Assembly: GCA_905205065.1 (NCBI GenBank)
Contig: CAJLCI010000013.1
Coordinates: 1-52,381, forward strand
Length of the DNA: 52,381 nt
Source of the DNA: an uncultured Eubacteriales bacterium
Lineage (GTDB): Bacteria > Bacillota > Clostridia > Oscillospirales > CAG-272
Reading direction: 5' to 3'
The translations under genes were made by a program, and so were the position numbers. Positions 1 to 52,381 of this stretch are shown here, one piece after another; positions within the stretch are counted from its first letter, which is position 1, and every line of letters starts with the position of its first letter. The notes below the pieces were generated by a model. It did no database searches. It was not told the DNA's origin and saw only the letters and a list, made by a program, of their open reading frames with translations.

Positions 1-49
1 ATACGAGATTGAGTGGTGACTGGAGTTCAGACGTGTGCTCTTCCGATCT
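1..49. other. Illumina TruSeq indexed adapter remnant (ATACGAGAT, 6-nt index TGAGTG, then GTGACTGGAGTTCAGACGTGTGCTCTTCCGATCT) at the contig end
   Basis: Exact match to the canonical TruSeq index adapter core. The 6-nt index reads CACTCA on the opposite strand. Genomic reading frame begins immediately after it. Confidence 0.9.
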
Positions 50-214
50 GTATTTGGAGCAATAGGAGGAGCGTTAATTCTTCATGAGACCATGCCTTTG
101 CGTGGATACATAGGATGTGTATTAATTTTTGCCGGAATTATATTTGCACAGCTGAGAACGCGGTCTGAAAATATTTCGGATTCTTCAGTTAAGGACAAGT
201 CTCAAATTTTATAA
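50..214 (+). CDS. C-terminal fragment of an EamA/DMT-type membrane transporter (5' truncated by the contig/adapter end)
   Basis: Open frame from position 50 to TAA at 212-214. It encodes a hydrophobic helix (GAIGGALILHETMPLRGYIGCVLIFAGIIFAQL) and a charged tail typical of DMT-family C-termini. Confidence 0.35.
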   Translation, partial: VFGAIGGALILHETMPLRGYIGCVLIFAGIIFAQLRTRSENISDSSVKDKSQIL

Positions 215-402
215 ATAAAAGCGTAATATATAAAATTGTAAGATTTTTGTTTCTATGAGCGGATGAATCTGCTCGTTTTTCCGAACCAGGTATAATTCAC
301 GCGAACGCTTTATGTAGGGGCTTTATCCCTGATTGAAGGTAGAATTTCGCGGATTTAAGTAAATTAAGCGATAAAAATACTGTAAAGAGGATATATTTTA
401 TT

Positions 403-1881
403 ATGGTTCTTAAACAATGTACACCCGAAGAACAAAACGTAGACAGTGCTGCCATCGAACGAATGTTTGACTATTGGGATGAAATGAATACTCACGTACA
501 TTCATGTGCGATAATGCGCGGTGGAAAGTTAATTTCGCTTCGAACATGGGAGCCTTATAAGGCAGATAGCCTGCACATGCTGAATTCGATGAGTAAGACA
601 TTTACATCAATTGGTGTTATGTATGCGATACAGGAGGGACTTTTTGACGAAGAGGATTATGTAATATCTTTTTTCCCGGATGTATGTTCGGATGTAAAAA
701 TATGCGATAATATGAAAAGAGTAAAAATCAAGCATCTTTTGACTATGACTACAGGACACTATCCGGATAATGCAGATTTTATAATATCCGATCCCAATCC
801 GGTAAAGGCATTTCTTTCCTCAGAGATTTCGCTTGAACCCGGAACTAAATTTGTTTATAACACCGGAGCTACATACATGCTTTCTCTGATTATCGGCAAA
901 GTGACGGGAAAGTCTTTAGCTGATTATTTAACTCCAAGACTGTTTGAACCTTTAAATATTAAAAAATTATTTTGGGAAAGCGATTCGGACGGAAATTCAT
1001 ATGGAGGTTTTGGACTAAATATAGATATACTATCGGCTGTTAAGACCGGCCAGTTTTTGCTTGACCGGGGATGTGTTGACGGTAAATATCTCTTGTCTCC
1101 GGAGCTTATTGATAAGGCAACGTCAGCGATTGTACCTACTGTAAACATGGAGGGGCAGGCGTGGCTTGACGAACTCAGAAAGTGTAAGGAATGGCAGCCG
1201 TCAGATTGGGACTGCGGATATGGATGGCAGATATGGCGATGTGTTTATAACGGGGCTTATCGTGCCGACGGCGCTTTTGGGCAGTATTGTGTTGTCGTTC
1301 CGGAACACGATCTTGTTGTAGCGGTTTTTTCCGGCTCGGAATGCTCACAGTATTTGCTTAAAGGAATATGGGATTGTCTCATACCCGGAATTGAATGCTG
1401 TAATTCGGTTATCGGTGATTCTGCAATTTGCAAAAAAAGGAAGAGTGAATTTACATTCGGCTTGTCTGTTCCGGAGGACCAGGATACGGAGAGCTTATTC
1501 GGAGAAGCATATTCAGTTCCTGATAATACACTTGGAATTAAAGTAATTCGTCTTGTCTCGTATGGGTTAACCGTCTTTGAATTGAATAACGGCAGTTATG
1601 AAATTAAATCCGGATATAATGAATGGATTTATAATGACTTGGGATTTGACGTTCCTAAATGCAGCTTTCCTTTTGTTTTAAGACCGTACAGTCATTTAAA
1701 TGCCGCATATGCTTTTTATGGCAGCGAATATAAAATACGTTTGCTTTGCGACGGTTATGCATATTACCATGAAATGAAAATGATGAAAAACGGCGATGAT
1801 ATGCTGTTTGTGTGTCGGCAATATCCAGGAGGAGATTCTTTTGAGGTAAAATGTACTAAGATAAAGGGAAAAGATTGTTAA
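403..1881 (+). CDS. Serine hydrolase of the beta-lactamase / penicillin-binding-protein superfamily (class C-like, COG1680) with a C-terminal extension
   Basis: 492-aa ORF. S-x-x-K active-site motif (LNSMSKTF) near the N-terminus. RBS AAAGAGGA upstream of the ATG. Confidence 0.6.
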   Translation: MVLKQCTPEEQNVDSAAIERMFDYWDEMNTHVHSCAIMRGGKLISLRTWEPYKADSLHMLNSMSKTFTSIGVMYAIQEGLFDEEDYVISFFPDVCSDVKICDNMKRVKIKHLLTMTTGHYPDNADFIISDPNPVKAFLSSEISLEPGTKFVYNTGATYMLSLIIGKVTGKSLADYLTPRLFEPLNIKKLFWESDSDGNSYGGFGLNIDILSAVKTGQFLLDRGCVDGKYLLSPELIDKATSAIVPTVNMEGQAWLDELRKCKEWQPSDWDCGYGWQIWRCVYNGAYRADGAFGQYCVVVPEHDLVVAVFSGSECSQYLLKGIWDCLIPGIECCNSVIGDSAICKKRKSEFTFGLSVPEDQDTESLFGEAYSVPDNTLGIKVIRLVSYGLTVFELNNGSYEIKSGYNEWIYNDLGFDVPKCSFPFVLRPYSHLNAAYAFYGSEYKIRLLCDGYAYYHEMKMMKNGDDMLFVCRQYPGGDSFEVKCTKIKGKDC

Positions 1882-1907
1882 CTTTCTTTTTAATGGGATT
1901 AATATCA

Positions 1908-1936
1908 TTGACAAACACTTTGTATTCGTGTATAAT
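1908..1936 (+). promoter_or_regulatory. Sigma-A consensus promoter (TTGACA, 17 nt spacer, TATAAT) upstream of yajC
   Basis: TTGACA at 1908-1913, 17-nt spacer, TATAAT at 1931-1936, about 40 nt before the yajC start. Confidence 0.6.
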
Positions 1937-1976
1937 GATAAACAGCTATAAAGAAATACCGGAGGTTATATAAATA

Positions 1977-2306
1977 ATGTTCAGTTTGCTTGAAGGAGAT
2001 GCGGCGGCCGAGGTCGTGTCTACCGGGGCCGGTTCATGGCTTTCAATAGGTATGCTTTTGGTGCTTCTTGTTGTTTTTTACTTTTTTATGGTTCGTCCTC
2101 AGAAGAAGCAGGAAAAGGAAACTAATGCTATGCGGAACGGTCTGCAGGTTGGTGACGAAATCACAACAATAGGCGGAATTATAGGAAAAATTGTCAGCAT
2201 TAAGGATGAAACACTTGTAATAGAGACGACAAGAAATTGCACAAAAATCCGTATTCTTCGCACCGCGGTAAGATCGGTTGATGTTCATGCCGAGGATGCG
2301 GAATAA
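1977..2306 (+). CDS. yajC: Preprotein translocase subunit YajC
   Basis: 109 aa, single TM helix, followed by MVRPQKKQ...GDEITTIGGIIGKIV, characteristic of YajC. Confidence 0.75.
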   Translation: MFSLLEGDAAAEVVSTGAGSWLSIGMLLVLLVVFYFFMVRPQKKQEKETNAMRNGLQVGDEITTIGGIIGKIVSIKDETLVIETTRNCTKIRILRTAVRSVDVHAEDAE

Positions 2307-2345
2307 TTGACGTTTCTGTTAAATCTATATAGTATTGAAACAAAT

Positions 2346-2382
2346 CGGCAGAGCTGCATATGCGCGGTACTGCCTTTTTTGT
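2346..2382 (+). terminator. Putative intrinsic terminator after yajC
   Basis: GGCAG...CTGCC stem followed by CTTTTTTGTTATTATTT. Confidence 0.4.
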
Positions 2383-2472
2383 TATTATTTGTAAGGATGT
2401 TTTAGGTCTTTGAATATTAGAGTCCGGGATTGTTTAACTTGCATTGAGAAAAGTCTGTTTTGGGTAAAATAT

Positions 2473-4155
2473 ATGATTATGGATATTAAGAAAAAAAGAA
2501 TGCTTAAGCTTGCTTTATTTTCGGTATTAACTGCGATATTGTTTTGCTTTGGAATTCATGCGGAATGTGTTGAATACGGCGAACGTACTGTACCCGGAGG
2601 ATTGGTTGAAGACGTCTCCGATTTTGTTCAGGCACTTGGAGGGGAGTCGGCTGCGATAATATCGGAAAACGGAAATATACTGTTAGTATGTGACATAAAA
2701 GTCGAAAGCCCTTTAATATTGAACGGAGGAAGTTATCGCTTGACAGGCGGAGGCTGTGAAATTTCGTCTTTATTCAGCGGTGAATCCATTTTTAAACTTG
2801 AAAATGGTGCAGAGCTTATTTTAGGATCAGAAAATGATTCTTCCGCCGATTCTCTGTCACTGAAATGCGAAGAAACACAGCATGCATCGCTTATTTCTGT
2901 TGGAAACGAGTGCTCTGTTACATTGAACAGCGGAGTTGTATTAACCGGGGGAGCAGGAACGTACGGCGGCGCCTTGTACTCTGACGGAGGTGTTATCATT
3001 GTTTCGGGAGGCCAGATAAGTTCTTTTTCCGCTCAGTATGGAGGAGCCGTTTACTTAAAATCCGGCAGGCTGAAAATAAATGGTGGTATAATTTCAGATT
3101 GCAGTGCAGAAATTGGAGGCGCCATATATGTAGATTCAGGAGTATTAGAAATTAGCGGAGGAATAATAGGCGAATATACAGGAATAAATTCATCTGGCGG
3201 TGCTGTTACAATTGGTGCAAAAAATAAAGCAGAGCTGTATGGAGGCGGAATATTTATAAACAACGGAGAGTCCATTTTTTCGGGGGGATATATTTCAGGA
3301 AATACAGCAGAATGCGGTGGTGGTTTGTATGCAGAGGAAAATGTGTCTCTGAGCTTTTCAGGTGCAGCTTTTGTGAATAATGAGGCTAATCTCGGAGGTG
3401 CAATTTATAATAAGGGTAAAGTGAGTTCTGCGTATGTTAAGATAAATGATAATGCGGCGGAGCGCGGCGGTGGTATTTATAATGCAGGAAATCTTAGTTT
3501 TGCAAATGGAGATATAAGCGCTAATACTGCCTCATACGGAGGAGCAGTGTTAAATGAAGGCACTTTTGTATTGGAGTATGGCTCGATTACCGGTAACAGT
3601 GCAGAGTTTGGCGGAGGAGTGTTTAACGACGGAGAATTTTTCTTCCGCGGTGGAGTTATTGGGCATACCACGGCAGTTGCGGATACAATCGGTACAGCCG
3701 TATTTAACCGAGGATATATCTATATGGCCGCGACCGCTTTTGTATATGAAGACAGCGCTATTGCGCTTATTAGAACGTCCGACGGATTAAATAAGATAAT
3801 AGTCGGTGAGTTTAACGGTGCGGACATTGCTGCTTATATTGAAGTATATGACGAGGCATTCGATTCTGATGGAAATTATATATACAAACAGAAAACCAAC
3901 GCTGGAACTTTACTGATTGATGGCGATTCCGCTGAAAACATTGCGTCTGCTGCATCACATTTTAAAGTCAGGGACGGAAAATATACTGTTGGACTTAGCG
4001 AAAACGGTGAAATTTTATTTTATGTTAAGCCCCAGATGGTTATTGCGGCGGTAACCGGAACTGTATTTCTGTCGGTTATCATTATCATTTTTGTGGTACT
4101 AATCAAAAAAGTAAAAAAGGATAATAAAAAGATGGAGAATACAAAACATGGGTGA
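2473..4155 (+). CDS. Surface/membrane-anchored beta-helix repeat protein. Pmp-like GGA(I/V/L) and FxxN repeats, N-terminal signal/TM and C-terminal TM anchor
   Basis: Start chosen at MIMDIKKKRMLKLALFSVLTAILF (the track ORF starts at 2410). At least 10 repeats of GGA(V/I/L)Y / GGG(I/V)(F/Y)N with FVNN / FANG. C-terminal hydrophobic helix plus a KKVKKDNKK stop-transfer tail. Confidence 0.5.
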   Translation: MIMDIKKKRMLKLALFSVLTAILFCFGIHAECVEYGERTVPGGLVEDVSDFVQALGGESAAIISENGNILLVCDIKVESPLILNGGSYRLTGGGCEISSLFSGESIFKLENGAELILGSENDSSADSLSLKCEETQHASLISVGNECSVTLNSGVVLTGGAGTYGGALYSDGGVIIVSGGQISSFSAQYGGAVYLKSGRLKINGGIISDCSAEIGGAIYVDSGVLEISGGIIGEYTGINSSGGAVTIGAKNKAELYGGGIFINNGESIFSGGYISGNTAECGGGLYAEENVSLSFSGAAFVNNEANLGGAIYNKGKVSSAYVKINDNAAERGGGIYNAGNLSFANGDISANTASYGGAVLNEGTFVLEYGSITGNSAEFGGGVFNDGEFFFRGGVIGHTTAVADTIGTAVFNRGYIYMAATAFVYEDSAIALIRTSDGLNKIIVGEFNGADIAAYIEVYDEAFDSDGNYIYKQKTNAGTLLIDGDSAENIASAASHFKVRDGKYTVGLSENGEILFYVKPQMVIAAVTGTVFLSVIIIIFVVLIKKVKKDNKKMENTKHG

Positions 4156-4972
4156 AGTCAAAAATGCTTCGGGCAAAAGTCATACAGAAAATGAGTTTAA
4201 CTCTGATCTGCGTTATATTTCTGATTTTAATAAGATTCGCAGACTTCTAAGTTGTACGCGGCGGGCTGTAGATGAATATGATTTAATCTCTGACGGTGAC
4301 CGCATTGCGGTCGGTTTGTCGGGAGGAAAAGATTCAATCGCGCTTCTATGTGCTCTGATAAATCTTTCTGTTTTTTATCCTAAAAGATTTGAGCTGATTG
4401 GTGTTACTGTCGATATGGGGTTTGAAGATATAGGCCGCCCGGAAATGAACTATTCCGGGATCGCAGATTTTTGCTCGGCGCACAGAATTGAATATAAACT
4501 TGTGAAAACTTCTCTTGCAGAGGTAATATTTAAAATTAGAGAAGAAAGTAGTCCATGTTCACTTTGTGCCAAGATGCGAAGGGGAATTATTCATGACACG
4601 GCAAAAAAAGCCGGATGTAATAAGGTTGCTCTCGGACATCATTTTGATGATGCTGTGGAAACATTTATGCTTAATCTTCTGCATGAGGGAAGGCTTGGAT
4701 CATTTTCACCTAAAACATACCTTGACAGAAGAGATATAACCATAATCAGGCCGTTAATTTATGCACCTGAAAAAGATATAAGATATTTTGTGTCGCATAA
4801 CAATCTTCCACTGGTTGAGACAAGCTGTCCGGAGGACGGGCATACAGAGAGAGAAGAAGTCAAAAAGCTGATTAGTTCGCTTGAGAGAAAATATAACGGG
4901 GTTAGGCATCGTATTTTCGGAGCAATGCAGAAATCAGGAATTGACGGATATTCTCCGAATTGCGGCAAATAA
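4148..4972 (+). CDS. ttcA: PP-loop ATPase, tRNA 2-thiocytidine(32) synthetase TtcA-like
   Basis: SGGKDS PP-loop, CxxC (SPCSLCAKMRRG) and a C-terminal Cys. Start overlaps the stop of the upstream gene (ATGGGTGA). Confidence 0.6.
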   Translation: MGEVKNASGKSHTENEFNSDLRYISDFNKIRRLLSCTRRAVDEYDLISDGDRIAVGLSGGKDSIALLCALINLSVFYPKRFELIGVTVDMGFEDIGRPEMNYSGIADFCSAHRIEYKLVKTSLAEVIFKIREESSPCSLCAKMRRGIIHDTAKKAGCNKVALGHHFDDAVETFMLNLLHEGRLGSFSPKTYLDRRDITIIRPLIYAPEKDIRYFVSHNNLPLVETSCPEDGHTEREEVKKLISSLERKYNGVRHRIFGAMQKSGIDGYSPNCGK

Positions 4973-4981
4973 GTATAATTA

Positions 4982-5023
4982 AAAGACGCCTAATGATCAT
5001 TCAAAGAGATTAGGCGTCTTTTA
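4982..5023. terminator. Bidirectional intrinsic terminator between convergent ttcA and the topoisomerase A gene
   Basis: 11-bp perfect stem AGACGCCTAAT / ATTAGGCGTCT with T-runs on both strands. Confidence 0.7.
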
Positions 5024-5051
5024 TGATATATACCAATCAAATAATTAAGGT

Positions 5052-7253
5052 TTATTCCTTAATTACTGTTCCCGACGAGGGAAGTTTATTTTTTCTGTAC
5101 TTTTTGGAGTTTTCAACGCGTTCCGGATCAATTGTCGCTTCTGTTACAAAATCTCCTTTTTTGAGCGTCATGACCGAAGCTCCGCGGCTTTTTCGTGATG
5201 CTTTTTCTGTAATATTTTCAGAACTTGTGAGCAGAGCTTTTCCTGATTTGGATATCATAAGAATGTCAAGCGGAGCAGTTTCATAAAATACCGCAACAAG
5301 CGAAGCATGATCTGAATATGCACCGGTCAATTTTCTTCTGTTTGATTTTGTGTCATATGAATTTGCAGGAATACGTACACAGGTTCCGTTCTCAAAAACG
5401 AGGATAATTCTGTGGCATTCGTTATCCTTTTGCAGGCGGCACATCCCGATAGCATGTTCTTCTTCGTCAAAGCCGAGCTTAGCAGGGATATAATCTCCAA
5501 GCTCTCCGGATTTTAGGGTGTCAAAATCGCCGACATGAGCTTTGTAGACCTGAAAGGCATCGGAGAAAAAAATCAGTTCGTCTGAGTTTACGGCGTCTTC
5601 TTCGAGTATGACAGAATCACCGTCCTTAAGCTTCTGAGATTCGCTCGCTTTTAAAGAACGCAGGGAAATCTTTTTGAAGTATCCCTCCTTAGTAAACATA
5701 ATGTGATTTACGGTGTTATCATCAGGTCTTTCTTCCTCTATTGTTTCATCAAGTTCATCTTCATAAAGCAACTGTGTTTGACGTGGCTTGGCGTATTTTG
5801 ATTTTATATCTCTTAATTGCTTTGCTATATAGGACTTCAATTTTCGCTCGCTTGCAATAATATCTTCGGTAGATGCAATTTCGACCTTAAGCTCATCTGT
5901 TTCACGGAGCTTGTTAAGGATATATTCGCGGTTTAGATTGCGCAGTTTTATTTCTGCAATAAATTCGGCTTGCTCCTGATCTATATCAAAGCCGTCGCAA
6001 AGATTTGGAATGACGTCGCTTTCCTTTTTTGTTTCCCGGATTATTTTTATCGCTTTGTCTATGTCAAGAAGAATTTTTCCGAGACCTAAAAGCAAATGAA
6101 GCTTTTTTCTCATTTTATCAAGGTCAAATTGGAGCTGCCTTTTTACACAATCGGAACGGAAACGAATCCACTCTTTCAATATATCTCCGACGCCTAAAAG
6201 CTTCGGAGTTCCGTCGATCAGTACATTGAAATTGCAGTCGAAGCTGTCTTCCAGCGGGGTATATTTATACAGCTTATTCATAAGCTTATCAGGAGCGGTT
6301 CCGCGTCGGAGATCCAAAGTCAGCTTAAAGCCATTCACGTCAATTTCATCGCGGAAATCAGTAATCTCTTTGACTTTTCCTTCCTTAATAAGCTGAGTAA
6401 GCTTTTTCATAATGAGCTCTATTGTTGTAGAATATGGAATTTGCAATATTTCTATGCAGTTTTCCGATTTATCATACCGCCAGCGGGCACGGAGACGAAG
6501 GCTTCCGTGTCCTGTTCTGTAAATTTCCCGCATAGTTTCTCTGTTATAGATTAAATATCCTCCTCCCTGAAAATCAGGGGCAATCATTATATCAAGAAGT
6601 TGATCGACCGTTGTTTCCGGAGATAGAAGCATTTGGATTGTTGCATCGCACAGTTCTGAAAGATTAAAGGAACAGATAGAACTTGACATAGCGACTGCAA
6701 TTCCTTTATTTGGAGAGAGCAGTATATTTGGAAATGATGTTGGAAATAGAACAGGCTCTAACATAGTGCCGTCATAATTTTCGCACATATCGACCGCATT
6801 TCGGTCGATTCCTCCGAATATTTCAGCGCAGAATGGATCAAGCTTGCATTCTGTATAACGTGAGGCCGCATATACCATTTCTGAAGAATAATGTTTTCCA
6901 AAAGACCCCTTTGAGTCTATAAATGGGTGAAGAAGGGTTTCATTTCCACGAGTCAGACGGACGAGCGTTTCATAGATTGCACTGTCGCCGTGCGGATTCA
7001 GACGCATTGTTTGACCGACAATATTTGCGCTTTTTGTCCTTTGACCAGTGAGCAATCCCATTTTATACATGGTGTAAAGAAGTTTTCGGTGAGCCGGCTT
7101 AAATCCGTCGATTTCCGGTATTGCCCTGGATACAATAACGCTCATTGCATACGGCATGAAATTTTTTTCTACTGCCTCGGTTATCGGCTGGTTCTGAATC
7201 TCGGCTGCTGCAAAGTTTTTTTGCTCTGCAGATGACTTTTTATTTTTTGGCAT
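5052..7253 (-). CDS. Type IIA DNA topoisomerase subunit A (GyrA/ParC family), divergent
   Basis: Start set at MPKNKK with RBS GAGAGGA (the track ORF extends to 7430). Contains PAHRKLLYTMY, HGDSAIYETLVRL and the catalytic AASRYTE tyrosine motif. Confidence 0.75.
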   Translation of the reverse strand: MPKNKKSSAEQKNFAAAEIQNQPITEAVEKNFMPYAMSVIVSRAIPEIDGFKPAHRKLLYTMYKMGLLTGQRTKSANIVGQTMRLNPHGDSAIYETLVRLTRGNETLLHPFIDSKGSFGKHYSSEMVYAASRYTECKLDPFCAEIFGGIDRNAVDMCENYDGTMLEPVLFPTSFPNILLSPNKGIAVAMSSSICSFNLSELCDATIQMLLSPETTVDQLLDIMIAPDFQGGGYLIYNRETMREIYRTGHGSLRLRARWRYDKSENCIEILQIPYSTTIELIMKKLTQLIKEGKVKEITDFRDEIDVNGFKLTLDLRRGTAPDKLMNKLYKYTPLEDSFDCNFNVLIDGTPKLLGVGDILKEWIRFRSDCVKRQLQFDLDKMRKKLHLLLGLGKILLDIDKAIKIIRETKKESDVIPNLCDGFDIDQEQAEFIAEIKLRNLNREYILNKLRETDELKVEIASTEDIIASERKLKSYIAKQLRDIKSKYAKPRQTQLLYEDELDETIEEERPDDNTVNHIMFTKEGYFKKISLRSLKASESQKLKDGDSVILEEDAVNSDELIFFSDAFQVYKAHVGDFDTLKSGELGDYIPAKLGFDEEEHAIGMCRLQKDNECHRIILVFENGTCVRIPANSYDTKSNRRKLTGAYSDHASLVAVFYETAPLDILMISKSGKALLTSSENITEKASRKSRGASVMTLKKGDFVTEATIDPERVENSKKYRKNKLPSSGTVIKE

Positions 7254-7455
7254 CTTTACTAAGCTTGTCCTCTCAATATGGTTATGATTTATTGTATATT
7301 TTTCCCTCCGGTGTTGTAAAATTCGGAGGGGAAATTTTTCATGCAAAAACGATCCTTCAAACAGCGGTTTTCGGCGTCTTGCGGCGTCTTTCTGTGCAAA
7401 CGATTTATGACGAGTATGACGAGATTGCATTTTTTATAATGAAAAGCGAAATACC

Positions 7456-7532
7456 CTGTCTCTATAGGCTGCGGTGTTCACTCACTTTTTCCGGCGGCGT
7501 TACAATTCGCCGCCGGAAAATCTTATTATGGG
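7456..7532 (+). repeat. Dispersed repeat family, copy E (core TGTCTCTATAGGC..TCACTTTTTCCGG-[GGCGGCG..CGCCGCC hairpin]-GGAAAATCTTATTATGGGG + hairpin)
   Basis: Shares conserved blocks with six other loci in this window (see findings). Confidence 0.6.
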
Positions 7533-7562
7533 GCTTTGTCCCCTTATGAAACAGTATGGATT

Positions 7563-7949
7563 TCAGAGAAATCTCGGAGAACGTTCTTTAGAGCTTACTG
7601 CTGCCGCGAGTAATGCCTTTTTCACTTCTGGATCCTGCTCTGTCGTTTCAACATAATACAGTCTGTCTACTTCGCGCTTGGTACCGATTCTTTTAAGCGA
7701 TTCACAAGCCGCGAGCTTTATATCATTGTCATCATCGGTAATGAGCTTCATACAGGTATTCACAGCGAGCTCATCACGTGAAATATCTGCAAGTGCCTTT
7801 ATGGCGAGAAGACGAATCTCCTTTTCTACGGATTCATCGGTGTAAGCTTCGATCTTGGAAGATTTTCTGTCCTCAGTCCATTTTGCTAATTTTTCTTCAA
7901 TCGTTTTGGCTCCGCTGAATATACCTTTAATACTGTCAAGTAATCCCAT
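7563..7949 (-). CDS. HEAT/PBS-lyase-like repeat protein (hypothetical)
   Basis: Start at MGLLDSIKG with RBS GAAAGGAAA. Contains helical repeats of the AL..IG / LAACESLKRIG type. Confidence 0.35.
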   Translation of the reverse strand: MGLLDSIKGIFSGAKTIEEKLAKWTEDRKSSKIEAYTDESVEKEIRLLAIKALADISRDELAVNTCMKLITDDDNDIKLAACESLKRIGTKREVDRLYYVETTEQDPEVKKALLAAAVSSKERSPRFL

Positions 7950-8132
7950 TTTTCGTTTCCTTTCAATAAAGTTATAGTGTATATACATGCTCCGTTTCAG
8001 AATAAACTGTTCTGTGTTGACGGGGCTAAGTATCATCAGATTTTGGAATAAACAGATAATTCCCTCCGTTATCATCATAAAAATTACCCTGATTTTATTG
8101 TCAGCGCAGCTGTTGTCAGCTATTATATGTTT

Positions 8133-8537
8133 TTATGATTCGTGACCGTCATCATCAACAGGATATGCAATTGTAGTCATAAGCGCCATGTTTGTACTTG
8201 ATGTATCAAGACGGCTGTATTGTACTACAATTGGTGTATCGCTTTCAACAATCAGTGCATACGGCGTATCTTTTGGAATCGTATATCCGTCCTTTGATTT
8301 TATTTTATCCATGCGGATATGATTTGTTCGCATAGACGGACATACCGCGCAAAATCCTTGCAGAGCTTCTTTTTGCTCGAACAATAGCGTCATTTTAATA
8401 TGTGCATCGCATCCGCTTGTGTTTATAACGCAGATAGCTTCGTGACTTGGCTGTTCGTCTTTTCCTGATACAGAATTTAAAAACGTATCCGGAATAAGCC
8501 ATGTCTTTTTTCCATAGGCCTTCAATGAATGATCCAT
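8133..8537 (-). CDS. Sensory-rhodopsin-transducer-like (ASRT / DUF1362) small beta-sandwich protein, likely carbohydrate-binding
   Basis: Strings SHEAICVINTSGCDAHIKMTLLFEQKE and IVVQYSRLDTSSTNMALMTTIAY match conserved ASRT family blocks (recalled from memory, not searched). Confidence 0.5.
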   Translation of the reverse strand: MDHSLKAYGKKTWLIPDTFLNSVSGKDEQPSHEAICVINTSGCDAHIKMTLLFEQKEALQGFCAVCPSMRTNHIRMDKIKSKDGYTIPKDTPYALIVESDTPIVVQYSRLDTSSTNMALMTTIAYPVDDDGHES

Positions 8538-8890
8538 CCTTTTGTTAAATAATATTTATTCGGCATATTCAGTTTTTTATAACTTAAAATATAATCCTGA
8601 TATTAATGTGATGACGCTTATTGCGTATTACGAATAAAATATCTACTTCTTAAACAAGGTGCCAATAATAATCGCTCGTCGTAATATCCGTTAAATAGTA
8701 TGAAATGACAGATACGTTATCAAACAAACCGTAAATAAATTGCGTAATATCGAAATCATCTGCGGTTAAAAACAAGAGCTTATATAGCAATGCAAAAATC
8801 TCAAAAATTAATAATATCAGAATATTAACTATATTATAGCACTTTTCTGCGATTTTGCATAGTCTTTTTTTGCAATTTTTTGTAACATAT

Positions 8891-8919
8891 AAAAACCGGT
8901 ACCTGAGGCGCCGGTTTTT
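8891..8919 (-). terminator. Intrinsic terminator downstream of the sugar-phosphate isomerase gene
   Basis: AAAACCGG...CCGGTTTT stem, followed on the minus strand by TTTTTATATG. Confidence 0.5.
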
Positions 8920-8952
8920 CGAGATTTACATTTAAGTCTATGCGAACTATGC

Positions 8953-9846
8953 CTATTTTCTTTTACCCTGATAACCACGGTATTCGCAGGGACCGCAGGT
9001 ATATTGAATTCCGCCTCGGCAGCGCTTCAGATAATTTAAAGCTGTAACTTGTGCCGTCCATTCCATATCGTCGTAATGTACCGGATCGTGATAACCTTCG
9101 ATATCTATAGCGCCTTCAAATCCGTTTTGTATTAAAATGGTTACGATATCAGTCCAGTTTGTATCACCGAAGCCGGGCGTTCTGTTCCATGCAAACTCAT
9201 GGATACCGCGTATGCCGTATTCACGGATGACATCATATGCGACAGTTGCGTCTTTTCCATGCACATGAACTACTTTTTTCGCCCAATTACGCAGCTGTGC
9301 TATTGGATCTATCAGAGCCATCAGCGCATGGCAGGGCTCCCATTCGAGGCCGAGACTGTCGCTTGTGATTTCGTTAAAAATCAGTTCCCATGCTTCCGGA
9401 CAAAAAGCTATGTTATAAGTATCTCCGTTCCATCCGTCTCCGCAGTTTTCAAGACCGATTTTAACACCTTTGTCTTCGGCGAGTTCAACAAGAGGTTTAA
9501 AGGCTCTTACAAAATCGGGAATTGTATCGGGGACGCTTTTTTCATTACCACCGGCAAAAGTCCCTATACAATCGCAGTTGAAAAGATGTGCGTTTTCAAT
9601 TAAAGTGGCAATTCCGCTGCGTTCTTCATCGTTTTTTATGGGATTGCAGTAGAAACCGAGTGCCGAAATTTCTCTGCCTTCGAGTACTTCGTTAATTTGT
9701 TTACTGAATTCATTAATGTCGATTTTAGTGCTTTCCGCTGATCCGAAATTGAGTTCATAAGATTCAAATCCAAGAGGGTTAAGCTGAGGAATCATTTTCA
9801 AAGCATGTTCAGCAGGAATTAAAGTTCCGATTTTAATATCAAACAT
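8953..9846 (-). CDS. Sugar phosphate isomerase/epimerase (xylose-isomerase-like TIM barrel)
   Basis: 297 aa. Contains GLENCG, HGKD and WEPCHA metal-site-like motifs typical of the AP-endonuclease-2 / sugar isomerase fold. Confidence 0.55.
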   Translation of the reverse strand: MFDIKIGTLIPAEHALKMIPQLNPLGFESYELNFGSAESTKIDINEFSKQINEVLEGREISALGFYCNPIKNDEERSGIATLIENAHLFNCDCIGTFAGGNEKSVPDTIPDFVRAFKPLVELAEDKGVKIGLENCGDGWNGDTYNIAFCPEAWELIFNEITSDSLGLEWEPCHALMALIDPIAQLRNWAKKVVHVHGKDATVAYDVIREYGIRGIHEFAWNRTPGFGDTNWTDIVTILIQNGFEGAIDIEGYHDPVHYDDMEWTAQVTALNYLKRCRGGIQYTCGPCEYRGYQGKRK

Positions 9847-9884
9847 AAATATTCTCCCTATTATTAAAATAATGCTAAAAATCT

Positions 9885-10313
9885 TTATTTTCCAATAAAA
9901 ACATTTTCATATTTTTTGTTTTCTTTTTCGGTTTTCTTTAACGAGCGGCGGATAATTAAGGTAATACCAGCAATTATAAAGTATATTATACTCAGAATAA
10001 GACTTGTAATTAAAGCGCCTGCCGTGTTTGAATTTCCGGATATAATTACGAGAAATATTACTAAAAAGCTTATTAAAAAGCCTATATAATGAAGAAATAT
10101 TTTTAAACCGATTCCAAAAGATTTTATATAAAATATGCGGTTTAGTGCGGATAGCAACAATGAAAAAACAAAAAATGCTATTAACGTTTTAAATGTTAGA
10201 ATGAGAGTAGTGAATCCGGCGAGAGTGACGATAGTTTGTGATATGAGAGTGAGCAGTGTAAAAAATAAGCATGCCGGGTAAATGATTGCGGAAATTATCT
10301 TTTTAACTTTCAT
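9885..10313 (-). CDS. Small polytopic membrane protein, hypothetical
   Basis: 142 aa with 4 predicted hydrophobic helices. Preceded by the perfect palindrome at 10339-10361. Confidence 0.4.
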   Translation of the reverse strand: MKVKKIISAIIYPACLFFTLLTLISQTIVTLAGFTTLILTFKTLIAFFVFSLLLSALNRIFYIKSFGIGLKIFLHYIGFLISFLVIFLVIISGNSNTAGALITSLILSIIYFIIAGITLIIRRSLKKTEKENKKYENVFIGK

Positions 10314-10338
10314 GGTCTGTATTTATGTCCTTTTACGT

Positions 10339-10361
10339 ATTAATCACGTATAGTGATTAAT
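10339..10361. promoter_or_regulatory. Perfect 9-5-9 palindrome ATTAATCAC-GTATA-GTGATTAAT, candidate operator about 26 bp upstream of the membrane-protein start
   Basis: Exact inverted repeat read directly from the sequence, in the promoter/5'UTR position of the minus-strand gene. Confidence 0.4.
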
Positions 10362-10749
10362 CATTTTTACTCTATATTATCATATATTTTTTACGTTTTT
10401 GTGATGAAAATAATAATATATCAATAATAACCGAAACAGGTAAAATATATGTGTTTAGTTTGACAAAAATATTATTGTATGTTATAATATCATAAAGCTT
10501 AACGCTTTAAGGGGCGAGATTCATTTCATCGCTAAAACAGTATTTTTTCGATGTTAGCTATGAAATACTGTGCTTTGACAGAAATACCGCAATTTGTGAT
10601 ATGATTCTGCCGAGTCGAATCTTTGCAGTATTTATTTGGAATTGTAGTGCAATTAAATCAAAAATGTCTTATAATTTCGGAATGACATTGTAAGACAGAT
10701 TATATAATTTATATTAAATTTATAAAATTCAGAAGGGGAAATTCAGTTA

Positions 10750-11802
10750 ATGTTTGAAAGGCTCGTCGGGAACGATAAGCTTAAGGCTCTTCTGTCCAGA
10801 GAAATAAGAGAAGGAACGCTTGCTCACGGCTACATAATTGAAGGTCCCGCCGGTATCGGCAAGCATACGCTGGCTTTTGATTTGGTAACCGCTATGGCGG
10901 GATTTGACGAAAAAGGCCTTAAACGTATTAAAGACGGACTTTGCCCTGATATAAGAGTTTTTGGAATTCCGGCCGGACGAAAAACAATAGGTATCGAAAC
11001 AGTTCGGGAGTTTGGCTATCTTTCATCTGTTACACCGAATGAGCTTGATTTTAAAATGACAATTATAGAAAATGCTGATTTTATGACTGTTCAGGCTCAG
11101 AATGCATTTCTAAAACTTCTTGAGGAGCCGCCGGCAGGTGTGTATTTTCTCATGCTCTGTGAAAATGCTTCTGCCTTGCTTCCTACAGTGCGTTCACGTG
11201 CTTCAATACTTAGAATGCTTCGGTGTGATAATGAAAGTATAAAAAGATGTTTAAAAAGCAGCAAAAGGGGTTCTTATATTTTTTCCAGAGATCCTTATGC
11301 CTTTGATGCAATTGTCAGAGCTTCTGACGGCAGAATTGGAAAGGCTCTTGATTTGTGCGGAGAACCGGGTGTCACAGGAGAGCATAATCCCGATTCGGCT
11401 GGTAAAAATTCTATGCAGAAAGCGGCTGAGCTTATAGAATGCATAGCCGGTAGAAGAAGTGCTCCTATTATGCTTTGTATAAGCAAGCTCGGCTCAGACA
11501 GGAATAGGATATCTCTTTTGATGTCTTTTTGTGGTTTAGCTGTTCGTGATTTGATTTTGTGCAAAGCATCTTTGATGGCCGAAAAAGATGCCGATGATAC
11601 TAATGCAATATGTTTGTCGGAGCAGCTGTGTTTTTATGAATCGGGAAACGAAGCTGCAATAAATGCTCAAAGACTATCAATGTCAGAGATTATGCAGTGT
11701 GGCTATGTTTTTTCTATATTTTCAGAGCGCCTTATTCAGAACGGAAATGTAAGGCAAATACTGACCGAGTTGTCATATCAGCTCAGAAAAATTGTATGCT
11801 GA
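10750..11802 (+). CDS. holB: DNA polymerase III subunit delta' (HolB)
   Basis: AAA+ clamp-loader N-terminus LAHGYIIEGPAGIGKHTLA. Position immediately upstream of the ricT/yaaT homolog, as in Bacillus. Confidence 0.75.
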   Translation: MFERLVGNDKLKALLSREIREGTLAHGYIIEGPAGIGKHTLAFDLVTAMAGFDEKGLKRIKDGLCPDIRVFGIPAGRKTIGIETVREFGYLSSVTPNELDFKMTIIENADFMTVQAQNAFLKLLEEPPAGVYFLMLCENASALLPTVRSRASILRMLRCDNESIKRCLKSSKRGSYIFSRDPYAFDAIVRASDGRIGKALDLCGEPGVTGEHNPDSAGKNSMQKAAELIECIAGRRSAPIMLCISKLGSDRNRISLLMSFCGLAVRDLILCKASLMAEKDADDTNAICLSEQLCFYESGNEAAINAQRLSMSEIMQCGYVFSIFSERLIQNGNVRQILTELSYQLRKIVC

Positions 11803-11856
11803 ACTTGTAAAATCAGATGAGACTTTGAGTATGTGCGAAAGGTACGGTTATAATCA

Positions 11857-13590
11857 ATGGAAGAATTTGTGAATGTATCCGGTTCAGAGGATACCTCCCG
11901 GGAGTCTGGGACTTCCGGTGAAAAAAACAATAAGAAATCCGAAACTAATAATACAAAATCAAAACGCAAATATCATAAATATTCAAAAAGAAAGAGAGCT
12001 GCGGAGAAAGCAGAGAAAATCGGGAACAATTCTGAATCTGATGTAAAAAACACTTTTGATTCGGATAAGGAGCGGAACGCAGACGGGGCAAAGGCTGACT
12101 CCGTTATTAAAGATTTGGATTATATCGAAAATTCCGCTCTGGACGATTATAATGCCGGTACTTCGGACATTGATGGGTGTACCGCGGATATAAACACAGA
12201 GTATGAAGTTATCGGCGTAACTTTTAAAAAAATCGGAAAGATATACTATTTTGATGTAGACGGAAATACTTTTCAGAGGGATGATCACGTTATTGTAGAG
12301 ACCGCTCGCGGACTGGAGTATGGTACGGTAGTATATCCTAATCGAGTTGTGAGCGGCGCTGAGATAGTGCTTCCACTTCGTAAAGTAATAAGAGTTGCAA
12401 CGAATGAAGATGAGCAGCATCATCATGAAAATTTGAAGCTTGAAATTGAAGCGTTTAATGCCTGCGTGGAAAAAATTGCGCTTCACAACCTTGATATGAA
12501 GCTTGTAGATGCTGAGTATACATTTGACAATACAAAGCTTATTTTTTATTTTACATCGGAGGAACGGGTAGATTTTCGTGATCTTGTAAAGGATCTTGCA
12601 TCTATTTTCCGGACAAGAATTGAACTTCGTCAAATAGGAATTCGAGACGAAGCGAAGCTTATGGGAGGTCTTGGAATATGCGGTAGACCGTTTTGCTGTC
12701 ATTCTTTTCTTTCTGATTTTGTTCAGGTTTCAATCAAGATGGCAAAGGAACAAAATCTTTCTTTGAATTCATCTAAAATATCAGGAGCATGCGGCAGGCT
12801 TATGTGCTGTCTTCGCTATGAATATGATACCTACAGTGAGGAAATTAAAAAAACGCCTAAAATTGACTCTGTTGTTTCTACTCCGGAAGGAGACGGAATT
12901 GTAAAAGAAACGGTACCTCTTGCCGGTATGGTAAAGGTAGAGCTTCGAAATAATAACGATACTTTATTAAAAGTTTTAAGCCGTGATGAAGTTAATGTTA
13001 TAAAGGGTAAGACTGTAAAAGAGTTTTTGGCCGAAATTGCAGAGAAGTCCGAAAAAGATGAAAAAAGAATTAATGGTGAAAAAGATAATAAAGTTGAATT
13101 AAGAGAATCGTATGAAAAAAATGACGGCACCAGGGAAAAAAGGGAGAAAAAGGAGAGCATAGCTTCTTTTAATAAAAAATCGAATAAGGATTATTCAGAG
13201 AAAGCCCAGATTCAGGATGAGCAGCCGTCAAAGATAAACACTTCAAAGAGACAGGCTTCTGTTTCTAAAGTACAGTCGTCAACAAATGTACAGTCGTCGA
13301 AAAAAAAGCAGTCTAAATCTGTATTTTCAAGGCTTCGTTCAGAAGAAGCACAGCAACAAAAAGAACAAATACCGAAATGCCGTTCCGAGGGAAATCAGTC
13401 TTTGAAGTTTTATCCTGCCGCAGCGCCGGGACTTGAAAAGTCAAATTTAGACGCAGAATACGGTGATTTTGAGCTATACGAAGAAACTGTTAAAACATCC
13501 AGATCCGGAAAATTAGTGCGTAGGAAAAAAGGAGCTAATAGTAAAAAGTCATCGGGAAATTTAAAAAGGCAGAATCAAAAAAAGAATTGA
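11857..13590 (+). CDS. ricT: PSP1-domain protein RicT/YaaT with long low-complexity N- and C-terminal extensions
   Basis: Central PSP1 core (GLGICGRPFCCHSFLSDF...CGRLMCCLRYEYDTY). About 110-aa K/S/E-rich N-terminal extension and about 190-aa K/S/Q-rich C-terminal extension. 577 aa versus about 275 aa typical. Confidence 0.75.
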   Translation: MEEFVNVSGSEDTSRESGTSGEKNNKKSETNNTKSKRKYHKYSKRKRAAEKAEKIGNNSESDVKNTFDSDKERNADGAKADSVIKDLDYIENSALDDYNAGTSDIDGCTADINTEYEVIGVTFKKIGKIYYFDVDGNTFQRDDHVIVETARGLEYGTVVYPNRVVSGAEIVLPLRKVIRVATNEDEQHHHENLKLEIEAFNACVEKIALHNLDMKLVDAEYTFDNTKLIFYFTSEERVDFRDLVKDLASIFRTRIELRQIGIRDEAKLMGGLGICGRPFCCHSFLSDFVQVSIKMAKEQNLSLNSSKISGACGRLMCCLRYEYDTYSEEIKKTPKIDSVVSTPEGDGIVKETVPLAGMVKVELRNNNDTLLKVLSRDEVNVIKGKTVKEFLAEIAEKSEKDEKRINGEKDNKVELRESYEKNDGTREKREKKESIASFNKKSNKDYSEKAQIQDEQPSKINTSKRQASVSKVQSSTNVQSSKKKQSKSVFSRLRSEEAQQQKEQIPKCRSEGNQSLKFYPAAAPGLEKSNLDAEYGDFELYEETVKTSRSGKLVRRKKGANSKKSSGNLKRQNQKKN

Positions 13591-13604
13591 AACCTAAAGG
13601 TTAA

Positions 13605-13840
13605 TTTATAATTAAAAGTGAGATGTTTACATCTTTAAAATATCTATAAAGCATCTGTAAAGACGTTTTTCCGCATAGTTGAAGATGTTCATTTATAAAT
13701 TAAATATCTTTACTTGAAAATATGTTAAGTTGAAAATATGTTAAGTTGTAAATATGTTAATTATAAAGATGTACACTTGTAAAGATGTTTAATTGCAAAT
13801 GTGTTTAATTGTAAAGTTTTTTTGTTTCTGTAGGTTGCGT
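13605..13840. repeat. AT-rich array of about 10 degenerate 15-17 bp direct repeats, core TAAAGATGTTTAATTG / AAAATATGTTAAGTTG
   Basis: AAAATATGTTAAGTTG occurs twice in perfect tandem (13726-13757), followed by TAAATATGTTAATT, TAAAGATGTACACTTG, TAAAGATGTTTAATTG and CAAATGTGTTTAATTG. Confidence 0.6.
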
Positions 13841-14220
13841 ATTCCATTCCTTTTTAGGCGGATGCAATTTATCGACGGTACTCCTAAGGACAATGATTTC
13901 TTTTGTTGAACTGACTGAAAATTTTAAACTGTATTTATTATAAGCAGGAAGTACAGCAATAAAAAGAACTAATACCGAATTAGAACACAGTGGGACTGTA
14001 CAATGTTAAGATATGGACTTGTGTTTTACCTAACTTATATTTTTCTGTTCCTGTAAAATTTGCTGACAAAACGATATTAAACAATCGAATTTAAGGATTT
14101 GTGTTGACTTTATGATTCTTAATCGAGTTTTATGATATAAGTATAAGAATGTATTTGAAAAATGGTATTATAAATGTTCTGAAATGTGAGAATTTACATG
14201 TATAAAATCGTAATTTGTAT

Positions 14221-14249
14221 TTGACATTGTCGTATAAGTATGCTATAAT
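14221..14249 (+). promoter_or_regulatory. Perfect sigma-A consensus promoter (TTGACA, 17 nt, TATAAT) for the ferredoxin mini-gene
   Basis: TTGACA at 14221-14226, 17-nt spacer, TATAAT at 14244-14249. RBS GGAGGTG at 14270-14276. Confidence 0.7.
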
Positions 14250-14282
14250 AACTGAGGTAAAATAATTTGGAGGTGTTTTATA

Positions 14283-14456
14283 ATGGCATATAAAATCAGT
14301 GATGCATGTATTTCATGCGGCGCATGTGCAAGCGAATGTCCCGTTGGGGCAATTTCAGAGGGAGATCAGAAGTATGAGATAAATGCTGACGAATGCCTCT
14401 CTTGTGGTGCTTGCGCAGAGGTATGTCCCGTAAATGCTCCTGCAGAAGCAGAATGA
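14283..14456 (+). CDS. fdx: 2x[4Fe-4S] clostridial-type ferredoxin (57 aa). Absent from the ORF track because it is shorter than 60 aa
   Basis: Translates to MAYKISDACISCGACASECPVGAISEGDQKYEINADECLSCGACAEVCPVNAPAEAE. Two CxxCxxCxxxCP motifs. Strong RBS and promoter upstream, terminator downstream. Confidence 0.85.
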   Translation: MAYKISDACISCGACASECPVGAISEGDQKYEINADECLSCGACAEVCPVNAPAEAE

Positions 14457-14469
14457 GCTGTAATAATTT

Positions 14470-14500
14470 AAAGGCGCCGCTTGACGGTGCCTTTTATTAT
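14470..14500 (+). terminator. Intrinsic terminator after the ferredoxin gene
   Basis: AGGCGCC...GGTGCCT stem (one G-U wobble) followed by TTTTATTATT. Confidence 0.6.
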
Positions 14501-14570
14501 TGCGGTCATCATGTTTTACGTTTTCCGATTGATTTTATAAGAACTTTGACCTTGTTTTTACCAATTCAGT

Positions 14571-14752
14571 TTTATAAAATCTTAAGTTATATTTATTGAT
14601 TTAAGTAATATAAAATTTCTTGCTTAAATTTAATGATTAAGCTATATAAAATTATAAGCTTAAATTTATTTATTGAGTTATATAATATTTTTGTCTTAAA
14701 TTTATTGATTGAATATTATAAGAAACTTTGTCTATGTTTGTGTGATTGAGTA
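14571..14752. repeat. About 5 tandem degenerate copies of a roughly 36-bp AT-rich unit (TATAAAAT..CTTAAATTTATTGATT.AG)
   Basis: Units start near 14571, 14609, 14645, 14683 and 14719, in the region upstream of trmN6. Confidence 0.55.
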
Positions 14753-14833
14753 TTACTTGTGACTATTATTTTGATATCTAATTTGCCGGATAGTGATATC
14801 TGGTATTTATATTATATTAGGACGGTCATAGAT

Positions 14834-15595
14834 ATGTTTAATAAAGAAGGCTTTGAGCTGAAGGAAGGCGAATCGGTTACCGATATAAACTTTGGTCTGA
14901 AAATGATTCAGCGTGATGGGGGTTTTGTGTTTGGTACGGACGCTTTGCTTCTTGCAGCGTTTATAAAGTCGTTTCCGCGCAAACGCGCTGTTGATTTAGG
15001 ATGCGGCAGTGGAGCGATCTCATTGCTTTGCGCTGTTTCAGGAAAATTTGATCATATAGAAGCAATTGAGCTTCAGTCCGAATATGCAGAGCTGTGTGAA
15101 AGGAACGTATGCCTTAATGGTTTGAGTGATTTGATTTCTGTAACAAATAATGATATTAGAAATTTAACTTCGGGGCATGAAAAATTTGATGTAGTTTTTA
15201 CTAATCCTCCTTACATGCGCTCTGACAGCGGAAAGCATGCTCATAATTTCGGACGCAATGCGTCTCGTCATGAATTAAATGGAGGCATATCAGATTTTTG
15301 TTCAGCCGCAGCTGCCGCGCTTGAATGGGGCGGTGTTTTCTACGCCGTATACCGTCCGGATCGTCTTGTAGATTTGTTTTCTTCAATGAGAAATTCGGGA
15401 ATAGAGCCTAAGAGATGCTGTTTTGTGCAAAAGGATTTATCGCATGCGCCTTCGCTTGTGCTTGTTGAAGGAATACGCGGGGGTAAATGCTCTCTTGCAG
15501 TTATGCCTGCGCTTTTGCTTTCGGAAGATAACGGAAAAACAACATCGCGTGCCGAATTTATATATAGAACTTTAAATTTTAACTTTAATCAGTAA
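14834..15595 (+). CDS. tRNA (adenine37-N6)-methyltransferase TrmN6/YfiC-like (YabB homolog), SAM-dependent
   Basis: Start set at MFNKEGFEL (the track ORF starts at a GTG at 14759). GCGSGAISLL SAM motif and the NPPY catalytic motif. Sits between ricT and rsmI, as yabB does in Bacillus. Confidence 0.6.
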   Translation: MFNKEGFELKEGESVTDINFGLKMIQRDGGFVFGTDALLLAAFIKSFPRKRAVDLGCGSGAISLLCAVSGKFDHIEAIELQSEYAELCERNVCLNGLSDLISVTNNDIRNLTSGHEKFDVVFTNPPYMRSDSGKHAHNFGRNASRHELNGGISDFCSAAAAALEWGGVFYAVYRPDRLVDLFSSMRNSGIEPKRCCFVQKDLSHAPSLVLVEGIRGGKCSLAVMPALLLSEDNGKTTSRAEFIYRTLNFNFNQ

Positions 15596-15767
15596 ATAAA
15601 GAGTAATTTGAAAAGACCATATTTTTGTATGGATCATACTGTTATTCGGAATAGTTAAATTATTATTTGCGAAACGGTTCTTGACGAAATATTTTCAGTA
15701 ATTTTTTGTCCTGACTTGTATAGTTTTTAAGCTCTTATTATATGTTTTGAAAGGAATTATTATAAAG

Positions 15768-16673
15768 ATGGAGAGAGAATACGATGGATTCCTTGAGTCA
15801 ACAAACATGGCAGGCGAAAGGAATCGCATAGAGAGAGGTACGCTGTATCTTGTTGCATCGCCGATAGGGAATCTTGCAGATATATCTGTGCGCGCTGTCA
15901 AGGTTCTTTCAGAATGCAGTTTTATAGCTGCGGAAGATACGCGTGTTACCGCAAAGCTTCTATCATACCTGTCGCTGAATAAGCCGCTTATTTCGTATCA
16001 TGAGCATAACAAACGATCTGCCGGTGAAGAAATTGTAAGAAGATTGAAAAATGGGGAGAGCTGTGCTTTGGTTACGGACGCAGGAACTCCCGGAATTTCA
16101 GATCCAGGCAGTGATATTTCAGCTCTTTGTATAGAGAGGGGAATTTCCGTTACGGCTGTACCGGGACCGTGTGCTGCTGTAAATGCTTTAATTCTCTCAG
16201 GTCTTGATACTTCCAGCTTTATTTTTGAGGGATTTCTTCCTGAAAAGAAAAAGGAAATTCAGTCATTGCTTACCCAGCTTAAAAGAGAGCGTAGAACAAT
16301 GATTTTTTATTCCTCTCCTCATGATTTGCTTAAAGTTTTAGAAATATTTTCAGAATTTTTTGGAAAAGACCGCATGATTGCTATATGCCGCGAAATGACG
16401 AAGTTAAATGAGGAAGTTCTGCGCGGAAAAATAGATGAAATGCTGAGTTACTACACTGAGCACAATCCGCGTGGAGAGTATGTAATTGTGGTTAGCGGCA
16501 GTAAAGATAACGGCATTGCTTTCTGGAATGAAATGAGTATTTACGAGCATGTATCTTTTTACGAGAGCAATGGATACGGAAGAATGGATGCTATGAAAGA
16601 GGTTGCTTCGGACAGAGGGGTAGCAAAAAATATTATATATAAAGCTATGATTGAAAGAAGCGGCGATGAATAA
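15768..16673 (+). CDS. rsmI: 16S rRNA (cytidine1402-2'-O)-methyltransferase RsmI
   Basis: GTLYLVASPIGNLADIS N-terminal signature of RsmI. Tetrapyrrole-methylase-like fold motifs. Confidence 0.75.
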   Translation: MEREYDGFLESTNMAGERNRIERGTLYLVASPIGNLADISVRAVKVLSECSFIAAEDTRVTAKLLSYLSLNKPLISYHEHNKRSAGEEIVRRLKNGESCALVTDAGTPGISDPGSDISALCIERGISVTAVPGPCAAVNALILSGLDTSSFIFEGFLPEKKKEIQSLLTQLKRERRTMIFYSSPHDLLKVLEIFSEFFGKDRMIAICREMTKLNEEVLRGKIDEMLSYYTEHNPRGEYVIVVSGSKDNGIAFWNEMSIYEHVSFYESNGYGRMDAMKEVASDRGVAKNIIYKAMIERSGDE

Positions 16674-16768
16674 AAAATATAAAAACAGTCTTGATTACTA
16701 ATACATTTTTGTATGCAGTAATAATTAAGGCTGTTTTTATATTTGTGATTTTTTAATATTTTTTAAAT

Positions 16769-17563
16769 TTAAGAGAGAATCGCGCTGTCGTTTGAGAATT
16801 CACTTCCGCTGGCAGTTGAAAACATTTCGATAAGCTGTTCCACAGTAAGGTTTTTCTTTTCTTCTCCGCTGACATCAACTACAACATGACCGTTGCTCAT
16901 CATTATGAGACGGCTTCCGTGTGCGATGGCATCACGCATATTATGCGTTACCATCAATGTTGTGAGGTTATTCTCCGCCACGATTTTATCGGATAACCGA
17001 AGAACCTTTTCGGCAGTTTTTGGATCGAGGGCTGCGGTATGCTCGTCGAGCAGCAAAAGTTTTGGTTTCTGAAGAGATGCCATCAGCAATGTGAGCGCCT
17101 GACGTTGTCCTCCGGATAAAAGTCCGACCTTCGCAGTCAAACGATCTTCAAGTCCAAGATCGAATTCTCTGAGAAGCTCACGGTATTTCTCGCGTTCATC
17201 TTTTCTTATGCCCCAGCCGAGTCCGCGTACTTTTCCGCGCCGATATGCAATTGCGAGATTTTCTTCAATTTGCATTTCCGGGGCAGTTCCCATCATTGGA
17301 TCCTGAAAAACTCTTCCGAGAAATTTTGCTCTTTTGTATTCAGGTATATCAGTAACGTCAACGTCGTCTATGAAAATACTTCCGGAATCCGGTTTCCAAA
17401 CGCCGCAAATTGCATTAAGCATGGTACTTTTTCCTGCGCCGTTTCCACCGATGACTGTTACAAAGTCACCGGGAGCAAGTGTGAGATTAAGATGATTAAG
17501 CGCAACCTTTTCGTTGTTTGTACCAGGATTGAAGGTTTTGCAGATGTCTACAAGTTTTAGCAT
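16769..17563 (-). CDS. ABC transporter ATP-binding protein (COG1101 type, partner of PF04392 binding proteins)
   Basis: Walker A GGNGAGKST, signature LSGGQRQALTLLMA, Walker B LLLLDEHTAALD. Confidence 0.7.
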   Translation of the reverse strand: MLKLVDICKTFNPGTNNEKVALNHLNLTLAPGDFVTVIGGNGAGKSTMLNAICGVWKPDSGSIFIDDVDVTDIPEYKRAKFLGRVFQDPMMGTAPEMQIEENLAIAYRRGKVRGLGWGIRKDEREKYRELLREFDLGLEDRLTAKVGLLSGGQRQALTLLMASLQKPKLLLLDEHTAALDPKTAEKVLRLSDKIVAENNLTTLMVTHNMRDAIAHGSRLIMMSNGHVVVDVSGEEKKNLTVEQLIEMFSTASGSEFSNDSAILS

Positions 17564-17652
17564 TTCTATATTATCATTCCTTTCTGCCGGCCGAAGTTAT
17601 ATGATAGCTTAAGCCTGCAAAGGCACTAATTTTTTAATAACCAAAAGTGAAA

Positions 17653-17745
17653 TGTCCGTGTCTGTGAGCTGTCCACGTCTGTAGGGGATGGGTTCCGTTC
17701 ACTTTTTCTGGATGATACAATCCATGTCGGAACGCCTTATTACGG
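17653..17745 (+). repeat. Dispersed repeat family, copy A (TGTCCGTGTCTG..TGTCCACGTCTGTAGGGG..GTTCCGTTCACTTTTTCTGG-[hairpin]-CGGAACGCCTTATTACGGG)
   Basis: Lies in the 286-bp gap between the ABC permease and ATPase genes. Confidence 0.6.
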
Positions 17746-17849
17746 GACAAATCCTTATTGAACAAATAAAAATATTCTTGCCGCATAAATTATGACTGTA
17801 AAAACGGTTTTTGCTAAGATATATTGTTGTATTCCGTGTATTATGTTAT

Positions 17850-18785
17850 TTATTCCTTGGTCTGAAGAAGTTTTTTATCGGATTTATTTCCTTTTCTGAA
17901 GTATTGTTTTTTCCAATACGGAATAGCAAGGAAGATTGCTACAACAACTGCAGACAAGAGCTTAAGCAGGTCGGTATCCAGGCCGAGCCAAATAACGGTC
18001 TGATAAACAAGATAGTATATTACACCGCCTAAAGCAACGCTCAGAAGCTGAAGTGAAAAGTTGTGAAGGAACTTCCCGAAAATTGCTTCTCCGATGATAA
18101 CGGCTGCAAGACCGATTACAATTGCTCCGCGTCCCATTTGAACATCTGCAAATCCCTGATATTGAGACAGAAGCGCACCGGAAAATGCAACAATTCCGTT
18201 AGACAGCATTAATGCAATTACTTTATTTATGTTTGTATTTATTCCATTGGCGCGGCTCATATTCGGGTTACTTCCTGTTGCTCGGATCGCACATCCTTTC
18301 TCTGTTCCGAAAAACCAATAGAGGAGCAGGATTATAACTACTATGATAATTCCAACAACGAATATGGTATTTTGGTAGAAAGGGACACCTTTATTATACT
18401 GCATTGAAACTAAAAGCTTATAATTGCGTACATTAACTGCCTGATTAGCTTTTCCCATTATTTTAAGATTGATTGAATACAGAGACAGTTGAGTGAGAAT
18501 TCCAGCGAGAATAGGAGGGATTCCCATGAAGGTATGAAACAAACCTGTAGCGAGTCCTGCAAGCAGCCCGGCTAAAAATGCTGTAAGTACTGCTACAGGA
18601 ATGCTGTATCCTCCGGTTATCATCATGACGCAAACGGCGCCGCCTGTACAGATAGAGCCGTCCACAGTGAGGTCCGCAAAATCAAGGATACGATATGTTA
18701 TGTAAACACCGATAGCCATTATGCCCCAAATAAGGCCTTGTGCGACAGCTCCGGGAAGTGAGTTTATTAGATCTATGATAGACAT
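17850..18785 (-). CDS. ABC transporter permease (COG4120 type)
   Basis: 311 aa, about 8-10 TM helices. RBS GGGGGA upstream. Confidence 0.6.
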   Translation of the reverse strand: MSIIDLINSLPGAVAQGLIWGIMAIGVYITYRILDFADLTVDGSICTGGAVCVMMITGGYSIPVAVLTAFLAGLLAGLATGLFHTFMGIPPILAGILTQLSLYSINLKIMGKANQAVNVRNYKLLVSMQYNKGVPFYQNTIFVVGIIIVVIILLLYWFFGTEKGCAIRATGSNPNMSRANGINTNINKVIALMLSNGIVAFSGALLSQYQGFADVQMGRGAIVIGLAAVIIGEAIFGKFLHNFSLQLLSVALGGVIYYLVYQTVIWLGLDTDLLKLLSAVVVAIFLAIPYWKKQYFRKGNKSDKKLLQTKE

Positions 18786-18941
18786 AAAAATCCCCCAATA
18801 AGGCTTAAAATCTGAATTTCAGATTTATATATTGTATAACTAAAAAAATAAAGCGTCTCCTGCCTGTCACGGCGGCCGCCGTTTTTGGTATTAACGTCTT
18901 ATACATCGCGGCAACAATAGTTGTTGCCGCGATGTATTTTA

Positions 18942-19892
18942 TCAGCTTTCAATGGCGATGTAGTCATCAGGGATATTAATGTTCAATTCCTCGCAGATAG
19001 CCGCGTTATATTTTTTTGTGAATTTAGAAGTGAATTCGATAGGCATCTCGGAAATATTAGCTTCACCCTTTAATACTTTAACTGCCATTTTACCGGTTTG
19101 ATAACCAAGATCATAATAGCTGATTGAAAGAGTTGCAACTCCGCATCCCTTGCATATTCCTTCTTCACCTGCAATTATCGGTACTCCTGCCGGACGGCAT
19201 ACCGAATCAATAACTCCTGTTGAATTAGCAGCCGTGTTATCGGTAGGGATATAAATTGCGTCGCAGTCCGCGCAAGCTTTTGAACATATAGCCGCGAGAT
19301 CGTTTGAATCAGAAAAAGCGTATGTATTGCATGTAATTCCTTTTGCCTCAAGCTCTTGCTTTACAATCTCTACCTGATACAGTGAATTTGACTCCGAGGA
19401 ACAATATAAAAGACCGACGGTTTTAGCATTCGGGAGAATATCGACAATCATCTGCGCCTGCTGGTCAAGTGGAGCGAGATCTGATGTGCCGGAGATATTT
19501 CCGCCGACTGTGCCCGTAAAGTCTTTAATTTCGAGAGCTGTACCGTAATTTGTTACTGAAGTTCCGAGAATTGGAATAGAGATTGTTCCCGCTGCGGCAG
19601 CCTGAACTGCTGATGTAGCGTTTGCCATAATAAGATCAACGTTTTTAGAAACAAAGCTGTTTATGATTGTAGAGCAGTTCGTAGAATCGCCGGAAGCATT
19701 TTGATAATCGAAAGTTACCTTATCACCGAATTCCTCGGTAAGAGCAGCTTTAAATCCTTCTGTTGCCGAGTCGAGAGCGTCATGCTGCATTTGCTGGCAT
19801 ATACCTATTACATAATTTTTTTCTTTCCCCGAACATCCGCCGAAAGATACGGCTAAAGCCAAAGCAAGAATAGCAGTTATTACTTTTTTCAT
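18942..19892 (-). CDS. ABC transporter substrate-binding lipoprotein (PF04392 / COG2984 type)
   Basis: Signal peptide plus lipobox (AVSFGGCSG). Periplasmic binding-protein length. First gene of the minus-strand operon with the permease and ATPase. Confidence 0.55.
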   Translation of the reverse strand: MKKVITAILALALAVSFGGCSGKEKNYVIGICQQMQHDALDSATEGFKAALTEEFGDKVTFDYQNASGDSTNCSTIINSFVSKNVDLIMANATSAVQAAAAGTISIPILGTSVTNYGTALEIKDFTGTVGGNISGTSDLAPLDQQAQMIVDILPNAKTVGLLYCSSESNSLYQVEIVKQELEAKGITCNTYAFSDSNDLAAICSKACADCDAIYIPTDNTAANSTGVIDSVCRPAGVPIIAGEEGICKGCGVATLSISYYDLGYQTGKMAVKVLKGEANISEMPIEFTSKFTKKYNAAICEELNINIPDDYIAIES

Positions 19893-20087
19893 TTTTGAAC
19901 CTTTCTTTTAAACCTTTCTACTTTTATTATATTTTATATTGGACCATAAGACCGAATATACAAAAAACCGAAATAATTGTATCACTTCAATAATAAAAAG
20001 TCAATGGTTTAAACTCAAAAATTCAATAGAACTTCTTATAAATGTACAAAATATATTTGCGCAATACATTTTTTATTACTTTTATTA

Positions 20088-20867
20088 TTACATATTCAGC
20101 AATGTGTGACAGATTTTACAAAATTTCGGATTATTTGCGGTTGTTAGAAAATGGATTTTTCCGGTCCGTCCGGAATGTTCTGCAAGACCGCTCTCTTCAA
20201 GTTTTCTCCGAGTTTCCGCGGCTGTGCCGCGGCAGCCGTCATAAATTGGAATACCCGGAAAGAATTCCGAAATTGAATTTTTTATGTGAGGATAATGTGT
20301 ACATCCCAAAACTATTGCGTCGAACTTATTTCCGCGTAGACTGTTAAACAATTTTTCCAGGTAGTCTTTAAGCGATTTATCGTTTAGATGCCCTTCTTCT
20401 ATAAGTTCCATCAGTCCGGGACAGGGAAGCAGCCTAAAATCAGCCTTCTTTCTGTATTTATTTTTCAGATATAAAAATTTAGGCTGACTTAGAGTAAGAG
20501 GAGTAGCCATAATAAGCACTGTGGGATGCTCGGATGAAAAGGCGGCCGTTTTTATTTCAGGTTCAATTCCGATTATAGGCATTTCAGGATACATATTACG
20601 CAGAACACCAACCGATGCGCCTGTTGCCGTATTGCATGCGATAACGACCGCCTTTATATTGTAGTCCACAATAAGTTTTTTTACATTATTAACTGTAATG
20701 GAACATACGTCTGTACGGCTTTTGGTTCCATACGGTGCGTTAGCCTCGTCGCCGAAAAACAGAAAGTCTTCTTCCGGGAGAAGAACTGTAAGCTCTTTCA
20801 GAACAGAAATACCTCCGACTCCGGAATCTATAACGGCTATCGGCCTTTCAGCTGACGAATTTAACAT
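20088..20867 (-). CDS. murI: Glutamate racemase MurI
   Basis: IAVIDSGVGGISVL and VIACNTAT catalytic-cysteine motifs. Confidence 0.8.
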   Translation of the reverse strand: MLNSSAERPIAVIDSGVGGISVLKELTVLLPEEDFLFFGDEANAPYGTKSRTDVCSITVNNVKKLIVDYNIKAVVIACNTATGASVGVLRNMYPEMPIIGIEPEIKTAAFSSEHPTVLIMATPLTLSQPKFLYLKNKYRKKADFRLLPCPGLMELIEEGHLNDKSLKDYLEKLFNSLRGNKFDAIVLGCTHYPHIKNSISEFFPGIPIYDGCRGTAAETRRKLEESGLAEHSGRTGKIHFLTTANNPKFCKICHTLLNM

Positions 20868-20994
20868 GACTTATGTTCCTTTTCATTATAAGACTAAAAA
20901 TTTTTATCATGAATTAAATCAAAAGAATTTATATTGTCGCGGTTAACTAAAATGCGGTTAACTAAAATATTGAAAAATCATTCGGATTAACAAT

Positions 20995-22509
20995 TTATGC
21001 TTCAATTATCTCAGTTTTTCCGTCTCCCCAGTGAAGCTCGACTTTTATTGGCTTAGGACTTTTTACGGTAATTACAGGCTTTTCGTTTTCGTTATTTCTG
21101 GTCTCGCAGACAAGATCTATTGTCTCCCCATTAAAAGGATAACGTTCTATTCCGTGACGCTCCGTGCGGTTTACATACCATACTATAGTATTTTTACTTG
21201 CTTCCGGACGTATTCCGAATACATATTCAAACATTATGCTGATAGGGAAGAGCCCTGACCATCCGACAAATTTGTCTTTTGAATGTGAACCGTGATCTGC
21301 GGTCTCCGGAGCGTAATTTTCCCAGATAGTGCCGGTACTGTTGAACACTTCGACTACGTTGTCAAGACATGTACTTGCAATTTCGTAAGCAAGCTTGTTA
21401 TATCCATGATAGTCCAGGCCTTTTAGCACCATGTAATTTGTAGGAGCCCATACAGATCCGTTCCAATAGTCTCCGACAGGGCTGTAGCTTTCATCATCTG
21501 CAGAAACAGTCGGAACTCTGTTCGGACGTTTAAATTCGTTAGGATTGTCAAGGTGAGCTACAAAGGCATCTATACGGTTATCGGGTACTATTCCGGCAAG
21601 CAGAGCCCAATATGCCCCGATGGTTTTTACGCCGTTAAGGCTTCCGTCACGGTACATGTCATAATAATACGCATCCTTTTCACTCCAGAGCTTCTCGTTG
21701 ATGTATTTGGTAAGGTAAGCGGACTCTTCTTCAATTGTTTTTACGGCGTCCTCATTTTCACGTCCGAGTATTTTTGCCATTTTTATCAGTATGTTTGCCG
21801 ACAGTACCTGTTGTGCGCAGGTATCCATCCATATCATATGTCCGTGAGAACAGCCGAATTCTGTCCCTTTCTGTTGCCTGTGCTGATTATCCATTCCGCA
21901 GCCTAACCCGGTGCTGAAGTATGTGCCGTCCCGCCATGTATGGTTTTCTTTAAGCCAGAGATGGTATGCGAGGAGCGGAGCAAATATTTTTGATATACGT
22001 TCTTTGTCGCCTGTCTGGAGATATGATTCCCATTCGGACCAGGGCATTATGTTCGGTCCTGTTCCCGACGGATCATAGCGGCAGAACTGTTCGCCGTTTT
22101 CACTTTCACAGATTTCGCGGCAAATAAAACCGTCATAGTGCTGATGAGAATAGAAATTGTCAAGCGTTTTCTGAAAATCAAATATCTGTGATCCGTATTT
22201 TCCGAAAAGAACAATGAATGATGAATCCCACATGAATAAAAATCCATTGAATGCAGTATCGATGAAATTTGATACAAAACCTGCCTCGGCATTTGGCGTC
22301 CTGAGATTATTGAAAGCTAATTTCCAGGCATAATCATAACATTTAATATAATTTTCGTGTCCGTCCCAAATAGGCTTCGGAAGCTTGTCCTTGCTGTTTT
22401 CATACAATGGAAGGGGATTGTTTTCAACCGGCATATGAAGAAATTTGTTTTCTTCGGCATATGGATTGTAGACGTATGTAAGTCCGCGGTTAACTTTAAA
22501 CAGTTCCAT
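20995..22509 (-). CDS. Glycoside hydrolase, (alpha/alpha)6-barrel type (GH63/GH125-like). Family not resolved
   Basis: 504 aa. Aromatic and acidic-rich blocks (FMWDSSF, WAPTNYM, GWSGLFP). RBS AAGGAG upstream. Confidence 0.35.
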   Translation of the reverse strand: MELFKVNRGLTYVYNPYAEENKFLHMPVENNPLPLYENSKDKLPKPIWDGHENYIKCYDYAWKLAFNNLRTPNAEAGFVSNFIDTAFNGFLFMWDSSFIVLFGKYGSQIFDFQKTLDNFYSHQHYDGFICREICESENGEQFCRYDPSGTGPNIMPWSEWESYLQTGDKERISKIFAPLLAYHLWLKENHTWRDGTYFSTGLGCGMDNQHRQQKGTEFGCSHGHMIWMDTCAQQVLSANILIKMAKILGRENEDAVKTIEEESAYLTKYINEKLWSEKDAYYYDMYRDGSLNGVKTIGAYWALLAGIVPDNRIDAFVAHLDNPNEFKRPNRVPTVSADDESYSPVGDYWNGSVWAPTNYMVLKGLDYHGYNKLAYEIASTCLDNVVEVFNSTGTIWENYAPETADHGSHSKDKFVGWSGLFPISIMFEYVFGIRPEASKNTIVWYVNRTERHGIERYPFNGETIDLVCETRNNENEKPVITVKSPKPIKVELHWGDGKTEIIEA

Positions 22510-22665
22510 ATAATTCGCTCCTTTATATAGTATACAGTTTGTATTTTTTAACGATTATATTTTTATAACTTTCTGTAATGTCTATAATTATATCATGTGA
22601 GGCTTTAATTTTCAATAGAAATATTAATTTGAATATATAAAATAAATAATTATTTCTTTTAATGC

Positions 22666-22695
22666 TTGACAATACAGAAGAATTTGTGATATACT
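22666..22695 (+). promoter_or_regulatory. Putative sigma-A promoter (TTGACA, 18 nt, TATACT) upstream of the GH95 gene
   Basis: TTGACA at 22666-22671 and TATACT at 22690-22695. Confidence 0.4.
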
Positions 22696-22849
22696 TTCGG
22701 CGTATATACATTAACGGAAAAACAAGTATATATAAAAAGTATGACAGAATGAAGCTTTCGTCGCTGTATTGTGTCGGAGATAGGACGTATACTTTTAAGA
22801 CAGTCAAGTTACGTTTCATTTTTTCGGCTGTTGTATAATAACCGGGGAA

Positions 22850-25630
22850 ATGCCGCAGGACGGCGTGATGTGCTTTATTAAAACAGAAGGTACCGGATGC
22901 ATAAACCGAAAACCGAGTTTTTATTTTTATGCTTTGCGGTATGTGCTATTATTTCAGAAAGGAACGGTTACGGAAGAATTGAAAGAATTATCAACGCGTT
23001 ACTTTTCTCCCGCGGATGACAGTATTGAAGGTTGGGAGGCGTACTCTATTCCGATGGGCAACGGTTTCATCGGTGCAAATATTTTCGGTCGTACGGACCG
23101 TGAACGGATTCAGATAACTCAGAATTCATTCGTTGCCTCGAATGCCGAGGGAGGCCTTACAGATTTTGCAGAGCTGTATTTTGAATTCGGACATAACACT
23201 GTCGAAAATTATGAGCGCAAACTGAATATCGATAATGCTCTTGCTTCGGTTCACTATAGCTTTGGCGGAGTAAAATATGAAAGAGAGTATTTTATCTCTT
23301 ATCCTGACAGAGTATTAGCTGTAAAATTTACCGCTTCAAAGGATGGCACGCTTAATTTTACATACGCTCCTACTATTCCGTTTGTCCGTGATTACGCCAA
23401 GACTCCCGGTGATGGCGGAGGCAGAACGGCTAATATAGAATGCAGCGGAGGAAAAGCAAATATTCACGGACAGATGAACTGCTACAAACTTCAGTATGCT
23501 GTAAGCACAAGTGTTGAAAGCGACGGAACTATTTCGAGCTTTGAAGGGAAAATCAGAGTGGAAAATGCGTCATATGCTGTTGTATACTTCTGCACAGACA
23601 CTAACTATAAGCTTTCTTCAAAAATATTTCTTGAGCAGGACAATCTGAAAAAGCTTGAATATGAAGATGTACGCCCCAAAGTAAATTCATATCTGGAAGC
23701 TGCGGAAGCGCTCGGATATGATAAGCTTAAAGAGCGTCATATCTCTGATTACCGCAGTATATTTGCCCGTACGGAGTTTGAACTTGAATGCGATATACCG
23801 GAAGATGAAACACCGGAACTTATCAAACGCTATTCTGAGGGAGAGAGAATTCCGTATCTTGAGATGCTCTATTTTCAGTTTGGAAGATATCTTCTTATTT
23901 CTTCTTCCCGTCCGGGCGGTCTTCCGGCGAATTTACAGGGAATTTGGAATGCTCATGAGCGTTCACCGTGGGGAGCGGGATATTGGTTTAATATTAATGT
24001 TCAGATGAACTATTGGCCCGCATTTACAACGAATATGACGGAAATGTTTAAGCCGTATGCGGATTTATTTGAAGCTATTATGCCGCAGTGTCAGAAATAT
24101 GCAAGCGAATTTGTAAAGGAAAACAATCCTGAGCAGTATGTAGACGGCGAAGGAGAGTGCGGCTTTGCCATTGGAACAAACAACTGGCCGCTTGAGGTTT
24201 CGCCGCCGGACCGCTGTGGAGGTCCCGGAAACGGAGGACTTGCTTCCAAATTGCTGTGGGAGTATTATGACTTCACACGTGATAAAGAAATTCTTGAAAG
24301 ATATACGTATCCGGCGCTTAAAGAAGTTAGCAAATTCTCGACAAAGGCTGTGAGAAAGTACGGAGATGAATATTTGATCTCTCCTTCAGTATCTCCGGAA
24401 CAGGTTCTCAACGGAGCATGGGTAGGCGGAGCGTGCTACTATGTCACTGTAGGGTGCGCGTATGATCAGGAGCTTATTTATGAAAACGGAAAGGATTTTC
24501 TTAAGGCTGCGGAATTACTCGGTATGGATGGACAGGCAGAGAAAATCCAGCGCGAACAGATAGATCATTATTCGCCGATACGTATCGGATGGTCCGGTCA
24601 GATTAAAGAATTTCCGGAAGAAAACCTGTACGGAGAAATCGGAGAATGGTGGCACAAGCATATTTCACATATGATGGCGGTTTATCCCGGAAATACGGTT
24701 ACTTCAGAAACACCGGTTTGGCAGGACGCCGCTGCTGTTTCTCTGAAATACCGCTGTGACGGTCACCTTCAGACAGGCTGGTCGATTGCACAACGAGTTA
24801 ATGCATGGGCAAGAACAGGAGAGGGCGATGATTGCTATAAGTGTCTGCGTTTCCTGATTGGAGAACGCACATATCCGAATTTATTTGACGCACATCCTCC
24901 TTTCCAGATTGACGGTAACTTTGGTGGAACTTCGGGCATAGCTGAAATGCTTATGCAGAGCCATGAAGGGTATATATCGGTTTGTCCGTGTCTGCCGGGC
25001 GAATGGTCGGAAGGTCGTTTTTCAGGTCTGGTGGCAAGAGGAAATTTTGTAGTTGATGCCGAATGGAAATCCGGAACTCCGTTTACTATTCGAATAACTT
25101 CTCGTGTCGGCGGACCCGTGAAGATTAAATCGGGAAATGTTTCGCTTGCAAGTGTCACATCCGATGGAGAGGCGGTATCTGCAGTTTCAGACGGACTTGA
25201 TTTTATCAGCTTTGATACTGAACCCGGAAAAACATACCTTCTCGAAAAAATTCCGGGAAAAGCAAATCTTACCCGTCCTGCAAATCTCGTGATTGATCGT
25301 GAATCGCTTCATCTTACATGGACACCGTCGCCTGAAAAAGGAGTTACATACAAGGTATACCGTGCATGTGATCAGACACCGGTCTATGATGTTATTGCAG
25401 AAGGTTTGACATCTCCCGAATTTACCGATAATAATCTTGACTTTTCAAAGCATGAGGTTGTAATTTATAAGGTTTCAGCAGTTTCTTCTGACGGTATGAC
25501 CGAGAGCATGGGAACTCATGAGGCAATTAACCATGCATCAGAGCTGTATCTTGAACGATATAAGCTTCTTCACGCAGAAAAGGATGTTGCGCCTTATTAT
25601 AATATGACAATAAAGAACTGTTTTAAATAA
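22850..25630 (+). CDS. Glycoside hydrolase family 95 (alpha-L-fucosidase-like) with a C-terminal Ig/FN3-like extension
   Basis: GH95 catalytic-domain motifs LQGIWNAHERSPWGAGYWFNINVQMNYWPA. 926 aa. The exact start is uncertain (ATG at 22850 or 22868). Confidence 0.65.
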   Translation: MPQDGVMCFIKTEGTGCINRKPSFYFYALRYVLLFQKGTVTEELKELSTRYFSPADDSIEGWEAYSIPMGNGFIGANIFGRTDRERIQITQNSFVASNAEGGLTDFAELYFEFGHNTVENYERKLNIDNALASVHYSFGGVKYEREYFISYPDRVLAVKFTASKDGTLNFTYAPTIPFVRDYAKTPGDGGGRTANIECSGGKANIHGQMNCYKLQYAVSTSVESDGTISSFEGKIRVENASYAVVYFCTDTNYKLSSKIFLEQDNLKKLEYEDVRPKVNSYLEAAEALGYDKLKERHISDYRSIFARTEFELECDIPEDETPELIKRYSEGERIPYLEMLYFQFGRYLLISSSRPGGLPANLQGIWNAHERSPWGAGYWFNINVQMNYWPAFTTNMTEMFKPYADLFEAIMPQCQKYASEFVKENNPEQYVDGEGECGFAIGTNNWPLEVSPPDRCGGPGNGGLASKLLWEYYDFTRDKEILERYTYPALKEVSKFSTKAVRKYGDEYLISPSVSPEQVLNGAWVGGACYYVTVGCAYDQELIYENGKDFLKAAELLGMDGQAEKIQREQIDHYSPIRIGWSGQIKEFPEENLYGEIGEWWHKHISHMMAVYPGNTVTSETPVWQDAAAVSLKYRCDGHLQTGWSIAQRVNAWARTGEGDDCYKCLRFLIGERTYPNLFDAHPPFQIDGNFGGTSGIAEMLMQSHEGYISVCPCLPGEWSEGRFSGLVARGNFVVDAEWKSGTPFTIRITSRVGGPVKIKSGNVSLASVTSDGEAVSAVSDGLDFISFDTEPGKTYLLEKIPGKANLTRPANLVIDRESLHLTWTPSPEKGVTYKVYRACDQTPVYDVIAEGLTSPEFTDNNLDFSKHEVVIYKVSAVSSDGMTESMGTHEAINHASELYLERYKLLHAEKDVAPYYNMTIKNCFK

Positions 25631-25705
25631 GTCGAAAGGCAAATGCGGAATTTCGCTGAAAATAATAAGAGTAAACTGTTATACAGAAAACAGTTTGACT
25701 ACAGC

Positions 25706-25738
25706 TTATAGCTATAATTATAGCTAATTATAGCTATA
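25706..25738. promoter_or_regulatory. Three tandem copies of the self-complementary decamer TATAGCTATA / TATAGCTAAT
   Basis: TTATAGCTATAAT, TATAGCTAAT and TATAGCTATAAG read directly from the sequence. They sit between the GH95 stop and repeat copy F. Confidence 0.35.
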
Positions 25739-25750
25739 AGCGAGATACCG

Positions 25751-25905
25751 CCGTCTTGTAAAATGCTCGTCTCAATAAGCGGCGTTTTCCGTTCGTTTTT
25801 TTGCGGCTGCAGTACAATCGTCGCCGGAATGCTTTATGACGGTGCTCTGTTCCTGAGTGAATTTTATTTGCAATAGATAGACATAAGGGGCTGCCCTACT
25901 GCGAC
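25751..25905 (+). repeat. Dispersed repeat family, copy F (CCGTCTTGTA..CGTCTCAATAAGCGG..CCGTTCGTTTTTTTGCGG-[hairpin]-CGCCGGAATGCTTTATGACGG + GGGGCTG..CAGCCCC hairpin + TTATGAAA)
   Basis: Intergenic between the GH95 gene and the membrane-protein gene. Confidence 0.6.
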
Positions 25906-25977
25906 AGCCCCTTATGAAATATATATATAATATGTACGTTGGAACTCTTATCATATGTTGGAAAGGTGTGTTAATAT

Positions 25978-26949
25978 ATGGCGGAAAGATTTGATCAGCT
26001 CTATGGTGATCTTGCCGAAGCCGAACAGCATACAAAAGAAAGACTCAAAGGTTATTATGATCGCCTTGCGGAAGAAGCTTCCATGAAATCGGAGGAGGAT
26101 TCGAAGCTGTATGATGAGGTTAAGGAAGAAATAAAGTCTTTGAAAAAGTCCTCGGCCCAGTTTTTACGTCTTTTTCAGCGTACCTCATCGGCGTCCGATG
26201 AGCTTGAAGTCCGATTGAAGGATACTGTCAAAAGCGTAAAGCGCCGGAGACTTTTACCTCCGGCGCCGGCAAATGCGGCAATAGATTTTGAAGAGAAAAA
26301 AATGCTTCATTTTGCCAGCGGCATCAATTTTTATAAGCTTTTTTTAATATGCTTTGCAGGGAGCTTTATAGGTGTTGTGATTGAGCTTTTGTGGTGCCTT
26401 TTTCAAAATGGATATATAGAAAGCCGCAGCGGACTCGTATGGGGCCCTTTTAATCTATTATATGGTATTGGCGCGGTATGTTTGTCTGTCACATTATACA
26501 GATATCGGAATAGGTCGTCTGTATATTCATTTGCTGGAGCATTTGTAATTGGTTCTGTAGTTGAATACGCCTGTTCATGGTGGCAGGAAACATTTTTTGG
26601 AACTCGTTCGTGGGACTACAGTAGTTTACCATTTAATATAAACGGCAGAATTTGTCTGCTCTATTCTGTTTTTTGGGGCATACTCGGAGTTTTTTGGATT
26701 AAAAATATATTTCCTCGGCTTTCAAAATGGATATTACGAATTCCTAATAAACCGGGTAAAATAATGACATGGTTATTGGCCGCCTTTTTATTGGTAAATT
26801 CGATTGTTTCCCTCGGAGCGTCTCTTCGCTGGTCTGAACGTCGAAGCGGTGAACCTGCATCAAATTTTATCGAAAAAGTTTTAGATGAAAGATTTCCCGA
26901 TGAGAGAATGGAGAGAATTTACGCTAACGCAAAATTTATTGAGGATTAG
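25978..26949 (+). CDS. Membrane protein with an N-terminal coiled-coil cytoplasmic domain and a 4-TM C-terminal domain (possibly PF06541-like)
   Basis: 323 aa. Charged helical N-terminus, then GPFNLLYGIGAV-type TM segments. RBS GAAAGGTG upstream. Confidence 0.35.
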   Translation: MAERFDQLYGDLAEAEQHTKERLKGYYDRLAEEASMKSEEDSKLYDEVKEEIKSLKKSSAQFLRLFQRTSSASDELEVRLKDTVKSVKRRRLLPPAPANAAIDFEEKKMLHFASGINFYKLFLICFAGSFIGVVIELLWCLFQNGYIESRSGLVWGPFNLLYGIGAVCLSVTLYRYRNRSSVYSFAGAFVIGSVVEYACSWWQETFFGTRSWDYSSLPFNINGRICLLYSVFWGILGVFWIKNIFPRLSKWILRIPNKPGKIMTWLLAAFLLVNSIVSLGASLRWSERRSGEPASNFIEKVLDERFPDERMERIYANAKFIED

Positions 26950-27064
26950 ATTAGACGCTCGTATAGTCATAGTTATGAAGCAAATGAATCGGCCGCTTGA
27001 TTATATAATAAATTGATTTGATAAGTTAATTGAATATTTTGGCCATTACGCTTGTGTTTTGTTA

Positions 27065-27982
27065 TTATATTAATTCAGTCGAAGTCAAACTGAACAGCTC
27101 ATCAATTTTTGCTTTATCAGCGAGACCTTCTGAAAATGCAGTTGCGCTGCCTGCTGCAGTTCCGAGTCTTAATGCATATTCATAATTTTCCGATGTAATA
27201 TATCCCGAAATAAATCCGGCAACCATTGAGTCTCCTGCGCCCACAGAATTTTTTATTCTGCCTGAGGCTGTGCTGCAGAGAAAAATTTGTCCGTTTTCAT
27301 CTGCGAGAACGGCTCCGTCTTTTCCCATCGAAACAAGGACGTTTCGCGCCCCGAGCATCTGCATTTCTGCTGCGGCTTCTTTTATTTGTTTTATATTGTT
27401 TAGTTTTTTGCCAATGATTTCGCTTAGTTCAAGCTGGTTTGGTTTTATCAAAAAAGGTTTGTATTTTAAAGTATTGGTAAGCAAATCTCCTGAAGCATCA
27501 ACGACAGAGATTATATTTTTGTTTTCAAGTTCAGATAGAATTTTCTCATATATGTTATTCGGAAGAGTGCTTGGAACGGAGCCTGACAAAATAAGATAGT
27601 CTCCGGGCGAGAGTTTACAGAGCTGCTTTATAAGTTTGTCGACTGCTGCTGCGGGAATGGACGGACCTTCGCCGTTCAATTCTGTTTCTTTATCTGATTT
27701 AATTTTGATGTTTATTCTTGAAAAGCCATTGCCTAAATTAATAAAGTTGTGCTTTACTCCTTTTTTGCTGAGCCTTTTTTCTATTTCCTGACCGCTGAAT
27801 CCAGCTGTGAAACCGAGTGCACATGATTCCTGCATTAATTCTTTAAGCACCAATGAAACATTTATTCCTTTTCCGCCGCAGAATATATTTGCTTCTGAAA
27901 AACGGTTGATTGCTCCGTCTTTCAGCTTGTCTGTATGAATAACGTAATCAAGCGCGGGACTGAATGTAACTGTATAAATCAT
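27065..27982 (-). CDS. fruK: PfkB-family sugar kinase, 1-phosphofructokinase / tagatose-6-phosphate kinase-like
   Basis: Start set at MIYTVTFSPALDYV with RBS AAAGGATGG (the track ORF begins 3 codons earlier). GAGDSMVAGF motif and a C-terminal ATP-binding region. Confidence 0.65.
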   Translation of the reverse strand: MIYTVTFSPALDYVIHTDKLKDGAINRFSEANIFCGGKGINVSLVLKELMQESCALGFTAGFSGQEIEKRLSKKGVKHNFINLGNGFSRINIKIKSDKETELNGEGPSIPAAAVDKLIKQLCKLSPGDYLILSGSVPSTLPNNIYEKILSELENKNIISVVDASGDLLTNTLKYKPFLIKPNQLELSEIIGKKLNNIKQIKEAAAEMQMLGARNVLVSMGKDGAVLADENGQIFLCSTASGRIKNSVGAGDSMVAGFISGYITSENYEYALRLGTAAGSATAFSEGLADKAKIDELFSLTSTELI

Positions 27983-28022
27983 TTTGCCCATCCTTTTTAT
28001 TTAATTATAACTAATAGCAAGA

Positions 28023-28120
28023 TGTCCACCTGTCTGAAAAGGTTTTGTCTCTATAGGCGGCGGGAACGATCACTTTTTCCGGTGGTAGATGTTTCGCCGC
28101 CGGAACGCATTGTGACGTGG
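28023..28120 (+). repeat. Dispersed repeat family, copy B (TGTCCACCTGTCTG..TGTCTCTATAGGCGGCGGGAACGATCACTTTTTCCGG-[hairpin]-CGCCGCCGGAACGCATTGTGACGTGG)
   Basis: About 40 nt upstream of the fruK start codon, on the antisense strand. Confidence 0.6.
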
Positions 28121-28353
28121 TTTTTCCTTGTTAAATTTTTATGATATAAATATGGGTATACATTTTATATTAAGTCATCAAATTATAGTATATATGTGCA
28201 GAAAATATTATTTTTATGAAATCCGAATGGAAAAAAATAAATTAAAAGATTAATAGTGTAAAATTATGAAAGAATAGAGGCATAAAAGAATGAATTAACA
28301 TCATACTGTTAATTAGTATAAAGCTTTATTACCTATGTATTTTATGCTTAAAT

Positions 28354-28390
28354 TTAAGACCACCGGAAATACGGTGGTCTTAAATTTTTC
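28354..28390. terminator. Perfect-hairpin terminator (TTAAGACCACCG-GAAATA-CGGTGGTCTTAA + ATTTTT) downstream of the GH36-like gene
   Basis: 12-bp perfect stem with flanking A/T runs on both strands. Confidence 0.65.
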
Positions 28391-28416
28391 ATTAATTTGT
28401 TGAGTCAGAACATTGT

Positions 28417-30552
28417 TTAAATGTTTTGAGTAAAAGAAACTTTCCAGTTTACCGTCTTGTTTTCGCTGTTATCGGGTTTCAGCGTAAGTATGTTGTCTAT
28501 AACTTGTCCATCTGTTGGTTTATAGCCATCCGGAACGTATATGAAAATCTGATAATCATCATTCTTTACAACCTTTGAACTACCTTTAAGGCAAAGAGAT
28601 TCATCGTCCCAGCATACAGAAACAAGCTCTGCCGCGCCCTGAGAAAGGTGACGGCTTGTTGATGCAATTTGGGGTTTTCCAGTTACCCGGCGTACAGCGC
28701 ATACTGCAGATGCGTTAGAGGAAAGTGAAAGCTCGATTTCCTTGTTGTATATTCCAAGAAGTTTTTTGTTCCAAAAGTCAAACACAAGATAATCGCCATC
28801 TTCAATATGAAGGTGATTCTGAAGATTTACGGTATATTTTGCATCACAGTCCTGCATATTGAGAAGATCAAAGACATTCCAGCATTCAAACGCAGTATTA
28901 ACCGCCAGTGTTACAAAGAAGCGTTTTCCATCATGCGTTGACTCTCTTATATCCATTGGGTGGATGTCGAGCGTGGGAAGTGCGCGGCGCAGCATTTCAA
29001 TACGGTCGGCAGGAAGCTCTGTTAGCTCATCTCCGAATGTTACGGGAAGACCGAGCAGCGAAACCGCCGATACTCTCGATTTTGCCTGTTCAAAATTGCT
29101 GAATTCGGGACGAATGACTACATTATCGGGATCGCAGTAAAATGATACGTTATGGAAGGAATAAAAACGCAAAATTCTTTCAACAAAATCACCTATAAAG
29201 TCGCACCAGTGGAAAATATCATTTCCTATTCTTGCCGTGTCGGCTACATCAGACAGCATCAGAACTTCACGGTCATTTCCTCCGGCGCAAGACATCATAT
29301 AGAAATCGTCTCCTGCAACTTCGCGGGCTTTAAGGCATACGCGGCGCAGTGCTTCTGTAGAAGTAATTTCGGGATGCTTAAGAACTTCATGATATGCATC
29401 TGCATATCCTACAGTGGTGGGAAGACAATCCCATTTTACGGCATCAAATCCCCATTCCTTAATTTGATTGAAAGCACGCGGAATTAATTCATTTATTACA
29501 CGTTCGTCCGTAATGTCAAAGAAGTATTTTCCACACCATGTAGTGCAGTCTGTATAGATACAGTCTTCAAATTCCTTGCAGATTTCAGTGAATCCAGGCT
29601 CTATCGTCGGGGCAACCCATAAAACCGGAATAAATCCGAGTTTTTTTATCTCATCCGACATGTATTTAAAACCATGAGGATATTTTTCTGAATTGGGCTG
29701 GAAAAATCCGATGTTATCAGGAGCGTTTTCGTCTCCGAAATCTCTGTGGCACCAATCCCAGTCGATCCATATTGTCTGAGCTCCGTAGTCATACAAAAAT
29801 TCGCGTTGAAATCTTGCATTTTTAAGAACTCTTTCTTCGTTTGCCTCAAATTTGATGGAATACCATGTCATCCATCCTGTATGGGCGGTTGGAAATGCAT
29901 TATTCTTGTTTATGCAGGAATATTTGGTGCGGAAACGTGTTTCATAAACGTGAATAATGGATTCTACAGTGAAAAATCCGCGTGCTTCAAATGTGTAACA
30001 GCCGTCTGCGTGGGAGAAACCGAGCTTTCTTCCTTTGCTTCCCGAAAAACGCAGCGCCTCGTCGCATTTGCGGTCAAATAGACAGTCATCGATTGTGGAA
30101 GAAGCTGGACCGTATGCAGCCCGAAGATCATCTGATGAAATGTCACGGTCAAGACACATAGCAAAGCAGTCTTCAACTTTTCCGAAGTGAACATTGCCTG
30201 AAATTACAGGAGTAATATCATCGGGAAGAAATTCAGCTTCAGCTTCGATTCGGTCACGCTTAACACGGAAGGTAAAATTTGTCTGTTCTGAAAATCCGTC
30301 CGGAGCTTCTGTAAGCTCCATTCTAATCATTGAGTAAGTTTCGTGCAACGGCTGATCCCATACATACTTTACTGATCCGAAGGAACAAAGATCTGCTATA
30401 GTTTTTCCTTCAGAATTTTCAAAACGGACCGAAATATTATCTGCGATTATTCCATGTCCTTCATATATAAAACGGGAGAGCCTTGTTTTAGGATCAATTT
30501 GAACTGCGAGGTCAAAATAATTGACATATGTATTGTTGCGTTCGTGCTGCAT
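28417..30552 (-). CDS. Glycoside hydrolase clan GH-D (GH36-like alpha-galactosidase family)
   Basis: Start set at MQHERNNTYV with RBS GGAAAGGAAAAA (the track ORF starts 25 codons earlier). GWMTWYS, WIDWDW and KWD nucleophile-like motifs. Confidence 0.5.
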   Translation of the reverse strand: MQHERNNTYVNYFDLAVQIDPKTRLSRFIYEGHGIIADNISVRFENSEGKTIADLCSFGSVKYVWDQPLHETYSMIRMELTEAPDGFSEQTNFTFRVKRDRIEAEAEFLPDDITPVISGNVHFGKVEDCFAMCLDRDISSDDLRAAYGPASSTIDDCLFDRKCDEALRFSGSKGRKLGFSHADGCYTFEARGFFTVESIIHVYETRFRTKYSCINKNNAFPTAHTGWMTWYSIKFEANEERVLKNARFQREFLYDYGAQTIWIDWDWCHRDFGDENAPDNIGFFQPNSEKYPHGFKYMSDEIKKLGFIPVLWVAPTIEPGFTEICKEFEDCIYTDCTTWCGKYFFDITDERVINELIPRAFNQIKEWGFDAVKWDCLPTTVGYADAYHEVLKHPEITSTEALRRVCLKAREVAGDDFYMMSCAGGNDREVLMLSDVADTARIGNDIFHWCDFIGDFVERILRFYSFHNVSFYCDPDNVVIRPEFSNFEQAKSRVSAVSLLGLPVTFGDELTELPADRIEMLRRALPTLDIHPMDIRESTHDGKRFFVTLAVNTAFECWNVFDLLNMQDCDAKYTVNLQNHLHIEDGDYLVFDFWNKKLLGIYNKEIELSLSSNASAVCAVRRVTGKPQIASTSRHLSQGAAELVSVCWDDESLCLKGSSKVVKNDDYQIFIYVPDGYKPTDGQVIDNILTLKPDNSENKTVNWKVSFTQNI

Positions 30553-30701
30553 AATATTTTTCCTTTCCGATACCGGTAGGATTTTTTTAATCCAATCCTT
30601 TTTATTATTTAGAATGATAAAAATCAATCTATTGCGTGCATTATATCAAATGACACTTCTAAAGTCAACCGGTTTCTTTAAAATTTTTAATTATTTTATT
30701 C

Positions 30702-30729
30702 TTGACAAACCGCAGGATTTGTGTTATCA
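30702..30729 (+). promoter_or_regulatory. Sigma-A promoter with extended -10 (TTGACA, 16 nt, TGTTATCAT) driving the FMN riboswitch
   Basis: TTGACA at 30702-30707. TATCAT at 30724-30729 with a TG 2 nt upstream. Confidence 0.6.
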
Positions 30730-30751
30730 TTTCATTAAATAAAGAATATAT

Positions 30752-30957
30752 TTATTCTTCGGGGCAGGGTGTAATTCCCGATCGGCGGTAAAGTCCGCGA
30801 GCGCGTATTGCGCAGATTTGGTTAGATTCCAAAACCGACAGTTAAAGTCTGGATGAAAGAAGAAACGGCATTGGTATGCAGATCTTTTTCTGTATATCTG
30901 CAAATTTCATCGCTTTCAGCAGATCCTCCGGAGAGTATCCGGAGGATCTTTTCTTAT
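30752..30957 (+). ncRNA. FMN riboswitch (RFN element) with an intrinsic-terminator expression platform
   Basis: Aptamer TTCGGGGCAGGGTGTAATTCCCGATCGGCGGTAAAGTCCGCGAGCGC...GATTTGGTTAGATTCCAAAACCGACAGTTAAAGTCTGGATGAAAGAAGA matches the RFN consensus. Terminator AGATCCTCCGGA-GAGTA-TCCGGAGGATCT + TTTTCTT at 30921-30957. Confidence 0.9.
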
Positions 30958-30974
30958 AACCAAATGCGAGATGA

Positions 30975-31080
30975 TGCCGACTATAAGACGTTTACCTCTA
31001 AAATCGGCGGTTTTTACTCACTTTTTCCGGCGCCTCCTGCGATGGTTTGGCCGGCCGACGAAACGCCTTACAATGGGTTT
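30975..31080 (+). repeat. Dispersed repeat family, copy C (..AATCGGCGG..TCACTTTTTCCGGCGCC..GATGGTTTGG..CGAAACGCCTTACAATGGG)
   Basis: Located between the FMN riboswitch terminator and the ribU RBS. Confidence 0.55.
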
Positions 31081-31147
31081 CTTCACCTTTTTGAAATATT
31101 TTCCGGATGCTGAATTTTTTAGGTTAAAAACCGGAAAGGAAAACATT

Positions 31148-31843
31148 ATGAACGAACTAAAAAAAGAAAAATCCAAAATTCTTCGAGTTGCCATGATAGG
31201 AATGCTTTGTGCGCTTGCGTATATAGCGGTTGCTTTCGGACGAATTCCTGTAGTACTGTTTCTTAAATATGATCCCAAGGATGTGATAATTGCTCTCGGC
31301 GGTTTGTCGCTTGGCCCGGCCGCTGCCGCGCTAATTTCTCTGATTGTATCTTTTTTGGAAATGATAACAATATCGGAAGACGGTGTTATCGGATTCCTGA
31401 TGAATGTAATTTCAACTTGCTCATTTGCATGTATCGCGTCCATAATATATAAAAAGAAGCACGATTTTAAGGGCGCTGTTCTCGGACTCTTTTCCGGATG
31501 GCTGTCAATGATTATATTGATGATTCTCTGGAATTGGATTATCACTCCGCTGTATATGGGAATACCGCGTTCCGCAGTTGTAGATCTTCTTATCCCTGCA
31601 TTTCTGCCTTTCAATTTTGTGAAAGGTGGACTGAATATGTCGCTCACACTTATTTTATACAAGCCGATAATGCTTGCGCTGAGACGCTCACATCTTCCTA
31701 TTTTTGATAATGTTGAATTGTCGGAATTATCATCGGCGCCCCTGAATAAGTCGCCACGCTTCCGATTTAAGGCGATTTTTGCCGCACTTCCGATTTTGGC
31801 GGTCAGTGTTGTGGTTATGATTTGGCTTATGACAAATTCATGA
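31148..31843 (+). CDS. ribU: Riboflavin ECF-transporter substrate-specific component RibU-like, with a C-terminal extension
   Basis: Start set at MNELKKEKSKILRVAMIGML with RBS AAAGGAAA (the track ORF includes 59 upstream codons that overlap repeat copy C). 5-6 TM helices. Downstream of the FMN riboswitch. Confidence 0.65.
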   Translation: MNELKKEKSKILRVAMIGMLCALAYIAVAFGRIPVVLFLKYDPKDVIIALGGLSLGPAAAALISLIVSFLEMITISEDGVIGFLMNVISTCSFACIASIIYKKKHDFKGAVLGLFSGWLSMIILMILWNWIITPLYMGIPRSAVVDLLIPAFLPFNFVKGGLNMSLTLILYKPIMLALRRSHLPIFDNVELSELSSAPLNKSPRFRFKAIFAALPILAVSVVVMIWLMTNS

Positions 31844-31867
31844 CAGCCGGTAGAAACTGTATCTAAA

Positions 31868-32132
31868 AGCAAGCTGTTTGCCGTCTGCAAGTCATTCGTA
31901 TGTAAGTCGTTTTCATGTAAAGCTGTTCGCTTGTGCCTGTAAAACAGCTGTTCACTTGCGCCTGTCAAAGCTGTTCGCGGTGTGCCTGTAAAACAACTGT
32001 TCACTTGCGCCTGTCAAAGCTGTTCGCGGCGTACCTGTAGAACAAACTGTTTGCTTATGCCTGTAAAACTTGTTCGTATGTGGCCTGTGAAGCCCATTTG
32101 CGTTTGCGCGAAAAACCGTTCGCTTCTGCAGG
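31868..32132. repeat. Tandem array of about 9-10 degenerate 23-26 bp repeats (CTGTTCRCKKGYGCCTGTMAAAR). Includes a 49-bp unit duplicated almost perfectly
   Basis: AGCTGTTCACTTGCGCCTGTCAAAGCTGTTCGCGG(T/C)GT(G/A)CCTGTA(A/G)AACAA occurs twice in tandem. Flanking copies are more diverged. No spacers, so not CRISPR. Confidence 0.7.
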
Positions 32133-32210
32133 CGTCGGCCGACTGAATTTTTTCCGCTGATGGTTTAGTCCTCCATCGGAATGCCTTATGGCGGAGCTTC
32201 GCCACTTCTT
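32128..32210 (+). repeat. Dispersed repeat family, copy D (..TTTTTTCCGCTGATGGTTTAGTCCTCCATCGGAATGCCTTATGGCGG + GGCGGAGCTTCGCC hairpin)
   Basis: Immediately follows the 31868-32132 tandem array and precedes the terminator at 32238-32270. Confidence 0.55.
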
Positions 32211-32237
32211 GAGTTAAAATAAACTGTCACGGACTTG

Positions 32238-32270
32238 TACCCCTGTATTTTCAGCAGGGGTATTTTTATT
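32238..32270 (+). terminator. Intrinsic terminator (ACCCCTG-TATTTTCAG-CAGGGGT + ATTTTTATT) immediately after repeat copy D
   Basis: 7-bp GC-rich stem followed by a T-run. No annotated gene ends nearby (ribU stops about 400 nt upstream). Confidence 0.55.
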
Positions 32271-32376
32271 AGTCCGGACAGCTATTCGGTTATATAAGCT
32301 ATTGATTATTTAATAAATGGTTCAAGCTTTCAGCAAAGGCAGAATATTATCTATACAGTATAACTAAATTATCAGT

Positions 32377-33576
32377 TTAGTTTTGTTTTGTATTTTCAGT
32401 ATGACCATTTTCAGATATATCATGTAACGTGTTTTCAGAAATCATATCAGACAGTCCTTTTTTCGAAAGTCGTTTGGCGGAATTTTCTTTGATAATAGTA
32501 ATAATTACCGCCGTGAGCGGAATAAAAAACAATATACCGATGATTCCGAAAAGGCTTCCACCAATGAGAGCTGCAACAAGTGTATACAGCGCGGAAAGAC
32601 CTACGGAATTTCCGACAACATGAGGATAAATAAACTGATTTTCAATAAACTGCACACACAGATAAACAATGACACATAGTATTGCCTTCGAAGGGTCAAC
32701 GATAAATGCAAGCAAGACGGAGACAACGCATGACAGTGTAGCTCCTACGTATGGCAAAAGCGCGCAGAAAGCGGTGATAACACCAACAAGGCTTGCGTAA
32801 GGCAGGCGAAAAACAGAAAATGCTATGAACATAAGAACGCCGAGAATAATTGCTTCAAAGCATTGTCCTGACAAAAACTTTGCAAAGGTTTTTCCGAAAA
32901 GAGAACAAAAATAAGTGATTCTGTCCGCCGCAGGCTTTTTAAGGTATGCATATACTAAGTATTTTGCCGATCTGCAAAGATGTTTTTTATCGAGCACCAT
33001 ATAGATTGCTATGATAACAGCAAAAACAAATGATATTGTAATATTTACAGTTGAAGATATAACACCGATAAATGATGACAGAAAAGACGTTAGATAGGAC
33101 GAGACATTTTTCATAAGACCTTCAAGATCTATTTTTGATATTATTTTTGAAATCCATTCTGTTGAAATTCCTCTTTCGGATAGAAATTTGAGCAGATATT
33201 GAAGCAAATCCGGAATTCTCTTTTCGGCGATACTGTAAATGCTTTGTACTGACTGGAGAAGAGCGGGTACTATAAAAGCCGTAACAAGAGTTATCGCAAG
33301 AAGAATGCATATAATTGTAAAGATAAAGCTTGTTATCAGAATCGTTTTATCAGACGGCTTATGTTTTCTTTTGACGAATATTTTTCTGATGATTTTTTCG
33401 GTACCGCAGACGGGTACGCTTATGAATAATGCCAGTATAGCTCCTACTATAACCGGCATCATCAAAGACAGAAGGGTGCTGGCAATACTGATTACGGATG
33501 AAAAATTCATTAAAATTGCAAAGATTAATGCACCGCATATTACAAGTATCAGATTTTGCTTTAATTTTTTATCCAT
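32377..33576 (-). CDS. AI-2E family transporter (PerM/YhhT-like)
   Basis: 399 aa, 7-8 TM helices. Family block FIENQFIYPHVVGNSVGL. Confidence 0.7.
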   Translation of the reverse strand: MDKKLKQNLILVICGALIFAILMNFSSVISIASTLLSLMMPVIVGAILALFISVPVCGTEKIIRKIFVKRKHKPSDKTILITSFIFTIICILLAITLVTAFIVPALLQSVQSIYSIAEKRIPDLLQYLLKFLSERGISTEWISKIISKIDLEGLMKNVSSYLTSFLSSFIGVISSTVNITISFVFAVIIAIYMVLDKKHLCRSAKYLVYAYLKKPAADRITYFCSLFGKTFAKFLSGQCFEAIILGVLMFIAFSVFRLPYASLVGVITAFCALLPYVGATLSCVVSVLLAFIVDPSKAILCVIVYLCVQFIENQFIYPHVVGNSVGLSALYTLVAALIGGSLFGIIGILFFIPLTAVIITIIKENSAKRLSKKGLSDMISENTLHDISENGHTENTKQN

Positions 33577-33578
33577 TG

Positions 33579-34295
33579 TTAAAAAGACTGTATCCCTTCT
33601 TCAGTATTTTTCTCGATTGTAGCTTTGATTTGCTGCATTTTCAAATCAAGCAGTGCGCTGGTTTCTGCACATTCCTTAAGATCTTTTGCAGTGCTTTCTA
33701 AGATTTCATCAGAAAGATTTTTTTTGTATCGCAAACGATGCTCAATATTTGCCCAAAATTCCATAGCAATTGTTCTGAACTGTACTTCGACCTTCATGCT
33801 TCGTTTGCCCTGCTGTAAAAAAATCGGGATTTCAACGATAAGATGAAGACTTCTGTATCCATTTTCTTTAGGTTTGATTATGTAATCTTTTTCTGCAATA
33901 ACTTTAATATCATCCTGTTTGCTCAGACATTCGGCGAGCATGTAAATATCGTCTATGAAAGAACAGATTACACGTACGCCTGCAATGTCATAAATATTGC
34001 TTTCGACTGATTCTATCGTCATCGGCAGATTTTTACGTATCATTTTTTCTGTTATACTCTCTATGGATTTCAGCCGTGTGCGGATACTTTCAATCGGATT
34101 TCTCTCATGACGAAGTGAAAACTGTTCGTCAAGTACTTTAAATTTTGTTTCAACCTCAAGAATGGCACAGCGGTAGTAGGACATCAGCGTTTTTGCGTTT
34201 AATATATAGTTTTTCAGTTTGTCTGCGTCAGTCTCGAAGTCAGGCGTGCTTTTAAGGTGTGCTGTTTTAAGTCTTGACGGTAAATTATTTTCCAT
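33579..34295 (-). CDS. relQ: Small alarmone synthetase (RelQ/RelP, YjbM/YwaC family GTP pyrophosphokinase)
   Basis: RelA/SpoT synthetase-domain blocks DIAGVRVICSF, GYRSLHLIVEIP and EVQFRTIAMEFWANIEH. Stop is 2 nt before the AI-2E start. Confidence 0.75.
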   Translation of the reverse strand: MENNLPSRLKTAHLKSTPDFETDADKLKNYILNAKTLMSYYRCAILEVETKFKVLDEQFSLRHERNPIESIRTRLKSIESITEKMIRKNLPMTIESVESNIYDIAGVRVICSFIDDIYMLAECLSKQDDIKVIAEKDYIIKPKENGYRSLHLIVEIPIFLQQGKRSMKVEVQFRTIAMEFWANIEHRLRYKKNLSDEILESTAKDLKECAETSALLDLKMQQIKATIEKNTEEGIQSF

Positions 34296-34831
34296 TGTAA
34301 AGATGTGCCTTTCTAAATGTATGGCTCTATTATATTTATAAAATCGGAAAGAACCTCGTTATTTTTTTCGGCAGAACTGCTTATATATAAACTCAATTAT
34401 ATATTATACTCCCGGTCTTAAAAAAATCAACACATAACACGTAATTTTATAAACTGGAGTCAAATTAATATTACAGAAAAGTATATCAAAGTGTATCATA
34501 ATAGGAATTTGAAGGGGCATAGTGTGACATACATCGACAGATTGTATACACTTGAAAAATGAATAAAAGCGCTTTAAAGTCAAATATCTTGCAACCGAAT
34601 GCCCGCATGTCTGATTTATACATGTCTGATTGTCTGATTTATAAAAGAATGTCGGTTTTACAGCCGCCTATTCGGCGGACAAATATATTGTTGTGATATT
34701 GCGAGGAAACTGCATAAATGACATTATTTGAGTTAATAAAAAAGGACACGCGTCGATTTTTCTGAGTTGAATTAGACATGATTTCGGCGATGTCCTTGTT
34801 GTAATTAAATATGAATATAACTAAAAGCATG

Positions 34832-35040
34832 ATGTCTGTATCTGTAAGGTGTCCTCGCGTAAAGATATTTGCATGTAAAGGCGTATGCGTGCAAAAGCAT
34901 TCGCGTATAAAGACATTCGCATGCAAAGGTGTTCGCGCGTAAAGGCGTTTGTCTCTTCAGACTCTCTTCAAACGGTCAGATCCGCTCGTTTTTTTAGCGT
35001 CGGTGCACTTCACTACAGGATCCGCCTTATGATATGACAC
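34832..35040 (+). repeat. Dispersed repeat family, copy G. It contains an internal array of about 8 short (about 12 nt) GCGTRYRMAAAG-type tandem repeats
   Basis: GATGTCTGTATCTGTAAGGTGTCC, then (GCGTAAAGATATTTGCATGTAAAGGCGTATGCGTGCAAAAGCATTCGCGTATAAAGACATTCGCATGCAAAGGTGTTCGCGCGTAAAGGCGTTTG), then GTCTCTTCAGACTCTCTTC..CCGCTCGTTTTTTTAGCG..GGATCCGCCTTATGATATGACACG. Confidence 0.55.
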
Positions 35041-35073
35041 GAAACTTTGCTCATTTTATTCCTTTTTGAATAT

Positions 35074-36498
35074 TTATTTAAGCTGTGATATTGCGTCAGA
35101 AATCGTTTTTTCGTAAGCCTCTCTGCCGTATTTATCGACTTCGGCTTTGTTTTTTTCTCCATGAGTAAGACATCCTGCGCCTCCTATACATCCACCGACA
35201 CACGCCATTCCTTCTATGAAGTTTTCAGGAAGCACACCCTTTGAAAACTTAAGAAGTGCAGTTCTGCATTCTTCTATTCCATCGCATGAAATTGCCTTTA
35301 AATCGAAGTCCTCTTCACCTAATTCTTTAAGTCCCTCCTGAACTGCATCGGCGAGACCTCCGCAGCGTGCAAAGATTCTTCCGAAGTACGATGCATTGTC
35401 AAGAACATCTTCGGGCAGTGTTGTTATGTCAATATCTTTACTGTCAAACAAGGCCTGAAGTTCTTCAAATGTTAGAACGGAGTCTACGTAAGGACGTACT
35501 TCTTTCTGCTGAAATTCCATTTTTTTAGCGGTACAAGGTCCGATAAAAATTACTTTTGCTTCAGGATCTTTAGTTTTAATATATTCAGCGATAGTTCCCA
35601 TTGGAGATAGGTTATGAGATATGTTATTTTCAAGGCTGGGAAACTGTTTTCGGATATAGCTTACAAATGCGGGGCAGCAAGAGCTTGTAAGGGCTTTTTT
35701 CTGGGCAAGCTCCTTAGCTTCATTATATGCTACCATATCCGCTCCCAAGGCAACTTCGACAACGGTATAAAATCCAAGCTTTTTTATTCCGGAGATAACG
35801 TTTCCAAGTTTTGCGTAAGTAAACTGACTTGAAATCGATGGGGCTACAATTGCATATACTTTATACTTTTGATTTTCTTCGCTTTTCTTAATAGTATCTA
35901 TGACATCAAGAATAAAGGATTTATCTGTAATTGCGCCGAATGGGCACTGATATACACAAGCTCCGCAGGAAATACATTTATCATTGTCAATGACCGCCGC
36001 CTTATCCTCATTCATTTTTATTGCTTTTACTTTACATGAGCTTTCGCAGGGGCGTTTTTGATTTATAATTGCAAAATACGGACAAACCTTTGCGCATGCG
36101 CCGCATTCGACGCATTTGCTTTTGTCTATATGAGCTTTTTGATGTTCATCGAAAGTAATTGCTCCGCGTTTGCATACGTCTTCGCATCTGTGTGCAAGAC
36201 AACCGCGGCATGCTTCGGTTACCGAATAGCCTCCGACCGGACACTCATCACAAGCAATATCTATTACTTCGATAACGTTAGGGTTATTCTTATCTCCGCC
36301 CATGGCAATTTTGACACGTTCGGAAAGTATAGCTCTTTCTTTGTATACGCAGCACCGCATTGTCGATTTTTTGCCCGGAACAATGGTTTTGGGAATGTCC
36401 GAAAGTGATTCAAGAAGCGTATCATTCCATGCATGTCTTGCAACTTCGCGAAGAACCTTATATTTTAAGTGCTGAACCTTTGTGTCAAACTTTCTCAT
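35074..36498 (-). CDS. [FeFe]-hydrogenase, M2-type (N-terminal 2x[4Fe-4S] ferredoxin domain plus H-cluster domain), HydA-like
   Basis: Ferredoxin-like CxxCxxCxxxCP motifs. H-cluster motifs L1 TSSCCPAFV, L2 FIGPCTAKKMEF, L3 EGMACVGGCIGGAGC (variant). Confidence 0.65.
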   Translation of the reverse strand: MRKFDTKVQHLKYKVLREVARHAWNDTLLESLSDIPKTIVPGKKSTMRCCVYKERAILSERVKIAMGGDKNNPNVIEVIDIACDECPVGGYSVTEACRGCLAHRCEDVCKRGAITFDEHQKAHIDKSKCVECGACAKVCPYFAIINQKRPCESSCKVKAIKMNEDKAAVIDNDKCISCGACVYQCPFGAITDKSFILDVIDTIKKSEENQKYKVYAIVAPSISSQFTYAKLGNVISGIKKLGFYTVVEVALGADMVAYNEAKELAQKKALTSSCCPAFVSYIRKQFPSLENNISHNLSPMGTIAEYIKTKDPEAKVIFIGPCTAKKMEFQQKEVRPYVDSVLTFEELQALFDSKDIDITTLPEDVLDNASYFGRIFARCGGLADAVQEGLKELGEEDFDLKAISCDGIEECRTALLKFSKGVLPENFIEGMACVGGCIGGAGCLTHGEKNKAEVDKYGREAYEKTISDAISQLK

Positions 36499-36632
36499 TT
36501 ATGTGACCATACCTTTCGTATATGCTAAAAGCTCATTTGTTTAAGCTTTGCCAGAGCTTTTGTCCGACAAAGTCTGAAAGCCTTTTGTGTCTTTATTTTA
36601 AGGAAATACATAGATACAAATCAAAGTAATTA

Positions 36633-37805
36633 TCAAAAATAGCTGACTTTAATTCGCTTTCCCATTTTTTTCAGACAGTCAGACAGCTCTTGAATAAGCT
36701 GCATTTTTATATTGAAATTTATTGGAAGATTGGGATTCTGATGAGCCGGGTTTACCGCCTTTCCAACATAAAAGTTAATGTCGGTTGCCTCCTCGAAAAG
36801 CAGACGGGCAATCATGGAAGCGCCGTCCCTCTTATATCCCCATTGAGAGTATGACTCATTATCCTCGAGATAGTCCTTAGCATACGACAGAACCTTATTA
36901 ATTGTTATTACTCCCTCGGTAACCAAATCGACTCCCTCGATTTTTGCAATAGGCGGAATTTCAGGATCGGGAAAATCAATTGACGGAACAAGAGGCTTTC
37001 CGAGATATTCGGCCGCAATAGTTGACGTTGTGCCTCCGCATACGATGTGCTTGCCCTCCTTTGAAAAGAAGAGCGCCATCATCTTATTACAGTCATCGCG
37101 GTTTGACGGAGGACCGATAATCAAATTCATCGGTTCGCGTTTGCGGATTCTTACCGTACAGGCTGTTGTATCATCTCCCGGCTGTCCGCCGTATAGTTTA
37201 TAACATTCGTCGAGAAGGATTGTATTGAGCGTTTTTGCGGTAAAGCCAACCTGAAAGAAAGATTCCATAAATTCGATTATTTCGCTTCTGTCCCATCCGA
37301 AATTTAATTCCTGGCCAATGCTGGCATGAATACAGCCGTCGCTCATAGCGATGAAAATATCGTCTTCACAGAGCTTAATTGTCGAGCGTGAAATCTTTTT
37401 TCCGCAGATGTCTGAAATGGTCTGCGGGTAATCGTAATTTTGACCGTTTCTCAGAAGTATTACATCGGGGTTGTCATACTGAATAATGTCCGCCTCGTCG
37501 TTATCGCGTATATATATGATTGTAAAAGTAGAATACGCTACTCCGCGAACAGAGCAGACAGGCAATGTCTGCGCCATGGTTTCCACACAGTCCTCAACTT
37601 TCATTCCCTGAGCCATCATTGTTGACAGAATTTTGGAGGTCAGTGTCGAAAGGATATTTGCCTTAACACCGCTACCGAGGCCGTCTGCAAGCACAATGAT
37701 CGTAGAGCCGTCATCTTTTTCGATGACCTGGATATTGTCTCCGCAAAGTTCTTCTCCGTATTTTATTAAACTGCGGTATCCTATATCGGCACATAGATTA
37801 TTCAT
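36633..37805 (-). CDS. PP2C/SpoIIE-family serine phosphatase with an uncharacterised roughly 190-aa C-terminal domain
   Basis: CGDNIQVIEKDDGSTIIVLADGLGSGVKANILS PP2C metal-site block. Start overlaps the stop of the upstream HydS-like gene. Confidence 0.6.
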   Translation of the reverse strand: MNNLCADIGYRSLIKYGEELCGDNIQVIEKDDGSTIIVLADGLGSGVKANILSTLTSKILSTMMAQGMKVEDCVETMAQTLPVCSVRGVAYSTFTIIYIRDNDEADIIQYDNPDVILLRNGQNYDYPQTISDICGKKISRSTIKLCEDDIFIAMSDGCIHASIGQELNFGWDRSEIIEFMESFFQVGFTAKTLNTILLDECYKLYGGQPGDDTTACTVRIRKREPMNLIIGPPSNRDDCNKMMALFFSKEGKHIVCGGTTSTIAAEYLGKPLVPSIDFPDPEIPPIAKIEGVDLVTEGVITINKVLSYAKDYLEDNESYSQWGYKRDGASMIARLLFEEATDINFYVGKAVNPAHQNPNLPINFNIKMQLIQELSDCLKKMGKRIKVSYF

Positions 37806-39474
37806 TGTTTATCGACTCCTTGAGCTTTGTAAGCGCAATTTTGGTTTCAGCGGCTGTTTCACCGAGAAGAGACGCAATTTCCTGTACAACACGCATTTGC
37901 TTATCGATTACCTTATCGGTTGTTTCAACGGTCTGACGCGCAATTGCATCCTTCTTTTCCCGTTCTGTCTCCTCGTCGGTTACGTCCCTCATAATGCAGA
38001 TAAGTAAATGATAATTTTTGTCGTATGTGATTGTTTCATCTACGTATTTTTTATATTCTGCCAGATATGTTCGCTTGTTCATGACCGGACGGCCGGACTG
38101 CTGAACAGAAAGAAAGTCTTTGCAGTCAAGAATCCTTATTGCCGGTTCACCGAGTACATGCGAATCGCTTGCGATATTCATTAGTTTCAGAGCGGCTCCG
38201 TTGATTTGCTGAACTTCAAGGCTGTCATTAAGCACAATAATTGCATTCGGAGTATTATTTATGATATTGTCTGAAAAACGCTCGGCACGGTCGTTAAGAA
38301 ACGGGAGGCACATTGTAATCTCCGCTTTTCCCTGAAATACCGCAACGGCTTTTTCACGGCAGGAATTGTAGCCGCAGGAACCGCAGTTCAGCTCATGTTC
38401 CGGCATCGTCTTGCCCATCTGATGTAAAATGTCTTTGATTTCCGATTCGGTAGGAGTTTCATGGCTGCTTAGTATCGGCGGCATAAACTTTTTAATGTCC
38501 TGCTTCGGCAGTTCAGGTGCGGGAAAGTCATATTTTCCGGCGTAGGAGCTGATACATAGATAATCGCGTATAGGGGTACGATGATATTTTTCCATGACCG
38601 GACCGCCTGAGCAGCTTCCGATGCAGGCCGACATTTCTATAAAGCATTTATGCAGACCACCCTTTTCAATATCTTTAAGAGCGGCGATGCAATTTTCAAC
38701 TCCGTCAATCGCAAAATACGAATAATCCGGCATGTCGCACGACATTGTTTTTAATATGCCTCCGGTGGTGGGAAAGAAACGCGCCCGGCTTTCGGGGTTT
38801 TGATCTCTTTCCGATTTGATTTCGATTCCTTCTTCATTCAGCCACGCCGTCAGCTCTTCAAATGTTAGTACGGCGTCTACAATACCGCTGTAGGCATCCG
38901 CTTCGTCTTTTTTTGCAACACATGGTCCTATAAACACGGTTTTACATCCGGGATTTTGTTTTTTTATTTCAAGGCAGTGCGCCTGCATAGGAGATACTAC
39001 ATCTGCAAGATATTGAAGCTCTGACGGAAAATATTTTTGAATGAGAAGATTTATAGAGTGGCAGCAGGATGAGATGAGAATATCCCTTTTCTCTTCATGC
39101 AGAATTCGGTCATATTCACGTTTTACAATAGTCGCTCCGATTGCTGTTTCATCCACTCCGGCGAAGCCGAGCTTTTTAATAGCTTCCCGCATTGATTCGA
39201 TTCCAGCGCCCTCGTAATTTGCGGCAAAAGATGGTGCAAGACTTACAAATACCGGGGTGTCTCCAGATAAAAGAACCTTAACCTGTTCAACCGAGCTTAC
39301 AATCTGTTTGGCATTCTGCGGACAGACAACAAAACAGTGACCGCATAGAATACATTCTGCCCCGATAATATTTGCCTGCCCGCCGGAAAATCGAATTGAT
39401 TTTACAGGGCAGTTTCGAATACATTTATAACAGCTTTTACAGTTTGATTTTTTTAGCTTTAAAAAATCAGCCAT
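37798..39474 (-). CDS. hydS: Sensory-type [FeFe]-hydrogenase (HydS/HfsB-like) with a C-terminal PAS domain
   Basis: N-terminal 4Fe-4S motifs. H-cluster motifs L1 ISSCCHS, L2 FIGPCVAKKDE, L3 EMSACIGSCSGGP. C-terminal PAS-like block NTPNAIIVLNDSLEVQQINGAALKLMN. Confidence 0.65.
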   Translation of the reverse strand: MADFLKLKKSNCKSCYKCIRNCPVKSIRFSGGQANIIGAECILCGHCFVVCPQNAKQIVSSVEQVKVLLSGDTPVFVSLAPSFAANYEGAGIESMREAIKKLGFAGVDETAIGATIVKREYDRILHEEKRDILISSCCHSINLLIQKYFPSELQYLADVVSPMQAHCLEIKKQNPGCKTVFIGPCVAKKDEADAYSGIVDAVLTFEELTAWLNEEGIEIKSERDQNPESRARFFPTTGGILKTMSCDMPDYSYFAIDGVENCIAALKDIEKGGLHKCFIEMSACIGSCSGGPVMEKYHRTPIRDYLCISSYAGKYDFPAPELPKQDIKKFMPPILSSHETPTESEIKDILHQMGKTMPEHELNCGSCGYNSCREKAVAVFQGKAEITMCLPFLNDRAERFSDNIINNTPNAIIVLNDSLEVQQINGAALKLMNIASDSHVLGEPAIRILDCKDFLSVQQSGRPVMNKRTYLAEYKKYVDETITYDKNYHLLICIMRDVTDEETEREKKDAIARQTVETTDKVIDKQMRVVQEIASLLGETAAETKIALTKLKESINNE

Positions 39475-39555
39475 TGCGTTAACAGTTCCTTTCTGTAATT
39501 TCTCCGTATTGATTTCATGAAGCCTCGGAATGCGGCAGACGAGTAAATTTTATTC

Positions 39556-39795
39556 TTAAATGTTAGGCAGTACTTCACTGAAAAAGAACTCTTCGGTATT
39601 ATCTTCGTTAAGAGAATAAGGCTTACCGTCGAGTGTACAGCAAACTCCCTTCTGACAGTTACCCATGCAGAAGGTTCCGCACAGTATAATTTTGTCCTTG
39701 AGATTATGTTCGTCGACGAGCTTCTGCAATTTTTCTACAACCTGTCTTGAGCCTTTAAGATGACATGAGCTGCCGATACATACCGTAATTTTCAT
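39556..39795 (-). CDS. Thioredoxin-like [2Fe-2S] ferredoxin (HfsA/NuoE-like small subunit)
   Basis: 79 aa. Cys pattern C6, C11, C39, C43 (VCIGSSCHLKG...LCGTFCMGNCQ). RBS AAGGAG upstream. Confidence 0.55.
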   Translation of the reverse strand: MKITVCIGSSCHLKGSRQVVEKLQKLVDEHNLKDKIILCGTFCMGNCQKGVCCTLDGKPYSLNEDNTEEFFFSEVLPNI

Positions 39796-40117
39796 ATTGA
39801 CATTATCTCCTTTTATCTTTTGTATAATTTACTGTCGTAATAACGACTTTCTGATTCGGAAATCTTTTTTAAATATATATCAAGTCAATATATTAAGCAA
39901 AAAACTTTTAAAATGAACTATTTTGAAATGAGCTATGTAATGACGATGTGTTAATCTGACCGGAGGAAGCTTATGTTACCAATTACGACAGACTAATATT
40001 TATTTCTATTATTATTATAATCTTTTTACGTTTAATGTCAAGCTTCTTTTCGAATAGTCGCTGCAGGTATATATTAGGTGCTGATATATCTTTAGCAGTG
40101 TATGAGGCATAAAATTG

Positions 40118-40146
40118 TTGACAAAAGTTTATTTATAAAGTATAAT
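40118..40146 (+). promoter_or_regulatory. Perfect sigma-A consensus promoter (TTGACA, 17 nt, TATAAT) upstream of the zinc-ribbon gene
   Basis: TTGACA at 40118-40123 and TATAAT at 40141-40146. Confidence 0.6.
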
Positions 40147-40223
40147 CATACGCGAAAGCAACGCCGAAATTTCGGTATTTTACTGTATAACTATATATAT
40201 GATAATTAAACGGGTGAATTGTA

Positions 40224-41303
40224 TTGAATGCTGTAACCTATAAGTGTCCGTCATGCGCTTCTCCTCTTGAATTTTCAGGAGAAGAGCAGAAGCTTGTATG
40301 TCAGGCGTGCGGAAATGAGTATGAGCTTGAGGTTATCGAGGCTCTGAATGAGACTGATGAAAGTCAGAATTCCTGCCGTAAAGAATTTGACTGGGGCGAA
40401 ATGCGGCGCATGCGCTCGGAAGAAAATCTTGAAAATACGGTTAATTATGTATGTTCATCATGCGGTGCCGAAATAGTCACAGATATTGAAACCGCGGCTA
40501 CCAAGTGTCCGTACTGCGATAACGTTGTTGTTCTTTCAGATAAGCTGTCCGGAAATCTGCGTCCTAATGTAATAATACCTTTTAAAATAGACAGAGACGG
40601 AGTGTTGAATGCAGTTCATAAAATGTGCCGCGGAAAGCCTTTGCTGCCAAAGAACTTTATTGATGAAAATAAATTAAAGGAAATTCAGGGAATTTATGTT
40701 CCGTTCTGGTTATACGGCTGCAGGGCGGAAGGATCTATGACATATAATACTATCAAGGTTAGGACGTGGAGCACGGAAAAATATAATTTTACTGAAACTT
40801 CTCATTTCTTTGTAAAGCGGGAAGGGACGCTTGATTTTGAACGTATTCCGGTAGACGGAAGTTTGCGTATGGATAATGCGCTTATGGATTCGATTGAGCC
40901 TTTTGACTGGAAAGATCTTTGTGGCTTTGATTCTAAATATCTTTCCGGTTTTGTCGCAGACCGCTATAATGATGATGCGGATGCTAATCTTCCCCGCGCG
41001 AGCGAAAGGGTTGAAACAAGCGCGGAACAATTTTTCCGCTCAACTGTTAGAGGATATGCGAGCGTTTCAAAACGCAGTGAAAAAATTCAGCTTTCAAATA
41101 CAAGTGTCAAATATGCTATGCTTCCGGTATACCTTATAAAAACAAAATATAACGGAAAGGAATACACATATGCGATGAACGGACAGACCGGAAAGATTGT
41201 CGGGCAGCTTCCTGTTTCATGGGGAAGGCTCTGCGGGTGGTTTGCCGGAATTGCCGCATCGGTTACGCTTTTGTTATCCGTGCTGTCTTTGCTGTTATTT
41301 TGA
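40224..41303 (+). CDS. Double zinc-ribbon protein with a central uncharacterised domain and a C-terminal TM anchor. TTG start
   Basis: CPSCASP...CQACG and CSSCGAE...CPYCD ribbons. C-terminal hydrophobic helix. TTG start with RBS GGGTGA. Confidence 0.45.
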   Translation: MNAVTYKCPSCASPLEFSGEEQKLVCQACGNEYELEVIEALNETDESQNSCRKEFDWGEMRRMRSEENLENTVNYVCSSCGAEIVTDIETAATKCPYCDNVVVLSDKLSGNLRPNVIIPFKIDRDGVLNAVHKMCRGKPLLPKNFIDENKLKEIQGIYVPFWLYGCRAEGSMTYNTIKVRTWSTEKYNFTETSHFFVKREGTLDFERIPVDGSLRMDNALMDSIEPFDWKDLCGFDSKYLSGFVADRYNDDADANLPRASERVETSAEQFFRSTVRGYASVSKRSEKIQLSNTSVKYAMLPVYLIKTKYNGKEYTYAMNGQTGKIVGQLPVSWGRLCGWFAGIAASVTLLLSVLSLLLF

Positions 41304-41335
41304 TTCAGGTTTGAAATCTCAGAGGAATATATTCT

Positions 41336-42142
41336 ATGAATAGTGTTTTAAAAAATATTTCGGTTTTTGCGGCGGCTGTGTTGGTTTCTGTTCCTGTTCA
41401 GACGTATTTTAGTTTGGGTGCATATACTGAGTTTCACGATCCTGACGCTCCGAGACTTGTAGATAATGCCGGCGTATTGTCTGAAAATGAGGAGGATTCG
41501 CTTCTTGACAGTATGACTGCTCTTTCCGATAAATACGGAACTGATGTAATAATTGTAACTACTGTAAATACCGGCGGAAAAAGCAACCGTGATTACGCCG
41601 ATGATTTTTACGATTACGGCGGTTATGGTTTAGGAGCGGGGTATGATGGTATTTTACTTCTTGTGAATTTTGGTTCCGGAAGAGGCTGGTATATATCTAC
41701 ATACGGAAGCGCAATCGATGACTTTTCCGACGCTGATATTGAAAAGATAGGGGATAATATTAAGACGTATCTTAGCGGCGGTGAATATTTTGCTGCTTTT
41801 AATAAATATCTTGACATGATCGAGTACCCTCTTTCCGGAAAAGCTTTGCCACGAAAGACATCTGAGACTTTCTTTTATATAGGAGTATGTTTTGTAGTCG
41901 GCCTTGTGACTGCATTTGTTTCAACTTCGGTAATGCGTTCTAAAATGAATCCGGTTAAGTGTTCGTCGGCTGCAAACAATTCGGTGGTTAACGGGAGTTT
42001 TAACCTGACCGGATCTGGAGACTATTTTCTCTATAAAACAGTTACTAAAACGGCGAGACCCAAACCGGCTTTTTCCAGTGGGAGTTCGGTTCATAAGTCC
42101 TCAAGCGGCAGAAGTCATGGGGGCGGAGGAGGAAAATTTTAG
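41336..42142 (+). CDS. TPM-domain (TLP18.3/Psb32/MOLO-1, YgcG-like) membrane protein with a Gly/Ser-rich C-terminal tail
   Basis: Signal/TM helix. TPM blocks VDNAGVLSENEEDSLLDSMTALSDKYGTDVIIVTT and GILLLVNFGSGRGWYISTYG. A second TM. SSGRSHGGGGGKF tail. Confidence 0.6.
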   Translation: MNSVLKNISVFAAAVLVSVPVQTYFSLGAYTEFHDPDAPRLVDNAGVLSENEEDSLLDSMTALSDKYGTDVIIVTTVNTGGKSNRDYADDFYDYGGYGLGAGYDGILLLVNFGSGRGWYISTYGSAIDDFSDADIEKIGDNIKTYLSGGEYFAAFNKYLDMIEYPLSGKALPRKTSETFFYIGVCFVVGLVTAFVSTSVMRSKMNPVKCSSAANNSVVNGSFNLTGSGDYFLYKTVTKTARPKPAFSSGSSVHKSSSGRSHGGGGGKF

Positions 42143-42166
42143 ATATGTACGAAAGGTGTGATTGTA

Positions 42167-43453
42167 ATGGGATTAATTAAGGCATTTACCGGTGCTGTGG
42201 GGGGAACCCTTGCCGATCAGTGGAAAGAGTTTTTCAGCTGCGATGCTCTTGATAAGGAAGTATTGGCGGTCAGAGGACAAAAACAGGTTTCTTCAAGAGG
42301 AGCAAATAAAAAGGGAAACGACAATGTTATTACGAGCGGAAGCGGAATCGCCGTTGCAGACGGTCAGTGCATGATGATTGTCGAACAGGGTAAAATTGTT
42401 GAGGTTTGTGCAGAGCCCGGAGAATATACATACAACGCTTCTACCGAGCCGTCTTTATTTGGCGGAAATCTGGAAGACAGTATTATGGAAACATTTCGCA
42501 CGATAGGAAAACGTTTCATGTACGGAGGTGATTCGGGAAAGGATCAGAGAGTTTATTATTTTAATACCAAAGAACTTATAGATAATAAGTTTGGTACGCC
42601 AAATCCGATTCCTTTCCGTATAGTAGATTCAAAAATCGATTTGGATGTCGATGTATCGGTACGCTGTTCGGGAGTATATTCCTACAGAATATCAAACCCT
42701 CTTCTTTTTTATACAAATGTGTGCGGAAATATTGAAGAAGAATATACAAGGCAAGAAATCGACGCTCAGCTGAAGTCTGAATTTATAAGCGCCCTTCAGC
42801 CCGCTTTCAGCAGGCTTTCAGATCTTGAAATCAGGCCTAATCAGATTGTAGCCCATAATACAGAGCTTGAGCAGGCGATGAACAGCGCGCTGTCCGAAAA
42901 GTGGAGAGAACTGCGCGGCCTTGAGGTAGTTTCAGTTGCGTTAAATTCTGTTACTCTTCCGGATGAAGACTTGGAGATGATAAAGCAGCTTCAGAAAACT
43001 GCTGTACTCCGTAATCCTTCGATGGGCGCCGCTACGCTTATAGGCGCACAGGCGCAAGCAATGCAGGATGCGGCAAAAAATTCAGGCGGAGCAATGTCTG
43101 GTTTCATGGGTATGGGTTTTGCATCGCAAAGCGGTACCTCGAATATTCAGGAGCTTTACGCGATGGATACTGCCCGTTCGTCACAAAATTCTTTGGAAGA
43201 ATGGAAATGTAGCTGCGGTGAAACATGCACAGGTAATTTTTGCTCTGTATGCGGAGCTGAAAAACCTAAGACATTGATTTGGAAATGTATGTGCGGAGCT
43301 TTGAATAAGGGAAAGTTTTGTACAGAATGCGGGGCTAAGAGACCTGTAGGCTCCATTGAAACTCGCTGTGTAAAATGCGGATGGAAACCGAAAGATTCTT
43401 CTGAGCATCCGAAATTTTGCCCGGAATGCGGTGAAGCTATTAAATATGTCTGA
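42167..43453 (+). CDS. SPFH/Band-7 family (PF13421-like) protein with four C-terminal zinc ribbons
   Basis: Start set at MGLIKAFTGAVGGTLADQWKE with RBS AAGGTG (the track ORF starts at 42158). C-terminal CSCGETCTGNFCSVCG, CMCGALNKGKFCTECG and CVKCGW...CPECG. Confidence 0.55.
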   Translation: MGLIKAFTGAVGGTLADQWKEFFSCDALDKEVLAVRGQKQVSSRGANKKGNDNVITSGSGIAVADGQCMMIVEQGKIVEVCAEPGEYTYNASTEPSLFGGNLEDSIMETFRTIGKRFMYGGDSGKDQRVYYFNTKELIDNKFGTPNPIPFRIVDSKIDLDVDVSVRCSGVYSYRISNPLLFYTNVCGNIEEEYTRQEIDAQLKSEFISALQPAFSRLSDLEIRPNQIVAHNTELEQAMNSALSEKWRELRGLEVVSVALNSVTLPDEDLEMIKQLQKTAVLRNPSMGAATLIGAQAQAMQDAAKNSGGAMSGFMGMGFASQSGTSNIQELYAMDTARSSQNSLEEWKCSCGETCTGNFCSVCGAEKPKTLIWKCMCGALNKGKFCTECGAKRPVGSIETRCVKCGWKPKDSSEHPKFCPECGEAIKYV

Positions 43454-43484
43454 TAGCTCTGACATATTTATAAAGATAGAATAA

Positions 43485-43540
43485 AGATATCCACACCATA
43501 ATTATCAGTTTATATGATAATTTGGTGTGGATATTTATAG
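43485..43540 (+). terminator. Long hairpin (ATATCCACACCA...TGGTGTGGATAT) after the SPFH gene. Probable terminator
   Basis: 12-bp perfect stem with a 24-nt loop, followed by TTATAG. The T-run is weak. Confidence 0.4.
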
Positions 43541-43683
43541 ATAAAGTGACGTTTTTCAGGTTAGTACCTATTATCGGAACTTTCATTAAAAGCTATCGCT
43601 TCTATTTAGTTAAAGACGGCATTTCCTACGTCTTTTGAAATACTTGCTGCCGAAATTGTCTCATAATACAATGGTTTTGTATT

Positions 43684-44565
43684 TTAATTCTTTTTGTCTG
43701 TTATTTTGAGATTTCTCTCTATTGTATTTTTTCCGCGCCATGCATATGCTCGTTCGGAAAAGTCCGGCTCGGACATGTTTTCAAGCTCTGAATACGTTAT
43801 ATTGAATGACAGTTTTTCCGAAAAAAAAGGAATTTCTGATAACTTTATTCCCTGATTCATAGGACAAACCTTTTGACATACATCGCAGCCCCATACTGTA
43901 CCCGTTGTTGAAATCAATTTCACTTCTGCTTCGGTTAAATTTCCTTTTTTCTGCGTAATTGCGGATAAACACTCATTTGGTGACGGACAGGCTTTAATGC
44001 ATTTTCCGCAATGCAGACATCCGGATATCATCGTTGACTTTTTCCCGTTTTCAGATGTTGTATCGGTGATAGAACGGCTTATTTTTCTGTATTTTTCTTC
44101 ATCGGCAGAAAAAAATATTTCTCCGATAAAAACATAACTGCCATAGTCAGGGGTTATCAGAAGATGATTATCGCCGAGGATACCAAGACCGGCACGAACA
44201 GCGGCATTGACTTCGTTGATCGGAGAGTGGTCTGAGAATCCATTGATACTAAATTCGGGAAATATTTTTTCCGTCTTTGCCTTAATGTTTTTAAACAGTT
44301 CTGAAAAAAATATATGATAGTCTCTCGGCGCGGCATAGACAGAAAGATTTCCTTTCGTATATTGAGCCGCTTTGCTTAAGTATGGTACGGTAAAAATCAG
44401 CGCGTGTGATGCATGCTCCGGCATCAGATAGCTTCTGTCGATTATGCAATCCGAGATATCAAGAATTGAAGCTGAAGAGCATCCTGCACTCTCAAGGATT
44501 GAACAGACATAGTTTACCGCTTCGCTGAAACGGTTTTTTTCTTCAGGCATGTATTTTGTATTCAT
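43684..44565 (-). CDS. queG: Epoxyqueuosine reductase QueG-like (DUF1730 plus 2x4Fe-4S)
   Basis: Start set at MNTKYMPEEK (the track ORF adds 49 codons). GLGILGDNHLLITPDYGSYVFIGEIF block. CLHCGKCIKACP and CDVCQKVCP ferredoxin motifs. Confidence 0.55.
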   Translation of the reverse strand: MNTKYMPEEKNRFSEAVNYVCSILESAGCSSASILDISDCIIDRSYLMPEHASHALIFTVPYLSKAAQYTKGNLSVYAAPRDYHIFFSELFKNIKAKTEKIFPEFSINGFSDHSPINEVNAAVRAGLGILGDNHLLITPDYGSYVFIGEIFFSADEEKYRKISRSITDTTSENGKKSTMISGCLHCGKCIKACPSPNECLSAITQKKGNLTEAEVKLISTTGTVWGCDVCQKVCPMNQGIKLSEIPFFSEKLSFNITYSELENMSEPDFSERAYAWRGKNTIERNLKITDKKN

Positions 44566-44768
44566 AGATATATTATAGCATCCGTTGTTGACAAAATCAA
44601 GCAGGTGATGTAAAATATATAATATATGTGGATTTGCATGCGGTATTTTAAACAATATTAAGTCTGAGCGAAATAAGCTTTGCAGCTCGGTATTTTTGAA
44701 AGAATATATCATTAAAACCGATAATATTGTCAGCTTTAAATTTTATTTTGGAAAGGAATAAATACAGG

Positions 44769-46811
44769 ATGGCGAAAACCGAAATTAACAGCAGTGAGAC
44801 AGAAGTAAAAAAGCAGAGAAACTCTTCCTATGATAACAGAAGTATCTCTGCGCTCAAGGGAGCTGACCGCGTCCGCAAACGTCCGGCGGTAATCTTTGGT
44901 TCGGACGGCCTCGAAGGTTGTGAACACTCTGTTTTCGAAATTCTTTCTAACGCTGTGGACGAAGCTCGGGAAGGTTTTGGTGATGAAATCAAAATGACCG
45001 TTTATCTTGATAATTCGATTGAGGTCGACGATCACGGACGCGGAGTCCCGCTTGGCTATAATGAACCGGAAGGCCGCTATAACTGGGAGCTTATTTATTG
45101 TGAGTTGTATGCAGGTGGAAAGTACGATAATAATTCGGAAAATTCAAGCTATGAATATTCACTTGGTTTGAACGGACTTGGCGCCTGTGCGACGCAGTGC
45201 AGCTCTGAATATATGAACGTTAAGTCATATGACGGAAAAAGTGTATATGAAATTTCATTTGAAAAAGGCGAGCCTGTAACCGGACTTTCCGAGACAGAAC
45301 TGCCGCGCGGTCAGAGACGTACCGGAACGGTTATTCGCTGGAAGCCCGATATTGATGTTTTTACAGATATAAATATACCGCACGAGTATTTCAAAGAGCT
45401 CCTGCACAAGCAATCTGTTGTAAATTCCGGTGTTAAGTTCGTATTGCTTTTGGAGCAGGCAGATGGCAGCTTTGAGGAGAGCGAGTATCTTTATAAAAAC
45501 GGAATTATCGATTATATTTCAGAGCTTGCAGGGGACAATACTCTGACGGCTCCCGTGGTTTGGCATCATGAGACGGCTGGAAGGGACAGGGAAGATAAAA
45601 AAGACTACAAGTTAAAATTTGATGTTGCTTTCTGTATTTCCAATACGGTAAAGATTATTGAATATTACCATAATTCCAGTTTTCTTGAGCATGGAGGTTC
45701 TCCGGACAGAGCGGTTAAAAACGCTTTTGTTTTCTCTGTTGACAGATATTTGAAGGCAAATGGAAAATACAATAAAAATGAGAGCAAAATAACATTTCAG
45801 GATATTGAAGACTGCCTTGTGCTTGTTACAAACAGTTTTTCAACTGAGACTTCATATGCAAACCAGACAAAAAAAGCTATTACCAATACCTTTATTGCAG
45901 ATGCAATGACAAAATTTCTAAAGCATCAGCTTGAAGTTTATTTTGCGGAACGTCCTGTTGAAGCGGAACGTTTTACAGGACAAGTGCTTGTAAACAAGCG
46001 CAGCCGTGAAAAAGCGGAGGTTACTCGTCTCGATCTTAAGAAAAAGTTAAGTTCGGGCATGGATATTGCCAATCGTGTTGAAAAATTTGTAAACTGTCGG
46101 TCTAAGGATCCGGAGCGACGGGAGTTGTATATAGTTGAGGGCGATTCCGCTTTGACATCGGTTAAATTGGGCAGAGACGCTGATTTTCAGGCGGTGATGC
46201 CTGTACGGGGAAAGACACTTAACTGCCAGAGCAGTTCATACGATAAAATCTTTAAAAGCGAGGTTATACTAAATCTTTTGCGTGTAATCGGCTGCGGAGT
46301 TGAAATAAAAACCAAATCTAAGGATATGGTGCCGTTTGATCTTAGCGCACTTCGCTGGAATAAAATTATTATATGTACTGATGCCGATAAAGATGGTTAT
46401 CATATCAGAACTCTTTTACTGACTCTTTTTCGCAGACTTCTTCCTACTCTGCTCAGGGAAAAGAAGGTTTATATAGCTGAATCGCCTCTCTATGAAATTG
46501 TTTGCCGGGATAAGTCTTACTTTGCTTATAATGAAAAAGAAAAAATAGAAATAATCAATAAGCTGGGCAGTTCGAAATACACCGTTCAGCGTTCGAAGGG
46601 GCTTGGCGAAAACGAGCCGGAAATGATGCGCCAGACTACAATGGATCCGGCAACAAGACGGCTTATTTTAGTAACCCCTACGGATGAGATTCAGACAGAC
46701 TGGATTTTTGAGACTCTTCTCGGAGATGATATCGTGTCACGAAAGGCCTTTATTACCGAGCATGGTTCGGAATATATAAGTGATATTGACCGTTCCGGGG
46801 ATGATTTTTAA
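44769..46811 (+). CDS. Type IIA DNA topoisomerase subunit B (GyrB/ParE family), divergent with insertions
   Basis: Start set at MAKTEINSSE with RBS GGAAAGGA. GHKL ATPase block EILSNAVDEA...DDHGRGVP. Toprim YIVEGDSA and PVRGKTLN. C-terminal IIICTDADKDGYHIRTLLLT. Confidence 0.75.
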   Translation: MAKTEINSSETEVKKQRNSSYDNRSISALKGADRVRKRPAVIFGSDGLEGCEHSVFEILSNAVDEAREGFGDEIKMTVYLDNSIEVDDHGRGVPLGYNEPEGRYNWELIYCELYAGGKYDNNSENSSYEYSLGLNGLGACATQCSSEYMNVKSYDGKSVYEISFEKGEPVTGLSETELPRGQRRTGTVIRWKPDIDVFTDINIPHEYFKELLHKQSVVNSGVKFVLLLEQADGSFEESEYLYKNGIIDYISELAGDNTLTAPVVWHHETAGRDREDKKDYKLKFDVAFCISNTVKIIEYYHNSSFLEHGGSPDRAVKNAFVFSVDRYLKANGKYNKNESKITFQDIEDCLVLVTNSFSTETSYANQTKKAITNTFIADAMTKFLKHQLEVYFAERPVEAERFTGQVLVNKRSREKAEVTRLDLKKKLSSGMDIANRVEKFVNCRSKDPERRELYIVEGDSALTSVKLGRDADFQAVMPVRGKTLNCQSSSYDKIFKSEVILNLLRVIGCGVEIKTKSKDMVPFDLSALRWNKIIICTDADKDGYHIRTLLLTLFRRLLPTLLREKKVYIAESPLYEIVCRDKSYFAYNEKEKIEIINKLGSSKYTVQRSKGLGENEPEMMRQTTMDPATRRLILVTPTDEIQTDWIFETLLGDDIVSRKAFITEHGSEYISDIDRSGDDF

Positions 46812-46974
46812 ATATTTATTTGGGCGGCAATATATTTTGCCGCCCAAGTGACTCCTGGATATAATATATATTGTATGCATTGAATTTTTAAGTAATTGTA
46901 TTAATTTTTTTACAAACTTATACTTTACAAATAGGAAAATAAATGATATAATAAACATTATAGTTTAAAAATTT

Positions 46975-47051
46975 CTGCCCGTAGCTCAGTTGGATAGAGT
47001 ACCGGATTCCGATTCCGTTGGTCGCAGGTTCGAATCCTGTTGGGCAGGCCA
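46975..47051 (+). tRNA. tRNA-Arg (anticodon CCG), CCA encoded
   Basis: Cloverleaf folded by hand. Acceptor CTGCCCG/TGGGCAG, D-arm GCTC-AGTTGGATA-GAGT, anticodon arm CCGGA-TTCCGAT-TCCGT (one C-U mismatch at 27-43), T-arm GCAGG-TTCGAAT-CCTGT, discriminator G, CCA. Confidence 0.65.
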
Positions 47052-47056
47052 AAGAA

Positions 47057-47080
47057 AAAGTCGCATAGCGGCTTTTTTTG
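47057..47080 (+). terminator. Intrinsic terminator after tRNA-Arg
   Basis: AAGTCGC-ATA-GCGGCTT stem (one G-U) followed by TTTTTTGTATTC. Confidence 0.5.
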
Positions 47081-47223
47081 TATTCTTCACTCTTCTCTTC
47101 TCGTTTTTCTCTCTCCTCTAAAGAAAACAAGCGACTTTTCCAGTGAAGAGAGAAGAGAAAAGGTGGCTTTGCTCCGAAAAGCAATTGATTTTGGATATGT
47201 GTTGTGTTATACTTTATAGAAGG

Positions 47224-47590
47224 GTGATAATAACGAACAGTCTGCGTCTTGACAAATCTTTTGATTTCGCAACAAGAATAGTTTTGTTTTATGAGAGTAT
47301 TCAAAATCAAGGAGGGACGCAACAATAGCCAAACAACTACTTCGCTCTGCAACAAGTGTCGGTGCAAACATAAATGAGGCCGTTTGCGGAAGTAGCAAAG
47401 CAGATTTTATTTCAAAGCTGCATATTTTGCTTAAAGAAACAAGTGAAAGTATTTATTGGCTTACTTTATTAGACAGAACAAAGTTAATAGATTACGACTT
47501 TTCAAGCCTGCTTTCACTTGCCGAAAAAATTAAGAAAATGCTGACTTCATCAATCAGCACCGCAAAATTGGGGGAAGACTCAGATGGCTG
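47224..47590 (+). pseudogene. Four-helix-bundle protein (PF05635, 23S rRNA intervening-sequence protein family) interrupted by a frameshift
   Basis: The N-terminal frame gives ...LRLDKSFDFATRIVLFYESIQNQ and then a stop. Another frame continues with IAKQLLRSATSVGANINEAVCGSSKADFISKLHILLKETSESIYWLTLLDRTKL... up to the TGA at 47588-47590. Together they match the family, but only across the shift near 47310. Confidence 0.5.
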
Positions 47591-48024
47591 AAATATTATA
47601 TCATTATAACGGGAAACATATAAAGCAAGATGATACGGATGTGCGCTGGTTGTCGCGAAATGATCTTGAAATATTCAATCATCATTTACTTATTTGCGGA
47701 CAAAAAACTTTAGCGAGAGATGTATGGAATCAAATATATGATGACGGTACAATATACTGTATGCTTTTTTTGGATGAAATGCCTGTTGCACGGGCTTGCG
47801 TTGAAAAATATTCAGAAACGATGTGGGAAATTGCCGATGTCCGTGTTGCGAAAGACCGTCGAAACAAGGGGTGTGCTTTTAAAGTATGCTCGTTCGTATT
47901 AAACTATATTTTGGAGCAAGACAGAACTGCGACCATAAGAACTGAGGAAGATAATTATTATATGCAAAGGGTAATTAAAAAGTTAGGCTTTGTTTCTCAA
48001 AATATTGCCTTTATTAAACATTAG
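47584..48024 (+). CDS. GNAT-family N-acetyltransferase
   Basis: 146 aa. WEIADVRVAKDRRNKGCA acetyl-CoA-binding-like block. Confidence 0.5.
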   Translation: MAEILYHYNGKHIKQDDTDVRWLSRNDLEIFNHHLLICGQKTLARDVWNQIYDDGTIYCMLFLDEMPVARACVEKYSETMWEIADVRVAKDRRNKGCAFKVCSFVLNYILEQDRTATIRTEEDNYYMQRVIKKLGFVSQNIAFIKH

Positions 48025-48125
48025 CGAATTATTTCGTTTGCATATATAATGTTGAGAAAAGACATCGCAGGAAACTATCGAAAAACTAAAGCGTTTGGGG
48101 TGTTTGTCTTTTCGTGGAATAAGCA

Positions 48126-48164
48126 CAAAAAACTCCAAGTACATTGACTTGGAGTTTTTTTAAA
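48126..48164. terminator. Bidirectional terminator-like hairpin AAAAAACTCCAAGT...ACTTGGAGTTTTTTT. A near-identical copy lies at 49886-49924
   Basis: 9-bp stem with A-run and T-run flanks. 35 of about 40 nt are shared with the second copy. Confidence 0.55.
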
Positions 48165-48336
48165 AATTCGCTTTTTGGTGAGTGAGATATTTTTGCTATG
48201 AAATAAACTGGAGTGTATGAGAAATTTGGCTTGCACCCGATTGTTAAGAGGTAAATTTTATTTCACATTTTGCTTAAGTAAAATATTTCACTGAAATTTC
48301 CTCCTCGCACATTTTCTTTGATATGGTATAAAGCTA

Positions 48337-48368
48337 AAAGCAAGACTGAAATTCAGTCTTGCTTTTGA
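48337..48368. terminator. Perfect hairpin AAAGCAAGACTGA-AAT-TCAGTCTTGCTTT downstream of the XRE regulator gene
   Basis: 13-bp perfect stem with T-runs on both strands. Confidence 0.6.
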
Positions 48369-48428
48369 TTGTTTTTTGGAATGCTGCTTTGTCAATTTAA
48401 CTTTTTATTTTAATCTTAGAAAGTAAAA

Positions 48429-48746
48429 TTACTTTTCTGCAAGCTTGTTTATAAGCGTTTCTATAATTAAATAATCGTCACTAGACAAATTAGAGAGTTT
48501 ATCCAAAAGGGCAGATTTCTCATTTAAATTCTTGTTGCCTGTTAGTATATAATCAGTGCTTACACCTAAAATCTGTGATAAATTTACAAGATTATTTATT
48601 TTAATCGCTTTGTTGCCACGTTCAAGATTGGATATCATTTGTATTGACACATTCATTTTTTCAGCTAACTGTTCTTGTGTAATGTTATTTCGCCTGCGCT
48701 CTACTGAAATACGATTTCCAATTTCTGCTAAATCTATCTGTAGCAT
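48429..48746 (-). CDS. XRE-family helix-turn-helix transcriptional regulator
   Basis: ITQEQLAEKMNVSIQMISNLERGNKAIKINNLVNLSQILGVS matches the Cro/C1-type HTH. Confidence 0.7.
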   Translation of the reverse strand: MLQIDLAEIGNRISVERRRNNITQEQLAEKMNVSIQMISNLERGNKAIKINNLVNLSQILGVSTDYILTGNKNLNEKSALLDKLSNLSSDDYLIIETLINKLAEK

Positions 48747-48941
48747 AACCTAACTCCTTAATCATACCTACAAATATTATACGTACAATTATTATATTGC
48801 ATTTATAGGTCAATATTAACAACCTAAGGGTTGATAAATTTAAACTGTGGGTGTATAATATTAACACTGAGTTTAAGGAGAATATAAAAACTTGTTGAGG
48901 TTGTTCAATAAGTTACTGTTCGAAAAGGAGGACAAGTCTAA

Positions 48942-49379
48942 ATGAAAAGTAAAACTCTTTTGATATCGAGTATTTTAGCATCGTTATATAGCATAGTGAT
49001 ATCAGAGATCCTTATAGGGCTTATGATAATTGATGTCAATAGTCAAAAAATTATAAATATAGGGGACTTTTTTTGGAATTTACTTTTTAAAATTTTAAAG
49101 ATGGATGAATCTATTTTAAGTATAGATTTATCTATTTTATATGCAGTAAGATTTTTGCTTTTGATACATATAGGTTTATTTGTCATAGGGAGCATAGTTT
49201 CTTTGGTTGCTTATGCGGCAAGAAAGGATATTGTTGCTATAGTTGCAGCTGTAATATTTTTTATTGCTACTGTCTGCTTACCTTGCTCACCAATTTGTCT
49301 TGTTTTCGCAATTCCGATTACAGTGCTTGCTTTTATAGGAGCCAGTAACCAAAAAGAACTTAATAAAAAAGAAAATTAA
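48942..49379 (+). CDS. Small membrane protein, hypothetical (4 TM)
   Basis: 145 aa, very hydrophobic. RBS AAAAGGAGGA upstream. Confidence 0.4.
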   Translation: MKSKTLLISSILASLYSIVISEILIGLMIIDVNSQKIINIGDFFWNLLFKILKMDESILSIDLSILYAVRFLLLIHIGLFVIGSIVSLVAYAARKDIVAIVAAVIFFIATVCLPCSPICLVFAIPITVLAFIGASNQKELNKKEN

Positions 49380-49397
49380 AAATCGGAGTAAATAGTA

Positions 49398-49802
49398 ATG
49401 GAAGATAATACAACAACACAAGAGGTAAAAACAAAATTTTGCAAACATTGCGGTGGTAAAATACCTAAAGACGCTATTCTATGTACACTTTATGGCAGAC
49501 AAGTAGAGGAAATTAAATCTAAAACGGAGAAACCGAGCATTGTTATCAACAATGACAACAATAATGTTAATACAAATTCTAATATTGCCCAAAATGGGGC
49601 TATGGGTTATGGCTGACCGAAAAATAAATGGGTTGCACTTCTTTTGTGCTTTTTCTTAGGCTGTTTTGGCCGACATAAGTTTTATGAATGAAAGGCAGGG
49701 ATGGGTGTATTATATATATTTACTGTCGGACTTTTTGGAATAGGTGTAATTGTTGATTTTATTACTATTTTATTTAGACCTAATCCATACTTTGTTTATT
49801 GA
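49398..49802 (+). pseudogene. Zinc-ribbon / TM2-domain protein gene interrupted by two in-frame TGA codons
   Basis: One continuous frame reads MEDNTT...FCKHCGGKIPKDAILCTLYG...MGYG*PKNKWVALLLCFFLGCFGRHKFYE*KAGMGVLYIFTVGLFGIGVIVDFITILF...*. The TM2 consensus (A.LL.FLGGFG.HRFY.GK.G.G.LYL.T.GLFGIGWI.D) is recognisable across both stops. The second Cys of the second zinc knuckle is replaced by Tyr. Confidence 0.55.
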
Positions 49803-49885
49803 TTTGATTTCTAACAAATGAACATGATAGTGGCGTTTAAGTTTGCGCTCACATTTTATGGCTTTTAAAAACAGACAGCGAAACT

Positions 49886-49924
49886 AAAAAAACTCCGAGT
49901 TTATAACTTGGAGTTTTTTTAAAA
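49886..49924. terminator. Second copy of the terminator-like hairpin AAAAAACTCCGAGT...ACTTGGAGTTTTTTT
   Basis: Near-identical to 48126-48164. Together the two copies bracket the XRE / membrane / TM2-pseudogene segment. Confidence 0.55.
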
Positions 49925-50147
49925 TTTTGTTTTTAAAGAATAATAAAAATGCTTTCGGTTTAAATATACCTTATAAATGTAAGAGATAATTTTATTTTAT
50001 ATAAATTAATTTTAGTCAGTGAGAACGTATAACCATTTTATCATCTATATTTTTGGAGCAAATATTATTTTAAAAAACTGTTATATGAAATTGCAAAAGT
50101 ATTAAAGCATTCAATATTTTGATATATGAGGAAATAAGAATTAAGCA

Positions 50148-51431
<1,284 letters not shown>

Positions 51432-51562
51432 TTATTATGCCTTTCATATACTTGAATTTTTGCTCGGCTCGAACTGCTCCGGGCAAATTGTTTCGGAATG
51501 ACAGATGAATTTTGCCGTAGTACAGCAACTGTAGCTAATATTATGATATTTCCTCGGTCTCT

Positions 51563-52381
51563 TTATTTTTCGGCCATTTCTATTAGTTCAGCTTCGTCTA
51601 TTATCTTAATTCCGAGCTTCTCTGCTTTATCGAGCTTGCTTCCAGCTTTGTTACCTGCGACGACGAAGTTTGTATTTTTTGAAACTGATGCTGATATTTT
51701 TCCTCCGAGGCTTTTGATAATATCGGAGGCTTCTGTTCTGGAAAGCGACGGGAGAGTACCGGTCAGAACAAAAGTAAGTCCATCAAACACGGAGCCAGAT
51801 TTCGTTATTTTATCAGAGTTTGTCCGGACACCGCAGGCCGACAGCTCGTTTATCAGAAGTTTTGTCTGAGAATGTGAGAAAAAATTTATGATATTGCGGG
51901 CGGTGATGTCACCGATGTCATTAATTTCAGTAAGGGCTTCTTCATCTGCGTCAAACAAATCCGATATATCATCAAATTTTTCGGCAAGCGTCTGCGCAGC
52001 CGCTGTCCCTACCTGTCTGATTCCGAGCGCATAGATAAGTCGGGCTGCTCCCCTGTCTTTTGATTTTTCAATAGCCGATATCAGATTTGCAGCGGACGTT
52101 TTTCCCATTCTTTCAAGCGGTTCAATTTGTTCTGCCCTAAGCTTGTAAATGTCAGATATTCCTTTTATAAGTCCGGCCGAAAGAAGGGTTTTGATTATGC
52201 TCGGCCCCATGCCGTCAATGTTCATCGCGTCGCGGGAAGCGAAATGTATAAGTGTTCGTTCAAGTTGAGCCGGGCATTCTGAATTTGTGCAAACTACTGC
52301 GGCAGTATCAGGCTCTCTGAATACAGGCTCTCCGCATGAAGGACACAACTCAGGCATTTTAAAAGGAACAGACCCTTCCGG
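51563..52381 (-). CDS. ligA: NAD-dependent DNA ligase LigA, C-terminal part (zinc finger, HhH, BRCT). The gene continues beyond the window end
   Basis: PFKMPELCPSCGEPV...C Cys4 zinc finger, HhH motifs (LGIRQVGTAAAQTLAEKF) and a BRCT-like tail. The frame stays open through position 52381. Confidence 0.75.
   Translation of the reverse strand, partial: PEGSVPFKMPELCPSCGEPVFREPDTAAVVCTNSECPAQLERTLIHFASRDAMNIDGMGPSIIKTLLSAGLIKGISDIYKLRAEQIEPLERMGKTSAANLISAIEKSKDRGAARLIYALGIRQVGTAAAQTLAEKFDDISDLFDADEEALTEINDIGDITARNIINFFSHSQTKLLINELSACGVRTNSDKITKSGSVFDGLTFVLTGTLPSLSRTEASDIIKSLGGKISASVSKNTNFVVAGNKAGSKLDKAEKLGIKIIDEAELIEMAEK

Follow-up and report, generated by a model that had tools for sequence, protein, structure and literature searches.

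MITEs with terminal inverted repeats, such as Correia/NEMIS and RUP, derive from DDE insertion sequences (IS), carry clear terminal inverted repeats and have a TA duplication; to our knowledge, they show no strand polarity. BOX elements of Streptococcus pneumoniae are intergenic, have no coding capacity and follow the plan boxA-boxB(n)-boxC, and we know of no mobilising enzyme, replication orientation or TATAA insertion site for them. For elements of the IS200/IS605 type, insertion takes place 3′ of a tetra- or pentanucleotide, and the target is the lagging-strand template (PMC5027513); these elements have neither terminal inverted repeats nor target duplications (PMC7290912), and are oriented with the fork, above all in Firmicutes (PMC3971601). 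Other IS families, including several DDE families with a strong effect, are also orientation biased in Firmicutes (PMC3971601).

Here, we describe repeats in a 52,381-nt stretch of DNA (the window) from an uncultured gut Oscillospiraceae bacterium, in whose lineage the element has colonised the intergenic DNA. The repeats are genuine and are, very probably, small, decaying copies of a non-autonomous mobile DNA element and not RNA genes. The family is most likely composed of MITE-like, non-autonomous transposable elements of 112-351 nt; the family is new, while the kind of element is already known. Its features match those of IS200/IS605-type single-strand "peel-and-paste" elements (PATE-like MITEs), which would be moved in trans by a Y1 HUH transposase, a reading to which we assign a probability of roughly 0.55.

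Copies and their shared plan

The window holds about 12 copies or relics, each of 112-351 nt and all on the + strand, at a density of about one per 4.5 kb (3.6% of the window). Their 5′ side runs from TATAA through the left end (CYAAAAGCRAGATGTC) and 1 to about 10 short repeat units (consensus approximately CGYCTnTAAGGC) to a T-run. The 3′ side consists of a hairpin with a variable stem and a loop that is often TACAAT, the ACGCCTTATGACGG block, a small GC hairpin and the right end (CTTATTGAA). The copies are as follows.

H, 215-337, + strand: full-length copy of 123 nt with TTATAA before it (nhmmer E = 8.5e-7; CM 51.3 bits, E = 3e-9).
E′, approximately 7340-7425, + strand: possible partial copy beside E, of uncertain assignment, with GGCGTCTTGCGGCGTCTTTCTGT repeats and the CGATTTATGACGAG block and without the core hairpin; the stretch is missing from relative L020.
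E, 7440-7551, + strand: best-preserved copy in the window (CM 72.6 bits; DNA fold z = -5.7), with a 13-bp central hairpin (TTTTCCGGCGGCG/CGCCGCCGGAAAA, loop TTACAATT) followed by a GGGG/CCCC hairpin; missing from L020.
I, 13612-13910, + strand: long, AT-rich, degenerate copy (CM E = 0.002) with a 16-nt tandem array in the 5′ module (13702-13816; TRF); left end TTAAAAGTGAGATG directly after TTATAA, right end CTTTTGTTGAA.
A, 17641-17762, + strand: copy within an ABC-transporter operon and antisense to it (CM 60.1 bits); site empty in L017, copy fixed in 7 strains of the species.
K, 18840-18898, + strand: relic with left end CTAAAAAAATAAAGCGTCTC after ATAA, a GC hairpin and a T-run; orthologous to a full copy at L017 8669-8824 (alignment S4).
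J, 22792-22883, + strand: short, degenerate copy (CM 32.4 bits, E = 4e-5).
F, 25734-25861, + strand: copy in the 3′ UTR of a GH95 gene, upstream of the gene's own terminator (CM 59.9 bits); site empty in L010, where the terminator at 25888-25915 is conserved.
B, 28011-28134, + strand: copy identical in six strain contigs (CM 54.3 bits); the empty site in L010 corresponds to its left flank as far as TTATAA and to its right flank TTTTT.
C, 30960-31095, + strand: copy between the terminator of an FMN riboswitch and the ribU start codon at 31148 (CM 46.2 bits); the empty site in L010 is CTTATATATATATTC.
D, 31863-32213, + strand: long form in which a 25-nt unit is repeated in tandem about 6-10 times (array 31919-32076; TRF), with a 3′ module scoring CM 56.6 bits; site empty in L010, two repeat units fewer in strain L051.
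G, 34821-35070, + strand: long form with a 16-nt tandem array at 34861-34928 (CM E = 0.002); left end CTAAAAGCATGATGTC after ATATAA, right end CCTTTTTGAA; missing from L010, with a 5′-truncated allele in strain L051.

A preliminary description of this DNA had reported the same modular element at seven loci, all on the + strand, and several results agree with it. The core TCACTTTTTCCGG occurs without mismatch at 7482, 28070 and 31018 and with one mismatch at 17699, the 3′ block CGGAAYGCMTTATKACGG gives 4 matches against 0.13 expected, and MAFFT, nhmmer and CM alignments unite the seven loci. Its count of at least seven copies grows to about 12 copies or relics with the addition of H, I, J, relic K and partial copy E′, all on the same strand. 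The loci stand, but their limits needed correction, and starts are now placed one base 3′ of TATAA. Copy D is likewise real, but its earlier limits covered only the last 85 nt and left out the 25-nt array that lies within it. The GC hairpin (GGGGCTG...CAGCCCC plus TTATGAAA) formerly taken as the end of copy F is actually the host gene's terminator, and it lies outside the element, since it is conserved in relatives without F.

Mobility, insertion site and ends

Copies F, C, D, G, A, E and probably B are missing from relatives that have the same gene order and neighbour proteins at least 90% identical, and at five sites with no insertion in the window (S1, S2, S3, S5 and S6) the relatives have complete copies. 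Given that each side has copies where the other has none, the element moves. The site of K (S4) is the one site common to the window and a relative, and the window version is decayed. Inserted copies decay through expansion and contraction of tandem units, deletion of 5′ parts and erosion of stems.

About 30 distinct copies have TATAA or a one-mismatch variant directly on their 5′ side. The base ahead of this motif is not fixed: a tally of 14 by eye gave 5 T, 7 A, 1 G and 1 C. Empty sites read TATAA, TTATA or TTAAA. In the cleanest pair, S2, the filled site reads GTCAGCTTATAA, then the element (CTTAGG...CTTATTTAA), then TTTTAC, versus GTCAGCTTAAATTTTAT for the empty site. At S2 and B the left and right flanks rebuild the empty site with nothing duplicated beyond a possible constant 2-bp AA, which remains because the target and the right end of the element both finish in AA. 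No target duplication longer than 2 bp was found in the filled/empty comparisons, and right flanks do not repeat the left flank.

The right end carries a conserved 5-bp GC hairpin 8 nt from its tip (89% of cells paired), and the left end has variable hairpins only, with no clear counterpart of it. IS200/IS605 left and right hairpins are normally alike, unlike those seen here, and the partly complementary ends look like weak inverted repeats; both observations count against a Y1 HUH origin. In subfamily 2, the direct motif CGCCATT is common to the left and right ends. Integron attC sites were considered and rejected, as the ends do not fit RYYYAAC...GTTRRRY cores, which in integrons flank promoterless cassettes beside an integrase, and the neighbours are housekeeping genes in mixed orientation.

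The ends also bear on whether the family could instead be a double-strand "cut-and-paste" MITE from a DDE-transposase IS, with imperfect terminal inverted repeats and a TATAA-like target at which 2 bp, always AA, are duplicated, and in which orientation bias would arise from contact of the transposase with the replisome. The ends are indeed partly complementary (CYAAAAG...CTTATTG, and subterminally GTCCCGYC...GACGGGGC), the target is AT-rich, an AA duplication is compatible with the filled/empty pairs, and the strong orientation bias of several DDE families in Firmicutes (PMC3971601) offers a precedent. However, the complementarity reaches only about 5/7 terminal bases, no good terminal inverted repeats or conserved terminal dinucleotide pair were found at the element ends, the flanks show no duplication of variable sequence, the base following TTGAA is random, and no fetched locus contains a DDE transposase. 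Co-orientation of 98% at so short a target also exceeds what we would expect of a DDE family, a comparison that is a judgement because PMC3971601 gives P values and not per-family proportions. We regard a DDE origin as unlikely.

The family might also be non-autonomous and derived from a different kind of site-specific recombinase element that makes no duplication, for example of the IS110/IS1111 or IS607 type. This would account for the lack of target duplication, for repeats that are subterminal and not terminal, and for a single orientation at the target, and IS110 and IS607 are orientation biased in Firmicutes. Yet the target is conserved over 5 nt only, and IS110-type elements recognise longer sites; a GG core like that of IS607 is missing, and such a recombinase is absent from the fetched loci. 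We consider this origin highly improbable.

Orientation, folding and mode of spread

In most independent contigs, as in the window, the top strand of the element lies on the G-rich leading strand, which is the lagging-strand template. Third-codon GC skew in the window is positive on the + strand for genes of both strands (+0.15), and the coding strand of minus-strand genes has a skew of -0.18. Leading-strand orientation is found in 7-8 of 9 independent contigs, including L040 and L041, in which all genes are on the other strand, and the end of an rRNA operon adjoining the region points in the same direction. Among CM hits, 46/47 are co-oriented with the other copies on their own contig, the exception being L027 7405-7547, which is reversed relative to its neighbours. 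Since gene orientation around the copies is mixed, the bias follows replication and not transcription. The uniform, replichore-linked orientation noted in the preliminary description is thus supported, as is its MITE/REP-like reading, for which presence and absence at orthologous sites and the defined insertion site speak as well.

Covariation in the stems, also suspected earlier, is real but modest. In the stems, 79% of cells are paired versus about 55% when partners are slid, double changes occur in 13/17 stem pairs, and none of 500 shuffles reached the observed score. Such covariation is equally expected for hairpins in single-stranded DNA, and the excess of G.T over A.C pairs on the top strand (63 versus 31) need not reflect selection on folding, as a C-to-T mutation bias of the leading strand could produce it. 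Young copies fold at z of about -5, and 5/6 of the short window copies folded do no better than shuffles (z of about 0); fold energies do not tell the two strands apart.

These hairpins had first raised the prospect of a novel structured RNA or riboswitch-like family, that is, of small RNAs or a cis-acting motif made from the + strand, with an internal promoter (TTCACN-17/18-TACAAT) and a terminator (GC hairpin plus UUAUU). Hairpin covariation and G.U-compatible changes on the + strand would suit such a family, a -35/-10-like pair with 17-18 nt spacing occurs in E, A and L039, and a sequence new to Rfam is compatible with an undescribed RNA. The preliminary description matched the element to no RNA class, which agrees with the Rfam comparison, in which the elements had no match at E <= 5 and subfamily-2 copies none at E <= 1, the only matches in the window being the FMN riboswitch and a tRNA-Arg. 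A dedicated RNA gene family is nevertheless unlikely, because the elements match nothing in Rfam and most window copies fold like shuffled sequence. Furthermore, close relatives differ in which copies they have at sites that are otherwise conserved, and the copies ignore gene context: 5′ UTRs, 3′ UTRs and operon spacers all contain them, in sense or antisense to transcription. The promoter-like hexamers are missing in B, C and D and poor in subfamily 2, and a strong + strand terminator in copy C would be expected to silence ribU, since that copy lies between the riboswitch and the ribU open reading frame. Altogether, we consider such an RNA family very unlikely.

Under the IS200/IS605-type reading, a Y1 HUH transposase encoded elsewhere in the genome would cut 3′ of TATAA on the left and 3′ of TTGAA on the right and release a single-stranded circle, which would reinsert 3′ of another TATAA on single-stranded DNA. 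We infer this enzyme and the single-stranded intermediate, the former because no such transposase or autonomous parent was found: the window contains no transposase gene, and tblastn with IS608 and IS200 TnpA returned no Y1 transposase in 427 kb of fetched loci, which are a sample and not whole genomes. Nor was there an autonomous element with these ends: every left end has its right end 110-350 nt away, and no ORF lies in between. The possible AA duplication, the orientation bias of other IS families in Firmicutes, fold energies that do not discriminate between strands and the reversed copy in L027 likewise weigh against this reading.

The same single-strand HUH logic would hold if the repeats formed a REP/BIME-like system, in which a single-copy domesticated Y1 protein (RAYT/TnpA-REP type), and no IS, would maintain and spread them; they might then serve the host as mRNA-end or nucleoid-structuring elements. 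The very high density of copies and the failure to find an IS parent fit such a system, and the Y1 subclasses that have repeats associated with them are diverse (PMC6006769, PMC3333891). Against this, the units are long and modular, copies are co-oriented with no alternating BIME arrangement, no RAYT gene was seen in the loci examined, and presence varies between close species while old copies decay, which argues against a host function. We consider this system improbable.

Two further possibilities, taken jointly, also seem unlikely. In the first, the family would have no IS parent and would be spread by an unrecognised, possibly domesticated, single-strand DNA enzyme acting at the fork; if true, this would place it beside REP/RAYT systems as their counterpart in Firmicutes, with long, modular units like those of BOX. 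In the second, the right end together with its flank may give rise to a guide-like RNA that serves a nuclease whose gene lies elsewhere. If true, each version would account for the near-absolute strand polarity, for the very high density and for the fact that no autonomous copy was found.

Comparison with described repeat systems

Correia/NEMIS and RUP elements resemble this family in length (about 100-150 nt), AT-rich targets and possible end-to-end folding, but this family is strand polar and lacks their clear terminal inverted repeats. The likeness to BOX elements lies in the modular plan, with a conserved left module, a variable number of internal repeats and a conserved right module, and in the intergenic position and lack of coding capacity. 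REP/BIME repeats with RAYT (TnpA-REP) are, like these copies, very abundant and intergenic with no need of an IS parent, and a Y1 HUH protein probably acts on them in the form of single-stranded hairpins, as proposed here; unlike these modular and uniformly oriented units of 112-351 nt, however, REPs are single palindromes of 20-40 nt, often head to head.

Palindrome-associated transposable elements (PATEs), which are ends-only IS200/IS605 derivatives, share more specific traits with the family. Both are small, non-coding and intergenic, are inserted 3′ of a fixed pentanucleotide, have no real terminal inverted repeats (the ends here being weakly complementary, and no duplication longer than 2 bp being seen), carry a subterminal hairpin near the right end and are oriented with the lagging-strand template. 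In contrast to PATEs, the window and the 427 kb of fetched loci yielded neither a parent IS nor a Y1 gene for this family, and its left end has no hairpin resembling the right-end one. It also differs in having 1 to about 10 short repeats arrayed internally, and it is far denser than one published PATE-like example, a single copy in Halanaerobium (PMC7290912).

Extent, anatomy and genomic setting

The seven intergenic loci that the preliminary description had grouped as one modular element are joined by alignments, by an HMM and by a covariance model (CM) of the element. Three of these loci have an exact copy of the shared core, TCACTTTTTCCGG, and a fourth has it with one mismatch; the conserved 3′ block was found four times (0.13 expected). 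The proposed minimum of seven copies is borne out, since we found five more copies or relics (H, I, J, K, and the partial copy E′), all on the + (forward) strand. The loci were placed correctly, but their boundaries were not, the true units being longer; furthermore, a terminal hairpin and TTATGAAA assigned to copy F proved to be a host terminator kept in relatives that lack F. Members of the family in the window are as follows.

215-337, + strand: copy H
~7340-7425, + strand: E′, partial copy beside E
7440-7551, + strand: copy E
13612-13910, + strand: copy I
17641-17762, + strand: copy A
18840-18898, + strand: K, a decayed relic
22792-22883, + strand: copy J
25734-25861, + strand: copy F
28011-28134, + strand: copy B
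30960-31095, + strand: copy C
31863-32213, + strand: copy D, which begins just past the ribU stop codon and contains a 25-nt tandem array
34821-35070, + strand: copy G, which contains a 16-nt tandem array

Read on the + strand, the element begins immediately 3′ of TATAA with a conserved left end, CYAAAAGCRAGATGTC, which leads into a module of 1 to ~10 short units (GTCTGTAGG, GTCTCTATAGGCGG, GCCATTAAGGC, or 16- or 25-nt tandem versions) that are similar to the element's own 3′ block. A T-run follows, then a hairpin with a stem that varies by copy and, often, a (G)ATACAAT loop, the block ACGCCTTATGACGG, a 4- to 5-bp GC hairpin, and the right end, CTTATTGAA. There are two main subfamilies: the type found in the window is old and heterogeneous, and the "CTTAGGCAAGATGTCCCGCCATTAAGG" subfamily, predominant in sister lineages and metagenomes, is far more homogeneous. 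Some subfamily-2 copies (locus L010, 9703-9874; locus L037, 21-189) have an additional perfect hairpin, GGCAGGTTGGCTTTGCCAACCCTTGCC, after the central hairpin and before the 3′ block, which looks like a nested mini-insertion.

Several resemblances to known features were set aside. Spacing does not fit a sigma-54 or sigma-70 promoter at the left end, and neither core sites nor gene content fit an integron attC. A tracrRNA-like resemblance on the minus strand (AAUAAGGC...GAAAAAGUG) was taken as coincidental, the 52-kb window having no Cas gene (nor any transposase or integrase), as was a resemblance to the Escherichia coli REP (GAACGCCTTAT), the taxa being unrelated.

The window is ordinary chromosomal DNA, with proteins identical to PWM274xx entries ("MAG: ... 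[Oscillospiraceae bacterium]"), and an identical gene neighborhood is found on contig QALB01000003.1 of GCA_003343545.1. Gene content is housekeeping and of mixed orientation, including topoisomerase subunit A (topo IV ParC or GyrA type), a GyrB/ParE-type subunit, ABC transporters, GH95, PfkB, hydrogenase-like proteins, ribU behind an FMN riboswitch, Obg, and a ligase. The element family takes up ~1.9 kb, or 3.6% of the window (tallied from coordinates), and ~16% of its intergenic DNA. Three ORFs overlapping copies are spurious or over-extended. One is the listed ORF at 30971-31843, which extends across copy C; the FMN riboswitch (114 bits) and its terminator hairpin (30751-30950) control ribU, the S component of an ECF riboflavin transporter (31148-31843), and copy C is inserted in the ribU 5′ UTR, between the riboswitch terminator and the start codon. 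The topoisomerase subunit A ORF (5052-7430) encodes 792 aa, compared with 732 to 733 aa in most cluster members; its true start is probably near 7250, the 60-aa extension entering the E′ region. An AT-rich 36-nt tandem repeat of ~4 units (14573-14721), located in the spacer preceding a methyltransferase gene, is unrelated to the family.

Outside the window and its relatives, plasmid and phage records and viral contigs held nothing relevant to the element, and a strict-pattern scan of genome contigs gave three matches, all due to chance. A metagenome scan with the right-end pattern returned 26 loci, of which ~23 are true members, from gut-type assemblies, indicating that the family is widespread in the clade. 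We found no description of the element in the literature on MITEs in Oscillospiraceae.

Strand polarity

The uniform orientation noted in the preliminary description extends to 12 of 12 window copies, which would be expected by chance about once in 2,000 cases. Of 47 CM matches in 227 kb of sequence (window, relatives, and metagenome contigs), 46 are co-oriented with the other copies on their contig. The sole exception, at L027 7405-7547 (CM match 7459-7547), opposes two neighbors and is either a small inversion or a true exception, in a stretch where local skew is weak.

The + strand is G-rich by third-codon-position GC skew, for genes on either strand, so that it corresponds to the leading strand, i.e., the lagging-strand template. 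This assignment is supported by the 3′ end of a 23S rRNA gene (L020 18243-18329), which in a relative lies just beyond the left edge of the window and points into it. Among independent contigs, polarity agrees with skew in seven to eight of nine, including two in which all genes are encoded on the opposite strand. The tRNA-Arg(CCG) gene at 46975-47051 is on the + strand. The claim that orientation is independent of neighboring genes also held: C, F, and D are in sense and A, K, E, B, and G in antisense, which argues that polarity follows replication rather than transcription. The element family is strand-polar.

Two transcript-based readings can be dismissed. E, A, and B are located upstream of genes on the minus strand, as a leader or 5′ UTR element would, but F, C, and D do not, and relatives lack the copies. 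Similarly, neither strand forms a classical intrinsic terminator, the T-run being 5′ of the main hairpin on the + strand and the A-run 3′ of it on the minus strand; moreover, copy C lies within an expressed 5′ UTR.

Turnover of insertions and erosion of hairpins

We compared the window with syntenic contigs of close relatives, in which neighboring proteins belong to the same 90% clusters. Where the window has F, C, D, G, A, and E, relatives have a short, uninterrupted spacer. Site B is a less clean empty site, where relatives keep the left flank up to TTATAA and the spacer holds a DUF3788/DUF3795 gene (240 aa, between a 722-aa protein and PfkB). In its place, the window has copy B and ~280 nt of AT-rich filler (27992-28416), an arrangement that indicates gene loss or replacement. 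Conversely, five sites without a copy in the window (S1, S2, S3, S5, and S6) are occupied by full copies in relatives, and at one further site a full copy in relatives corresponds to relic K. Copies A and B are fixed within the species, although one A allele (L032) lacks 6 nt of the 5′ module; D alleles differ by two tandem units, and one allele of G is truncated at its 5′ end. Together, these differences place the turnover of insertions on the timescale of speciation, followed by decay of the copies. The element family is real and mobile.

The truncated G allele (L051 7426-8023, also L055 and L056) retains ~75 nt, from the T-run to TTGAA, in the same species with flanks ~99% identical. The remnant differs from window copy G by ~12%, far above flank divergence, which could reflect gene conversion between copies or local hypermutation. 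At S1, occupied by a full copy in L010, the final 24 nt (ATGACGGGCAAGCCCCTTATTGAA) are all that is left in L014 (~9840-9870). Of these three partial copies, those in L014 and L051 keep the right end and K keeps the left end.

The pairing-preserving stem changes that had been read as covariation are upheld, though the signal is modest. In a 47-sequence CM alignment, 79% of cells pair compared with 43 to 57% with slid partners, double changes occur in 13 of 17 pairs, and no shuffle reaches the observed covariation, but the alignment is model-fitted and flatters these figures. On the top strand, G.T exceeds A.C (63 versus 31), an excess that a leading-strand C-to-T bias could equally yield. Fold energy did not discriminate between strands as a test of which one folds. 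E and the young subfamily-2 copies have fold z scores of about −5, whereas H, A, F, B, and C are at about 0 on either strand, suggesting that hairpins matter while the element is active and erode later. In eroding this way, the element behaves as selfish DNA does and unlike a host RNA gene. Despite the covariation, a family of RNA genes is therefore unlikely: copies differ in presence between relatives, hairpins erode, and comparison with Rfam matched no known family. The proposed structured RNA is not a new regulatory class; the family is new, and of a known type of mobile element.

Junctions, mobilization and known systems

TATAA or a one-mismatch variant lies directly 5′ of essentially every copy; the base preceding it is not conserved, and the base 3′ of the TTGAA right tip is random. 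At S2, the cleanest filled/empty pair, the TATAA-ending left flank plus the right flank equals the empty site save for one indel. The flanks of B likewise rebuild the empty site exactly, though relatives carry the DUF3788/DUF3795 gene there. From these junctions, target duplication is absent or at most a constant AA, so that a 2-bp duplication is possible. Element termini are only weakly complementary. Subterminal complementarity (GTCCCGYC/GACGGGGC) shows a few seemingly matching changes (CCAC/GTGG in B).

IS200/IS605 elements insert 3′ of a fixed pentanucleotide without duplicating the target, lack good terminal repeats, have a hairpin near the right tip, and follow the lagging-strand template in orientation (PMC5027513, PMC7290912, PMC3971601). 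The element family matches them in the pentanucleotide, the right-tip hairpin, and the orientation, and probably also in lacking a target duplication and good terminal repeats. Furthermore, its putative cut sites, following the last base of TATAA and of TTGAA, resemble each other. The IS608 cut sites, TTAC and TCAA, are likewise similar. Given this match of traits, we favor mobilization in trans by a Y1 HUH (IS200/IS605-type single-strand) transposase, which would proceed via a single-stranded circle with TTGAA joined to CTTAGGCAAGATG at its junction. In contrast to the usual IS200/IS605 pattern, the right-end hairpin is not matched by one at the left. Searches by tblastn with IS608 and IS200 TnpA queries found no Y1 gene or autonomous parent in 427 kb of fetched loci, and a homologue search with the Salmonella IS200 TnpA protein returned only enterobacterial IS200, with no partner enzyme from this lineage. 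Orientation bias in Firmicutes also extends to other IS families (PMC3971601). A DDE-type MITE, a RAYT-type system, and an IS110-like derivative are less probable alternatives.

Because copy positions differ between sister species in this uncultured gut Oscillospiraceae lineage, the family marks recent genome change, and it is also a likely cause of contig breaks and miscalled ORFs in MAGs. Its near-perfect replication orientation makes it an inexpensive guide to replichore direction where contigs of these organisms are fragmentary. If Y1 HUH mobilization is correct, the family would be a natural system for studies of fork-coupled transposition and, from an unsystematic comparison, among the densest expansions known to us in Firmicutes of the PATE kind (ends-only IS200/IS605 derivatives). 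In function, the element works like a PATE or MITE; it shares with pneumococcal BOX an architecture of left module, n repeats, and right module, and it is similar to REP in abundance.
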